A stretch of DNA of 64,000 bases. Source: a virus (Duplodnaviria > Caudoviricetes). Each line of letters begins with the position of its first letter. Within the stretch, counting starts at the first letter, position 1. A program made the translations under genes and the position numbers. The stretch spans positions 69,307 through 133,306 of the IMG/VR virus record IMGVR_UViG_3300021400_000126; one strand, given 5' to 3'. Of this stretch, positions 1 through 64,000 are shown in pieces. The notes under the pieces were generated by a model that had not been told where the DNA came from, did not search any database, and saw only the letters and a list, made by a program, of their open reading frames with translations.

Positions 1-72
1 TTGAAAAAATGTTAAATGATAACCCCGAAGATTTCATTAAAAAATATTGTAATTAATAAGGAGATTTTACAT

Positions 73-1605
73 ATGAATACTTTTTTAAATGAAATGAAAA
101 ATAATGCAAATTTTGATTATACAGAAAATGGTGGATTAACAAGAAAAACAACTAAATCCAAAGTATTAGATATGTTTGGAATGGGCGGAGCTTATAGAGA
201 GCGTTCAGATAGCGATGTCATTTTACTATTCAAAGAAGCATTTGAAGAAGATGCTTTATTGGCTATGAAATGTCTTTTTTATCTTCGTGACATTCGCGGA
301 GGCCAGGGAGAAAGACGTTTCTTTAGAGTAGCTTTTAGATGGTTATGTAATATCCATCCCGAAGTTGCAAAGAAAAATCTTATCAATGTTAGTGAATATG
401 GACGTTGGGATGATTTAATTTATACAACAGTAGGAACTAAATGTCAAATAGATGCATTTAATATTATTAAGCACCAGTTAGCTCTTGATATTAAATGCAA
501 TACTCCTTCTTTACTTGCTAAATGGATGCCTTCTCAAAATGCTTCCAATGAATATACAAAAAAATTAGGCTATATATTAGCTAATTTTCTTGGTATGACG
601 AGTAGAGAATATCGTAAAACTTTATCTGTTTTACGAGAAAGAATTAATGTCCTTGAGCGATTAATGAGCGCGAATCGTTGGAATGAAATCAAATTTGATA
701 AAATTCCTTCTAAGGCGGGCCTCATATATAAAAATGCTTTCGCTCGCCGCGACATTCTCGCCAAGAGATATGAAGCATTTGCCAAAAGTGATAAGACTAA
801 AGTAAATGCAGAAGCTCTTTATCCTCACGACATTGCTCATATGGCTTTGAGAGGAGTACAGTGTAAAGACATCGAAGACCCCGAACGTCTCATGCTTCAA
901 AAGTACTGGGATAATTTAAAAGATTTTTATAATGGAAGAGAAGAAAATGGACTTGCTATAGTTGATGTATCTGGCTCAATGTACGGAACCCCCATGGAAG
1001 CCGCAATTTCTATGGGAGCATATATTGCAGATAAAGCACATGGACCTTTTGCAAATCATTTTATTACTTTTTCCGCTCATCCTAAATTAGTAGAATTCAA
1101 AGGCATTGATATTGTTGATAAATTCAATCGTTGTATTAATGCGGACTGGGGGATGAACACTAATATTCAAGCGGTATTTGATATGTTATTAGATACTGCA
1201 AAAAAGAAAAGGGTAAGACCAGAAGATATGCCGACTCGACTTTATATTTTTTCTGATATGGAATTTGATAGGTGTGTATTTTTTGATAATAGCTCTTTTA
1301 AATCATCCCAAGATATTTGGGGAGGATGGTCAAGAAGGAATAGTGTTAGTTCTATAGAGGAAATAAATTCCAATCTTGAACGCATCAAACAGAATTGGGA
1401 AGCCGCAGGATACAAAATACCTTCAATTATCTTTTGGAATTTAGATGCTCGTCATAATCATATTCCCGCTATTGGTGAAGGATTTAGTTATGTAAGCGGA
1501 TTTTCCCCCAGTATGATTGATTGTATTTTAGGAGGTAAAGATGGTTATGATTTGATGATTGCTAAACTAGTTGAGTCTGGAAGGTATGATAAAATTGTAA
1601 TTTAA
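73..1605 (+). CDS. DUF2828-family TROVE/vWA (Ro60-related) protein
   Basis: RDIRGGQGERR, EYGRWDDL, LAKWMPS, vWA MIDAS-like VDVSGSM, FSDMEFD, IIFWNL. ATG 73 follows AAGGAG RBS (track start 16 is upstream). No TAG. Confidence 0.85.
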   Translation: MNTFLNEMKNNANFDYTENGGLTRKTTKSKVLDMFGMGGAYRERSDSDVILLFKEAFEEDALLAMKCLFYLRDIRGGQGERRFFRVAFRWLCNIHPEVAKKNLINVSEYGRWDDLIYTTVGTKCQIDAFNIIKHQLALDIKCNTPSLLAKWMPSQNASNEYTKKLGYILANFLGMTSREYRKTLSVLRERINVLERLMSANRWNEIKFDKIPSKAGLIYKNAFARRDILAKRYEAFAKSDKTKVNAEALYPHDIAHMALRGVQCKDIEDPERLMLQKYWDNLKDFYNGREENGLAIVDVSGSMYGTPMEAAISMGAYIADKAHGPFANHFITFSAHPKLVEFKGIDIVDKFNRCINADWGMNTNIQAVFDMLLDTAKKKRVRPEDMPTRLYIFSDMEFDRCVFFDNSSFKSSQDIWGGWSRRNSVSSIEEINSNLERIKQNWEAAGYKIPSIIFWNLDARHNHIPAIGEGFSYVSGFSPSMIDCILGGKDGYDLMIAKLVESGRYDKIVI

Positions 1606-1617
1606 TATAAATATTGG

Positions 1618-1646
1618 AAAAGGAGATGTGTAAGCGTCTCCTTTTT
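1618..1646 (+). terminator. intrinsic terminator
   Basis: AAAAGGAGATG-TGTAAG-CGTCTCCTTTTTT hairpin plus T-run after the DUF2828 gene. Confidence 0.8.
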
Positions 1647-1777
1647 TATTTATATATGCAAAATTTTTATAGAACCTGATTAAAAGATTAAAAAATGGAC
1701 GGCGCGCAGACACTCGCCTTTAGAAAATAAAAAGTGGTCTATGATTTTTTCTTTTTGATTTTTATAAAATAGTTTTT

Positions 1778-1820
1778 GGTCAAGAATAGATAAATGAACT
1801 TTTAAAATTTTAAGATAGAG
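1778..1820 (+). promoter_or_regulatory. putative phage late-promoter motif GGTCAA-N4-AGATAA...ATTTT
   Basis: same motif and spacing seen upstream of four other TAG-rich operons. Confidence 0.5.
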
Positions 1821-1870
1821 TGTAGGAAAAACAAACTACAATATTTATAGAAAAGGGAGACTTATACATC

Positions 1871-2338
1871 ATGTTAGCATTACTTCAAAACTACTCCTTA
1901 TCAGATATTTTTATATTTACAATTTTTTTAGCATTAGCTATAAAAAGTTTAATTTCTTTTTTTGACTGGTTTCAGGAATATTTTAAAAGAATTTTTAACA
2001 AAGAATATAATAAAATAAATGAAAAAGAGAGCTTAGAAAAAAGATTGCGTCAAGGAGACGAAACAATGGCTATGTTAAAAGCCAATCAAAAAGCTACAGA
2101 TTAGATATTAAAAGATTTATCTAAAAAAATAGATGTATTAATAGATTCAGATAAAGATCATATTAAATCTTATATAACTAAATAGCATCATTATTTTTGT
2201 TATTAGAGGGGATGGATTGATGATTTTAGTCTGGACTGTTTAGAAAAACGATATCAACATTATGCAAATGAAGGCGGCAATTCTTTTATAGAAGGATTTA
2301 TGGAAGAATTAAGAGCCTTACCAAAACAACCTAAATAA
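1871..2338 (+). CDS. holin-like membrane protein (155 aa, 3 in-frame TAG)
   Basis: N-terminal TM helix and coiled coil. Reading through TAG gives ...YITK*HHYFCY*RGWIDDFSLDCLEKRYQHYANEGGNSFIEGFMEELRALPK to TAA 2336-2338. Confidence 0.7.
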
Positions 2339-2367
2339 ATATATTAGAGATACAAGGAGATATTAAA

Positions 2368-5300
2368 ATGCCAATTTTAAATAATTTATATCCGCCTGTA
2401 GTTCCAGATACTATGCCGGCTTTCAATAGGGAAGAACAATGTAATATTGGTTTTTCTATTCCTATTTATAATTCAAAAGAAGATATAGCGGAAAACCTTG
2501 TACAAATTTCAATAACAAATTTAAAAACAAATATTTCAGCTTTTAATAAAAAATTATATCCATCTGGAATAAAATTTGCTACAATGACTCCTGTTAATAA
2601 TTTATATGGATATAATTATATAGTACCAATTAATAAAAATGATTTAATAAATGGCCGCTTTGAATTAAATACTTTTTATAAAGTTCAATTAAGATTTACT
2701 AAAAAAATTGATAAAATATCAAAACCAAAAAAAGAAAAAGAAAGCGAATGGTTTGAATCTAACTCATCAAATTTTTCAGAATGGTCTAAGGCTTGTATTA
2801 TTAAGGGTATTTCTGCCCCAACTTTAACTTTAAATAATTTTTCAGAAAATAATTCAAAAACCTCAGAAGTAATATTATCTAATCCTTTAATTGATATTAC
2901 TGGAAAATTAGTTTTTAGTAAAAATGAGAATGAATATTTAAAAAATTATAATATAAAAATTTTAGATGGAGAAACTAAAAAAATCCTTTTTAGAAGTGAA
3001 GATATTTATCCAACTGCAAAAAATGAATTTAACTATGTATTACCTTATGCTTTAAAAGATGGTGATACATATTTTTTATAGATTTCTTATATAACAAATA
3101 ATTCTTTTCAACAAACTAAACAATTTAAGTTTATTGTAATAGAATATTATGGAGTAGATAATTTAAATGCAGCTATTTCAACTTAGCCAAACTCCGATAA
3201 TGGAACCATAAAAGTAACAATTACCTCTATTTTAGGAGAATCTTTTTTAGGAAGTTTTACAATTAGAAGAACTTCTTCTGAAAGTAATTTTTCTCTTTGG
3301 GAAGATGTAAAAACGGTTTCTTATGAAAAAAGTTAGCCATTAAATTATGTATGGTATGATAAAACTATTTAGAGCGGAGTTTTTTATAAATATTGCGTCC
3401 AAAAGCGCAATTCAAATGGAATACGAGGTCCTATTGTAAAACCTTAGGATAGCGGCAATAAATCATATGTAATGTGCGAATTTGAAGATATGTTTTTAAC
3501 AACTGCTAATCAACAATTAAATATTAAATTTAATCCTGTTCTAAATGATTTTAAATATAATGTTACAGAATCTCAACAGGTTACAATAGGCGGAAAATAT
3601 CCATATGTAAAAAGAAATGCAGATAATTATTTTAGAACCTTTTCTATTGGTGGTTTAATTAGTTCTTTTGTAGATACCTCTGATTGGTATATCCCTAGCG
3701 CGGAGTAGTCTTCAAATGGTTATGAATTTGATGAAAAAGGTGGAGAATTAAAAAATTTTACTTCTAAAAAAGAAATTTATAAAGAAAATCTTTCATTATA
3801 TTAGTAGTATAATGAAAAAAATCATATTTCTGAATATGAAGATTATATTTATGAAAAAAGATTTAGAGAAAAAGTTTATGATTTTTTATATAAAAATGAT
3901 GTTAAACTTTTTCGGTCTAGTACTTAGGGGAATATTTTAATAAAATTAATGAATATATCTTTTCAACCAATGGAAAGTTTAAATAGAAGATTGTATTCCT
4001 TTACTGCAACTGCTGTTGAAATTGATGAAGCTAATTTATTTAATTATAATAAATATAATATAAGTGTTATTGGTGATTATCTTACTCAAGTTGAAATTGT
4101 TAAAGATGTTTTTGGTGTTATTCAAGGTACTTATGCAAATAATACTAATATATTTGATTTAATAAAAAATAAATATAATAATAATATTGATTAGGATCGT
4201 CTTATTGAAATAAATTTTCTTAAATATTTAAAAATAGAAATTGATTCTTAGCCATATCCAGTTTATTATAATAAACAAACTAAACAAGTATAGCCATTAA
4301 ATGATAATGCAATTTTTTCTGAATAGAATTTAAATTCAACTGCATTAGGTTATATAGTTACCATTAATGATAAAAATTATTTTATTCCTTCTCAAATAGA
4401 AAGAAAATCTATTTCAGACTAGAATATTCATAATGGATTTTTTGAATTAGATAATATTAAAATTACAAGTTTAAGTTTTCCGCAAGAAACAACCGTTCTT
4501 TTAACTTATACTGTATAGATTAAAGAAACAGAAAATCCTAATTATTTAATTAAAAGATTTAGTTATGAAGACGTTGTAGGTCAATTATATGGTACTTTTA
4601 ATCCTCAAGAATCTTTATTTAATTTAATTTATGTAAAATATTTTGAAAATGACAGTACATACTATAAAAGACTTGTAGATTTAATGGGCATTCGCGCAGA
4701 AGGGCCTCCTGGAGCAGTATTATATGTACAAGACTCAAATGATCAAGGATATTATAATAGGCACGTTTTAGAAAATGGATATTTGAAATTAAGAGATGAT
4801 AATGCAACTATTTTTGGATTATATTTTAAAGGAATACATCTTATAAAAAGTAAAAATTCTATTAATTTTTTAAAATCAAATCGTTTAAAAATTAATAAAA
4901 ACAACATTGATTGGGATAATGTAAAAACCTATGAAAGTATTCAAGAAATTATAGAAAAGGAATCTAATCTTCAAAATGGAGATGTTTTTAGAATATTAAA
5001 ATATGGAATTGAAGTAGATTCTTTTGATTCGGATGGTCATCCAAAAATTGATTTTTATAATGAGGGAACAACTGAAAACTCAGATAAAATAGTAAAAAGT
5101 TTTAAAGCATTATTTATTGCTTCTGAAAACTTAGATGATAATTAGGGCTGGATTGTTTCTATTGAAAATGAAGATAATTGGGGACAAGAAGTACTTAATT
5201 AGATTCATGATCTTATGCTTAAAGAAATAAAAAATGATGATTCTTTAAAATATGTATATTATTATGGAGAATGGTATCCTATTTTAAAAGCGGAAGAATT

Positions 5301-5550
5301 AAGTAAAAATCTTTTAAAAACAGATATAAGACATATTAGAGATAATGAATATATTTTAACAAATGAAATATATAATAATTTTTAGGAAATAGAAAATATT
5401 ATTCCTAATGGCGTTTATTATATTAATAATCAATATTATATTTATTATCATCAAAAATGGTATCCTTTTGATATGGATAATCATGATGTTTTATGTCCAA
5501 TAGATGGATTAATAGATTATTATTGTTAGATAGTGAGAGGAGCGTATTGA
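2368..5550 (+). CDS. large virion structural protein (~1060 aa, many in-frame TAG)
   Basis: track fragments 2368, 3472, 3949 and 4684 share one frame and end at TAG; TGA at 5548-5550, 4 nt before the next ATG. Confidence 0.75.
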
Positions 5551-5554
5551 TAAA

Positions 5555-7624
5555 ATGAGTGAATTATCAAATAATTATAAAAATGTATATATAGCTGATT
5601 AGGCTCCTTATTTAAAAGATTCTTCTTTTTTAAAAGATTTTGATAAAGTCAAATTAAAAGAACAGTTTGTCAGAATTTTAGTTTTAACTTTTGATGAAAT
5701 TCCTATGCAATAGATTCATGGAAAGGTTATAAGTGGAAATATTTCATTAGACGGGACTTCCGCAATGAGAAGAACGTGCAATATTAATTTAATTTTGGAT
5801 AATTCATAGATAACTTTAAACAATCTTAAAAATTTATTAAGTATTAATAAAAAAATTAAAATTTCAATAGGATTTACTAATGTTACAAATAAATATACTA
5901 ATTATCCTATTCTTTGGTTTCCGCAAGGTACTTATCTTATCATATCTCCTAATATTACTCATAATACAAATGGAATTAATATTTCTTTAACACTCCATGA
6001 TAAAATGGCTTTATTGAATGGAGAATGCGGAGGCGTTTTACCTGCTTCTGTTATTTTTCATGAAATAGAAGATGTTGATAGTGAAGGTAACACTTATATA
6101 ACAAAGCCTACAATATATCAAATAATTCAAGAATTAGTTAATCATTTTGGAGGAGAGCAATTAGGGAAAATTATTATTAGTGATATAGACAATCAAGCTA
6201 GACAGGTTATGAGATGGACAGGTTCAACTCCATTATATTATTATGAAGAACAAGGAGGTACAAAACTTTTTACAACTTCTATTTCAAATTTACCTCAAAA
6301 GACTTCTTATACACAATATAACTATGGAGAAAATATTGGATATACTTTAACAGATTTTACTTATCCTGGTTAGTTAATTGGAAATGCGGGAGATACTGTT
6401 GTAACTATTTTAGATAAAATTAAAGATACTTTAGGTAATTATTAGTATTTTTATGATATTAATGGTAATTTTAGATTTCAAGAAATAAAAAATTATTTAA
6501 ATACCTCAAAAGCTACTGAAATTATAAAAAATATTTCTTCTTAGCATTATTTAGTAGATTTTTATAATGAAAAATCTGTCTACACATTTGAAGATGGAGA
6601 AATTATTCAATCTTATTCAAATTCTCCTCAATTTCAACAAATAAAAAATGACTTTATAATTTGGGGAAAAAGAAAAGGATTGTAGGGGCAAGAAATCCCA
6701 ATTAGATATCATTTAGCTATTGATAATCAACCATTTTTTGGAAATACTAGATATAAGGTTTTTTTCTATACAGATCCTGAAGATAATATTAAAAAAGCTA
6801 AAATTCCTGAAGAGGGGAACCAACTACCTGAAAAAGGTGGTTTTAATAAATATTTCTTTTTAACTACAAATAATAAAATCTATAAATGGAATATGGAAAA
6901 GAATCATTGGGATGAAACTACATATCAACTTTATAAAGAAAAAAATGCTACTTAGGCAGGTATTATTGCAAAAGATTTTAGAACAGAATTATATTTATCT
7001 GGTTTATATCATGAAAATAAAGGAACTGAAAGCAATTATTATTTTGCAGAATTAAAAAATTAGTGGCCCAAAATCTATGATATTGAAAATGGAAAATTTT
7101 TTAATGAAATAGTTAAACATCCTAGTGATGTTGATTATTTTTTAGATTTTGTTAGTTATCCTGCCGCAGCTTCTGAGTTTAGTGTTTAGAATATTGGACG
7201 TAGAACTATAACTATTGTAGATGATAAAATTAATTGTATTTTCTCTCCATAGTTTCCTAATGTAGTTTTAATAAATAATTCAATGGACGCCGCGGAAATA
7301 AAAGCATTAAGATAGGAATGTATAAATAGAGGACAATAGTGGTGTCAAGTAGATGATAATGTTTATTCTATGTTAGATGTTGGAGAAGGTTTCAGATCTG
7401 CTTTTGACTAGATAAAAAGATAGTTATTTCAATATACTGATTATAATGAACAAGTTTCTTTAACTACATTACCTATTTATTATTTAGAACCTAATACTAG
7501 AATTTCAATAGAAGATTCTGAAAGTGGAATATATGGAGATTATATTGTAAAAAATATTTCTTTTTCTTTAGATATTAATGGAACTATGAACCTATCTTGT
7601 TCAAAAGCACTAGAAAGGAGTTAA
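5555..7624 (+). CDS. putative baseplate hub/tail protein (~689 aa, in-frame TAG)
   Basis: contains track fragment 6005-6373 in frame; C-terminal LPIYYLEPNTRI..GDYIVKNISFSL resembles hub proteins; TAA 7622-7624. Confidence 0.7.
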
Positions 7625-7637
7625 AAGGAGGTAAAGT

Positions 7638-8384
7638 ATGTATTAGTTTGGACAATTTTTAAGTACATAGAAAAGTTGGACAAGTTATAAAGAAGATGTT
7701 AATTTATCTGATTTAACATTTGATTATATTGTTACACAACTGTCTAATGATATTTATGGCGGCAACCAGATTAAATTTGCAAATTATTCAATGAAATATA
7801 TGGAAGAAGGTACTATTCTTCAAAATGCACATTATTATTATTTAAATTTTAAAATAAAAAGAAGAAATGATCAAAGCAACAATCATGAACAGGTTTTTTA
7901 TTTAAGATTACAAAGAGTTGAAAATGATATCGTTGTAAAATAGCAATACATAAAAACTTTTAGAGTTCCAAATTCTCTTCTTTAGGATGACTATATTTCA
8001 TTTGAAGTAATTATTGCTCCTAATTCTAATTATAATCGGATAATTTGGTAGATGCAAAGAGAAATTATAGATTATACTATTTCAGAAAAAGTAAATGGAG
8101 TTTCTTATAATGGAAGAGTTGCTATTATTCAAGTTAATACTTTTAGTGAAATAATAAATACAATTGATAGTTTTCAACTTAATTCTCAAGAAGCATCATT
8201 ATCTAAAATTGGAATCCAAGGTCCTCCTTCTTTATTAATATGTCTAAATGGGGAATAGATTAGAATTGGTAAAAATGGAATTTATGAATTAAGTAATAGT
8301 GTATAGATAGTTTTTTTAGGTTTTATTCCTAAAAAAGAAACAGACTATTTTATAATTGATTATGTATATGAAGGAGAGGATTAA
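7638..8384 (+). CDS. structural protein (248 aa, TAG at codon 3 and others)
   Basis: GGAGG RBS; in frame with fragment 8052; C-terminus SKIGIQ..IGKNGIYEL..IDYVYE; TAA 8382-8384. Confidence 0.7.
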
Positions 8385-8386
8385 AA

Positions 8387-10525
8387 ATGTATTCTTTTTA
8401 TGGTGGACGACCTGGTAATTCTTTTATTATCATTACAACTTTTGGAAGTATTGCAGATATGGTCGCTGAATTTTCAAAAGGGCCAGCTTATACAGATGTT
8501 CATTATGATGAACATATTTTAATTAATACTACAAATAAAAATGATCCAGATAATGGAAAAATTTTTAGAAGAGGCTATAATTATACAGATGAACTTGGAG
8601 GAGCTGAATATATTGGTCAAATTGTTGGACCGTCGGGACCAGCACCAAATTTATCTTTAACTGAATATGACACAATAGAAGAGTAGAAGGCAAAACATGA
8701 TCCTAAAACCGTTGCTGAAAGAATAAAATATTCAAAGGGGAGCCTTTCTTTAATAGATAATGATTTAATTCCTGGATATGATAAAGATAAAAATGAATAT
8801 AATGATAAAATTTAGTGGAATTCATACTCTATTAGAACTGAAGGAAGTGAAATCTGTAATGCATATATAGGTTTTAAAATTCCATATTTAGTTATAGATT
8901 TATTAAGTGAAAAAGTAGATGCTCATAGCGATCCTGATGTTGTTGAGCATACAGATTCTCAAGGACATCCTTTTTATAAAAAATGGATTTTAAAAATACC
9001 AGAAGGAATTAAAGGAACTTCTTTATCTAATTTAAAAATAAAAAAATATGATGAAAATGAAGATAGAGATTTAATAACTACGGATGGACAGGCATATGTT
9101 GGAACAGAAGGAAAACATATTATGATTTATGATTAGACTTCTTACGATAATCCAGTTCCTACCGTTATTCAAAAATATCTTGGAGATTATAATATTATAT
9201 AGGATATTTCCCATGAAAATGGAAAATTATTAATAAAATGTACTAATGACGATATTCCACAAGAATTTCCAATTAATGAAATTGAATCTATAAATTTAAA
9301 TAGTAAAACAGGGCAGTTTTCTATTAAATATTATAATAAAGAGACTCCAATAACATTTTCATTAAAATGGGTAAAAGATGTTGATTTTGATGAAACAAAA
9401 GGAACTTTAACTTTTAAATACGCAAATTCTGAAACATAGGAAAAAGTTTGTCCAATAAATTGGATTAAAGGAGCTGAAACTAAAAAAGTTAGTCCAAATG
9501 ATGATAGAGAATTTTTATATTTAAACTGGGTAAATCCAATAGATGGAGATTCTAAAGAAACACCTCTTTCTGATTTTAGATGGATTAAAAATTTAATTTT
9601 AACAAAAAAAGGTTAGTTACAAGTAACCTACAATGATAATACTTCTAAAATATTAAATCCAAATAATCATATAAATTGGGTAGAATCTATTGGAGTTAAT
9701 AAGAATGGCGGTTTACATTGTATTTTAAATGATGGAAACACTTATAATATTACAATGGAAAATTCATTAAAATGGATAACTTCAACTTAGATTAGTGATA
9801 CAGGAGTTCTTACTATTAATTATAATGCGGGAAGCCCTCAAACTTTAGAAGAACACCCAATTAGATGGATAAAATCAATAGATTTATCAGCAGATGGAAC
9901 TTTAACCATTGTTTATAATACTGGTGAAACATAGGAAATGGTTAATAAAATTCGTTGGGTTCAAGATATGACAATGAATGATGATACTGGAGATGTTACG
10001 GTAGAATATAATGATAATACTACTAGTGTTTTAGGAACTCTTAGATCCATAGATTCTGTAAGTATTAATGAAGATAATCATTTAATGATTTTGTATTCTG
10101 ATTCTGAAGAAGCTGTTGATGCGGGAAGCGTTGCGGCAAATCTTATTTTTGATTAGCCTGTTTATGGATTAAATTGGAGCGGAATTGGTCAAATCGTTGT
10201 TTCAATAGAAGAAGAAGAGGGAATAGGTACTCAAACTGTAAAATATTTAAATTTTACCACATCCGCGACTTCTTTAATAGCAGATAAAACAATTAATCTT
10301 TTAGGATGTGATAATTTAATTACAACATTAAGAACAAATCAAGCTCAAATCTCTTTTGGTGAAAATTATTTGTCATTAATATCAGTTGAAAAAAATTTGA
10401 TTGGTTTGAATTTTATGATAAGAATTCCTGAGACAGAAAATTCAGCTATTTATGAAGATTTGACAGAAGGGGCTCTTGTGGATGTATTTATTTCAGGAGT
10501 AGATCTTTAGTTTATTGGATAGTAA
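8387..10525 (+). CDS. repeat-containing tail/baseplate protein (~712 aa)
   Basis: fragments 8387 and 9938 in frame; tandem (I/L)xW(I/V)..G.L.V.YN repeats; ends TAG-TAA. Confidence 0.7.
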
Positions 10526-10541
10526 TAAGAGGTGATAATAA

Positions 10542-10898
10542 ATGGCTTTTAATGGATTTTTTGGTCAAATATCAGGTCCTTTTCAAGCAAATTAGAATAT
10601 TTTTGAAAAAATAAAAACAGAACAAACTAATAATAAAATGAATTATATTTCTAAAATAGGAATTCATTATCCAGTAAATTTTGATTATCCATTAAATTTT
10701 AGTTAGAATTTTCAAGCAGCAGATTCTTTTTGTTTTCCAATTAAAGTTTCTTTATATGATGGAAAGCAAAAAAAAAGCAGGATTTTTCAAATAGGTAAAA
10801 CAGGAATATTGGAATTATAGGATGTAAAAATTACATCTATTTATTTTTTAAATAATATAGATGATAATATTTATATTGATTATCAATATTAGTTATAA
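10542..10898 (+). CDS. small structural protein, paralog of the C-terminus of 7638..8384 (118 aa, 4 TAG)
   Basis: absent from the track. SKIGIH..IGKTGILEL*DV..IDYQY*L; GAGG RBS; TAA 10896-10898. Confidence 0.7.
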
Positions 10899-10901
10899 AA
10901 T

Positions 10902-10960
10902 AAAAAAATAAAGGCATATTATATATAATTAGTTATATATAATATGCCTTTTTATTTTTT
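10902..10960. terminator. bidirectional terminator between convergent operons
   Basis: 18-bp perfect stem AAGGCATATTATATATAA-TTAG-TTATATATAATATGCCTT flanked by A- and T-runs. Confidence 0.85.
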
Positions 10961-11050
10961 TAATTGATTTATTTTAATTGTAAAATATTGATAAATGAAT
11001 TATGACAGATAAAGATAAACTGCTTATCTACCTACCAATAATTCACAATA

Positions 11051-11116
11051 TTACTGGTCACCGGTCAGGTCTTCTGACATAGCTATCACGATGCTGTTGA
11101 TGAGCTCTTCCTGCAT
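11051..11116 (-). pseudogene. probable N-terminal remnant of a tyrosine recombinase
   Basis: GGAGGTG RBS then MQEELINSIVIAMSEDLTGDQ-stop; resembles (from memory) N-termini of recombinases that follow tail-fibre cassettes. Confidence 0.35.
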
Positions 11117-11174
11117 AAAAATCACCTCCGGGATAACTATACCCCAGAAGTGGCTGATACATTAAATATGGATA

Positions 11175-11543
11175 TTACTTTAATCTTAACGCGTTAAGGA
11201 TTCCATGGCTGACTGTCGCATTACTGTCTGAATAAACAGACAGATACACATTTGAAGTGGCGGATAGAGTCACAACCGCTGACGTCTGCATACCAAGATT
11301 ACGGCTTGCGGCGGTGTCAGAATAGTGTGCTTGAACACCATCTTTTTCTGAGCCTGGCTGTGCACCAGTTCCGACACTCATACTGAGTCTGCCTGCAGGA
11401 ATTGATGCCCATCGCACATGACCTGTCAGAAGGTAAACTCCCGCAGGCAAACTTAATGTACAGACAGTAGCGTAGCTGGTTGACGACACAGATGTATTAG
11501 TACTTTTACTTGTAGTACTGATAGCACCAATCTTGCTATTTAA
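11175..11543 (-). CDS. silent alternative receptor-binding C-terminal cassette
   Basis: open frame beginning LNSK at the TTAAATAGCAA repeat, with no convincing start of its own; beta-rich LPAGVYLLTG tail-fibre tip-like domain. Confidence 0.6.
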   Translation of the reverse strand, partial: LNSKIGAISTTSKSTNTSVSSTSYATVCTLSLPAGVYLLTGHVRWASIPAGRLSMSVGTGAQPGSEKDGVQAHYSDTAASRNLGMQTSAVVTLSATSNVYLSVYSDSNATVSHGILNALRLK

Positions 11544-11842
11544 TAATAGATTCTCACCCAATTGAGAGTGCATCGAGTGCAGACAATTTTGTATTCTTGG
11601 CCAGACTTAACAGGTACTGCAACTGCAAAAGTTGAATTTGCGTTTATAGCACCGTACCTTTTTTCAATAAGTATATCGCCAGACACGTCGACTTCAAGTG
11701 ATGGCACGATGCTCTGATCGCTATCTGTTGCCGCAAAAGCGACCATCCAACCTGATCTTGGTGCGGTGAAGTAGACCCCACTAGTCACAGCTACAGTTGT
11801 AGAGTATCCTTGACTGGGACCGACTATCGCATTGCTATTTAA
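11533..11842 (-). repeat. 11-bp direct repeats TTAAATAGCAA (11533-11543, 11832-11842)
   Basis: identical copies, both read Leu-Asn-Ser in the cassette frames. Confidence 0.8.
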
Positions 11843-11929
11843 CTCCTCAATGCCATCCTCGATATTATTCATATTATCCGCAGATAATGGTGTTTCACCA
11901 GTTACCCAAGTTGTTTTTGTATATGCCAT
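11540..11929 (-). CDS. small receptor-binding/tail fibre protein (129 aa)
   Basis: GGAG RBS; MAYTKTTWVTGETPLSADNMNNIEDGIEEL anchor-like N-terminus plus variable tip domain. Confidence 0.7.
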   Translation of the reverse strand: MAYTKTTWVTGETPLSADNMNNIEDGIEELNSNAIVGPSQGYSTTVAVTSGVYFTAPRSGWMVAFAATDSDQSIVPSLEVDVSGDILIEKRYGAINANSTFAVAVPVKSGQEYKIVCTRCTLNWVRIYY

Positions 11930-12002
11930 AATTTTTCTCCTTTTTTCCAAAAAGAGACTACCACAATTAAATGATAGCTCTTGTGTATTTTACTATATAT
12001 TT

Positions 12003-12381
12003 TATATTTGATTGATAAACTGTTAAAAAGCCTGTTTTTCTTGTTTAGACTTAGCCTCATTCATCATCTCATGCAACTCATTCATCATTTCTTCTTTACC
12101 GTTGCCGTAGCTTCTACTCATGTGATAATTATTGTATCGGTTGTTATAGTTTCTTCCTGCGTTAGCATAAGAAGCTGGCATATAGCCACCATAACTGCGG
12201 CTTGGTCAAATCCTTGCTGAACACCATATCCGTAACCGCCTGTGCCATTACCGTTTTCCCAATTATTACCCATAAGAGCAAACAGGAAGAGAATGATAAT
12301 CCACCAAGCGCCGTCATCATTGCCAAAGCCACCATTATTACCTGTTACAGCAGCAGACATATCAGAAGTAGAAATTCCCAT
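12003..12381 (-). pseudogene. decayed second copy of the Gly-rich cassette
   Basis: 12381 down: AAVTGNNGGFG.DGAWWIIILF..VQQGFDQAA matches 16643..17476 then diverges; 12121 down: MSRSYGNGKEEMMNELHEMMNEA fragment with an internal TAA. Confidence 0.65.
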
Positions 12382-12545
12382 AGAAAAAAGTCTCCTTTCG
12401 TAAGTAAAAGATTAAATGTTAAAAACTAGCTACTCATGCATGAGTTCCTTTTAATCCTTTTCCTTTGAATCCTTTTTCCTTTTACTCCGATTTATATAAA
12501 ATTATCCACAGAAAATCTGGGGATAAATTTTATCAAAAACATTGA

Positions 12546-15131
12546 TTATAATGTTGTTCTTTTATACAACACTCTAAGGTTGACAGTTATTTTGGCTTGT
12601 GAAGATGCAAAATTTCTTACGGTAGCATTTAGTGTAGTTGAACCCCAATAATTTGTCACAACACAAGAAGATGAATTCGCACCAGAAGTTGTGCCTTCGG
12701 TATCTATTTTCCATCCAACTATTGCAACAAAAGAGAATCCTGTCGGTGCTGTAGCAGTTATTGTAACAGGAGATAAACTGGTGTTAGCACCAATAGAAAC
12801 ATTGGTTTTTTTAAACTCTACAACTCTTACCATGTCTAGAATATTGCTAAGACCTAATGCCTATCGCCAAGCTGGTTTGGATGAAACTCTAACAATATTA
12901 TTTCCATCCTAATCAATTAATAAACGAAGATCGTTATAATAATTACTATTATTTACATTTCTATAACCTTGTAGTGTAATTCCTTGTTCACTAGTTTCAG
13001 AACCGCCTTCTCCTACTGGTCTAACATGATAAGCAATTCCACCCATCCTATTACCGTCCTTATCTCCTAAAAACAGCGCAAAAGGATTTCTAGAATTAGT
13101 GTATGCAAAATCATTTATTGATAATTGAGGGCAACTAATATAAATACCTCCTGTGGAATTGGGAATTCTAATTAAACTAGACCTGTGCTAGTTATCTGTT
13201 CCATTTCCAATTACAAAGGCATAGTCACCTGAATCAAAATAAACGTCAGGGCCGCCAACTGCTAAATCATCTGCACAATATACCTAATCTCCGCAGAATA
13301 ATCCAGTTGCATTTAATGACACTCCATTATAACTGCCTATAATCGTAGTCTCTGGTCTTGATTTTAATATACCATTAGTAGTAATACAATTTAAATCTAC
13401 TCCATTTGCATTGCCTTCCCAATCTACTGCAAAAATATTATTATCACTATTTCTTTCTTTTAATTGAAAAGCATAATTTTCATCTGCTTTTAATACTTGT
13501 GCGCATTCAGATTTTACATATCCCGCAGTTGCAATTTGGTTAGAAACTGTACCATTTGGGGTTGTAGAAGTAGGAATTCCAGTTAGAGATGGAGAATTTA
13601 TATTGGCTTTTGTATTTATATTTGTTTCAACAGTTAAAAGCCGTTCATTTAAATTTTTAATAACTAATCCATCAAAAGAATTAATTACCCAACCATCTTT
13701 AGTATTATTATCATATTTTATATATGTAAAAATCTTTAGTCCTGGTCCCCATTGATAATATGGAGTAGTATCTGTTATTACTGAAAAACTATTTGGTCCA
13801 TTTTGATACAAAATATCTTTTTCTAAAGAAGTCCCATTAATAGTTAAAGTGGGTGAAACTACATTATTTCCCTATGTAAAATAAATTAATATAGTGGCTT
13901 TTTCCGCAATATGATTTCCTAATTCTGTTCTTTCAATTAAACCACCATAATTATTTTCTGTATTATTTAAATTAATAATTTTTTCACTTGTTGTATTTAA
14001 AGTTTCACAAGTTCCTGTCCAAAGTTTTTGAATATTATTAATTGTATCTGTTGGAGCTATCCAAGGTACATTAACACTTAATTGATTTGCAGAATCAAAA
14101 ACTACAGGATATTGTCTATTAAGCATAGTAGAAGGTGGGTCAATGGAACTTAAATTAGTTTTAGTTGTAGTTTGTAAATTACTTTTAGTTAATTGATTTT
14201 CAACTTGTCCCTTTACAAAAGCGGTTGTTGCAATTCTTGTAGAATTATCTGTGGCTGCTGGGGTTGTTGAAAGAGGAGTTCCTGAAAAAGCTGGTGAAGC
14301 AAGATTCGCTTTTTTATTATTTAAATATGAGATTATTGAATAATCTATATTTGATAATAACCAACAGTTATTATTAGCTTTATAAACAAAAAATTTTAAT
14401 CCAGACCCAAATTTATAAAAAGGCTCTGTAGTAGTAATAAGTTGTATGTCCCCGCTCTAATTTAAAAATCCAATAGAATATTCTATATTATTAATTTTTA
14501 TCTTGGGAGCTTGTGCAGTATTTTTTTCTTTAAAATAAATTGCAAGAATTTCATTACCAGTTAAAGAACTTGGAAAATTTTCATTATTATCTAAAATAAT
14601 TGTTTTAATCTGGGTGGCGGCGGTATCTTCACAGGTACCAGTCCAAATGTTTTCAATTGATGATGAAAAAATAGTGTCTGTATCTGTCCAAGGAACATTA
14701 ACACTTAAATTCCCTGCCGCATCAAAAGTTACAGGATATTGTCTGCCATTTACACTTGTTGAAGCACTTGAAGTAAGGCTTGATAGCGCATCTGTTTTTA
14801 AATTATCTTTTGTTAATTGATTTGCAATCTGATTTTTTACAAAAGCAGTCGTTGCAATATTGGTAGAATTATCCGTTGCCGCAGGAGTAACAGATTTAGG
14901 AGTTCCTGTAAAAGTTGGTGAATTAATATTTGCCTTATTCTTAATTTGAGTCTGAAGAGGAATAATATTTTGGTTACTATCTTTTACAGAATCAATATCA
15001 CCAATAATATGCTGTTTTAAATTTAAGTCTAAATTACTGTTCCAGTAGACATTTTGAGCTAATGCGGTAATTGGTATTTCATCATAACCACCGCTTGCAT
15101 TTTTTACCTTTATGGCAACAATTTTATCCAT
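12546..15131 (-). CDS. tail fibre protein (~861 aa, in-frame TAG)
   Basis: four track fragments in one frame; three KANxxSPxxxGxP...IAT repeats; duplicated RQYPVxFD..LSVNVPW..WTGTCE module. Confidence 0.8.
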
Positions 15132-15203
15132 AAATATCTACCTTTCTTTTAAAAATATTTATGTAAACTAAAATTTTAATAATTTTAGTAATTTTCTTCT
15201 TTA

Positions 15204-15518
15204 TTATAAATTTTCTAATTTTGTAAAAATTTTATTTGTAATATAAATAATTTCATCTCCATAGGTAGAAATCAAATCAGCTACTAACTACTATTGCTAG
15301 ATACTGAGATTTACATTATACGAAAACATTGCGGCGTGTGTAATTTCATGACAAAGAACTTTTTTTAATAAGTCTCCCTTTAAATTTTCGTTTATATAAA
15401 TAGTTCTTGTCAAATTATCACACGCTCCTATGGAAAATTCCCCAGATATCCTCTGTAAAAGAGGGAAATCTGGGGAGACAAAAGCAAGTTTCCAATAAAC
15501 TTTATTTATTAAAAACAT
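15204..15518 (-). CDS. small zincin metallopeptidase-like protein (104 aa, 3 TAG)
   Basis: IYIN..LCHEITHA followed by LSI*Q**LVADLI; TAA 15204-15206. Confidence 0.75.
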
Positions 15519-16159
15519 TAAGCAATTTTATTTGCCAACATTGTCATCTTTTGATGTAATGTGGCTCTTTCTTCGGGAGACGCATCTTTTATCATTTCGG
15601 TAATATCAGAAGAAAGCTCTTGAAGATATGCTTCTAATTCTTTTAACTGAGTATTAGAATCATAATTCATTTCTTTTCCTTCCATGTACATGCGGCGGCG
15701 CATAGGTGATCTACCCTAACGCGGGTCTCTCATAATATTTCCCATGTCAGAATACATCATTGTACTAGTTCTTCCCATTGTCATAGGCTCTTCATAGCCG
15801 CGAGTTCCATTCCCGCTAGATCCTGAACTTGAACCAGAAGAAGAACTACCGCCAGGATAATACATATACCCATTAGAACGTTCCATCTCTCTATAATCTG
15901 GATAATACATTCTAGGAGTGTAGTAAGATGGAGATCCACCGCCATAGTAATTTATGTTAGTTTCTCCGCCCTTATTGCTTTCTTCACTTTTTTCCATCGA
16001 CTAAGTAATTGTACAATAATAAATTGCTTCTGCAAGATCCTTTATCATATCAATTGCTTCGCCCAACTAATGAGCATCAACTTTTGAAATATCACCAAGT
16101 TGACCTTGAACACAACTCATTAATTGTTCTTTCATCATTTTTAAAGATTCTGTTGCCAT
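15518..16159 (-). CDS. Tyr/Met/Ser/Gly-rich cassette protein (213 aa, 3 TAG)
   Basis: joins fragments 15716..15997 and 15518..15703 with upstream MATESLKMMKEQ; GGAGG RBS. Confidence 0.8.
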
Positions 16160-16172
16160 ATCCTTTTCCTCC

Positions 16173-16628
16173 TTATGCTATTCTCTTGACATTTAATAAA
16201 GCCTCACGTCTTATTTGAATAGACGGAGTAGGTGTTGTAGTAGGATCATCTTCTGTTCCATCTACATACGCACCAGATACGGTTACACAACATCCACACG
16301 GCACTGTAATAAAAGCTGTAGTGTTTACATGCCAATATTCTTCAGCGGCCGCAGGCGTAACAATAGCAACGCTCTCTGGAATAACTGTTCCATTAAGGGT
16401 TATTCCTAAAGCAATTGGAGTTACCGCCCCTCCTTCGGGAATTTGAATATTACCTTGAAGAGTAACTTCATATCTTGAAAAACGATTGGAAGTATTGCCA
16501 TTTAAGTTAAGAACTCCAGGAACAAGAGGAACAACATTTCCCTTGTTGCACGGAATAGAAACACTATTAAAAGGAATTGTTCCATTTAATGCCACTAATG
16601 CATCAGTGGTTGTTACATAACTTGCCAT
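16173..16628 (-). CDS. beta-sandwich protein, BclA C-terminal/C1q-like, Cys-rich
   Basis: IPFN, YEVTLQGN, VPCGCC motifs; GGAGG RBS. Confidence 0.6.
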   Translation of the reverse strand: MASYVTTTDALVALNGTIPFNSVSIPCNKGNVVPLVPGVLNLNGNTSNRFSRYEVTLQGNIQIPEGGAVTPIALGITLNGTVIPESVAIVTPAAAEEYWHVNTTAFITVPCGCCVTVSGAYVDGTEDDPTTTPTPSIQIRREALLNVKRIA

Positions 16629-16642
16629 AACAATCCTCCTTA

Positions 16643-17476
16643 TTAATTATAAAATCCGTTACCATTGCATCCACAGCCGCCATTTTGTCCACAGGTAAAG
16701 ATAGGCTGTCTTCCATAAACTGGAATAGAAGGAACCGGACAATTACTTAATCTATTGTAAAGAGCATCAACTTCATTAGTAAGTCCTGCTTGAATAAAAG
16801 CGTTCTGAGCACTCTGACTTTCACGAAGAGTAGCCATATTAAGTTGTGTTTGCAAATTAGCATTTTCAGTTTTAAGAGCATCAATTTCTTGTTGACAAAG
16901 TTTGTCAAGAATAGCTTGAGTATTTGCGGTGTTAGAGGCGATTACATCTCTTAACGCATCAGAAACTGCATTTCTATCAGCGCAAGCCTCAGTTGCTACA
17001 GTGTATTTTAAATCAGCAACTGCCGCCCTATTGTCACAACAGCACTGTTGAAGTGCAGATTGGATACTAAAGTTCTGTTGCATATCAGCCATTTGTCTTG
17101 CATTATTAGCAATTTCAGCCTGTGCAAAACCATTAGCTACAGCACCATTTACATCTGCAAATCCATTACAAAGAGATTGTTGAACCCCAGCAAAACCATT
17201 GCAAAGATTAGTAGAAATATTAGTAATACCGCTTGTGAGTGCGGCCTGGTCAAAACCTCTTTGAACATCAGAAGTAATGTAAGTTGCGCCATTGCCTCCT
17301 CCACCATTTCCATTACCGTTCCAGCCGTTGTTTCCCCAACCGCCCATTAAAACAATAATGAATAATAGAATAATCCAAGCACCATCGCCATTAAATCCAC
17401 CAAAACCGCCGCCATTACCATTCCCTGTTGCGGCTGCTATATCTGCTAAAGAATAACCATTATTATTATTAAACAT
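16643..17476 (-). CDS. Gly/Asn-rich membrane protein with CCC motif, coiled coil and Cys-rich tail
   Basis: SLADIAAATG, hydrophobic WIILLFIIVL, QRGFDQ, QQCCCD, CGQNGGCGC. Confidence 0.85.
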   Translation of the reverse strand: MFNNNNGYSLADIAAATGNGNGGGFGGFNGDGAWIILLFIIVLMGGWGNNGWNGNGNGGGGNGATYITSDVQRGFDQAALTSGITNISTNLCNGFAGVQQSLCNGFADVNGAVANGFAQAEIANNARQMADMQQNFSIQSALQQCCCDNRAAVADLKYTVATEACADRNAVSDALRDVIASNTANTQAILDKLCQQEIDALKTENANLQTQLNMATLRESQSAQNAFIQAGLTNEVDALYNRLSNCPVPSIPVYGRQPIFTCGQNGGCGCNGNGFYN

Positions 17477-17539
17477 TTATTTTCCTCTCTCTTTCTCAAA
17501 AAATAAAAATAATAATTATTTTAAAAACAAACAACTTAA

Positions 17540-17776
17540 TTAATAAAGTTGATTTTTAAAATTTGCAAACTACTTATCAAAATCTAATCCTCTTTGTTCA
17601 GCTAAATTCCGTGCCAAATTTTCTAAAGCTGAGTTATTTCCATTTTTTGCTAAATTTACCGCATTATTTAGAATAGGATTATTTAATTGATTTTTTTGTA
17701 GGATACTCATAACAAGTTGTTGAGGGTTAAAACCTCCTTTTATCAACTGAATTAATTGCATTGGATTTACGTTCAT
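17540..17776 (-). CDS. small Asn/Gln-rich helical protein (78 aa)
   Basis: NPMQ/NPQQ repeats; read-through RGLDFDK*FANFK to TAA 17540. Confidence 0.75.
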
Positions 17777-17789
17777 AATTTTTCACCCC

Positions 17790-18308
17790 TTAAAGACCAA
17801 TTATAGTTTTTTCTTGCTGACCCTTCACAATATTTTGCTATTGTGACAGTGGTCCATTTGTATTAATATTTGTTGTCTTATTGGGCTGTTGTTGAATAGA
17901 TAACATCAATGCCTAAATTACTTTATTAAATTCTTCTTTTGTGACATATTCAGCCGATTCATATGGACTCTCATCTTTTGTTAAAACATAAGTTTTAAAA
18001 GCTGCTGTCCCATCGTTATTAACTTGTTTTGTGTAAATTCTTCCATTGCCAACATCGGTAAATACCCAAAGAGAACCATCTAAATCAATTTGAAATGCTC
18101 TAGCTTCTTCTCTTGAAGAAACTGGTCTACATTTTAAAAATTGATTATTCATAAGATTTTGAGAATTATTCATTCTATTCATATAATTATCATATGAATT
18201 ATTATTCAATAACATGCTATTGTTCCCATATGGGAATTGCGCTTGCGGCTGCCCCATTAAATTAGGCGACTGCTGCATACCAATGTTAGGATTATTGTAA
18301 TTTGCCAT
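17790..18308 (-). CDS. N/Q/M-rich cassette protein (172 aa, 2 TAG)
   Basis: low-complexity N-terminus; RPVSSREEA..DG...IYTKQ..YVTKEEF; read-through to TAA 17790. Confidence 0.75.
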
Positions 18309-18399
18309 TACTCTTCTCCTTTACATACCTTAAATAAGGACTTTTTATTACTTTACATTTTTCGCGAAAATGAAGAAATAAAATTATATTTTTTATCTC

Positions 18400-18446
18400 T
18401 CACATATATATTAAAAATTCTTTAAATAAAATAATCGTTTTTGACC
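18400..18446 (-). promoter_or_regulatory. putative late-promoter motif
   Basis: GGTCAA (18446-18441)...ATTTTTAATATA. Confidence 0.5.
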
Positions 18447-18463
18447 AAACTTTCTAAAATAAA

Positions 18464-18502
18464 AAATAAGGTTTAGAAAACCAATATCTTCTAAACCTTA
18501 TT
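18464..18502 (-). terminator. terminator after RuvC-like gene
   Basis: AATAAGGTTTAGAA...TTCTAAACCTTATT inverted repeat with T-run on the minus strand. Confidence 0.7.
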
Positions 18503-18989
18503 ATTCCCAATTTATTTCATTATCAAATTTTTCAATATATGCATCAAAAATGCATATTGCATCAGCTTCATCATCATTGACAATTAAATTATATTTATCT
18601 TTAACATATTTTTTATCTTGCGGTTTTAGCTACTGGCGCTTTATACCGCGTCCTTGTTTTATTTTAAGGGCTGCCCGCCACTCACTTGCACTAATAAAAT
18701 CATACTATATTTTAGGATTAATTTCATAAATAGCTACTACAATAACTGCTTGTAACCACATTAAGACTTTATTAGTATGAGAGTTATACTATGGTCGGAC
18801 TTCTTCCATAACAACTTTATTAATCTAGTTCTAACGAATAATCTTACCTAGCTAATCCCGCATTTTTATAATACGTTTAACTACATCTTTTGAACTAGCT
18901 GTTATGCATCCATGTTTTTTAAGCTATCCATCCTAACCAATAGCATAACCAGAGGAGCGGGTAGATAAATCTAATGTTAAAATTCTCAT
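18501..18989 (-). CDS. RuvC-like Holliday junction resolvase (162 aa, ~7 TAG)
   Basis: absent from the track. MRILTLDLSTRSSGYA, VVMEE, ASEWR, NDDEADAICI. Confidence 0.85.
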
Positions 18990-19014
18990 ATACTCATCAC
19001 CTCTTTATGAGCAT

Positions 19015-19043
19015 ATTATAATAAAAATTTTTCATATTGTCAA
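19015..19043 (-). promoter_or_regulatory. sigmaA-type promoter
   Basis: TTGACA-17-TATAAT on the minus strand upstream of the resolvase. Confidence 0.75.
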
Positions 19044-19048
19044 ATTAA

Positions 19049-19309
19049 TCATTGCTCTTCTTCTACTATTCCTTCAACTTGTTCTGGTTGAGATTGTTGA
19101 ATTTGCTGTTGCATTTCTTGTTCTCTTTGTCTTTTTTTATTATATATATCATCATCAATTTTTCTTTTTTGATTTTTTACATCTTCCCAAATTTCTTTTA
19201 TAATAAAATATTTTACTAAAAAAGGAAGATTTCTTTCATTATTTACTGTATTTATAATTTCTTGTTGAAAATCAAAACAACTTTCTTCAAATGTTTTCTC
19301 TGTATTCAT
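19049..19309 (-). CDS. hypothetical protein
   Basis: AGGAG RBS, 86 aa, operonic. Confidence 0.65.
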   Translation of the reverse strand: MNTEKTFEESCFDFQQEIINTVNNERNLPFLVKYFIIKEIWEDVKNQKRKIDDDIYNKKRQREQEMQQQIQQSQPEQVEGIVEEEQ

Positions 19310-19332
19310 ATCATTTTATCTCCTTTTATTTT

Positions 19333-22300
19333 TTATTTCCATTTTAAACCTGTTACAGTACTATTATGAGAATAGCCATTAATATCTACGCTTGTTCCTT
19401 TTATACTTCCAGAAAGTCCATTTTCTGATATAACAACATTTGATAATAATGAAGCAGATTGTAAATAATTTTGTAAGTATGCTTTATTAACTATCTTTTT
19501 TAAAAAGCTCTCATTAACATAATTATCAATAATTGTTTTAATATAATCAACTAAAGGATAGTAATCTGTTTTTTTACCTTTCTTAAATTGTATTTGTGGT
19601 TTTTCTTTAAATTTAACTTCATTAATAAAAGTTCCTATATTTGCATTTTTTGCTATTATTTTAGGGGTCTAAAAAGTCCCATTAATAACAGCCAATATAT
19701 CTGGACTTCCTAAATAAACTGCACCAATTTTATCTTTTGTTTTATAACCAATTGAAGCTGTTTGATTCCCATTTGGTCCAAATTGAATTCTCGCTTTATC
19801 ATTAAAAGAATATATTACTGGTTGTTTCTATGTTTTACCTTCTGTGCGCCAAGGAAGAATTTGCCATCCATTTGAATTTTTTCTTCCTACATATATCCCA
19901 TGTCCAAAAGATGCTTTTCCATTGACTATTTCCCAATAATCTGAAGAATTTGTTTTTGATGAGTCTATTACAGAAAGGTCCATTCCATAAACATTTCCAT
20001 TAGCATAAAGACGAATACTATTTCCTTCTGTATTTCCTTCAAAAACCTTCGTTTTATTTTTATCTTTTCCTATTTTCCAAGGACCAAATATACCTTGATT
20101 AAAGGTAGCATTTCCTTTTCCATCAACTCTCCATCCAGAACCTGGTTCATACCCTTTTGATTGAATTGAGCCATCTGAATTAATTTTAATATAACTAATA
20201 ATAGTAGAACCTACTTGAATATAAGGAATTGTTTTGGAATCTGTTGATCCTGCATAAAGAGTAATCATATCATTCTGTGATTTTAAAGAACTACCTCTAA
20301 TTTTCCAACCACCAATACTTCCACTGTCAGCAGTAACTGTTCCTCTTATCGTAGCATTATTAAACTCTGCCTCTCCTTTTCCAGTAATTTGCCATCCTCG
20401 TGTATCTGCTTTATAATTGCCACCACTTATAGTCCCTGTACTATTTATGATAATGTTATTTGCAGATAATGTTGTAGAACCAATTGTCCATCCACCAATT
20501 TCACCACTATAAGCTCTTAAAGATCCTTGAGCAGTAACAGAAAAACGTTCTCCTAATGAAATACCATCTGTTCCTAAATAAACTTTTGCTGAATTTTTTG
20601 TTGTACTATCTGCTGTATTAACCTTAGTTTCTCCACCATATGCTATATATGCTCTACTGGTGTCTCCATCTATAGTCCAATGGTACTTATTTTTATTATT
20701 AACAGCACCAGGCCCTACTGTTACAACACCAGTATTAGAAATTTTTATTTTACTACCAATAGATAATCCTTGTTCAGAAAGGAAAAAACCATTATTTGAA
20801 TTATCTATTGAACTATGACTATTAGAATAAATAGAACCGTTATTTCTTAAAGTAATATTTCCTATTTTACTTGTTAAAGAATTATCTCCAATATTCCAAC
20901 CAGCAATAGAGCCTCCACCTTTTGCGGTTAAATGCCCTTTATCATCAACATTAAATTTTCCACTACCAAAATTAATAGATGGATCAGATAAATTAATTAA
21001 CATACCTGTTCCATTTTTTGTGCTATAATTTCCACCATAAATTAACGCTTCTTGATCCTTAGTTGGATCTATTACAATTTGTCCAGCTCCACTTTTTCCA
21101 AATCTTGCGGAACCATTGTCACTATTTAAAAATATAGTTCTTTCTCCGTGATAATAACCAAAAAGCCCCATCTAAGTAGTATTTGAAGCGGGGTTTTTAA
21201 CTCCACCCATTAAAACACCAGAAAAACCATTATCACTCTATTTTTTTCCTGCTCCAACTTGCGGTGATAAAATAAAACCTTTATCCTTATCTATTTGAAT
21301 ATTATTTCCATCCCACTAATTAATATTTGCTAAACCATATTTATTTAATAAAAAATGAACAGGAATATTAATTTTTCCTATTATAATATCTTTTTGTGTT
21401 AAAATATCTTTTTGTGTTAAAACACAAACTATAGCATTATTAACAGACAATCCATCATAAATAGATTTAGGTTTAAAACTTTTTTGATTAGGTTTTAAAT
21501 TATTTTTTTTCTCAATCTAAAACATATTAGAGGGAACTATTATTTCATATTTATTTTGTGAATTTTTATTTCTATAAGAACCAACAAAAGAAAAACTATA
21601 ATCAATTTTATATTCTTTTGTAAACTAAGAAATATTAATTCTTTTATCACTTTTATTGTCAATTAATTGTGTGCAAATAATTTCAAAAGGATTGGTTGAA
21701 TCATATTTTGGAAATTTTCCACCACTATCATATAACACATATCTAAAACCAGTGTAATCTTTTAATTTTACTCTATAATCATCATTCCTTACCCATGCAG
21801 TAATTATAGGGATTGTTCCATAATAAATTTTATTCTATAATTTTAAACTGCATTTTATAATATTAGCAAAAGATTGCGATTCATTAAAACTTTTAAAATA
21901 ATTATTCTGTAATTTAAAAAATCCTTTAGAAGAATCATTTAAAATAAACATTGATTCATCTTTTTTATCACTTGAATATTCATTTTGTAAAATTTCCCAT
22001 TTTACTTCTGTTGGAATAATTTGATTCTTTTGACCTTTCTTATCACTCCAAACAATCTGCCCATTATTCCATAACTAAATATTAAAAAATTTGTATGCAG
22101 ATTTTAAATTTAAGATATTCTATGAATTACTATTATTCAATCCATAATTTAATAAGTAACCCTCATCAGTTGTTCCTATTTTTGTTATCATAGGATATAA
22201 AGGTGGTGTACTTGTATTAGTATTAGGAACCAATTTTATTACATACTAAGTTCCATTAGTTCCAGGCTATCCTGTTTTTACAAAAGTAAAATTAGTAGTT

Positions 22301-24387
22301 GCATTTAGCTTTATATTTTTATATTTAATAAAAAGTTTAATTTGATTTCTTTGCTTATCGACATAATAATTATTAGAAATTTGATAAATAATATTAGTTT
22401 TATTATAATAATATTTATAATTTCCTGTAGAATCTTTTTTTGGTTCTACTGTTGGATTAATTCTATTATCTAAACTATCTTCTAATAAAGTATCTTTTGC
22501 GGGAAACTACCATCTTATTGTACAATTTTTATCTTTTGCTATAATGTCTGAATCAATAGCGTTTCCTAAATTATCAAAAACAGTAAAACTTAATGATTGA
22601 ATCTATTGAGGATTTTCTAAACTTTTACTGGTAGGAGAAGTCCCATTTTCATTATATTGATATGTTACAGTTCCATTATTTATAACAAGAGAATATTCAC
22701 CTTCTTTTTCTAGTTTATTAGTTAAAGTAATCGCCGCGGTGCCTAAATATAAATCTTGATTATAAACAGAACATTTAAAAGTGCCTCTAGAAATAATTCT
22801 ATTTATTTGCACATCATATATTTTATTTTTTTCAACTCTTTGGATATATCTAAAATTTTTAAGTTTATTCTCTAAATCTTTAATTTCTTCTGTTTCTACT
22901 TCAATAAATTTTGTTTCATTTTTAATTGCATTTTGAAGATCTTTTAGTTTATCATTATATTTATTATATAAATCATTTTCCTTAGTTGTACTAGATAATT
23001 CCTAAAAATTATTATTATTTGATTGATATCCCCAATAATAATGATATTCCTACTATTTTCTTTCTTTCCCATCTATTTTGCAAGTTAAAGTTGGATGCCC
23101 ATTATCATAATAAAATTGAGTACCATTACTAGATTCTATTGTGATTTCTGAAGCAGCTAAATTTTCAATATTAATTTCTTTTGTAATAATATTATTATCA
23201 TATAAAATCGCAACTTTAAATTTATTATTTCTTGCAGTAGCTTCTTTTATTTTTACTACATAAATATCATTTTTTGGAATCCATTCAATTACAGGATCCG
23301 TAGTTTCTGTTCCTTTTGAAATTAAATTACTTTCATTTAAACATTTCCATCCTTTTCCAAGATATTTATTATAATATCTATTATTAGCAAAAACACTTGC
23401 ATTTTCACTACCCCAATAAAAATTAATTTTTTGGGTAGAAGAAGCTATTTTTCCTTTTACTTTTACTTGTGCGGTAATAGGAATTTCTGATAATTCATTA
23501 TTATAAAATACAGTTCCTCTTGGGGTATAAAAACTGATAGAAACTCCACTAATTTCATCCTAAGTCATCTTATTCATTCCTGTAAATTCTAAAGAAGAAA
23601 TAAATATATCTGCATCTTCTTCTTCAATAAGAATAGAATTATTAGGACTTTCCTATGCTTCAAGAAAATCTTGACAAAAAATCTCAATAGAATCAATATT
23701 TTCAAAATTCTATCCATCAATATTAAAAATTTCATATTGACGCATTTCTGTAGTTAATCTATATGGATTTCCAATCATACTATCCTAATCTAAAATATAT
23801 GACCTAATAACCTCTTTGTTAGTTTCATTGTCAATAAATTTTAAATTAAATTGGATTCCATAATGTCCTCGAAATTGCTTTTCTGGCTAAATATTTGTTT
23901 TAAAAACCGCGCCAATTAATAAAGATGATGATTTTTTAATATAATTTTCTATTTGAGAATTTATACTAATAAAATTCTTTGAATTTGGATAAATTTTATA
24001 TCTATATTTATCAATTTTAGTATTTAAATATAATGTATTAACTGAATTAATACAATTTGTTCCAACTGTATTATAGGCCTATTCTCCTTCTGCCTGAGAA
24101 ATATAATTAATGCCTAATCTATTTACAGCCCCAATAATTGTTTTTTCTTTACTCATATCATTATCTGGAACAAGTATATACACATAAGATTTTTCATTAT
24201 ATGTTGTATCTACATTATTTGAATAAGCATATATAATTGCATCTTGATAACGACATTTATATTTTCCAATTGTTTCATCTTCACAAGAAATAATTTGAGC
24301 TTGAATTGTTTTATCATAAGCAGCTTTTTTAATTGAATTTTCTGTAAGTAATTCAATTGCATCTAATATTTTACCACTTACACTCAT
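19333..24387 (-). CDS. large tail tip/spike protein (~1684 aa, many TAG)
   Basis: fragments 24079, 22603 and 19828 in frame; GGSIAGWNI/GEIGGWTI/GSIGGWKI beta-helix-like repeats; downstream of the tape measure; TAA 19333. Confidence 0.75.
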
Positions 24388-24414
24388 TTAATAATTCCTC
24401 CTTGTATCTCTTCT

Positions 24415-24501
24415 TCTATATAATATATAGAAAATAATACAAAATAATTATCTAATATTGCCCTTTATATAAATTATAAAATATTTTTTCATTTTTGTCA
24501 A
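24415..24501 (-). promoter_or_regulatory. tandem sigmaA promoter (24501-24473) and late motif (GGGCAA 24463-24458)
   Basis: TTGACA-17-TATAAT followed by GGGCAA-N4-AGATAA...ATTTT. Confidence 0.6.
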
Positions 24502-24650
24502 TCATTTTCTAATATTTTATCATAATAATATCGAGTAACTATAAAAAAATCTTTTTTAGTAATATTTTTTTCTTTTACTAATTTTATCATATCTTTTATA
24601 TTATAAGCACCGTGTTCCCATTTATATTTTATTACATTTATACTCTACAA
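24498..24650 (-). CDS. XkdX-like small protein (50 aa)
   Basis: GGGGAG RBS, TTG start, second codon TAG; IKYKWEHGAY..LVKEKNITKKDFFIVT. Confidence 0.5.
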
Positions 24651-24673
24651 ATACTCCCCTTCTTTCTTTAAAC

Positions 24674-24711
24674 AATAGAAAGAATGAGCAATACCACTCA
24701 TTCTTTCTATT
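24674..24711 (-). terminator. hairpin after tape measure gene
   Basis: AATAGAAAGAATGAG-CAATACCA-CTCATTCTTTCTATT. Confidence 0.65.
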
Positions 24712-24721
24712 ATAAATATTT

Positions 24722-27700
24722 TTATCTCATAGCTCTTTGTGCGGCGAGATTAACTAAATCATTTAATGCTTCCTAAATTTCTTTTTTACTATTAACATTT
24801 GGAAAACTTGCCTAAATTTTTACCTGTTGTTCTATTGCGCTTTTATTGTTAATATCTTTTGAAAAACCATTATTTAAATTTCCTAATTTAGAAATTACAT
24901 TCCCGCTCATAGAAGCCACAATTGAACGCATAATAGTAACAGAATCTAAAATATTTTTTGTATCTTCTTTATTTAAAACAAGTTCTTTTTCATGAAGAAT
25001 TGCAGGACGACCCTCTGAACTGTTCCAATTTCCAGTGTAGCCACCAGTATCATAAACCGCTTTTTTATTACCTTGACTAACCCATGATTGTAAATTTTTA
25101 AGATAAAATTGAGCGTTTCCTTTTAATTTATCTTTATCAAAAGATTGATACCATGAAGCATTTTTAATAATACTATTTTTATACTATTGATTAGGAACGA
25201 CACTATCTCTTAAATATGCATGAACTCTATTGTACATTTCTTTTCCAAGCTATTCTCCAAAGACTTCAATCATATTTTTTCTTCGAGTTTCACCATCTCC
25301 CCAACTTTTTGATAATAAAATACTACCAGCAATTCCCATAATAATATTTTTATCTGCCCCATCTATTTGTTGTAATTGACCTGCTTTAATAGATTGGTCA
25401 ACATTAAGAGATTTATCTTTCTATGTTTTTCCTTGGTGCTTTAAATCAGCTACATACTATGCTCGATTAGTTTGTAATAAACCGCTGTAATTATCTGACT
25501 CCCATTGACCTTTATTTCCTTTTTTACCAGTATCTTTTTTCTGCTGTTGTTTTTTCTTTCTGGCAGCTTCGTCTGCTTCTCTTTTTGCGGCTGCCGCAGC
25601 CTGTTCTTCTTGAGCTTTGATAAATTTATGTATCGCATCAACAGCAGCTATTGCTTGCTTATAAACCTCTTTATATTTAAGACTTAAATCATGTGCAGCA
25701 TCTCTTAATTTTTCAATACTTTTTAATTCAGTCTTCATTTGACTAATTAAAGTATCATTATTTTCAATTAATGGAGCATATTCTTTTGCAGATTCACTTA
25801 CACCATCTTTCAAACTACCAAAATCAGTTCCTGCAACATTCGCTAAAGTATTTAATTCATCTTGATAATCTTTAGTTGCTATTCGAACTTTCTAAAATGA
25901 TTTTTCACAAGCTGGAATGAAACCACCATCCTATGATGCAAATTTATCAATCATTTTTTGAATTCCAATATCCCATTCTGGAACCAATTGCTTCATAAGA
26001 ATTTCTTGTTCTGCATCAGACATATTTTGAAATTTTTGAACATCTTCATCATAAAGATAAGCCAAATCTGAAAAAGCATCTTCTTTTAAATATTTTCTTA
26101 TATTAAGATTACTCTAAGTTTTATTATTAATGTACTAATTATAATTATCATTTAATAATTTTTGTCTTTCAAGTCGTTCTTCTTCAGTTAAAGACATATC
26201 TAATTGAATCTCTTTATATTTTTCTTGGAACTCTTCCCAAGCCGAAAGCATTTCTTCTAAATTACTTTTATATTTATCTAAATCAAAATTATAAAGATCA
26301 TTTAATGCATCTGCATATCCAGATTCAGCTTCTTCAATAGCATCATTATCAGCTACATATTCATAAGAATAATTGCCTTGAGAATCTCTTTTTAATTGCA
26401 TTGAAGTTTTTGCGGAACGTGAATCTTCTAAAGCAATCCTAGCTTGCTCAACCTATAAAAGTTTTTGAGCGCGATCTATATCATACTGAGACACCTTTTG
26501 TTTATTTTTTAAGATATTTAATTGTTCATTCATTAATTTCTTTAATTCTTTTTGATTTTTAATAGTTTTAGTATCATCAATTGCTTTCTGATATTTTCTT
26601 TGAGTCTATTGAATAGCAAAAGCAGAATTAATAGTATCTAAATACTATTCTCCATTTTTCTTCATCAAATCCCATTCCATATTGAGATAATCTGAACCCT
26701 GCCCTTTAGTCATTTTTTTATCTAACTAATCAAAAATACCATTAATAGCATTAGTATATTTATCTTGGATTGTTTTTGCGGCATTCTCTACTGCGCTATT
26801 TAAATCGCCTAAAACTTTTTTATAATTTTCTTTAAATTTCTATGCAGCTTTAGTATCTCCCTTTGCCGCAGCATCTTTCCATTGTTTTTCCCAAAAATCT
26901 TTTTGTTTCTTTAATGAATCAATTTGTTTTAAATTATTATTCTATAATTGAGTATAATAACCATTCATGGCGTTATAATTTTTATCTCCATATAATAAAG
27001 TTAATAAATCCATATCATGGCTAATTAAATCATTTACAAAATTATAATCATCTATTTGTTTATCAAAAAATTCAGAAACATCATCAATAGTGTCAAGATA
27101 GGCTTCATCTATTTTATCAATTAAACTTTCATAGTCTTCCATCTGATCCATTAATTTATTTAAATCAGATTGTAAATCCTACATAGCTTGTTTTTTATTA
27201 TCGCCATAAATGGAAGATGTTCCTGTCTTGTCTATGCTTTCAATTTGACTTCTTGTCTAAAGCATTTTCCTAGATAAGGTCTAAAAACTTCCTGGAGAAT
27301 TGCCAACTTTAAAATAACTTTCTGCATCAGCTTTATTTAACTATGCATCTTTTCTTATACTACTAAAATTGCTATCTTTAACAACGTCCGTATGTTCAAG
27401 AACTTCTCTTCTAAATTTATTCCAATCTCTTTCAGCTTCGCCCATATCAAGACGAATCTCAACTTCCATCCTAAATTTTTGAATTTTTATTTCAATTTGC
27501 TTTTGAGTTTCTTCTTCAATCTAATCTTTTATATCTTCAATATTTTCTCTAAGTTCATCATATTTTTTAATTCTATCTTCTAAATCTTTATACTCTTTTT
27601 CTTTATTATCTTTTTCTTTATCAACTTTATCAATTTGTTCATCTATTTTCTTTTTCTTATCTTTATCTGTTTCTTTGTTATATTCTGTTATTAATTTATT

Positions 27701-30700
27701 TTTCTTTTCAATAAGATTATTGGTTTCTTTTTCTTTTTTATTAAGAATATCTAAATAGTTAGAAATATCTCCATACTTATTAAAAGTAACACCAAGATTC
27801 TTTAATGCTCTTCTTTGATTCTTTAAATCTTTCTATTGTAATTTATTTTTTTCTTCTAATTTCTTTTTATGCTGTTCTAATATTTTAGTTTGTTCATTAA
27901 GATTTTTTAATAACTGTTTTCCGTATAGGCGGTCTTGTTTCTTTTGGGCGCGGTCAAGGCTACGATTTACTTTATCAATTTCAATATTAATATCATGATA
28001 AATATCTTTTTCTTGTTTTAATTTCTTCTATGGATCTTTTTGAGTTCTATCTGGTTCGTTTTTCTTAGCGGAGCTACCTTTCTTTCCTCCTTTTTTGCCG
28101 CCTTTCTTACCGCCACCGCCTTTCTTACCGCCACCACCTTTACCTCCATTATTAGTAAAGGTTTTTTTAGAATTATTAATCTTAGGGGCGCCACCGCCTA
28201 AATTTTTACCCGCAATAGGTCTAAGTCTAACTCCTGTTCCAGAAGTGTTTTTAGTAACAGTAGCTGAAGCATCTCTCGTTTCTTGTATTACACTGTCTAT
28301 AGATCCTACTGCATTAGTAACTGCACCTGTGGCTTGTGCAAAAATATTATTACCGATTGGGACTCCTGTAACTTGAGGGATAGATGTATTTAAAGGAACG
28401 GGTTCTACATTTGAAACCCAATCAACCATATTTTCAGTATCATTGTTTTGAACAACTGAATTATCAAACTAAGGAATATAACCAATTTCTTGTCCGGCTG
28501 CAAACTAGGCTGCCATAGCCGCATCAAAAGCATCTGCTGTACTAGAACCAGTTGCTATTGCATTATCATAAGCTGCTTGCCCAACTTGTTGGAAATAATC
28601 TCCTACATTTGCATAAACACCCTAAGTATCGAAACTAATGGTATCACCTATATCAACTGGATTAGCTTCTAAGTCGCCTTTCATAGCTTGATAAGCGTCT
28701 TGAATTTTTTCAAAACCAGCTGTATCAGGCTCCAAATTTAAAACATTTTCCCATAAATCTTCTTGTGCGGCATCTACTAAATCATTATAAGCATCTAAAT
28801 TTCCGCTTAATGCCTACTTCATTAAATCAAGATTTTCTGCATCCTAAGCAAAATCATCTGATAAAACGTCACCATCTACGTCTAAAATATCCTAATATGT
28901 ATCCTTTAAATCTTCAGTATGTTCACTAAGATCTTTTGAAGAATCCGCCCATTCATCAAAATGTTCATTTGCATCTTCAATAGCATTATCAAAACGTAAC
29001 ATTCCCTATGCCATATCCTATGCAGTCTAATGAGCATTTTCCATTTGTTCAAAACCTTCAACAAATTTTCCAAATTTTTCTGAACCATTCTATATTTCAT
29101 CAGTTAATTTAGTAAATTGTTCTGGATCAATATCTTCATCTAAAGGATCTAATAAATCAAAATAATTTTTTAAGGCATCTGATAAAGCATCATTAGCTTC
29201 TTTTGATTTCTATACAAGTTGATCTGTTTGGTCACCTGTCTCATGAACTGCCTAATATATTCTATGTATCTGTCCAACAGATAAATCAGAAGTTTGATTT
29301 AAATTTCTAAAATTATTAACACTAAAACCAAGCTACTAAGTGGTTTTTCCAAGAGCTTCTAAATAATCTAACTGATTATCTATTAACTATCTTTGACTCT
29401 ACTTTTGTTTTTCATACTATTCAGAATCTATGCCATGTCTATCAGCTCCTGCCATAGAACCCGCATCTTGGTCTATTTTATTATAATAGTTTGATTTTTG
29501 ATTATTCCACTATTCAAGATCTTTAGCACTATTTATTCCTTTAGACCCAGGAGTATTTTCAAAAATTTCTTTTTGAAGTTTCTCCATAGATTTTAATTGA
29601 TTTACTAAATTCCCAAAATTAGAATGAAAACTATCAAATTTTAATCCATTGATATCTTTAGTAAAATCTTGAAGTTTACCAGAAAACTTATAAAGACCAT
29701 CACCAGCATATTCAAAATGCTTTTTTAAATCTTCATCTAATGCATCATATTCTTCAGTGGAAAAAGTTTCTCCTTTTTTAACTTTCTTTTCAAGATTATT
29801 ATATTTAAGATAATCATCTATAGCTTGATTAGAATTAATAACTCCTTCAGCTGTTTTAGAAACATCAGTTTGCTAAATCTATTTTAATAATTGTAAAAAA
29901 GTTTCCCAAGAACTAATATCTTCAGGATTTATTTTTATCGCAGCGGCTAATTGATCTTCACTTAAATTATTAATTTCTTTTTTTGTTTTTTCATTTAAAT
30001 CCTATAATTTTAAGCCTGTTTTATCTATGATAGAACCAAGATCACCAAATTTTTTATATAGCTCATTTTGATAAATATTCATAAAAGAGTTTGCATTATC
30101 AGCATTACCAACTACTTTTTTTAATTTTTCAAACTATGCTATATATTGTTCAATATTTGTAATATTATCAAAATTAAGAGTACCATTTTGAATAGCTTCT
30201 TGTCCTTTTTCTCCAATATTTGCTTCTTTTACTTTTTTTAAAGAAGAAGCTAATTCATCTGCCCACTATTTATTAGTTTTTAAATAATTTTCCATACTTT
30301 GAAAAGCATGGCTATTTTCTTTCTAGGTATCACTTAAAGTTTTATTTAAACCCTATACTGTCTATTTTATTATATTATAGTTTTTTAATAATGATTCCCC
30401 TTTATTTTCAGAATCAATATCAGTTACAAGATTCATATTTCTATTATCGACAGTATTCATACCGGCTTTTTTCATAGCCTAAAGGACTTTTTGATTTTCA
30501 TTTAAATTTTTTTCAAAATTTATGGCATATTTTGAAGAAGTAACATTTGCATTAAAACCATTTCCTCGTTGAGTTTTTTCAGTTTCTTTCTATGCCATTT
30601 CTTTGGCTGCTTTTAATTCTTTCTTTGCAGATTCGGAACGTTTCTTTGCATCTTCATATTGTATTTCTTGTAATGCTTTAGATAAGTCTCCGTAACTACT

Positions 30701-33700
30701 AATTAATTTTTGTGCTGCCTAATCTTCAAGATTATATTGATTTACTAAATCCTATACAGATGTTTTTAATTCTCCTCGAGTAACCTCTCCCTATTTATAT
30801 TTCTAATTTAACTAATTAAGACCTGAATATAAATTTTTATGATTATCAAGTTCATTTTGAATATCTTGATTCTATTTAATAATTTCTTTATCTGCATCAA
30901 TAGTTGCTTTTCTAGCTTTTTCTTGATAAGAATTAAATATTCCAATTGCTCCAACTAAGGTCATTATCGCTGCAGCTGCAGCTACAAATGGATTCATTAA
31001 AATTGTTTTATTAAAAAGATCCATTGCAATAGTAGCCTAACCAGTTTCTAATTTTAATAATTGAATAGACCCAACATGACCCATTTCTGAAGCAGTTGCT
31101 AAAACAGAAGAAGCAGCTTTTTCTTTTTCTATTACAGACATTAACCCCATTGCAGTTGTGGCTGTTGTAAAACCATTAACAAGCATTGGAAGTGATATTG
31201 CTAAATTTGTAATAGTTTGAAGAAGTTTTTCACTGGTAGTTAAATCCTAATTTTTCCATATACTACCAAGATTTTGGACTTGTTGAATTGCAGAACCAAC
31301 CTGTGCAATTCCACCTGCCAATTTTGCATAATTTTCCCATTTTTGAGTTTTCTCCGCTCTAGTAACCCCAGAAGTAAAATCACTTATCATTTTATTTAAT
31401 TGTGCTTTTTTCTGCTCAAGACGTAGAATATCTTCTGGACTTCCTAAAGATTGTATAAGTGTTTCATATTTATTTTGAATTTCTTGAGAAGATTGTCCTG
31501 TTATCTAACTTAATTTATCAAAAAATGCTTTAAATTCTTGAGCCATTTGATCTGAATTTTCAGGATTAATTCCTTCATTAAATTTTGCAGATAATTTAGC
31601 CCACTCATCATCTAAATCTGTAATTGTATTTGTAAGACTTTCTTTTAATTCTTTATCAAGACCTTGAAAAGCATCTGTATCCTGAATATCTTTTAAAGAA
31701 TCTAAAAAAGAAACTACTTTTCCTTGAGCTTCTCCAAAAGCCTAATTAAATCCTTCAACTTTTGTTTTATCAAATAAAGTTTTTGCAGAACCTAAATCAT
31801 CCCTAAAAGATTCTTTAGTTTGTTTTATTTTCTATTGAAGTTTATCTAAATCATCAATGGGATTGTTAATTTGTTCAGAAATTTTATCAATTTCTTTTCC
31901 ATCTCCTAAAATTTTCTATAAAGGAGTTTCTGTAAAAGCTTTTAAGGCATTTTGAGCTGGTTCAATTTTATCCTATATTGTCTTTATTTCATTACCCAAT
32001 TGATTCATATTATTCAAAAGGGTTTGCATACCAGAAAATTGTTCTGGTGTCATAGATTTTGCTAATTCACCTAATTGTTGTCTATTTTGTAAAAGCTAAT
32101 CAGTTGTTTTATCAAGACCCTCAATGCCTCTCCATTCTTGTATTGCATTTAATGTATCTTTAAATTGTTGAGCATTTTGTTTAGCAATTTCAAAATTTGT
32201 AATTGTAGTACTAATACCTTTAGCAATTTGTTCACTAAAAACTGTTATGCCAATAGCACCCAATGATCTTAAAATTGATCCACCGCCGCCAACACTATCA
32301 ACAAAAGTACCTGTTAAATTGGCAGCAGTTGTTAAACCATCCACTAAAGAATTAATACTATCGCTATCAATAAGACTTTTATAAATATCTTCAACCGCAG
32401 CTGTTAATTGTTCTAAATGTGCTCGAGTAGATTCCATATAAATGTCTTGTTGTTGTTGTAATGTTCCCGCTGCATTTTGAGCAGTATTTAATGCTTTATT
32501 ATATTGCTAAAAATTATCAAATAAAGCTATCAAATTAGAATACTGTCTTTGACCAGCCATAGTTTGAGCTAAAGAAACTTGTTGTTCTCGAGTTAAATTA
32601 TTCCATTGATTTCCAATTTCTTCCATGACAGTTCCCATATCACGAAGATTTCCATTTACATCAAGAACATTAAAACCAAGTTCTGCCATTTTACTAGAGT
32701 AATTTCCAAGATCAACTCCATCTTCATCAATTCCAGCTTTTATATCACTTATACGAGCATAAACGGTTCTTAATGCTGTACCAACAGACTAAGGAGCTAA
32801 ACGAGTTGCTGAAATAATTGTAGACAACTGTGCAGCAAGTTGTTCTTCACTTACTCCCATTGCATTCGCAGCAGATGCAACTTTACTCATACCAGTTGAT
32901 AGCTCTTCCAAATCAGATGCGGTTGTTGCTGCAACAGCAGCTAATCTATCTACATATACTTCTGCCTATTCAGCATTTACTTTATAACCATTCCAAACGG
33001 CTGTTAATTCTTCAGAAACCGCATCAGTAGATTGACCAGTTACATTGGCAGTTTTTAATGTAATCTAACTTCTTTTAGCAATTTCTTCATCATCTAAACC
33101 CTGTTGAGCATAAATTAAGGCAGCTTTAGTATAATCTGTTGTTGTTCGACCTAAACTTTCCGCTGCTGTATTTGCTTGTTCTGCAAATTTTCCCATTTCT
33201 TCTGAAGATTTTCCAGTAACAATTCTAATATCATTTAGAGAAGTGTCTAAAGATTTTACAAAACCCCATGCCTATTGTACTGATCTAGTTAAAGAATTTA
33301 CAGCAGAAGAAGCAATATTCCATTTAACAGTATTAGCTAAAGTTGTTCCAATTTTATCAAGAACAGTATGAGATTCTTTTAATTGAATATTTGTATTTAA
33401 AACTTGAGTACTTAAATCTCTAAAAGCATTTTGTCCAGCCACTCCAGCTTGACTAAAAGTATCATAAACTTTTTGAAGAGTTGTTTTAGAACCTTCTAAT
33501 GATTCATTAAAAGATTGAATATTAACAGTATTTAATTTAGTATTAAAAGCACTCCTTAAGGCATCTTCAACTGCTACTGCCTGTCTTTTAATATCCATTA
33601 AAGTTTGACTAGCATCTTTTACATCTAAAGATTTATTTAAATTTAATAAATCTTTAGAAGTTAAATTTTGAATCTACTTCAAAGATTTTTTTACTTGCTA

Positions 33701-33754
33701 TAAGCCATCTTTTTTGACATCAAAGCCTATACCATATCTAATCTATTGTGCCAT
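24722..33754 (-). CDS. tail tape measure protein (~3010 aa, dozens of TAG)
   Basis: seven track fragments share one frame; TRLAP*SVGTALRTVYAR, GNLRDMG, AGQRQYSNLIALF TMP core; C-terminal YDTGGYTG..LHEKELVLN; TAA 24722. Confidence 0.85.
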
Positions 33755-33778
33755 ATCCTTTTTTCCCCTTTATAAAAA

Positions 33779-33815
33779 AAATAACTTATTCACTGACTAT
33801 ATGAATAAGTTATTT
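33779..33815 (-). terminator. intrinsic terminator
   Basis: AAATAACTTATTCA...TGAATAAGTTATTT with T-run on the minus strand. Confidence 0.65.
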
Positions 33816-33822
33816 CTTTAAA

Positions 33823-34560
33823 TTATTTATCTAAATTTACATTCTTTGCATTACAATAATTTAAGCCATATTTCTTACAAAAAGTTTTTATTTTTGCTAA
33901 ATTGGCGGCGTTAGCTTTATATTCCAATAGAAAAACAGCTATTTTTGCCTTCTTAACCGCAACCACATAAGCTTTTAAACGTTTCTTTTCTGCGGCAGTC
34001 TGACTTCCGCATTTATCTTTATCAATATTTTTTATAAGAGTAAATACCTCTTCTTGTTGAATCGCTTGAAAATGAACTACTTTATCTTTAATACATTTTT
34101 TTACAAAATAATCCGCTCCATTTACCATAAGATAAAGTCCAGTTTCTTTGCGAATAGTTTTTAATATTTTCCTTGCGGGCGTATATAATTTTTTAGATTT
34201 ATACTCTTCAATTACATCTAAATTATCAATATATAATCCAGTCGCTCCGCGTTTTTTAAATTTCTTAGCTTGACTTAAAAGAAATTTTTGCCAAGCCTAC
34301 GCATTAAGGTTCATCCATAACTCGTCCCAATCTCCGTACTTTCCAATTGCATATTTTTTATATATCTTATAATAAGAACGAGTTTTTTCAATTGCACCAA
34401 CATTAAGATAAGCAATCAATTTAATTTTATTAGCTAATAATTTTTTAATTTGTGCATCTGTAAATTCAGTAAATTCAATTACCGCAATTGAAGGTTTTTG
34501 CTTAATAATTTTAGCATAATCTTTTCCGTTCATTCCTAGATAAACTTTATATCCTGCCAT
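33823..34560 (-). CDS. GH114-like glycoside hydrolase (245 aa, 1 TAG)
   Basis: IAYLNVGAIE..R.YY, WDELW, W....KKRGATGLYIDNLD, MVNG, FLLEY; two track fragments joined at TAG. Confidence 0.7.
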
Positions 34561-34562
34561 AT

Positions 34563-34799
34563 TTATCCCTCTTTTTTACTTTTTATAATCCAATCTTGAA
34601 GAATATATTCTCCTATATCTATATAAGTTTCTTCTAAATATTCTTCTTTTTTAAACTCAGGAGGTATAGTAACGATTAACTATTTCCAACCTTGTAATTT
34701 TAATTGTTCTTCTGTTGGATTATGAATAATATTATTTTCTATCTAAATTTTTTGAGGAGCAAAAATCAATTGCTCCTCAATAAGTTTACAATATATCAT
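34563..34799 (-). CDS. small tail-associated protein (78 aa, 2 TAG)
   Basis: absent from the track. FAPQKI*IENNIIHNPTEEQLKLQGWK*L; fills the gap between its neighbours. Confidence 0.6.
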
Positions 34800-34801
34800 T
34801 T

Positions 34802-35044
34802 TTATTCATCACTTGGATTTTCTTCATTTGGTTCGTATAATGTATCAAACCGCTGATTTTCAATAATCTCTCCGTCTTGGTTTTGAAGAGTCAGAGCAAC
34901 AGATGTGAAGTCTGTAGTTGCTACTGCCACGGATGCTCTCTGATAGTAATAAGCAAGTCCCATGGCAAGGGATGAGCGAGTTGTAATTGTTGAATTAACG
35001 ATTCCATCGGGACGGGTTTGAAGTTCTGTGATAAAATAGTACAT
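34802..35044 (-). CDS. hypothetical protein
   Basis: AAGGAGG RBS, 80 aa. Confidence 0.7.
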   Translation of the reverse strand: MYYFITELQTRPDGIVNSTITTRSSLAMGLAYYYQRASVAVATTDFTSVALTLQNQDGEIIENQRFDTLYEPNEENPSDE

Positions 35045-35059
35045 AATTTTTCCTCCTTA

Positions 35060-35902
35060 TTAAGTTGTTGAAATAGGTGTGCCGTCTGCGTATTGAGTTT
35101 CGTACTGACTTCCTTCGATTGCAACGATGCTGTTATTCTCGTATCCAAGAATAGTACTCCAGTTGTTTGCTGACTGATAACTTGAGATAAGCGACTGCGG
35201 AACATACAGAGTACCGCCTGTGCCGCTTGAAGCAAATGGAGTGCCTTCAAAATTATTAATATTACCAAGTGATGAAACAGTATCATTACGAATTATTAGA
35301 GTGTCAAATAAACTACAATTTAAAAATACTTGTGTTCTTCCAAAAGAAGGCTTATATAAATCAACCGCTTTTAATTTTGTACAAGCATTAAATGCTTTAA
35401 CATACACAATTCCATTAACTGATGGCATAACAACAAACTCTAGGCTAGAACAGTCAGACGCAACTAATGTTGGAACAACGGTCGCAACTGGCAAATATAA
35501 ACGTGTTAATGAAGTACAACCTTCAAACATATAGTCTGTTAAATTTACTAAAGAAGGAAGTTCTACAGTTTGCAAAGACGTACAATTACCAAATTGACTG
35601 CCAGATCTATTGCTACCATTTTGACGAATAGAATATGCATTAACAGCATTTGGACAAGATACGCTTGTTATTTGATTGCATCCGTTAAAAAGAAACGCTC
35701 TTAAAGAAGTACCAGTTACTACAACATGACCACTTATTGTTTTATCATTCAATTCATCTATACTAATAACATTTCCCCCACCATACCCATCAACCAAACT
35801 TCCAACTGCATCGGATAAGGTTGTGTCAGATTTCCCAGTGATTTCATTAGCATAGGTGGTCAAAGCATTAATCGCATCAGTTAAAGGTGTAGTACTACTC
35901 AT
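35060..35902 (-). CDS. BspA-type leucine-rich repeat protein
   Basis: repeats FxxCxxLxxVxLP; GTLYVP..YQSANNW cap. Confidence 0.85.
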   Translation of the reverse strand: MSSTTPLTDAINALTTYANEITGKSDTTLSDAVGSLVDGYGGGNVISIDELNDKTISGHVVVTGTSLRAFLFNGCNQITSVSCPNAVNAYSIRQNGSNRSGSQFGNCTSLQTVELPSLVNLTDYMFEGCTSLTRLYLPVATVVPTLVASDCSSLEFVVMPSVNGIVYVKAFNACTKLKAVDLYKPSFGRTQVFLNCSLFDTLIIRNDTVSSLGNINNFEGTPFASSGTGGTLYVPQSLISSYQSANNWSTILGYENNSIVAIEGSQYETQYADGTPISTT

Positions 35903-35903
35903 A

Positions 35904-38900
35904 TTAATTCACCCCCAATGCAGTTAATGCAGAACTATAGTCAGCATACAAATCATCAAGTCTGCCCTTGTCAGTGGAAGACATTAAACCGTTTGAGGAT
36001 GTGGTAGCTACGGATGTTCCTGCTTTTGCTGACAATGCCGTGTCTACTTCCGTTTTGGTGTATGTCGTTGTCTTGTCTGCTTTACTGTTAATCAGATTCA
36101 TTGTTCCTGCGTAGCATTTTGTCTCATGTCCCACAGGAATAATCCCAGTAGTCACAAACTCCTCTGTATCCCCAACAATCTGCGGATTGTGGTAGGGTTG
36201 TGCGGTGAAGGTGGTGGGGGTTGCGAGTTCGTAGATGAAAAGACCTGTAGGTGGTGTTGTGGTCGAACCGTTCCTCAAAAACAGATTTCCGCTTGTACCA
36301 AGGATATATTTTCCGTCAGTGAAATTTTGTCCGTTTAACGCTCCAACAGGGTCTACAACATAAGTCTCGGCACAGTTGTTTATCATTTCGCTTTGTGTTG
36401 AATGCCTTTTAACAAGACTGGCAAGTCCACTTGTATTCCAACAACTGTAGTTTTGATTATAACCCCAATCTAGCGTCCCAAGGTCACATAACCCATACCT
36501 CCTACTTCCATTCCCATCAGCAGGATACACATCACCGTCATAGTAGAGGTTGTTGTTGGAATCCAGTTTCGGAATACCTCTCAGCACTACCTCGGAGTCG
36601 AGTGGATATGAATGACTCTCATACGGTTCGTACTGTCCGTTGCGTGTGGGGTCGGAGAGGTTGATGCAGATGTCGTGGTTGTAGACATTGCCATATATAA
36701 CCGTTGATGTATTTGTTTCGATCTTGAAGTACGCCGCATTTTCGGGCGTTATGAACGTAATATTGTTGTAGTATCCGCTCGATATTAAATTCTTACTTGC
36801 GTCATAGAAGAAGATGCGAAAATAATATCTGTTTTGGCTTCCACCGTCCGTCTTTCCACATGTGGCATAATACGTCGTATTCGGCAAAATCTTGCAGAAA
36901 TTTTTGGAGTGTAAGGCGACTTCGGGGACTTTGCCATTAATAACTCCTCTCTCCCACTCCTCATCCCACTGATTAAACCCAACCGTCTTCTTACTCACAA
37001 GACCTTCCACACTCTTCAGAGTAGGTTCACAGTATTCATAATAATCCTCAGTAAAGAACCCCCATTCCTTCAGCTTGCTGACTCCTGCTCCCGTGGAAGA
37101 TACTTCTAAACCATAAAGATAATCTGCAATAGTCGAACCGAAACAAGCAGTGAGGTCATGTACTTGAGGTCGGATTGTTTCGTTTACCGATGTTCCCTCG
37201 CCATTAATTCGAATATAAAAACCGTTTCCTAATGCTCCAATAGTATCGATGCCCTCCACTCTCGGTTTGATTCCCGATGAGCCATTATACCAGATTTTTA
37301 CTAAACCGCTTTTACTGCCTGAGTTAACATAGAATCTGTGTCCAGCGGTAATATTATTATTGTTAGAAATTTGAATGTAGCAATTTGTATTTCCAGTTAA
37401 AGTTCCACTGATTGAAATACTGCCATCCGCATTTCTTGTGAACGTGACACCATAAACCGTCGTTGGTGAATTAAAATTGAAGGACGGATTAACCAACTGA
37501 TTCCACCCCACCGTACCTCCAACAATCTCTTCCTCCACACTTGCTACAGAGTACGGAGTTTCACGATATAAGTAAGGAACTTTCTCTTCCGTATAATCAT
37601 CGGAAAGTATCTGTTTCTTAACATCTTCCTGCGTGACAAATCCATTGTCATTGGTCAGGTCAGAAGTTTTTGTTGGTATAACTGTAGTACTTGGCAATGC
37701 TCCGACTTCAGAAGCGGTATAGCTAGGCTTAGTTGATGCTTTTGCCCATGCAGGAACAGTTGGGTCTGTTTCTGTGTAGCCAGTGATAAAGCCTGAGTCA
37801 TTAGTCAAGTCGCTAGTTTTGGTCGGAATTGTAGGTTTATTGGACAGGTCAGCATAACTCCCACTTGTAGCAACCATTGCTAAATCCGCAGAATTAACTT
37901 TATTAAGTAATGCATCATCAACATATGTATGAGTAGCTATTATATTTTCTGTGTCAAGATAATTAGAATCTAATTTATGATATATAAAATCATTTTTATA
38001 AACACTAAGAGTGATTTCAGTCATTGTACTATCTTGGGTTAAAAATTGTATTCTTGTAGAATCAGAATTTTCATCCGTGAGAATAAAAAAAGGATATTCA
38101 AAATTGGATGGGTCTGTTTCTGCTCCCATCCAATCTGATAAATTTCCAATGATATATTTATCTTCTACTACCTTATTTGTAGGCATAAAATATTCCGTTC
38201 CATTAAATATTACTTTATAAAATTCATTATTATTTAAAGTAATATAAGGAAGTTCATCAATTAGACCAAAATACCAGCCAACCCATTCTGGATGTCCAAT
38301 TTCACTACTTTCTGCTAAGTGATTAATAATATAATATGTGTCATTAATTAATTCAATATAGCTATTTTCTTTATATAATGGTCTGTTTTCAACATACCCA
38401 TCTTCACCCTCAGAAGCATCCCAATCAGCTCCAGTGGAAATTACAGGTTTATCAATTAAATCATTATAACTCCCACTTGTAGCAACCATTGCTAAATCCG
38501 CAGAATTAGCTTTGCCCGATATATCTTGATGCTGAGTAAGATAGCCTTGATTCTCTACCCAAGTTTCGGTTGCATATCCAGTTAAATCAACAGAAGAACC
38601 TAATTCTTCCCAAGCACTTCCATTCCACGCATATTCACTACCATCAGCGGTTACATGATACACATCACCAATTTTATTATTTAAAGACGGCAATGCATTT
38701 ACTGTAGCTACAGTTCCTTTATAAGAAAGAACAGAAGATAATGCAGTTGATATAGATGTAGATACATTAGAAGCTGTCTGGTATCCTGCGTCATTATTAA
38801 AATCAGATATGTTCGTTGGTACTGTTGGAATTACTGGCTTATTAGATAAATCATTATAACTACCACTAGTTGCAACAGTAGCCAAATCAGATACATTTGC

Positions 38901-39548
38901 TTTTCCCGAAATATCTTGATGTTGTGTAAGATAATTTTTATCTTCAACCCATTCTTTTTTAGCATATTTTGTTAAATCAACATTTGCTAAAAGATTTGGT
39001 GTTATAAAAACAGAATTACCATTTGTAAATTTTAATATATATTCAGATTCAGTATTAGCAACAATCTCTACTACAATAGATGTACCATCCTATCCATTAA
39101 CACCATTTGTTACATAGTAATTTGATGTAGTAGCATCTGAATAATAAATAGTATAAATATCCACATTTTCTGAACTAGAAGTTTTTGCTATTCTAACAAT
39201 TCCTCTACCATTTTTTCCATCAATACCATCAATGCCATTTTTTATTACAAAAGTTCCAGTAGTGTTATCTGTATAATAAATGGTATAAGTATCAACATTG
39301 TTAATATTAGAAGTTTTAACAACCTTATCTATTCCTCTTCCATTAACTCCATCTATTCCATCAATACCATCTTTTCCATGTAAACTGGCTAACCATTCTT
39401 CCTCAGTACCTTCATATCCATTTAATACTGCTAAATCATAAGCTGAATATCCTCTAAAAAAAGCATTAGATATTGTTGCACAGGCCTCTTGATGACCCTA
39501 AATTTTTCCAACAACAGAAGGAATTGATTTTCCTAAATTATTTGACAT
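35904..39548 (-). CDS. long mosaic tail fibre (~1214 aa)
   Basis: track ORF 35904..38885 extends upstream through TAGs to MSNNLGK; GYSAYDLAV.NGYEGTEEEWLASLHG, short collagen-like GxD motifs, YLTQHQDISGKA and ATSGSYxDL repeats. Confidence 0.8.
37854..38508. repeat. 43-bp perfect direct repeats (37854-37896, 38466-38508)
   Basis: ATAACTCCCACTTGTAGCAACCATTGCTAAATCCGCAGAATTA occurs twice; divergent third copy near 38856-38890. Confidence 0.85.
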
Positions 39549-39549
39549 A

Positions 39550-39930
39550 TTAATCACCATCCTATTGATTTTTCTTTGGAAGAGTGACTTCATTTAACAA
39601 ATTAAAATCAGCAGAAAGTATTGTAAAAATATCGCTACCTATTTTTAATTCTACATCATAATAATAATCAATAGATGTATCTGCCCCATTAGTATTCTAT
39701 GGTACAATATGCCAGGTAGCAGTTCCATCGCCATTATCAGTTATATCCCCTTCAAATAAAAAAGCCTATTCTGCATCATCATTATATTTCCAACGCACTT
39801 GAACTCTAATATCATCAGTTTCAGGATTTAAAACATATGGATCTTTTTTTGAATCTACAAGATTTATAGTTAAATATGCGGAGTCACCACGGGTTAATTG
39901 TATATTCCCCTTTCTATTAACTTTAAACAT
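39550..39930 (-). CDS. BppU-N-like baseplate protein (126 aa, 3 TAG)
   Basis: absent from the track. NIQLTRGDSAYL..HIVP*NT..YYYDVELK..F.LLNEVT; AAGGAG RBS. Confidence 0.75.
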
Positions 39931-39984
39931 AAATATTAACTCCTTCCATTTTTATATAAATATAATTATTTTATTTATCGCTCC

Positions 39985-40075
39985 TGTTATATTTTATAAA
40001 AAATAACCATTTATTATTATCTTTTTTCGACCATCTAAAAATTTCTTTGATATTTTATAAAAAATTTGTTATAAT
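39985..40075. promoter_or_regulatory. divergent control region: leftward late motif (GGTCGA 40032-40027) and rightward sigmaA promoter
   Basis: TTGATA(40047)-17-TATAAT(40070) with extended TG. Confidence 0.65.
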
Positions 40076-40196
40076 TTTATAAGAAAGGTTAATAAGAATT
40101 GTTAAAGAAAGGAAAATAAAATGAGATTATGGCATAAAAATATCTTTGTAACGAGATAAAAAATTTTGATTTTAAAGAAATAAATGAGGGATAAAT

Positions 40197-41039
40197 ATGA
40201 ATAAAGTATTAATGTGCGGTGACCTTCATGGAGATTGGAAACCCATTAGGAATTTATACCAAACCATGTTTAAAAAACAACCTTTAGTCGAGAATGATGT
40301 ATTAATTGTTCTTGGTGATTTTGGTGCAAATTTTTTCTTTAATCATAGAGATATTGAATATAAAAAGAAACTTGGTAAATATAAAATTACATATTTTATT
40401 ATTCGAGGTAATCATGAAGAACGACCTAGTATTTGTATGAATAAAAATCCAAATGCTTGGCATATTGAAGAATTTTGGGGAAATCAAGTCTATGTAGAAA
40501 ATAATTATTCTTATATTAAATATGCTCTCGATATTCCTGCAAAATATGAGATTCCAATAACACAAGAAAAGACTATAAAAACACTAGTTCTTCCTGGCGC
40601 ATATAGTGTAGATAAATATGTTCGACTTGCAAATAATTGGAGTTGGTTTCCTCAAGAGCAATGTAATAGGGAGGAAATGGCGGCGGGAGCTGTTTTTGCA
40701 CAGTCACATAGTTGGGATCTTGTACTTTCTCATACTTGCCCTGTAATATATGAACCAACTGATTTATTTTTGTCAGTTGTTGACCAGTCTACTGTTGATA
40801 AAACTACTGAGCGGTGGTTGGGTGAAATTGAATATGGTCTAGATTATAAGCTCTGGGCATTTGGGCACTTCCATTCTCTTCGAGTATATCCGGAATATCA
40901 AGGAAAACAAATGTTGATGCTTTTTAATAATACTTTTTTTGATGTTTATAAATATTTTTGTGGCCATTATAACTTATATGATTCTTTAGTAAAAATAAAC
41001 GATGCTAAAATAGACAATCTTAATTTGTTTTTTAAATAA
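40197..41039 (+). CDS. calcineurin-like metallophosphoesterase
   Basis: GDLHG, LGDFG, RGNHE, SHTCP, FGHFH. Confidence 0.9.
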   Translation: MNKVLMCGDLHGDWKPIRNLYQTMFKKQPLVENDVLIVLGDFGANFFFNHRDIEYKKKLGKYKITYFIIRGNHEERPSICMNKNPNAWHIEEFWGNQVYVENNYSYIKYALDIPAKYEIPITQEKTIKTLVLPGAYSVDKYVRLANNWSWFPQEQCNREEMAAGAVFAQSHSWDLVLSHTCPVIYEPTDLFLSVVDQSTVDKTTERWLGEIEYGLDYKLWAFGHFHSLRVYPEYQGKQMLMLFNNTFFDVYKYFCGHYNLYDSLVKINDAKIDNLNLFFK

Positions 41040-41083
41040 AATTTTGATATAATATTTATAGAAAAAAGAAAGGAGAAATAAAA

Positions 41084-41302
41084 ATGGATTTAGATAAAAT
41101 TACTGATATTGAATTATTACGCACTTTATGTAAAAGAAATATGATGTGTATGACTGAAACCATTGAAACTCCTACCCATATTTATAAAAAAGGCGAATGG
41201 TATTTTTTCTTACAAGATGAAGATGGGATTTTTTTATATCTCAATAATGTTACTTGTGGTCTTTTTTTAGATTATGATGAAGCAGAAAGGTTTTTAATAT
41301 GA
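41084..41302 (+). CDS. hypothetical protein
   Basis: AAGGAG RBS; sigmaA-like promoter at 41025-41053. Confidence 0.65.
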   Translation: MDLDKITDIELLRTLCKRNMMCMTETIETPTHIYKKGEWYFFLQDEDGIFLYLNNVTCGLFLDYDEAERFLI

Positions 41303-41478
41303 AACATTGTGATAGAAGTTCTGAATGTGCATACGGAAATGCTTTTGAAAAAAATACTTGTGCATATCATGAAGACTTACATGAATATGACCTTTGTCCT
41401 CTCCTTCTTTATCATTGGGAGGAAATAATTGATGCTTTGGAAGAATGTAAAAAAAGGAGTTATTATAATGAAGATTAA
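41299..41478 (+). CDS. small Cys-rich hypothetical protein (59 aa)
   Basis: ATGA overlap with the upstream gene. Confidence 0.5.
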   Translation: MKHCDRSSECAYGNAFEKNTCAYHEDLHEYDLCPLLLYHWEEIIDALEECKKRSYYNED

Positions 41479-41638
41479 AATAACAGTATCTTATCCTTGG
41501 CCTAATATAACAGATGATAAAGAAATTATTGAAATTGAAAAAGATGAATTAAAAATTATAAATAAAATTGTAGATGAAACTGCTTTAGATATGATTTTTA
41601 ATCGCGGTGTTGAATATAATTATGAAATTCTTGAATAA
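41468..41638 (+). CDS. hypothetical protein
   Basis: AAGGAG RBS before MKIKITV. Confidence 0.55.
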   Translation: MKIKITVSYPWPNITDDKEIIEIEKDELKIINKIVDETALDMIFNRGVEYNYEILE

Positions 41639-41654
41639 AAGAAGGTGACAAATA

Positions 41655-42890
41655 ATGCTTAATAAAAACAATGAGCGTGAATTAGCTTATGTAACTCTCA
41701 TCAAAGATATAACTCCAATTGAAGGATATGATAGAGTTGAATTAGCTCATGTAGAAGGATGGACTGTTATAGTTGGTAAGGGAGAGTTTGAAGTAGGAGA
41801 CCCCGCAATTTATTTTGAGATTGATTCTAAACTTCCTGAGGTTGAACCTTTTACTAACATGGATTTTCTTGCTAAAAAACATTATAAGGTTAAAACTCAA
41901 AAGATGTGTAAGCGAATTTCACAGGGTTTACTTATGTCTGCTGAAAACTTTGGATGGGAAGCACAAGCTAATGTAGATAATGATGGCGGCTGTTGCTTAA
42001 TAAAAGATAATAACGGGATATACCATTATAACACTGATGAATCTCGCTTCCTTACAAAACAGCTTGGTGTAACTTATGCTGTTACAGAAGATAATAAAAG
42101 AAAAGCTAACTCCGCAGACAAATATAAAAAAATGGCACAACGTCATGGAAAATTATTCTCTAAACAGCCTTTCCGCTGGTTAATGAAACGAACTTGGGGT
42201 AAAAAACTTCTTTACGTATTTTTTGGGCGTAAAAGAGATAAAAAATCTAGTTGGCCTGCTTGGGTAGTAAAAACTGATGAAGAGCGTGTTCAGAATATGC
42301 CTTGGATTTTGAATGATAAAGAACCCTGGATTGCAACTGAAAAAATTGACGGTACTTCTACTACTTTTACTATGAAGCGTGGAAAATGGCCTCACAAAAA
42401 TGAGTTTTACATTTGCTCTCGTAATGTAGTATTTGATAAGCCCGACAAAACTTGTTTCTACGATACTAACGTATATACAGAAATGGCAAATAAATATGAA
42501 GTAGAAAAAGTTTTAACTACTCTTTTAAGTATTTTTCCTAAAGCAGAATGGATTACTATTCAAGGTGAAACTTATGGAACAGGCATCCAAAAACGTGATT
42601 ATTCTATGAAAAATCATGATTTTATGGCTTTTAATTTAATTATGTCTCATACTGGAAGATGGAATACAAAAGATATGACAAATCTATTAAATAAATATTT
42701 TATTCCATCTGTACCTATTGTAGATGATAATTTTATTCTTCCTGATACTATAAATGAACTTTTAAATTATGCAACAGGAAAATCTGTAGTGGATGGAAAA
42801 ATGCGAGAAGGAATCGTTTTTCGTTCTCAGGATGGGGCTAAATCTTTTAAAGCAGTATCTAATGAGTTTCTTCTGAAATATCATCAGTAA
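41655..42890 (+). CDS. RNA ligase (Rnl2/DRB0094-like)
   Basis: TEKIDGTS motif I, CSRN, QGETYG, REGIVFR, SFKAVS; N-terminal OB-like domain. Confidence 0.9.
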   Translation: MLNKNNERELAYVTLIKDITPIEGYDRVELAHVEGWTVIVGKGEFEVGDPAIYFEIDSKLPEVEPFTNMDFLAKKHYKVKTQKMCKRISQGLLMSAENFGWEAQANVDNDGGCCLIKDNNGIYHYNTDESRFLTKQLGVTYAVTEDNKRKANSADKYKKMAQRHGKLFSKQPFRWLMKRTWGKKLLYVFFGRKRDKKSSWPAWVVKTDEERVQNMPWILNDKEPWIATEKIDGTSTTFTMKRGKWPHKNEFYICSRNVVFDKPDKTCFYDTNVYTEMANKYEVEKVLTTLLSIFPKAEWITIQGETYGTGIQKRDYSMKNHDFMAFNLIMSHTGRWNTKDMTNLLNKYFIPSVPIVDDNFILPDTINELLNYATGKSVVDGKMREGIVFRSQDGAKSFKAVSNEFLLKYHQ

Positions 42891-42900
42891 TAAAAATTTT

Positions 42901-42954
42901 ACAAGGTGGTAATAAAATTACCACCTTGTTTTTTTTATTATTTTTTGTTATAAT
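42901..42954 (+). terminator. terminator overlapping a sigmaA-like promoter
   Basis: ACAAGGTGGTAAT-AAA-ATTACCACCTTGT plus T-run; TTGTTT-17-TATAAT. Confidence 0.75.
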
Positions 42955-42995
42955 ATATATAAAGGATAAAGAAAAAAGAAAGGAAGTGTATAAAA

Positions 42996-43295
42996 ATGGG
43001 GAAAAAACATAATAACTTTACTATATCAAGAATGTTTTGTTGTAATTGTGGAAAAGAGGGTGTCCCAATCAGTAGAAAGATTGGTCAGTATAGAGAGCCT
43101 GGTCATTTAAAAAAAATGTATTGTATTCATTGTGGAAAAACATGGAATCATGCAGAAGTTCGTTCAATGTATAGTGATTATAATTATGAAGATTTTAAAA
43201 CTGAGTTAAAATATAATAATTTTGATGAAAATGGAAATAGAAAAAAACCTTATAGAATTTTTAGAGGAGAATTAAAACAGGAGGGGCTTATTTAA
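42996..43295 (+). CDS. zinc-ribbon protein
   Basis: CCNCG...GHLKKMYCIHCG. Confidence 0.7.
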   Translation: MGKKHNNFTISRMFCCNCGKEGVPISRKIGQYREPGHLKKMYCIHCGKTWNHAEVRSMYSDYNYEDFKTELKYNNFDENGNRKKPYRIFRGELKQEGLI

Positions 43296-43795
43296 TGGGT
43301 GATTTATACTTAATGTGCGGGCTGCCTGGCTCTGGAAAAAGCACTTTTCTCAAAACCAGAATTAAAAATAAGGAAACTTCTGCAATTATTTCAAGAGATG
43401 AGATTAGATTTGCTCTTGTCAAACCTGAAGAAGAATATTTTTCTCATGAAAATGAAGTTTATAAAGAACTTTGGACAAAAATAAATGAAGCATTAACTGT
43501 TAAAAAAGATGTTTTTGTTGACCAAACTTCATTAACCCCAAAAGCAAGAAAATGGTTGTTATCTCATGTTCATGGCTATATTAATGCAAATTTAATTTGG
43601 ATTGATGAAGATTTAAACACCTGTTTAGAAAGAAATGAATTACGACGCGGAACTCGTGCTTATGTTCCAAAAAGTGTTATCCGTAGAATGAGTTATCAAT
43701 TCATTGAACCATCTCTTGATGAAGGGTTTGATTATATTTTTCGTTATAATAGTGAAGAAAATAAAATAATTTATAAAACTCGTGTTACAATTTAA
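43295..43795 (+). CDS. polynucleotide kinase-like P-loop protein (AAA_33)
   Basis: GLPGSGKST, SRDEIR, DQTSL, CLERNELR..VP. Confidence 0.85.
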   Translation: MGDLYLMCGLPGSGKSTFLKTRIKNKETSAIISRDEIRFALVKPEEEYFSHENEVYKELWTKINEALTVKKDVFVDQTSLTPKARKWLLSHVHGYINANLIWIDEDLNTCLERNELRRGTRAYVPKSVIRRMSYQFIEPSLDEGFDYIFRYNSEENKIIYKTRVTI

Positions 43796-43869
43796 AAATA
43801 ATTAAATCATTTTAATATATTAATATAAAGTTAGAATTAAAAGAATTAATTCAATAAGGGGGTGTTTAT

Positions 43870-44420
43870 ATGGCAAATCAAATTTGGTTCTCATCTGATT
43901 TGCATCTCTAAATCATAATAAACCTTTTATTTATGAAGAACGAGGATTTACAAATATTTATAATATGAATAATACAATAATTAAAAATTTTCATAGTCTC
44001 ATTAAACCTGATGATGATTTATATCTTCTAGGCGATACCTTTCTTGGAGATTTGTCCGCGGGGATTAGTCTTTTTAATCAACTCCCTGGTAAGATTCACT
44101 TAATCTGGGGAAATCATTGCACCAGCAACCGCAGCATCGCAATGGCAAAATGTCACAATGTAGTTGAAATTTGTGGCTATGCTAGTGTACTTAATTATCA
44201 TAAATGGCATTTTTATCTTAGTCATTATCCCACTCTTACTACAAATTTTGATGATATTAATAAACCACTTAAAAAAAGAATTCTTTGTCTTGCGGGACAT
44301 ACCCATTCAAAAGAAATCTTTGAATCTTGTGGTTCATATAATGTTTCAGTAGATGCTCATAATTGTTTCCCTGTTTCTATTGAACAAATCATTAAGGATT
44401 TTCAGGTCAAATATAGCTAA
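43870..44420 (+). pseudogene. metallophosphoesterase with a frameshift after codon 13
   Basis: MANQIWFSSDLHL-TAA, then NHNKPFIYEERGF in another frame from 43911; LLGD, GNHC, LSHYP, GHTH. Confidence 0.7.
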
Positions 44421-44455
44421 TTTTATTTAAATATTTTTTTATAAATATAGAGAAA
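44405..44455 (+). promoter_or_regulatory. putative late-promoter motif upstream of holin-lysin
   Basis: GGTCAA-N4-AGCTAA...ATTTTTTTATA. Confidence 0.5.
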
Positions 44456-44525
44456 AATGAAAATATTTAAGGAACTAATGTAAAAATATTAGTTCCTTAT
44501 TTTTTATATAAAGGAGGAAAATAAT

Positions 44526-44804
44526 ATGAATTTAAAAGTAAGATTTAAAAATCCTATTTTTATTGCTCAATTAGTTCTTGCAATTTTAACCCCAATTTTA
44601 GCATATGCGGGATTGACTATGCAAGACCTCACAACATGGAAAACTTTAGGGGAATTACTTTTAAATGCTCTTAGTAATCCATATGTCCTTGGATTAATTA
44701 TAATTTCAGTATGGAATGCATTAAATGATCCTACTACAGAAGGAGTTGGAGATAGTGCCCAAGCATTAAAATATGATATTCCTAAACCAAAAATTAAAGG
44801 ATAA
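44526..44804 (+). CDS. holin (phiLC3-like)
   Basis: NLKVRFKNP, two TM segments, NDPTTEGVGDS. Confidence 0.9.
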   Translation: MNLKVRFKNPIFIAQLVLAILTPILAYAGLTMQDLTTWKTLGELLLNALSNPYVLGLIIISVWNALNDPTTEGVGDSAQALKYDIPKPKIKG

Positions 44805-44818
44805 ATAGGAGTATACTT

Positions 44819-46327
44819 ATGACAACAAAAATTAAAGGAATAGATATATCTTATCATGAAGGTACAATTGATTTTAAAAAAGTTTTATAGGATGGAATTA
44901 AATTTATTGTAATTAGATAGGGATATAGAAAAACTATTGATCCAAAATTTGTTGAATATGTAAAAGAATGTAAAAAAAATAATATTCCTATTTTAACCTA
45001 TCATTTTATTTATACCGATGGAGCAACAATAAAACAAAATGCTAAATCAACCTATGATAATCTTAAAAAGGCGGGGCTTGATCCAGTTAATACATGGATT
45101 GCCGCAGATCTTGAACATGACACTTGGAAAAAAAATCATGAAAAATGTACAAGAGATAAATGTACTAAGTATACAAAATAGTATTTAAATGAATTAGAAA
45201 AATTAGGTTGTAAAAAACTATTTATTTATATGAATAATGATTATTATGAAAATTATTATAATATAAATTAGATAAAAAAATATCCAATATGGTTAGCTCA
45301 TTATGGAGTTTCTAAACCTAAACATAACTGTTTTATTTTTCAATATTCTGAAAAAGGTAAGGTTAATGGAATTAATTCATATGTTGATATGAATTATTTA
45401 TATGATAAAAATATGTTATCTAAAACAACAATAGTAACAACTGTAACTAAAAAATTAGAAAAAAAGGAAGGTAGTACTAAATTGAATACAACAGTAAAAC
45501 AGACAGGAGAAATTACTGCTCATCTATTAAATATTAGAACCTGGGCTGGAATGTAGAATCCCACAGTATCTTTTTCTCCTCTTCCAAAAGAAACTAAATT
45601 AGGTATTTGTGATAGTATAAAAGATAAAGATGGTGTTGTTTGGTATTATATTAAATATAATGACAAATATGGTTTTGTTTCTTCTAAATTTATAAAAATA
45701 ATAGCTAAAACAACTTAGAAAAATAAAGAAACCGTTAATAAAGTTATCAATACTAAAAAAGCAACTCAAAATGATAAATATATCAATAGTAAAACAACTC
45801 ATTACATTTCTAATTGCAGTAAAGATGAAAGAGGCCGATTATCTGGCGGGAAGGCTGGAGATCAAACTGGTTCATAGTGGTGTTTAAAAGCCTGGTATAA
45901 TAGACCTTGGAACTATGTGTTACGACATCCGCAAGAAAAAGTAAGATTAAAGTTAGCTGATTTAGGAATCAAAGCAGCTTTAAATAATAAAATTGGTTAT
46001 GATCAAGGTCAAAGAAATTCCTATTGGACTCAATTAAAAAATAATAAATATGACCCAAGTAAAATTACAACTGCATGTGAGGCTGATTGTTCTGCGGGGG
46101 TTATCGCAAACACAAGGGCAGTTGGACAGTTGCTTGATATTGATGCATTAAAAAATTTAAGAGCATCCTATACGGGTGATATGCGGTCTGGATTTAAAAA
46201 TGCTGGTTTTAAAGTGTTAACAGATAAAAAATATACAAAAGGCTATGATTATTTATTACCTGGAGATATTTTATTATATGAGGGTCATCACACCGCAACA
46301 AATATTACAAAAGGAAAAAAGGCATAA
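44819..46327 (+). CDS. endolysin: GH25 muramidase + SH3b + Cys/His amidase-like domain (502 aa, several TAG)
   Basis: KGIDISYH, YHF, ADLE, IWLAHY, FQYSEKG, VDMN; LNIRTWAG; GDQTG, CEADCS, GHHTA; in frame with fragment 45917. Confidence 0.85.
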
Positions 46328-46334
46328 TTTATTA

Positions 46335-46379
46335 TATAGGTAATTTAATAGCTAAAGCTATTAAATTACCTATTTTTTT
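46335..46379 (+). terminator. intrinsic terminator
   Basis: ATAGGTAATTTAATAGC-TAAA-GCTATTAAATTACCTAT-TTTTT. Confidence 0.85.
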
Positions 46380-46445
46380 ATTTTATTTGAAAAATATATA
46401 TATTTATATTATAATATATTATATAATAAAAAGAAGGTGTTATTA

Positions 46446-46967
46446 ATGTTATATTTTTATATTGATGGTTCTGCTACAAACAATGGAAAAGAAAATTCAA
46501 AAGGTGGTTATGGTATAATTATTTTTGATGAATATAATAATTTAATAGATGCCTATTGTGAATATTTTAATAATGTAACTAATAATCAAATGGAGTTAAA
46601 GGCTTTTTTAAAATCCTTTGAATTATTAAATACTAAATATAAAAATCAACAAGCTACTATTTATTCAGATTCCGCTTATTGTATTAATATCCTTAATTCT
46701 TGGATATATACTTGGAGTAAAAATAATTGGAAAACCGCAAAAGGTGATACAATTAAAAATTTAGATATTATTCAATCTTTATATGAATATTATAATATAA
46801 ATTTTTTTGTTAATCAAATCTATATAATTAAAGTCGAAGGACATAAAGGCATTATAGGAAATGAATTAAGTGATGCCTTAGCAAAGGCAGACAAGTTAAA
46901 ATTTTCTAATATTATATTACAAAATCATATAAACATTAACCTTTCTGAAAAAACTTGCCAAAATTAA
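46446..46967 (+). CDS. rnhA: ribonuclease HI
   Basis: IDGSA, TNNQMEL, YSDSAY, VEGHKG..GNELSDALA. Confidence 0.9.
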   Translation: MLYFYIDGSATNNGKENSKGGYGIIIFDEYNNLIDAYCEYFNNVTNNQMELKAFLKSFELLNTKYKNQQATIYSDSAYCINILNSWIYTWSKNNWKTAKGDTIKNLDIIQSLYEYYNINFFVNQIYIIKVEGHKGIIGNELSDALAKADKLKFSNIILQNHININLSEKTCQN

Positions 46968-47139
46968 AAAAATATATTATAATATAAATATATAATTAAA
47001 AAGAGGTAAAATGATATGACTTGGAAAGAGTTTATAGAAAATATGGAACGCATTTTTGGATTTAATATAAATTCAAAAGAAAAATTTAGTTTATTTGAAA
47101 TGGAAGCATATATTGAAAAAATTTATGGAGAAAATAATA

Positions 47140-49074
47140 ATGATTGATAAACATTTATACACAGAAGATAGCATTGAGAGTTTATCCCCTCTTGAATTTA
47201 CAAGACTTCGTCCTCAAGTATATGCAGGTGATTGTACTTATTCAACACAATTATTAGTTGAAATTATCTCAAATGCTGTTGATGAATATCGTCTTGGACA
47301 TGGAAATAAAATTGACGTTATTATTGATAATGATATTATTACTGTTCGAGATTATGGACAAGGTTTTATTCCAAATTCTTTCAGAGATGATGGTAAAACA
47401 ATTCTTGAAGCAGCTTTTAGTGTATTAAATACTTCTGGTAAATATCGTGATGATGGAACCTATGAAGGAACATCCCTTGGCTCTTTTGGTATTGGATCTA
47501 AAATAACTACATTTTTAAGTCATTGGTTAAATGTCTCAACTTGGAGAGATAATAAATTTGAACAAATTGTATTTAAAGAAGGTGTATTTGAAGAAAGAGA
47601 AGGCACACCTCATGGACCAGATACAAAAATTTCTCACGGTACGCGAGTGATGTGGCAACCTTCAGAAGAATTTTTTATTCATACAGAAGTAGAATTAAAT
47701 AAAATTCAAGATTTATTTAAAACTATTGTATGTCTTTGCCCTGGATTAACCATTAATTTAAATAATAATGGTAATATAGAACAGTTTGTATCTGCACATG
47801 GTATAAATGACCTTGTTGACGAGGCGGTTAATAGAAAACCTGATGAAAGTCATGGAGAGAAAGAACTTATTAATAATCGTTTTTCAATGAATTTTTCAGA
47901 AGGTAAAAATAAACTTGATATGGTTCTTACATATGCAAGTAATTATTCTTCAACTATTGTACCTTATGTTAATACTGGTTTAACAGAATCTGGACCTCAT
48001 ATTACTCAGATTAAAACTGTTATTACAAGAGAGTTTAATAAATTCTTCAAAGAAAAAAAATGGCTTAAAACTAAAGATTCAAATTTAACAGGTGATGATA
48101 TTCAAGAAGGAATGTATATAGTATTTAATATTACTGCCCCTAATGTAGGATATGATGCACAGGTTAAAAGTAGAATTACAAAAATTGATATGTCTCCTTT
48201 TACTTCTGCATTAAGTACAAATCTTAATATTTGGCTTAATAATAATGAAAAGGAAATTAAATCTATTTTTGAAAAGGCGGTTGCCGCACGTAAAGCACGA
48301 GACGCCGCAAAGAAAGCAAGAGACAAAGCAAGAGAACAGAATAAAAAGAAACAAAAAGCTCTTAAATTTGATAGTAAACTTGCGGATTGTTGGTCTAAAG
48401 ATCGCATGAAATGTGAGATATATGTAACAGAGGGAGATTCTGCCTCAGGCAATTTAAAGTTGGCTCGTAATAATGAATTTGTTGCGGTTATGCCTGTCCG
48501 CGGTAAAATTCTTAATGTAAGAAAAGCAACACTTGATAAAATTCAAAAAAATGCAGAAATTATGACTATGATTGATGCTTTTGGTCTTACTGTTGATATG
48601 AAAACAATGAAGTTAACCTATAATAAAGAAGACCTTCGTTACGGTAAGATTATTATTGAATCTGATGCTGATGTTGATGGTGCTCATATTAAAAATTTAT
48701 TTTATACTTTTATATGGACATTTTGTCCACAATTAATTTTAGATGGATATGTTTATGCAGGTGTTCCCCCTCTTTATAAAATTACCGAAGGAAAGGATAC
48801 TTATATTTATTTAAAAGATGATAATGAATTAGAAAAATATAGAACTAATCATAAAAATAAAAAATATCAAGTTAATCGACTAAAAGGTCTTGGAGAAATG
48901 TCTCCAGATGAGACTTCTATTTTAGTAGATCCAGATAAAAGAATTATTAAACAAGTAACTGTAGAAGATATTGTGACAACTAATAAATTGTTTGATGATT
49001 TAATGGGAACTCAAATTCTTCCTAGAAAAAGATTTATTCAACAACATTCACAGGAGGCAACTTATAATGTGTGA
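47140..49074 (+). CDS. gyrB: type IIA topoisomerase subunit B
   Basis: EIISNAVDE, DYGQG, EGDSA, PVRGKILN, DADVDG, RLKGLGEM. Confidence 0.92.
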   Translation: MIDKHLYTEDSIESLSPLEFTRLRPQVYAGDCTYSTQLLVEIISNAVDEYRLGHGNKIDVIIDNDIITVRDYGQGFIPNSFRDDGKTILEAAFSVLNTSGKYRDDGTYEGTSLGSFGIGSKITTFLSHWLNVSTWRDNKFEQIVFKEGVFEEREGTPHGPDTKISHGTRVMWQPSEEFFIHTEVELNKIQDLFKTIVCLCPGLTINLNNNGNIEQFVSAHGINDLVDEAVNRKPDESHGEKELINNRFSMNFSEGKNKLDMVLTYASNYSSTIVPYVNTGLTESGPHITQIKTVITREFNKFFKEKKWLKTKDSNLTGDDIQEGMYIVFNITAPNVGYDAQVKSRITKIDMSPFTSALSTNLNIWLNNNEKEIKSIFEKAVAARKARDAAKKARDKAREQNKKKQKALKFDSKLADCWSKDRMKCEIYVTEGDSASGNLKLARNNEFVAVMPVRGKILNVRKATLDKIQKNAEIMTMIDAFGLTVDMKTMKLTYNKEDLRYGKIIIESDADVDGAHIKNLFYTFIWTFCPQLILDGYVYAGVPPLYKITEGKDTYIYLKDDNELEKYRTNHKNKKYQVNRLKGLGEMSPDETSILVDPDKRIIKQVTVEDIVTTNKLFDDLMGTQILPRKRFIQQHSQEATYNV

Positions 49075-49270
49075 TTTTTGTAATAATATTATAAATGAAG
49101 AAGATTATAGAAAAAAGAATTCATATGATAGAATAAATTGCCTTGTGAAAATAAATTCATATGATTATGGATTATGGATAGAGTGTGAAGATTGGTATTA
49201 TAGTGGAGTAAAAATGTAGATTTCATATTGTCCAATGTGTGGGAGGCAACTAACAAATGTAGAACAATAA
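49067..49270 (+). CDS. small Zn-binding protein (67 aa, 1 TAG), paralog of 51894..52079
   Basis: MCDFC..YGLWIEC..YCPMCGR. Confidence 0.7.
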
Positions 49271-49478
49271 AAAATGGGAATATGTAAGTAAAAATGAATT
49301 AATTAATTTTATAAAATCATATCCATATCCATTAACTCAAGATTTTTTTATGGATGTTTATTCTTGGAATGATTTTAGAAATAATAAAAAATGGCCTGAA
49401 TCAATGGTAGCAACGGCATATGAAATGTTCGATACAAAAGAATATAAAATAAGAAAGGATTTATATAATGCAGAGTGA
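49257..49478 (+). CDS. hypothetical protein (73 aa, TAG as codon 2)
   Basis: GGGAGG RBS, M*NNKKWEYV...; fills the gap before gyrA. Confidence 0.55.
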
Positions 49479-51807
49479 TTTAATAAAAGAATTAAGTACA
49501 AACTTTATTGAATACGCCGCATCCGTCAATTCAGATAGAGCGATACCGAATGCTACTGACGGTCTCAAACCAGTTGCTAAAAGAATTTTATATGGAGCTT
49601 TCACAGGAGGAAGAACTAGTAATAAACCTCATGTAAAATGCGCGAAGATCGTTGGAGATGTAATGGGTTCTTACCATCCTCACGGAGATTCATCTATATA
49701 TGGTGCATTGGTTCGTCTTGCTCAGGATTGGATAATGCGTTATCCTCTTATTGATTTTCATGGTAATGTAGGGAATCAAGCGGGAGATGGACCTGCCGCA
49801 CCTCGTTATACAGAAGCAAGACTTTCTAAATTAACAGAAGAAGGTATGCTTCAAGGTTTAAAGAAAAATAATGTTGATTTCATTCCTAATTATGATGAAA
49901 CAACAGAAGAGCCTATTGAATTACCAAGTATTTTTCCGAATCTTCTTTGTAATCCCAATAGCGGAATTGGTGTTGCTATGGCTTGTTCATGGGCACCGCA
50001 TAATCTTGGTGAAGTAGCTGCGGCGATTAATCAGTATTTGTCTGGAAAAGAACCAACTTTACCTGGTCCAGATTTTCCAACGGGAGGAGTTATTATTAAT
50101 TCTAAAGATATTCCTGCAATTATGCGAACTGGACATGGTAGTGTAAAAATTCGCGGTAAATTTGAAATTGATAAACAAAAAATTATTTTTACAGAAATTC
50201 CCTATGGAACATCTGTTGAAGGATTAATGACTGAAATTGGTGAAGTTTCAGACGCAAAGGAAATTGAGGGCATTGATAATATCCGTGACGAATCTAATAA
50301 AAAAGGTATTAGAATTGTTATTGAATGTGATAAAGGTATCAATCCAGCAAGTATTGTAAATAAACTTTTTGCAAAAACAAAATTACAAAATTCATTCAGC
50401 TATAATCAAGTTGCTCTTGTTGATAAGGTGCCAACTGAATTAAATCTTAAAGATTGTATTAAAATTTATGTTGATCATAATATTGATTGCATAATAAGAG
50501 AAACCAAATTTGATTTAAATAAAGCTATTGATAGACTTGAAATTGTTAATGGTTTACTGCGGGCACTTGAGGATATTGACAATATTATAGCATTAATTAA
50601 AGGCTCTGAAAATGCGACCGCCGCAAAAGAAAATTTAATTAAGAAATACCAATTCACAGAAAATCAAGCTAAAGCAATTTTGGCTATGAGACTTTCTTCT
50701 CTTGCAAAACTTGAAAAAGTTGAATTAGAAAAAGAAGCTAAAGAATTAGAAAATAAAATTAATAATTTAAAAAATATTTTATCTAGCGAAAATAGACAAA
50801 AAGATATTCTTAAATCTCGTCTTGCAGATTTGGTTAAAAAATATGGAGATGCCCGCCGCACAGAGTTAACTCATATTGAATTTAAACCAGAAGATAAAAT
50901 AATTGAAGAAATAGTTCCTGAAGATTGTGTAGTAATACTTTCTCAAACAGGGAATATTAAAAGAGTTCCAAAAAAATCTTTTAAAATCCAACGTAGAAAT
51001 GGGAAGGGCGTTAAAACAAAAGACAATATTATAATGTCTACAATTTCTACTAATACTATTGATAATTTACTTTTATTTACTAAAAAAGGTAAAATGTTTA
51101 AAATTATTGTAGATGAAGTGCCAGTTGGGACAAATGCATCAAAAGGTGTTCATGTTGGAACTTTAATTAATATGGACCAAGATGATGAAGTAATTGCTAT
51201 TACTTCTCTTGCTAGAAGTAATACAGCAAAATATGTAGTATTCTTTACTAAACAAGGATTAATGAAGAAAACCTATCTTGATGAATATACTAAAATAAAA
51301 CGTAGCACAGGCATCGCTGCAATTAAAATTAATGATGATGATTCTATTGCTAATGTTGAATTTATTAACGAAGAAGATATACTTGTAATTACAAAAAATG
51401 GTATGTCTATTCATTTTGAAAGTAAAAATATTAATCCTATTGGAAGAATTGCGGCAGGTGTTAAAACTATAAAATTAGATAAAAATGATGAAGTTGTTGT
51501 AGGACTTCCAATCCATTCAGATAATGATATCGTTGCTATTTTTTCTACAAAAGGATATGGTAAAAAGACTTCTATTAAAGAATTTACAGTTCAGGGTAGA
51601 GGCGGAAAAGGATTAGTAATTTATAAACCAAGTGTTGTATATGGACAAATTGTTGGTGCAACAATTATTTCAGATAATGATACAATTCTTCTTACTGGTC
51701 AGCCGAGTTCTATATGCATTGCCGCAACAGATTTACCTTTATTAACTCGAACAAGTTTTGGTAATATTATGGTAAAATCTAATATTTCATCCATAGTGAA
51801 ATTTTAA
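49468..51807 (+). CDS. gyrA: type IIA topoisomerase subunit A
   Basis: DGLKPV, HPHGDSS, PAAPRYTE catalytic Tyr, C-terminal pinwheel with QRRNGKG/QGRGGKG. Confidence 0.92.
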   Translation: MQSDLIKELSTNFIEYAASVNSDRAIPNATDGLKPVAKRILYGAFTGGRTSNKPHVKCAKIVGDVMGSYHPHGDSSIYGALVRLAQDWIMRYPLIDFHGNVGNQAGDGPAAPRYTEARLSKLTEEGMLQGLKKNNVDFIPNYDETTEEPIELPSIFPNLLCNPNSGIGVAMACSWAPHNLGEVAAAINQYLSGKEPTLPGPDFPTGGVIINSKDIPAIMRTGHGSVKIRGKFEIDKQKIIFTEIPYGTSVEGLMTEIGEVSDAKEIEGIDNIRDESNKKGIRIVIECDKGINPASIVNKLFAKTKLQNSFSYNQVALVDKVPTELNLKDCIKIYVDHNIDCIIRETKFDLNKAIDRLEIVNGLLRALEDIDNIIALIKGSENATAAKENLIKKYQFTENQAKAILAMRLSSLAKLEKVELEKEAKELENKINNLKNILSSENRQKDILKSRLADLVKKYGDARRTELTHIEFKPEDKIIEEIVPEDCVVILSQTGNIKRVPKKSFKIQRRNGKGVKTKDNIIMSTISTNTIDNLLLFTKKGKMFKIIVDEVPVGTNASKGVHVGTLINMDQDDEVIAITSLARSNTAKYVVFFTKQGLMKKTYLDEYTKIKRSTGIAAIKINDDDSIANVEFINEEDILVITKNGMSIHFESKNINPIGRIAAGVKTIKLDKNDEVVVGLPIHSDNDIVAIFSTKGYGKKTSIKEFTVQGRGGKGLVIYKPSVVYGQIVGATIISDNDTILLTGQPSSICIAATDLPLLTRTSFGNIMVKSNISSIVKF

Positions 51808-51862
51808 AATTGAGGGGTTTATAAACCCCTCAATTGTTTTTTATAAAAAAATATGTTATAAT
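51807..51862 (+). terminator. terminator plus sigmaA-like promoter
   Basis: AATTGAGGGGTTT-AT-AAACCCCTCAATT; TTGTTT-17-TATAAT. Confidence 0.7.
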
Positions 51863-51893
51863 ATATTTATAAAGTAATAAGGAGTAAAATAGA

Positions 51894-52079
51894 ATGTGTG
51901 GTTTTTGTGAACGCATTGAAACAAAAAACGATTATAAAGAAAAACCTTTTTGGGAAAGAGATAATTGTATTGTCAAATATAATGAAATTTATGGATTATG
52001 GGTTGAATGTAACGATTCATATTTTAGTGGAGTGGCAATTAATATAAATTACTGTCCTATATGTGGAAGAGAATTATAA
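51894..52079 (+). CDS. small Zn-binding protein
   Basis: MCGFC..YCPICGR. Confidence 0.7.
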   Translation: MCGFCERIETKNDYKEKPFWERDNCIVKYNEIYGLWVECNDSYFSGVAININYCPICGREL

Positions 52080-52099
52080 TTTATAAAAGGTAAAAATAT

Positions 52100-54064
52100 A
52101 TGGAAGAATGGACAATTAGAAGTTTAATAGATGAATTAAATAGATTAACAAAACTTTATGATGCGGGTCACCCAGAAATTTCTGATAAAGAATGGGATGA
52201 TTTATATTTTAAATTACAAGAAATGGAAAAAGAAACTGGGACTATTTATCCAGATTCACCGACTCAAAATATTTATTTTAAAAAAGTATCTAAATTAGAA
52301 AAAATTCGACATACCCACCCCATGTTATCTCTTGATAAAACAAAAAATATAGAAGATATAAAAAAATTTGTATCTGGACATGATTGGGTAGCCATGTTTA
52401 AGCTTGATGGATTATCATGCTCTCTCGTATATATAGATGGTAAATTTGATCATGCTGATACTCGTGGAAATGGTGAAGTTGGAGAAGACATTACTCATAA
52501 TATTTATGCCATAAAAAATATTCCATTAACAATTCCTACGACAAAAGAAGTTATGGTAATTGATGGAGAAATACTTTGCACAACAGATAATTTTGAAAGA
52601 TTTCAAAATGAATATAAAAATCCTCGTAATTTTGCTGCGGGAAGCATTAGATTACTAGATGCACAAGAGTGCGCTCGCCGCAATCTAATGTTTGTAGCTT
52701 GGGATTTTATTCAAGGTTATGAAAATAATTCTTTTATGCATCAGTTAGAAGAATTAGATAATTATGGTTTTATTACCGTCCCAAGAGTGGGAGATGCTGA
52801 AACAGTTGATGACACTATTAAAATTTTAAATAATTGGAAAGAATTTACAACTTTTCCTATTGATGGATATGTATTTAGATTTGATGATCAAAAATATTAT
52901 AATAGCTTGGGGTCAACTGCTCATCACGCTCTTGGAGCAATGGCTTTTAAAATGTATGATGAAACTTATTCAACTAATTTAAAGTATATTCAATGGACAA
53001 TGGGAAGAACTGGTGTTCTTACCCCAGTAGCAGTATTTGATCCTATTGATATTGACGGTTCAACAGTAGAAAGAGCATCTCTTCATAATGTAAGTGTTAT
53101 GAAAGAAATTCTTGGTGAATGTGCTTATGTTGGAGAACCATTAAAAATATTTAAAGCAAATCAAATTATTCCACAAATTGCGGAAGCTGGACCAAAACAT
53201 GATTATGGTTATGTAATTACTCATAATGGAGTATCTGCTAACGATGCTATTGAAAGATGCCCCATATGTAGCGGTGATATTGTATATATAACCAGTGATG
53301 ATGGAGTAATTAATGCATATTGTGATAACCCTCTCTGCGAAGGTAAATTAGTAAATAGACTTGAACATTTTTGTGGGAAAAAAGGTCTTGATATTAAAGG
53401 ACTATCCAAAGCAACTTTTCAAAAATTAATTGATTGGGGATGGGTAGATTCTATAAAAAATATATTTTGGCTTTATAATCATCAAATGGAATGGATGGAT
53501 AAACCAGGCTTTGGAAAAGCATCAGTCTTTAAAATTTTAGATGCAATAGAAAAAGGAAAACATACAACATTAGATAAATTTATATCTGCGATAGGAATTC
53601 CCCTTATAGGACAGACCGCAGCAAAAGTTTTAGCAAATCATTTTAAAACGTATGAAGATTTTCGTACAGCTGTAAAAGATAAGGATTATCATTTTTTTAA
53701 CCTTGATAATTTTGGTGAAGAAATGGAATATCAATTAAAACATTTTGATTATTCTGAAATGGATGAACTTTCTAAAATTTTAATTTTAGAAACCACTATT
53801 GTTAACAATGAAACAATAAATAATAATCTTAAAGGAAAAACTATTGTTATTACAGGAAAACTTACAAATTTTAAAAATAGAAATGAATTAAAATCAGTTG
53901 TTGAAAAAAATGGCGGAAAGGTTGTAGGTTCAATTTCTAGTAAAACAGACATACTTATTAATAATGATGTAAACAGCACATCGTCTAAGAATAAAACAGC
54001 TCAAAAACTAGGTATTCCAATTATTTCAGAAACTGACTTTATGAAGCAATACCTTGAAAAATAA
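52100..54064 (+). CDS. ligA: NAD-dependent DNA ligase
   Basis: HPMLSL, KLDG, TRGNG, NPRNFAAG, Zn finger, HhH, BRCT. Confidence 0.95.
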   Translation: MEEWTIRSLIDELNRLTKLYDAGHPEISDKEWDDLYFKLQEMEKETGTIYPDSPTQNIYFKKVSKLEKIRHTHPMLSLDKTKNIEDIKKFVSGHDWVAMFKLDGLSCSLVYIDGKFDHADTRGNGEVGEDITHNIYAIKNIPLTIPTTKEVMVIDGEILCTTDNFERFQNEYKNPRNFAAGSIRLLDAQECARRNLMFVAWDFIQGYENNSFMHQLEELDNYGFITVPRVGDAETVDDTIKILNNWKEFTTFPIDGYVFRFDDQKYYNSLGSTAHHALGAMAFKMYDETYSTNLKYIQWTMGRTGVLTPVAVFDPIDIDGSTVERASLHNVSVMKEILGECAYVGEPLKIFKANQIIPQIAEAGPKHDYGYVITHNGVSANDAIERCPICSGDIVYITSDDGVINAYCDNPLCEGKLVNRLEHFCGKKGLDIKGLSKATFQKLIDWGWVDSIKNIFWLYNHQMEWMDKPGFGKASVFKILDAIEKGKHTTLDKFISAIGIPLIGQTAAKVLANHFKTYEDFRTAVKDKDYHFFNLDNFGEEMEYQLKHFDYSEMDELSKILILETTIVNNETINNNLKGKTIVITGKLTNFKNRNELKSVVEKNGGKVVGSISSKTDILINNDVNSTSSKNKTAQKLGIPIISETDFMKQYLEK

Positions 54065-54150
54065 AAAAATTTTATATATAATATATTTGTAAAAGTTAAT
54101 AAGATATAAAATAAAAATATTTTGACTTTATAAAAATTTTTTAGTATAAT
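54054..54150 (+). promoter_or_regulatory. tandem sigmaA promoters
   Basis: TTGAAA-17-TATAAT (54054) and TTGACT-17-TATAAT (54122); similar promoters at 46387, 46955, 56594, 57036, 59201. Confidence 0.75.
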
Positions 54151-54195
54151 AATATTATAAAACAAATAAAATAAAAAATAAGGAGAAAAAAGATT

Positions 54196-54480
54196 ATGCT
54201 TAAAGAAAATAGTAGAAAAGTTTTTGATTATGTAAAGGAACATGATGGAGAAGATTTTACCGCTCAGGATATTGCGAATGCAATTGACCTTTCAGTTAGG
54301 TCTGTAAATGGAATTATCACTTCTGCTTTCCAGAGACATAAGGATGCAGACAAGAATGAAGTACCGTTGATGGTACGTGTACCTGCTGAAATTGAAGATC
54401 CTGAAACTGGCCTCCATAAGGCAATTAAACTTATTCAGCTTACAGATGCAGGCAGGGAGTTCGATCCAGACGCAGAATAA
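54196..54480 (+). CDS. winged-helix DNA-binding protein
   Basis: FTAQDIA..SVRSVNG..LTDAG. Confidence 0.75.
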   Translation: MLKENSRKVFDYVKEHDGEDFTAQDIANAIDLSVRSVNGIITSAFQRHKDADKNEVPLMVRVPAEIEDPETGLHKAIKLIQLTDAGREFDPDAE

Positions 54481-54542
54481 TTTATATTAAATTATGAGGG
54501 CTAGATTTAATATCTAGTCCTTATTTTTATATTGGAGAAAAA

Positions 54543-55517
54543 ATGATTATATTAAATATTATTTGTTTTATTAGTTTAATTATAAGTATATTTTTATTTT
54601 ATATAACAAATAAAATAAAAATACATAAAGATATATAGCAAATAGAATATTCAGATAATTTAAAAAAATAGATTCATGATTTAGAATTAAATAGAAACAA
54701 TCTTATAAACTCATAGATTAAAAAAAGAGAATAGTAGCATATTAATTTTATTGAATATCAAAAATATTTAAATGAATAGAAATAGAAATTAAATAAAAAA
54801 TTAATAAAAGAACAAACTGACAAAAAAGAAGAAATTGATAAATACTTAAATAATTATCAAGAAACAACTAATTATAAAATTAAATAGATAGAAGAAGAAT
54901 CTTCTAAAGAAATAGAAAATATTCATTTAGATTTACAAAAAATTCGAGAGTCTGCAAAAGAAGAAAAATAGCAAATTCAAAATGATATTAATAAATTAAA
55001 GGCTTCATTGGCGGCAGGCGTATAGGCGAGACTCCGCGAACAAGAAAAAAAAGATAAAATTAATTTTTATAAATTATCAATTAATAATATAGATTTAGCA
55101 GATGTAAAAAAATTAGAAAATTTAAAATTATCTCTTCATAAACCTGTTATTTTAAGTAAATTAATATGGACTCAATATTTTCAAAAACAAATGACAGAAT
55201 TATGCAATAAAATTCTTGGAAAGAAAATTGTTTGTGGTATTTATAAGATTACCAATTTAAATACAGAAGAATGTTATATTGGACAAAGTGTCAATATAGC
55301 AGATAGATGGAAACAACATTGTAAATGTGGATTAGGAATTGACGCATCTACTACAAATAAATTATATAATGCTATGCAAAAAGACGGTGTATGGAATTTT
55401 ACTTTTGAATTATTAGAAGAATGTCCAAAAGAATTATTAAATGAAAAAGAAAAGTTTTGGATATAGATGTATCAAAGTAATAAATTTGGATATAATATTA
55501 TGAAAGGAATAAAATAA
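54543..55517 (+). CDS. membrane-anchored coiled-coil GIY-YIG nuclease (324 aa, ~11 TAG)
   Basis: N-terminal TM, long coiled coil, CGIYKITN..YIGQS..RWKQH..EKFWI*..GYN. Confidence 0.8.
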
Positions 55518-55730
55518 ATGATAAAAGTATTTACTTTAAATAAAAATAAAAAAATTGAATTAACTAAATAGGAATTAGAACAACTTTTAAATGAAAGCTA
55601 TTGGGAAGGTTATAATAGTAAAAAAATCACATATTGGACCTATACCTCTCCTTCTTCATATCCTCTTTTTAATAATCCTTGTAAAATTACTTGTACTGAC
55701 GGTTCTATGAAAATGGAAATAGGAGATTAA
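55518..55730 (+). CDS. hypothetical protein (70 aa, 1 TAG)
   Basis: abuts both neighbours; IELTK*ELEQLL. Confidence 0.6.
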
Positions 55731-55731
55731 T

Positions 55732-56604
55732 ATGAAATTTGAAAAAACATGGGTAGGTAATTTTGAAGGCGCTTTCCGAGGAATGAGAAATCCAAAAGAA
55801 AGTTGGGATAAAAGTGATAGCTATTTCACTATCGCTAATTTAGACTATTATGATGGCGATATGAAAATTGCAGATAAATGGATTGCTGAATTTCATCCAG
55901 AATTAAACTGGCCTGAGGAATTTTCTGAAGAAGGCGCAGAATTAGCAGAAAAATATGCGGATAAATTACTTAAAAATGGAACTTTAAAATTAAATGAATA
56001 TGATAATGTTGGAGAGTTTGCCATGATTGGTCCAAAAGATATGAAGTTGGCTCAAACTCTTATTAAAGCAGGTCCTGAGCATCGTAAATTTTTACGACAG
56101 ATTTTTGTTTCTGTTGATATTACCGCACCATTATATTTTTGGAAAGAATTAGATACATATAAAGTTTCAACTGTTGCGAATAGTACTTCTACCATGCATA
56201 AATTAACAAGTAAACCTATTACAATTGATTGTTTTGAAATAGATGATTTTAATAAAAATTTAAAATACTTTCAAACAAATACAACAGAAATGTTGTCAGA
56301 TATAATAATTGAGCAATTAGAATTTCTTCGTCAAAAATATATTGAAACAAAAGATAAAAGATACTGGAAAGAACTTGTGCGGTGGTTGCCTGAAAGCTGG
56401 CTTCAAACTAGAACATGGACTGCAAATTATGAAACTATTCGTGCTATTTGCTCACCTGGTCAAAGACGTTCACATAAACTTAATGAATGGAGTGGATTAG
56501 ACGATCAATCTAAAAACAACTTTATTAAATGGACAAGATCTTTACCCTATGCTCAGTATTTAATTTTTGACGATGAAAATATTCCTTTTCAAATTGAAAA
56601 ATAA
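55732..56604 (+). CDS. thyX: flavin-dependent thymidylate synthase-like
   Basis: EHRKFLRQ, APLYFWKELDTYK, STSTMH, LPESWLQ, RRSHKLNEW. Confidence 0.75.
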   Translation: MKFEKTWVGNFEGAFRGMRNPKESWDKSDSYFTIANLDYYDGDMKIADKWIAEFHPELNWPEEFSEEGAELAEKYADKLLKNGTLKLNEYDNVGEFAMIGPKDMKLAQTLIKAGPEHRKFLRQIFVSVDITAPLYFWKELDTYKVSTVANSTSTMHKLTSKPITIDCFEIDDFNKNLKYFQTNTTEMLSDIIIEQLEFLRQKYIETKDKRYWKELVRWLPESWLQTRTWTANYETIRAICSPGQRRSHKLNEWSGLDDQSKNNFIKWTRSLPYAQYLIFDDENIPFQIEK

Positions 56605-56668
56605 AAAATAAAATGTTATAATATATTTATAAGATAAAAATTATATTATAAATGAAAAGGAAAAACAT

Positions 56669-57046
56669 ATGACAAAAAAAGAAGCATTTATTCAAATTAT
56701 TGAGTATTTATTTGAAGATCAAGATATAAGATTAGCGAATATTTATGCAAAAGAATGGCCTTTAGCAAATGATTTCTTTAATGAATTAAAAGAAGGTAAA
56801 ATTAAAAACTCTGGTGCTATAACTGAAAATGGGAAAAAGATACTTTCTTGGACACAAGAGAATGTAGATACTATGAATAATATTTTTACATCAAAAGAAA
56901 TTGCAGAAGCTCTTTTTACATCTGGACGCTCTGTTGCGGGGTCTATGAGAAAATTAGTTAATGATGGTTATTTTGAAAAAGTTGGTAAAGATCCCGTTCA
57001 ATATTCTCTTACAGAAAAAGGAGAGGCTTATCAATTTGACAAATAA
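56669..57046 (+). CDS. winged-helix protein
   Basis: FTSKEIA..GRSVAGSMRKLV.DG..YSLTEKG. Confidence 0.75.
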   Translation: MTKKEAFIQIIEYLFEDQDIRLANIYAKEWPLANDFFNELKEGKIKNSGAITENGKKILSWTQENVDTMNNIFTSKEIAEALFTSGRSVAGSMRKLVNDGYFEKVGKDPVQYSLTEKGEAYQFDK

Positions 57047-57105
57047 AAAAATTTTTGTTATAATATAAAAGTAAAAGTTGATTAATAAAAGGAGAAAAAA
57101 ATTAA

Positions 57106-58077
57106 ATGAAAGCAAATGCAAGATTTATTAATACAGAAAAAATTGAAGGATATGTTTATAGTACAGGAAGCAATTTTAATCAGCTTTCAGAAAGAGTAAC
57201 AGGAGAAAATTCTAAGAATCCTGGTACTAAATATATAGCAGGAGATTTAGATATTGCTGTAGATGAGAATGGATTAAATGTAGTAACCATTCATTATACA
57301 TATGTAACTCCTACTTACAGAAGCGGGCAGACTAATAATACCTACACCGCCCTTAAAAAGATTATTGATAATCCTGATAAAACATGGGTTAATGGTGGAA
57401 AAGATAATGCTTTTAAAGTTCAGTGTACTGGAGTATCTATTGCATTGAATGATTTTATTGCAGGTGATGGTTCAAAGATTGCAGCAGTAAGAAATGAAAA
57501 TGGTTTCTGTTCTATTGTTAGTGCTTTAGGAGCAGAAAATGAAAGAAATACTTTTACTGCTGATATGCTTATCACTAAGATTACTCGAATTGAGGCTAAT
57601 GTTGAAAAGAATATTGATAAGGATTTTGTAACAGTAAGTGGAGCCATTTTTGGATATGGACCAGTTATTTTACCTATTTCTTTTGTAGTTAGAAATGAAA
57701 TGGGTATGAATTATTTTGAAAATTTAGATATTACACCTTCAGAGCCTGTTTTTACAAAGGTTTGGGGTCATATTAATTGTATGACTATTAAGGTAGAAAG
57801 AACAGAAGAGTCTGCATTTGGAGAAGCTGCTGTTCAGAGTTATGAAAGAAAAAGTAGAGAATATGTCATTACAGGAACATCTAAAATTCCATATGACTTT
57901 GGAGAGGAAGATGTTTTAACCATTGATGATGTTAATAAAATGGCTCAGGCTAGACAGGTAATGCTTGCAGAAGTAGAAAAAAGATTTAATGAGAGACAGG
58001 CTAATAAGGCTAATGGCGGTGTTAATTTTGGTGGAGAAAAGGTTGGCACAGTTCCTGAAGGAAAATTTGTATTTTAA
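57106..58077 (+). CDS. putative ssDNA-binding protein
   Basis: beta-rich; lies next to the Sak4-like ATPase and helicase. Confidence 0.5.
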   Translation: MKANARFINTEKIEGYVYSTGSNFNQLSERVTGENSKNPGTKYIAGDLDIAVDENGLNVVTIHYTYVTPTYRSGQTNNTYTALKKIIDNPDKTWVNGGKDNAFKVQCTGVSIALNDFIAGDGSKIAAVRNENGFCSIVSALGAENERNTFTADMLITKITRIEANVEKNIDKDFVTVSGAIFGYGPVILPISFVVRNEMGMNYFENLDITPSEPVFTKVWGHINCMTIKVERTEESAFGEAAVQSYERKSREYVITGTSKIPYDFGEEDVLTIDDVNKMAQARQVMLAEVEKRFNERQANKANGGVNFGGEKVGTVPEGKFVF

Positions 58078-58131
58078 TTAAAAGGGATTATATAATCCCT
58101 TTTAATTTTAAAAGAAAGGAGAAAATGTTTT

Positions 58132-59166
58132 ATGGCTAATATAGATATTTTTAGTGTCCAACCTCATCAAGTAAGCAGAGATTTACGTGGGTATAGTGTA
58201 TTCTTTTATGGAGAACCTAAGAGCGGAAAAACCAGTACTGCCGCAAAATTTGAAAAAAATCTTCTTTTAGCTTTTGAAAAAGGATACAATGCAATTCCAG
58301 GTATTATGGCACAACCTATAAACAATTGGGCAGAATTTAGAAAAGTTTTAAGACAGTTAAAAGATGTCAAAGCAAAAGAAATGTTCTCAACTATAACTAT
58401 TGATACTTGTGATATTGCATATGATTATTGTACTAAATACATTTGTGATAATGCCTTAAGAGCGGATGGCGGCTATGGAGTAGACAGCGTTAGTGATATT
58501 CCCTATGGTAAAGGTTATGGCATGGTATCTAAGGAATTTGATGAATGTCTTAGATCTATTGTTATGATGGATTATGGACTTGTTTTAATTTCTCATGCAA
58601 CTGATAAAACTTTTAAAGATGAAAATGGAACTGAGTATAATAAAATCGTTCCAACTTTAGATAAAAGAGCAAATAATGTTGTTGCTAGAATGGCAGATAT
58701 TATTGGATATTCAAGAATTATAACAGATAAAAATGGAAATAATTCAACTAAATTATTTATGCGAGGAACTCCTCGTTATGAAGCTGGATCAAGATTTAAA
58801 TACACTCCTGACTATATTGATTTTACATATGAAAATTTAGTAAATGCAATTGGAGAAGCGATTGATAAGCAGGCCCAGGAAGATGGAGAACAGTTCTTTA
58901 CAAATGAAAGAAAAAATGTTTATCAAGATACAACTAAAGATTTAGATTTTGATGATTTAATGAAGAAGTCTAATAAACTTATTGAACAAATGATTGAAGA
59001 AAATTCTGAAGAAAAATTTAAAGAATATTATCAACCTAGAATTGTTCAAATTACAGATAAGTATCTTGGTAGAGGACAAAAGATGAGTCAGTGTTCAAGA
59101 GAACAAACTGAAGCATTATCTCTTATTTATGACGACCTCTTAATTTTATCTAAAGAAAATAAATAA
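58132..59166 (+). CDS. AAA_24/Sak4-like ATPase
   Basis: GEPKSGKT, FEKG, IDT, LISH, ADIIGY. Confidence 0.8.
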   Translation: MANIDIFSVQPHQVSRDLRGYSVFFYGEPKSGKTSTAAKFEKNLLLAFEKGYNAIPGIMAQPINNWAEFRKVLRQLKDVKAKEMFSTITIDTCDIAYDYCTKYICDNALRADGGYGVDSVSDIPYGKGYGMVSKEFDECLRSIVMMDYGLVLISHATDKTFKDENGTEYNKIVPTLDKRANNVVARMADIIGYSRIITDKNGNNSTKLFMRGTPRYEAGSRFKYTPDYIDFTYENLVNAIGEAIDKQAQEDGEQFFTNERKNVYQDTTKDLDFDDLMKKSNKLIEQMIEENSEEKFKEYYQPRIVQITDKYLGRGQKMSQCSREQTEALSLIYDDLLILSKENK

Positions 59167-59263
59167 AATAATAAAGATGTTTTGTTAATAATATAAAAAT
59201 TTGACAAAACATCTTTTTTTTATTATAATATAATTAAAATATAATATTTTAAGGAGTTTTAAA

Positions 59264-59776
59264 ATGGCTCATAAAGTTATTTGTCTTTATTGTAAAAAAC
59301 AATTTGATCGAGATAAAGAGCCGACTCAAAAAGTTTCAGCAAGAAGATATGCACATTTAAATTGTTGGAAAGAACATCTTGCTAATATGAGCAAAGAAGA
59401 AAAAGATATTCAAAATTTTTTTGATTATACTAAAAAACTTTTTGGAGAAGATTATAATTATATATTAACAAAAAAATTAGCTGAAAGATATGTTAAAGAA
59501 AATAATTATACCTATAGTGGGATGTTAAAAACTTTAAAATGGTATTATGAAAAAGAGGGACATTCAATAGAAAAAAGCAATGGCAGTATTGGAATTATTC
59601 CCTATATATATAAACAAGCATTAAATTATTATTATGCTCTTTATCAAGCACAATTAGTTAATAAAGAAAAAGACCTTTCTAATTTTACAACATCAAAAGA
59701 AAGGATTGTTGAAATTGAATCTCCACGTGTATATGTGCGGCCACCGCATATGTGGTTTGAGGAGGGTGATGAATGA
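59264..59776 (+). CDS. Zn-finger replication-associated protein
   Basis: CxxC..HxxC, GIIPYIY; overlaps the helicase start. Confidence 0.6.
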   Translation: MAHKVICLYCKKQFDRDKEPTQKVSARRYAHLNCWKEHLANMSKEEKDIQNFFDYTKKLFGEDYNYILTKKLAERYVKENNYTYSGMLKTLKWYYEKEGHSIEKSNGSIGIIPYIYKQALNYYYALYQAQLVNKEKDLSNFTTSKERIVEIESPRVYVRPPHMWFEEGDE

Positions 59777-61317
59777 GTTCAAAATATTATGATACTTCCG
59801 CGTGTATGCAGGTTATTGGAGATATTTTTATAAATTCTTCTTTATTAGATTTAGAAGAGAAATATACTTTTAATGAAGAAGACTTTACTCAAGAATTTCA
59901 TAAAATTTTATTTGGTTCTATTTATAATTTACATCAATTAGGAGTTAAACAAATTTCTATTGAAAATATTGAAAAATATTTAGAACAACGTCCAAAAAAA
60001 TATAGTATATATAAAGTAAATAAGGGGTCAGAATATTTATCAAATCTTAAAGAAATGTGTCAATTAGCAGCATTTGATTATTATTATAATCGAATGAAAA
60101 AAATGACTCTTTTAAGAATGTATAATAAAAAACTTGGAATGAATTTATCTTGGCTATATGACCCAGATAATATTTTAGATATAAAGAAAAAAGAGGCACA
60201 AGAAACCTGGTTTGATAATACCCCCATTGAAGAAATAGCAAATATTATTAATGATAAAATTGATGAAATAAAAGCAAAATATATTGATAACTCAGAAGAT
60301 GGAGTGATTCAAGCCGGCGATGGCGCTGTAGCTCTCCTTGAGAGATTACGAAATTCTCCTGAAATTGGATACCCTTTATATGGAAAATTAGTTAATGCAA
60401 TCCATCGAGGTGCTCGTTTAAAAAAATTTTATTTACGATCCGCCGCAACAGGAGTAGGAAAAACTCGTTCAATGATTGGAGATGCTTGTTTCATTGCTTG
60501 TAATAAAATTTATAATCTTGAAACAAAGCAATGGGAAGATAATGGAACTCGCGAACCAACGCAATTCATCACAACAGAACAAGAAGAAGATGAAATTCAA
60601 ACAATGATGATTGCTTTTTTATCTGGAGTTGATGAAACACATATTCTTGAAAATACATACATTGGAGATGAATGGGAACGAGTAAATAAGGCGGCAGATA
60701 TTTTATCTAAAAGCCCATTATATATTAAAAAATTACCAGACTTTTCATTACAAGACATTGAAAATACAATTAAATTTGGTATTAGACAATATGAAACTCG
60801 TTATGTTTTTATGGATTATATTCATTCCAGTATGAAAATTTTAAGTGAAATTAGTTCAAAAGCTGGAGTTAAAGGACTAAGAGAAGATAATATTCTTTTT
60901 ATGATTAGTGTTAGGCTTAAAGATTTGTGTAATCAATATGGGGTTTTTATAATGTCAGCAACACAGCTTAATGCAGATTATGTATCCGCACAGCAATATG
61001 ATCAAAATTTACTTCGTGGAGCAAAAGCTATTGCAGATAAAATTGATTGTGGTATGATTATGCTTCAAATCAGTCAAGATGATAGAGAGGCATTAAAAAA
61101 TATTGTTAATTCTATGGGCATTGAGATGCCTGATATAAAAATTTCTGTTTATAAAAATAGGCGCGGTCGTTATAAAGATATCTTGCTTTGGTGTAAGTCA
61201 GATAGGGGAATATGTCGTATTGATCCAATATTTGTAACTAATTATAATTATGAATTAATGGATATAGAAGATCTAAAGATTAAAGTCACACCTAAAATTG
61301 AAGCAAGTGCATTTTAA
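59773..61317 (+). CDS. DnaB-like replicative helicase
   Basis: AATGVGKT, MDYIH, SATQLN, KNRRG. Confidence 0.85.
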   Translation: MSSKYYDTSACMQVIGDIFINSSLLDLEEKYTFNEEDFTQEFHKILFGSIYNLHQLGVKQISIENIEKYLEQRPKKYSIYKVNKGSEYLSNLKEMCQLAAFDYYYNRMKKMTLLRMYNKKLGMNLSWLYDPDNILDIKKKEAQETWFDNTPIEEIANIINDKIDEIKAKYIDNSEDGVIQAGDGAVALLERLRNSPEIGYPLYGKLVNAIHRGARLKKFYLRSAATGVGKTRSMIGDACFIACNKIYNLETKQWEDNGTREPTQFITTEQEEDEIQTMMIAFLSGVDETHILENTYIGDEWERVNKAADILSKSPLYIKKLPDFSLQDIENTIKFGIRQYETRYVFMDYIHSSMKILSEISSKAGVKGLREDNILFMISVRLKDLCNQYGVFIMSATQLNADYVSAQQYDQNLLRGAKAIADKIDCGMIMLQISQDDREALKNIVNSMGIEMPDIKISVYKNRRGRYKDILLWCKSDRGICRIDPIFVTNYNYELMDIEDLKIKVTPKIEASAF

Positions 61318-61329
61318 AAAAGAAATTAA

Positions 61330-61611
61330 ATGAATCTAAAAAAATTTTCAAATAATAAAAATATAAAAGCGATTTCATTTTATAATCAAATATCATTAGA
61401 AAAAATATTAATATTTTCTTTAGCATTAAAAGAAAGTATCAATGATATAAAAATAGAAGTAATTCCAATGAGAGGCTCTTCAAAGTATTTCATTGCAACA
61501 TGGATTGAAGAAGAAGAAAATATTAATAAATTTATAAAAACCATTTATGAAAAATTCATTTGTATTTATAAAAGCTTAATTAAAATAAATATAGAAAAAT
61601 TTAAAAATTAA
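61330..61611 (+). CDS. hypothetical protein between duplicated helicase 3' ends
   Basis: 93-aa ORF. Confidence 0.45.
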   Translation: MNLKKFSNNKNIKAISFYNQISLEKILIFSLALKESINDIKIEVIPMRGSSKYFIATWIEEEENINKFIKTIYEKFICIYKSLIKINIEKFKN

Positions 61612-61656
61612 AGTAACATCTAAAATAGAAACAAGTGCTTTTTAAAGAGAACATAT

Positions 61657-61839
61657 ATGCAATATAGTAAATGTAAAAATTGTATTCATAATGGAGTTTG
61701 TAGGATTTTAATGGCAGAAGCTATATACTCGTTAAATCAATTCGTATAGCTTTTTAATAAAGCACAAACCAGAAAAACTGATAGTAAATGTATTTTACAA
61801 TTAGATTATATTTGTAATAATTTTTGTAAAAAAGAATAA
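61657..61839 (+). CDS. small Cys-rich protein (60 aa, 1 TAG)
   Basis: CKNCIHNGVC...ICNNF. Confidence 0.55.
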
Positions 61840-61851
61840 AAAGGAGAAAAA

Positions 61852-62268
61852 ATGATTATTTGTGGTTTTCCAGGTGTTGGTAAATCTACTTTGGCGAAAT
61901 CTTCTAATTGGGTAGATTTAGAAAGCACTCCGTTTGAAAAAGATTGGATTCGTTATGCAAAAGTAGTAAAACATATGAACGATAATGGATATAATATTAT
62001 GGTATCTACTCATCCTTAGTTATTAGAACAATTTGAACAAATGGAAGTAAAATATACTGTTGTAATTCCTCCTTTTGCTGATGTTTTCATCTATAAGGAT
62101 AGATATATCAAAAGAGGGAATGATATTGATTTTACCTCTTTAATTGAAATAAATTGGGATAAATGGATTGGAGATATTATAACAAAATCTTCAGTTAATA
62201 AAACTGTTGTAATATTACCAAAAGATGGTTGTTTACAAGCCTATATTGAAAAATATAAAAATATATAA
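61852..62268 (+). CDS. small P-loop kinase-like protein (138 aa, 1 TAG)
   Basis: MIICGFPGVGKST, DLES; TAG 62017 joins to the track fragment at 62041. Confidence 0.75.
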
Positions 62269-62374
62269 TAAAATATTAGTATAAGAAAAATGATAATTAA
62301 AATTTTAGTAATTTATTTTGTTTTATATCTTATAATGGCAACTTTTTATGATAATTGGAAATGGTGGTAAAAAG

Positions 62375-63478
62375 ATGTCTTTTAAATATAATAAAGATAC
62401 TCTTAAAGAAAATTTAACAATAGAAGAAGTATTTGATCTTGTAAGTGAATTGGGCGGAGAACCTGTAATGGGAAATGGATTATTCACCGCCCGCACAATT
62501 TGTCATGGTGGTGATAGTCATAAATTATATTACTATAAAAACACTCGATTATTTCATTGTTATACAGGATGCGGCGATGCTTCATTTGATATATATGACT
62601 TAATATTAAGAGTTAATAAGACTACTGGTATTCAAGACTTTTCTTTACCTCGTGCTGTCGCGTTTGTAGCTCGATATTTTGGATATACAGCAGAAACATT
62701 TAATTTTGAAGATAATCAAGAAGCAAATGAAGATTGGCAAATTATTAATAACTTTAAAAGAAATAAAGAAAAAAATCAGCCGCAAATTGTAGAATTAAAA
62801 ACTTATGATAATAAAGTATTAAAATATTTGCCTCATCCGCACATTATTCCTTGGGAAGCGGAAGAAATTACATTTGATATTATGGAATCAAGGGGGATTT
62901 GTTATGATCCTATGAATGAAGGAATTGTCATTCCTCATTATGATATAGATGGAAATTTAATTGGAATTAGAGAAAGAACTTTAATTAAAGAAAATGAAAT
63001 ATATGGTAAATATCGTCCAGCTTATATAAATGGTAAAATGTACAATCATCCTTTGTCTTTTAATATTTATAATTTAAATAATTCAAAAGAGAATATAAAA
63101 AAACTTCAAAAAGTAATTATTTTTGAATCAGAAAAAAGTTGCTTAAAATATGCAAGTTATTTTGGTGCTGAAAACGATATTACAGGTGCGGTTTGTGGTA
63201 GTAATTTATTAAATTATCAATTTTTATTACTTTATAATTTAGGAGTAAAAGAAATTATAATCGCTTTTGATCGACAATATCAAAAAATAGGAGATGAAGA
63301 ATATCAAATATGGATTAATAAATTAAAAAAAATTTCTCAAAAATATAGAAATTTTTGTAATATTAGCTTTATATTTGATACTAAAGACTTATTGAATTAC
63401 AAAGATGCTCCGATTGACAAAGGGAAAGAAATATTTTTACAATTATTACAAGAAAGGTTAGATGCTGATGGAAAATAA
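62375..63478 (+). CDS. DNA primase
   Basis: ICH..HC..C zinc motif, IVIPHYD, FESEKS, IAFDR TOPRIM. Confidence 0.85.
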   Translation: MSFKYNKDTLKENLTIEEVFDLVSELGGEPVMGNGLFTARTICHGGDSHKLYYYKNTRLFHCYTGCGDASFDIYDLILRVNKTTGIQDFSLPRAVAFVARYFGYTAETFNFEDNQEANEDWQIINNFKRNKEKNQPQIVELKTYDNKVLKYLPHPHIIPWEAEEITFDIMESRGICYDPMNEGIVIPHYDIDGNLIGIRERTLIKENEIYGKYRPAYINGKMYNHPLSFNIYNLNNSKENIKKLQKVIIFESEKSCLKYASYFGAENDITGAVCGSNLLNYQFLLLYNLGVKEIIIAFDRQYQKIGDEEYQIWINKLKKISQKYRNFCNISFIFDTKDLLNYKDAPIDKGKEIFLQLLQERLDADGK

Positions 63479-63566
63479 GTGGCAGGTTTATATTCATATT
63501 AATAAAATTAATAATAAAAAATATATTGGTATTACATCAGAAAAAGATCCAAATAAAAGAGGTTAA
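63468..63566 (+). pseudogene. truncated GIY-YIG endonuclease
   Basis: MENKWQVYIHINKINNKKYIGITSEKDPNKRG-TAA. Confidence 0.65.
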
Positions 63567-63572
63567 ATAATA

Positions 63573-64000
63573 ATGAACGCAAATCAGTGGAGATATAAAG
63601 AAGATAATAAAATAAAAGCACAAAAACAAATTAAATATATGGATGAGAATTTTGCTAATGAAACTGCGGCGGCCATCGCTAATACAAATATTTATACTGG
63701 TCCATTAAATAAAAACGACTGGACTGAAAATGGTTTTAATCCAGCCCCATATTCACAATTACTTGACATAGATACTGTTGATGCTATTTTTCATGTTCGA
63801 GAAGTCTTAGGAGAAGACAATAAAGAAGTAAAAGTTGCTGCTCTCAACTTTGCATCATATAGAAATCCTGGTGGGAAATTTATTGATGGCAGTAATGCTC
63901 AAGAAGAATGTTTATGTCATGAATCTAATCTTTACAATATTTTAAGAAACTTCACATCATATTATAAAGAAAATAATTCTAAACCAAATAAAAATCTTTA
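63573..64000 (+). CDS. bacterial-type PARG macrodomain protein (TIGR02452/DUF2263-like), runs off the window
   Basis: LNFASYRNPGGKF.DGSNAQEECLCHESNLY. Confidence 0.85.
   Translation, partial: MNANQWRYKEDNKIKAQKQIKYMDENFANETAAAIANTNIYTGPLNKNDWTENGFNPAPYSQLLDIDTVDAIFHVREVLGEDNKEVKVAALNFASYRNPGGKFIDGSNAQEECLCHESNLYNILRNFTSYYKENNSKPNKNL

Follow-up and report, generated by a model that had tools for sequence, protein, structure and literature searches.

Evidence for TAG as a probable glutamate codon, presumably read by a tRNA-Glu-like suppressor, in a clade of large phages

In the phage genome IMGVR_UViG_3300021400_000126 (Duplodnaviria; Caudoviricetes), many reading frames are broken into pieces that meet at TAG, which raises the question of what this codon means to the phage. 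The window, that is, the whole stretch of DNA analysed here, comprises 64,000 nucleotides (positions 69,307 to 133,306 of the record) and is part of a complete 133,306-bp phage genome with terminal repeats. The source is a gut or rumen phage. With TAG taken as sense, the broken frames join, as an earlier sequence-only reading had claimed, into long ORFs that close at TAA or TGA, and TerL, portal, lysin and tape measure regain full length (Table 1). In-frame TAGs number 361 genome-wide and 205 in the window (counting window ORFs of at least 80 aa), and are spread evenly along the ORFs. The genes that carry them are structural, lysis and endonuclease genes, with none found in the replication genes (gyrase, ligase, DnaB, RNA ligase). 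The recoding thus stays within the late and lysis modules and leaves the early genes in the standard code, as is characteristic of stop-codon-recoded phages. NCBI translation table 30, in which TAA and TAG are both sense, does not apply, because the ORFs end at TAA or TGA.

Table 1. Features of the window with TAG read as sense (positions are those of the window)
Position	Strand	Feature	Evidence or remark
1820..2338	+	ORF, 172 aa, 4 in-frame TAG	
2368..5550	+	Virion or tail ORF, 1060 aa, 19 TAG	Aligned with Enterococcus phage H1 and four complete relatives
5555..7624	+	ORF, 689 aa, 15 TAG	
7638..8384	+	ORF, 248 aa, 7 TAG, C-terminus IDYVYEGED, paralog of 10542-10898	
8387..10525	+	ORF, 712 aa, 11 TAG	
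10542..10898	+	ORF, 118 aa, 4 TAG, ends IDYQY-TAG-L	TAG faces the paralog's GAA
12546..15131	-	Tail-fibre-like ORF, 861 aa, 6 TAG	Internal repeat: TAG opposite Glu
15204..16192	-	Two ORFs, 104 aa (3 TAG) and 224 aa (4 TAG)	
18501..18989	-	RuvC-like resolvase, 162 aa, 8 TAG	Pfam RuvC and alignments
19333..24387	-	Tail ORF, 1684 aa, 23 TAG	
24722..33754	-	Tape-measure-like ORF, 3010 aa, 73 TAG	
35904..39930	-	ORFs of 1229 aa (2 TAG) and 126 aa (3 TAG)	
44819..46327	+	Endolysin, GH25 and ELLD domain, 502 aa, 7 TAG	Pfam; PDB alignments
46437..54064	+	TAG-free early block: GyrB-like, GyrA/ParC-like, NAD-dependent DNA ligase	Standard code suffices
54543..55517	+	GIY-YIG endonuclease ORF, 324 aa, 11 TAG	Amid TAG-free replication genes

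The decoded residue is inferred from evolution, because there are no peptide data. The sequence-only reading had proposed glutamate, and homologue columns at TAG support it: they are overwhelmingly Glu in standard-code homologues, standard-code sisters and close recoded relatives. At the codon level, a comparison with 57 close relatives (87 sites, 2490 pairs) places GAA opposite the phage TAGs 1066 times, TAG 466, GAG 177, GAT 143, CAA 63 and CAG 51. The majority residue per TAG site is E at 66% and Q at 5%; at control sites, the phage's own E sites return E at 74%, and its own Q sites return Q at 80% and E at 4%. Seen from the other side, the TAGs of four complete relatives mostly face E of the source phage, and over all relatives the counts are E 690, TAG 466, K 105 and Q 80. 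When these four complete relatives were compared separately for the window ORFs and the rest of the genome, E was the best fit in all eight tests, by 34–90 log units. As far as comparison of sequences can tell, the data support TAG as a glutamate codon in the phage and its relatives, one that exchanges with GAA and GAG as a synonym.

References outside the recoded clade point the same way, two distant ones excepted. Eleven sister contigs with zero in-frame TAG (fragments, 15–56% complete) give a log-likelihood of −151.3 for E versus −200.1 for Q, with Glu ahead by 49, and in all 13 TAG columns where four or more sisters agree unanimously, the shared residue is Glu. As standard-code references, Enterococcus phage H1 and MT836163 place E above Q by 25 and 34 lnL units, respectively, and with the TAG-recoded phAss-1 as reference for the source phage TAGs, E is again best, 24 over K and Q. 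Resampled true Q sites reached the observed value in 0 of 2000 cases. As a positive control, the same method applied to the TAGs of phAss-1 itself, published as TAG=Gln (PMC10607447), returns Q as the best fit, so the method can distinguish Glu from Gln.

Individual sites add detail. TerL TAG sites 137 and 290 are Glu in five of five references, and in relatives of the phage TAG occupies the acidic motifs MEEV and DDEADA of the RuvC-like resolvase; a PDB search with this protein gave no match. Both internal alignments put forward by the sequence-only reading hold, with IYFT-TAG-GNN facing IYFKEKN in the tail-fibre repeat, TAG opposite Glu, and IDYQY-TAG facing IDYVYE at the paralog ends, where the Glu codon is GAA. 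Ten of the 11 motifs that were checked are present as written, DFDK-TAG-F being absent from the translated range, and the family-consensus Glu sites named in that reading agree with measured alignments in aggregate, though some single sites disagree. The lysin TAG sites were set aside as evidence for Glu, since PDB alignments place them at variable positions that say little.

The tRNA-CUA that had been suggested as the reader of TAG lies outside the window, 3.4 kb upstream, at genome positions 65806-65882. ARAGORN and Rfam (45.8 bits) both call it as a tRNA, and one is also found in the five complete or near-complete relatives examined (G001-G005). Covariance models score it at 55.3 bits for Glu versus 46.0 for Gln, these being the only two isotype models built; the Glu model leads by 6–23 bits in seven of seven clade suppressors, and the Gln model is ahead by 7–10 bits for the phAss-1 suppressors. 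In E. coli, the GluRS determinants include an augmented D helix with U11-A24, U13-G22:A46 and no residue 47 (PMC9976931). With U11-A24, U13-G22, A46 and a 4-nt variable loop, the tRNA-CUA meets this Glu-type pattern. The suppressors of the relatives keep U11-A24 with G13/A22 and a 5-nt variable loop, as in some phage tRNA-Glu, and most relatives have a D arm of GUGG/ACAC without the U13-G22 and delta-47 features.

The acceptor stem (C1-G72, G2.U71, C3-G70, A73) agrees with a Clostridia tRNA-Glu at pairs 2-6 and at A73 and departs at the first pair, the Firmicutes tRNA-Glu type having G1-C72. G005 is the only relative whose suppressor has G1-C72, but it carries C73. A first pair of U-A or A-U occurs in 16 of 16 tRNA-Gln in the set and in no clade suppressor. 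The tRNA-CUA thus lacks the U1-A72 pair used by GatCAB and GlnRS; it also lacks G73 and has an enlarged D loop. GatCAB is known to prefer U1-A72 and to reject G1-C72 and an extra D-loop base (PMC2811023). The anticodon, CUA in place of the tRNA-Glu YUC, retains U35 and A37 alone; as U34 and C36 are strong GluRS determinants in E. coli (PMC9976931), efficient charging would need a tolerant host enzyme. The nearest neighbours of the tRNA-CUA among 333 phage tRNAs did not point clearly to one isotype. BLAST against 399 Clostridia genomes gave partial matches only, most of them along the anticodon and T arms of tRNA-Trp, and thus no host-derived source gene there. We propose derivation from a tRNA-Glu as the best explanation of these sequence features.

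We put the probability at roughly 0.88 that, in this phage and its monophyletic clade (47 or more IMG/VR contigs), TAG means Glu and is read by the phage's own tRNA-Glu-derived tRNA-CUA. In late genes, TAG would then account for about 25% of the Glu codons. Early replication genes, by avoiding TAG, would stay readable in the host's standard code, and the structural, lysis and endonuclease genes would require read-through by the phage tRNA. Host GluRS is inferred to charge this tRNA with Glu, the host being unidentified and aminoacylation data lacking. Amidation by GatCAB and charging by GlnRS are inferred not to occur, because C1-G72, G2.U71, C3-G70, A73 and the enlarged D loop replace U1-A72, G73 and a 7-nt D loop. 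Glu would accordingly be inserted at TAG in competition with RF1; charging efficiency and the timing of the switch are likewise inferred. With no assay data, C1-G72 in place of the canonical G1-C72 is a caveat for the supposed behaviour of GluRS and GatCAB. Six-frame translation of the complete genome contains no PF00749 (GluRS/GlnRS) or PF00472 (release factor) domain. A host search by way of the lysin returned only weak matches, to Ruminococcus and Clostridia MAGs.

The strongest competitor, which we nonetheless consider improbable, is ambiguous decoding, in which TAG yields mostly Glu with substantial Gln, because GatCAB amidates part of the charged tRNA or GlnRS mischarges it, and proteins are statistical mixtures. 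Amber suppressors built in E. coli on tRNA-Glu are partly charged with Gln, and 36 of the 61 Clostridia sampled have GlnRS. TAG sites are also slightly less conserved than ordinary Glu sites: against MT836163, their log-likelihood ratio is 33.9 versus 45–78 expected for random Glu sites. This could reflect relaxed positions or a minor non-Glu component, and lower conservation fits equally well with TAG arising preferentially at tolerant sites. About 10% of the TAG sites have Q or K as their majority residue. Substantial Gln at invariant catalytic Glu positions would, however, inactivate a share of the molecules, and the acceptor stem is without any acceptor determinant of GlnRS or GatCAB. In the absence of peptide data, a small share of Gln cannot be ruled out.

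Still harder to sustain is ordinary code 15 (NCBI translation table 15), under which TAG is Gln and the Glu columns reflect tolerated E-to-Q replacements. Precedent favours it, since every published phage TAG reassignment is to Gln (10.1101/2021.08.26.457843, PMC9523058), including that of the related phAss-1, on which our method agrees. Among the phage's own sites, Q is the majority residue at 4 of 82, and the Geobacillus E3 columns lean slightly to Q, by 9 units; that reference, like an Alicyclobacillus phage for which S is favoured, is too distant to discriminate. Wherever a comparison is informative, Glu is best and Q is worse by 25–90 log units. In HSPs of at least 90% identity, TAG pairs with GAA or GAG 141 times (124 and 17) and with CAA or CAG never, the remainder being TAG (66) and TCA (1). 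Occupancy of invariant or catalytic Glu positions, and a suppressor that scores as Glu-like without U1-A72 and G73, also oppose Gln. Any other residue (Asp, Lys or a non-canonical amino acid) can be dismissed almost entirely: D and K are the next commonest residues opposite TAG, and A73 and U35 are LysRS determinants too, but the fit of D and K falls 30–100 log units below that of E, their frequencies opposite TAG match those opposite ordinary Glu codons, and neither pyl genes nor a synthetase gene was found in the phage.

Apart from the amino acid, Gln there and Glu here, the system resembles the TAG-recoded code 15 phages (crAss-like, Lak, Garnet, others and the phAss-1 group). In both, in-frame TAGs cluster in the structural and lysis genes and are missing from the early ones, a tRNA-CUA is phage-encoded without an own synthetase, the presumed host uses the standard code and standard-code relatives lie close in the tree. 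The suppressor bodies differ, being of tRNA-Glu type here (G2.U71, C3-G70, A73, long D loop) and of tRNA-Gln type in code 15 phages (weak U1 pair, G73). A match in meaning is the nuclear code of peritrich ciliates (NCBI table 30), in which TAA and TAG are Glu and the tRNA that reads TAG is related to tRNA-Glu. It differs in being eukaryotic, in applying to the whole genome and in reassigning TAA as well, whereas in the phage TAA and TGA end genes, TAG is confined to late genes and the standard code persists in the host cell. In the indirect Gln-tRNA pathway (ND-GluRS and GatCAB), the first base pair and D-loop size separate tRNA-Glu from tRNA-Gln for GatCAB, and the same features separate the clade's suppressor from the Gln-type suppressor of phAss-1. 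We know of no natural amber suppressor for which these discrimination rules have been described as the means of placing Glu at a stop codon.

A quick TerL tree indicates that the recoding of the clade arose separately from that of phAss-1. A broader proposal, for and against which we see even odds, is that TAG=Glu is a distinct code of this whole clade of large Firmicutes phages, of separate origin, and that what TAG means in these hosts depends on whether the suppressor carries U1-A72 and a short D loop, which would give it access to GatCAB or GlnRS. Glu would then come from a tRNA-Glu body and Gln from a tRNA-Gln body, with no need for a phage synthetase.

A literature search for phage TAG-to-Glu reassignment returned papers on TAG-to-glutamine only, none describing TAG=Glu in phages. 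Within the literature searched, phage reassignments are limited to TAG-to-Gln and TGA-to-Trp, usually explained by the ease of hijacking GlnRS and TrpRS. A reassignment to Glu would break this rule, point to GluRS as a third usable enzyme and add a new natural genetic code among viruses. Wherever table 15 is applied, gene callers and databases would place a wrong Gln at about 2% of virion and lysis protein residues, catalytic glutamates included, to the detriment of annotation, structure prediction and peptide identification. The recoded members, their standard-code sisters and, in the wider group, a lineage that reads TAG as Gln together offer a system for studying how a codon gains meaning, and the tRNA-CUA may serve as a natural Glu-inserting amber suppressor. 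In amino-acid composition, E is 0.7% lower in TAG-rich than in TAG-free genes and Q is not lower, a difference that is merely suggestive.

Comparative evidence indicates that TAG encodes Glu in this phage, without excluding a minor Gln fraction. Under table 11 the late regions fall into short broken frames, and when TAG is taken as sense, as the sequence-only reading proposed, long ORFs closing at TAA or TGA are restored. ORFs of at least 80 amino acids hold 361 in-frame TAGs in the genome, 205 of these in the window, spread evenly along the proteins. Virion, tail, lysis, resolvase and homing-endonuclease-like genes make up the TAG-rich ORFs. No TAG occurs in gyrase, ligase, DnaB, RNA ligase, pol III alpha or the helicases; the NrdD gene has one and the RecJ-like gene two. 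The initial assignment to Glu rather than Gln drew on two in-window alignments of TAG with Glu, both of which hold, and on cited motifs, 10 of the 11 checked being found as written and one not.

The contig is a single sequence of 133,306 bp with 30% G+C (window, bases 69307–133306), and its IMG/VR record lists direct terminal repeats and 100% completeness. Judged by TerL, portal and other virion proteins, the phage is one of the large Firmicutes siphoviruses of SPbeta/YonF type, whose members related to it include Enterococcus phages H1 and EF1, Geobacillus virus E3, Lactococcus 949-like phages and phAss-1. Every TAG-containing ORF, with X at each TAG, was compared by tblastn with whole genomes of relatives, and substitution tables for the likelihoods were derived from the same alignments as the TAG counts. 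At 136 TAG sites aligned with the standard-code phage H1, the residues opposite are E 37, D 14, K 12, S 9, N 9, A 8 and Q 7, and Glu is the best fit (lnL −348.5, against −373.7 for Gln, −379.5 for Asp and −386.4 for Lys). None of 2000 resamplings of true Gln sites reached the observed Glu-versus-Gln score, which is bracketed by resampled Glu sites. Columns in which at least two independent reference groups agree give E 10, A 1 and Y 1, and where at least three agree all four are Glu. TerL sites 137 and 290 (motif SFNR-TAG-Y) face Glu in all five references. Two distant references, Geobacillus E3 and an Alicyclobacillus phage, are barely informative and tend towards Gln or Ser.

Close relatives point the same way. 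A TerL-based scan of IMG/VR yielded 57 loci, and the codons opposite 87 of our TAG sites (2490 pairs) include GAA 1066, TAG 466, GAG 177, GAT 143, CAA 63, AAT 62, AAA 61 and CAG 51; in HSPs of at least 90% identity they are GAA 124, TAG 66, GAG 17 and TCA 1, and neither CAA nor CAG appears. The per-site majority non-TAG residue is Glu at 66% of TAG sites and Gln at 5%, compared with Glu at 74% of our ordinary Glu sites, and Gln at 80% and Glu at 4% of our Gln sites. Conversely, the relatives' own TAGs face E 690, TAG 466, K 105 and Q 80 in our proteins. In the four complete relatives (G001, G002, G004 and G005) TAGs lie mostly opposite our Glu, and Glu fits best by 34–90 log units in window ORFs and the rest of the genome alike. 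In the RuvC-like resolvase, our two Glu in VVMEEVRP are TAG-TAG in G001, G002 and G005, and our Glu in NDDEADA is TAG in G001, G002 and G004; we take these positions to be acidic catalytic residues of RuvC, at which a Glu-to-Gln change abolishes cleavage.

Each of the 47 loci that average at least 65% identity has in-frame TAGs, at 2–25 per 1000 codons; eleven loci at 52–63% identity, GenBank MT836163 among them, have none. Against these eleven TAG-free sisters alone, the majority residue at 73 TAG sites is E 33, D 6 and Q 3 (lnL −151.3 for Glu, −200.1 for Gln), and Glu is the residue at every one of the 13 sites where at least four sisters agree without exception. The TerL tree, a quick search with midpoint root in which long branches are unreliable, recovers the recoded group as monophyletic (SH-aLRT 98) with the standard-code loci as its sister group (97), and phAss-1 on a separate long branch. 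Among relatives with 82–99% protein identity (L044–L100), TerL contains from 1 to 17 TAGs, so TAG and GAA/GAG interchange fast within the clade.

The alternative, Gln as in code 15, has precedent: a survey of recoded phages saw only TAG-to-Gln and TGA-to-Trp (10.1101/2021.08.26.457843), and proteomics confirmed Gln in crAss-like phages (PMC9523058). phAss-1 (OQ749652), published as TAG=Gln (PMC10607447) and filed by NCBI under ‘code 15 clade’, received the same treatment. Gln is the best fit for its TAG sites with three of the five references, namely H1, EF1 and the present phage; with the Alicyclobacillus phage Gln shares first place, and with Geobacillus E3 no residue clearly leads. The method is thus able to return Gln, whereas for the present phage Glu prevails over Gln against H1, close relatives and TAG-free sisters, as first suggested from the sequence; the meaning of TAG therefore appears to differ between lineages within this wider phage group. 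Full-text literature searches found no published account of TAG=Glu in a phage.

A tRNA with anticodon CUA, which the sequence-only reading proposed to seek elsewhere in the genome, is located 3.4 kb upstream of the window, within a cluster of tRNA genes (Rfam tRNA on genome 65806–65882, 45.8 bits, cut-off 29). Its acceptor stem is C1-G72, G2.U71, C3-G70, C4-G69, C5-G68 and G6-C67 with A73, its D arm has stem GUCU/GGAC (U11-A24, U13-G22) and a 13-nt D loop, residue 26 is A, its anticodon loop is CUCUAAA and its variable loop GGAG (A46, no residue 47). Those D-helix and variable-loop features are the main elements by which E. coli GluRS recognises tRNA-Glu (PMC9976931). Acceptor pairs 2–6 and A73 are identical to those of a Clostridia tRNA-Glu(CUC) and similar to those of the phage's own tRNA-Glu(UUC). 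Among 409 distinct tRNAs, G2.U71, C3-G70 and A73 combine in five Glu, one Met, one Val and six clade suppressor tRNAs, and the first pair of tRNA-Gln is U-A or A-U in 16 of 16. Covariance models were built for two isotypes only, from 23 tRNA-Glu and 16 tRNA-Gln; the suppressor scores 55.3 bits with the Glu model and 46.0 with the Gln model. Glu leads in all seven clade suppressors, by 6–23 bits, and Gln in both of phAss-1's, by 7–10 bits; with two isotypes modelled, this favours Glu over Gln but does not set Glu apart from other amino acids. The relatives' suppressors have the same acceptor stem and 9-nt D loops, G005 with G1-C72. This phage (L004:15806-15882) and its relatives share conserved acceptor, anticodon and T arms but differ in the D stem, which in the relatives is GUGG/ACAC or GUCG/AGAC.

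No GluRS/GlnRS core or release-factor domain was found in any frame of the genome, and no aminoacyl-tRNA synthetase among the large ORFs, so a host enzyme must charge the suppressor, and its Glu-type body points to GluRS. GlnRS identity elements are U1-A72, G2-C71, G3-C70 and G73. Bacterial GatCAB, the amidating enzyme, favours tRNAs with U1-A72 and does not accept G1-C72 or a D loop with an additional base (PMC2811023). The suppressor has neither this preferred pair nor any of the GlnRS elements, so Glu, inferred to be attached by host GluRS, should stay on the tRNA without GatCAB or GlnRS acting. The weakest step of this inferred charging would be the anticodon, as CUA lacks U34 and C36, strong determinants for E. 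coli GluRS (PMC9976931). Of 61 Clostridia genomes sampled (G008–G067), 36 carry a full-length glnS (GlnRS), contrary, for this class, to the usual belief that Firmicutes hosts are without GlnRS. Charging by a non-discriminating GluRS, as the sequence-only reading suggested, in a host without GlnRS is therefore one possibility.

Features of the phage genome (L001, L003 and L004 are stretches of it)
Feature	Coordinates	Strand	Remark
Suppressor tRNA, anticodon CUA	genome 65805–65883		ARAGORN, only suppressor found
tmRNA	L004:17803–18083 (genome 67803–68083)		Rfam 101.9 bits
RuvC-like resolvase	window 18501–18989	minus	
GIY-YIG ORF	window 54543–55517	plus	11 TAG
HTH-like ORF	L003:17236–18015	minus	259 aa, 12 TAG
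TAG-dense ORF	L004:11439–12266	plus	275 aa, 7 TAG
DNA polymerase III alpha, first ORF	L001:4134–5552		PHP and start of NTPase domain
ORF between the polymerase ORFs	L001:5771–6544		257 aa
DNA polymerase III alpha, second ORF	L001:6603–9272		remainder
ORF with sole near-terminal TAG	genome 5771–6544		
ORF with sole near-terminal TAG	genome 38679–38960		
ORF with sole near-terminal TAG	genome 40512–40946		
ORF with sole near-terminal TAG	genome 45124–45468		
ORF with sole near-terminal TAG	genome 45560–45973		
ORF with sole near-terminal TAG	window 39550–39930		

The exact 17-nt anticodon stem-loop GCGGTCTCTAAAACCGC recurs in 48 viral contigs (IMG/VR loci L101–L148) on very different tRNA bodies, Gln-like, Glu-like and many with 13–21-nt variable arms (for example L105, L116, L128, L130, L132, L133, L138 and L145). 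Other phages may give TAG further meanings, perhaps of the Ser, Leu or Tyr kind; alternatively, these contigs may share the anticodon arm or have arrived at it by convergence.

Three TAG-dense ORFs (GIY-YIG, HTH-like and the 275-aa ORF) stand within early regions that otherwise lack TAG; they look like mobile endonuclease-type genes with expression putatively restricted to the recoded phase. Several short or otherwise TAG-free early ORFs carry their sole TAG 0–4 codons ahead of TAA/TGA, and this TAG may be a working stop early in infection, with the adjacent TAA/TGA as back-up once suppression begins. The two-ORF DNA polymerase III alpha may be a split gene or contain an intervening mobile element. 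The tmRNA directly follows tRNA-Ser in the tRNA cluster, and its tag peptide is given by ARAGORN as ADNYTYQMAA.
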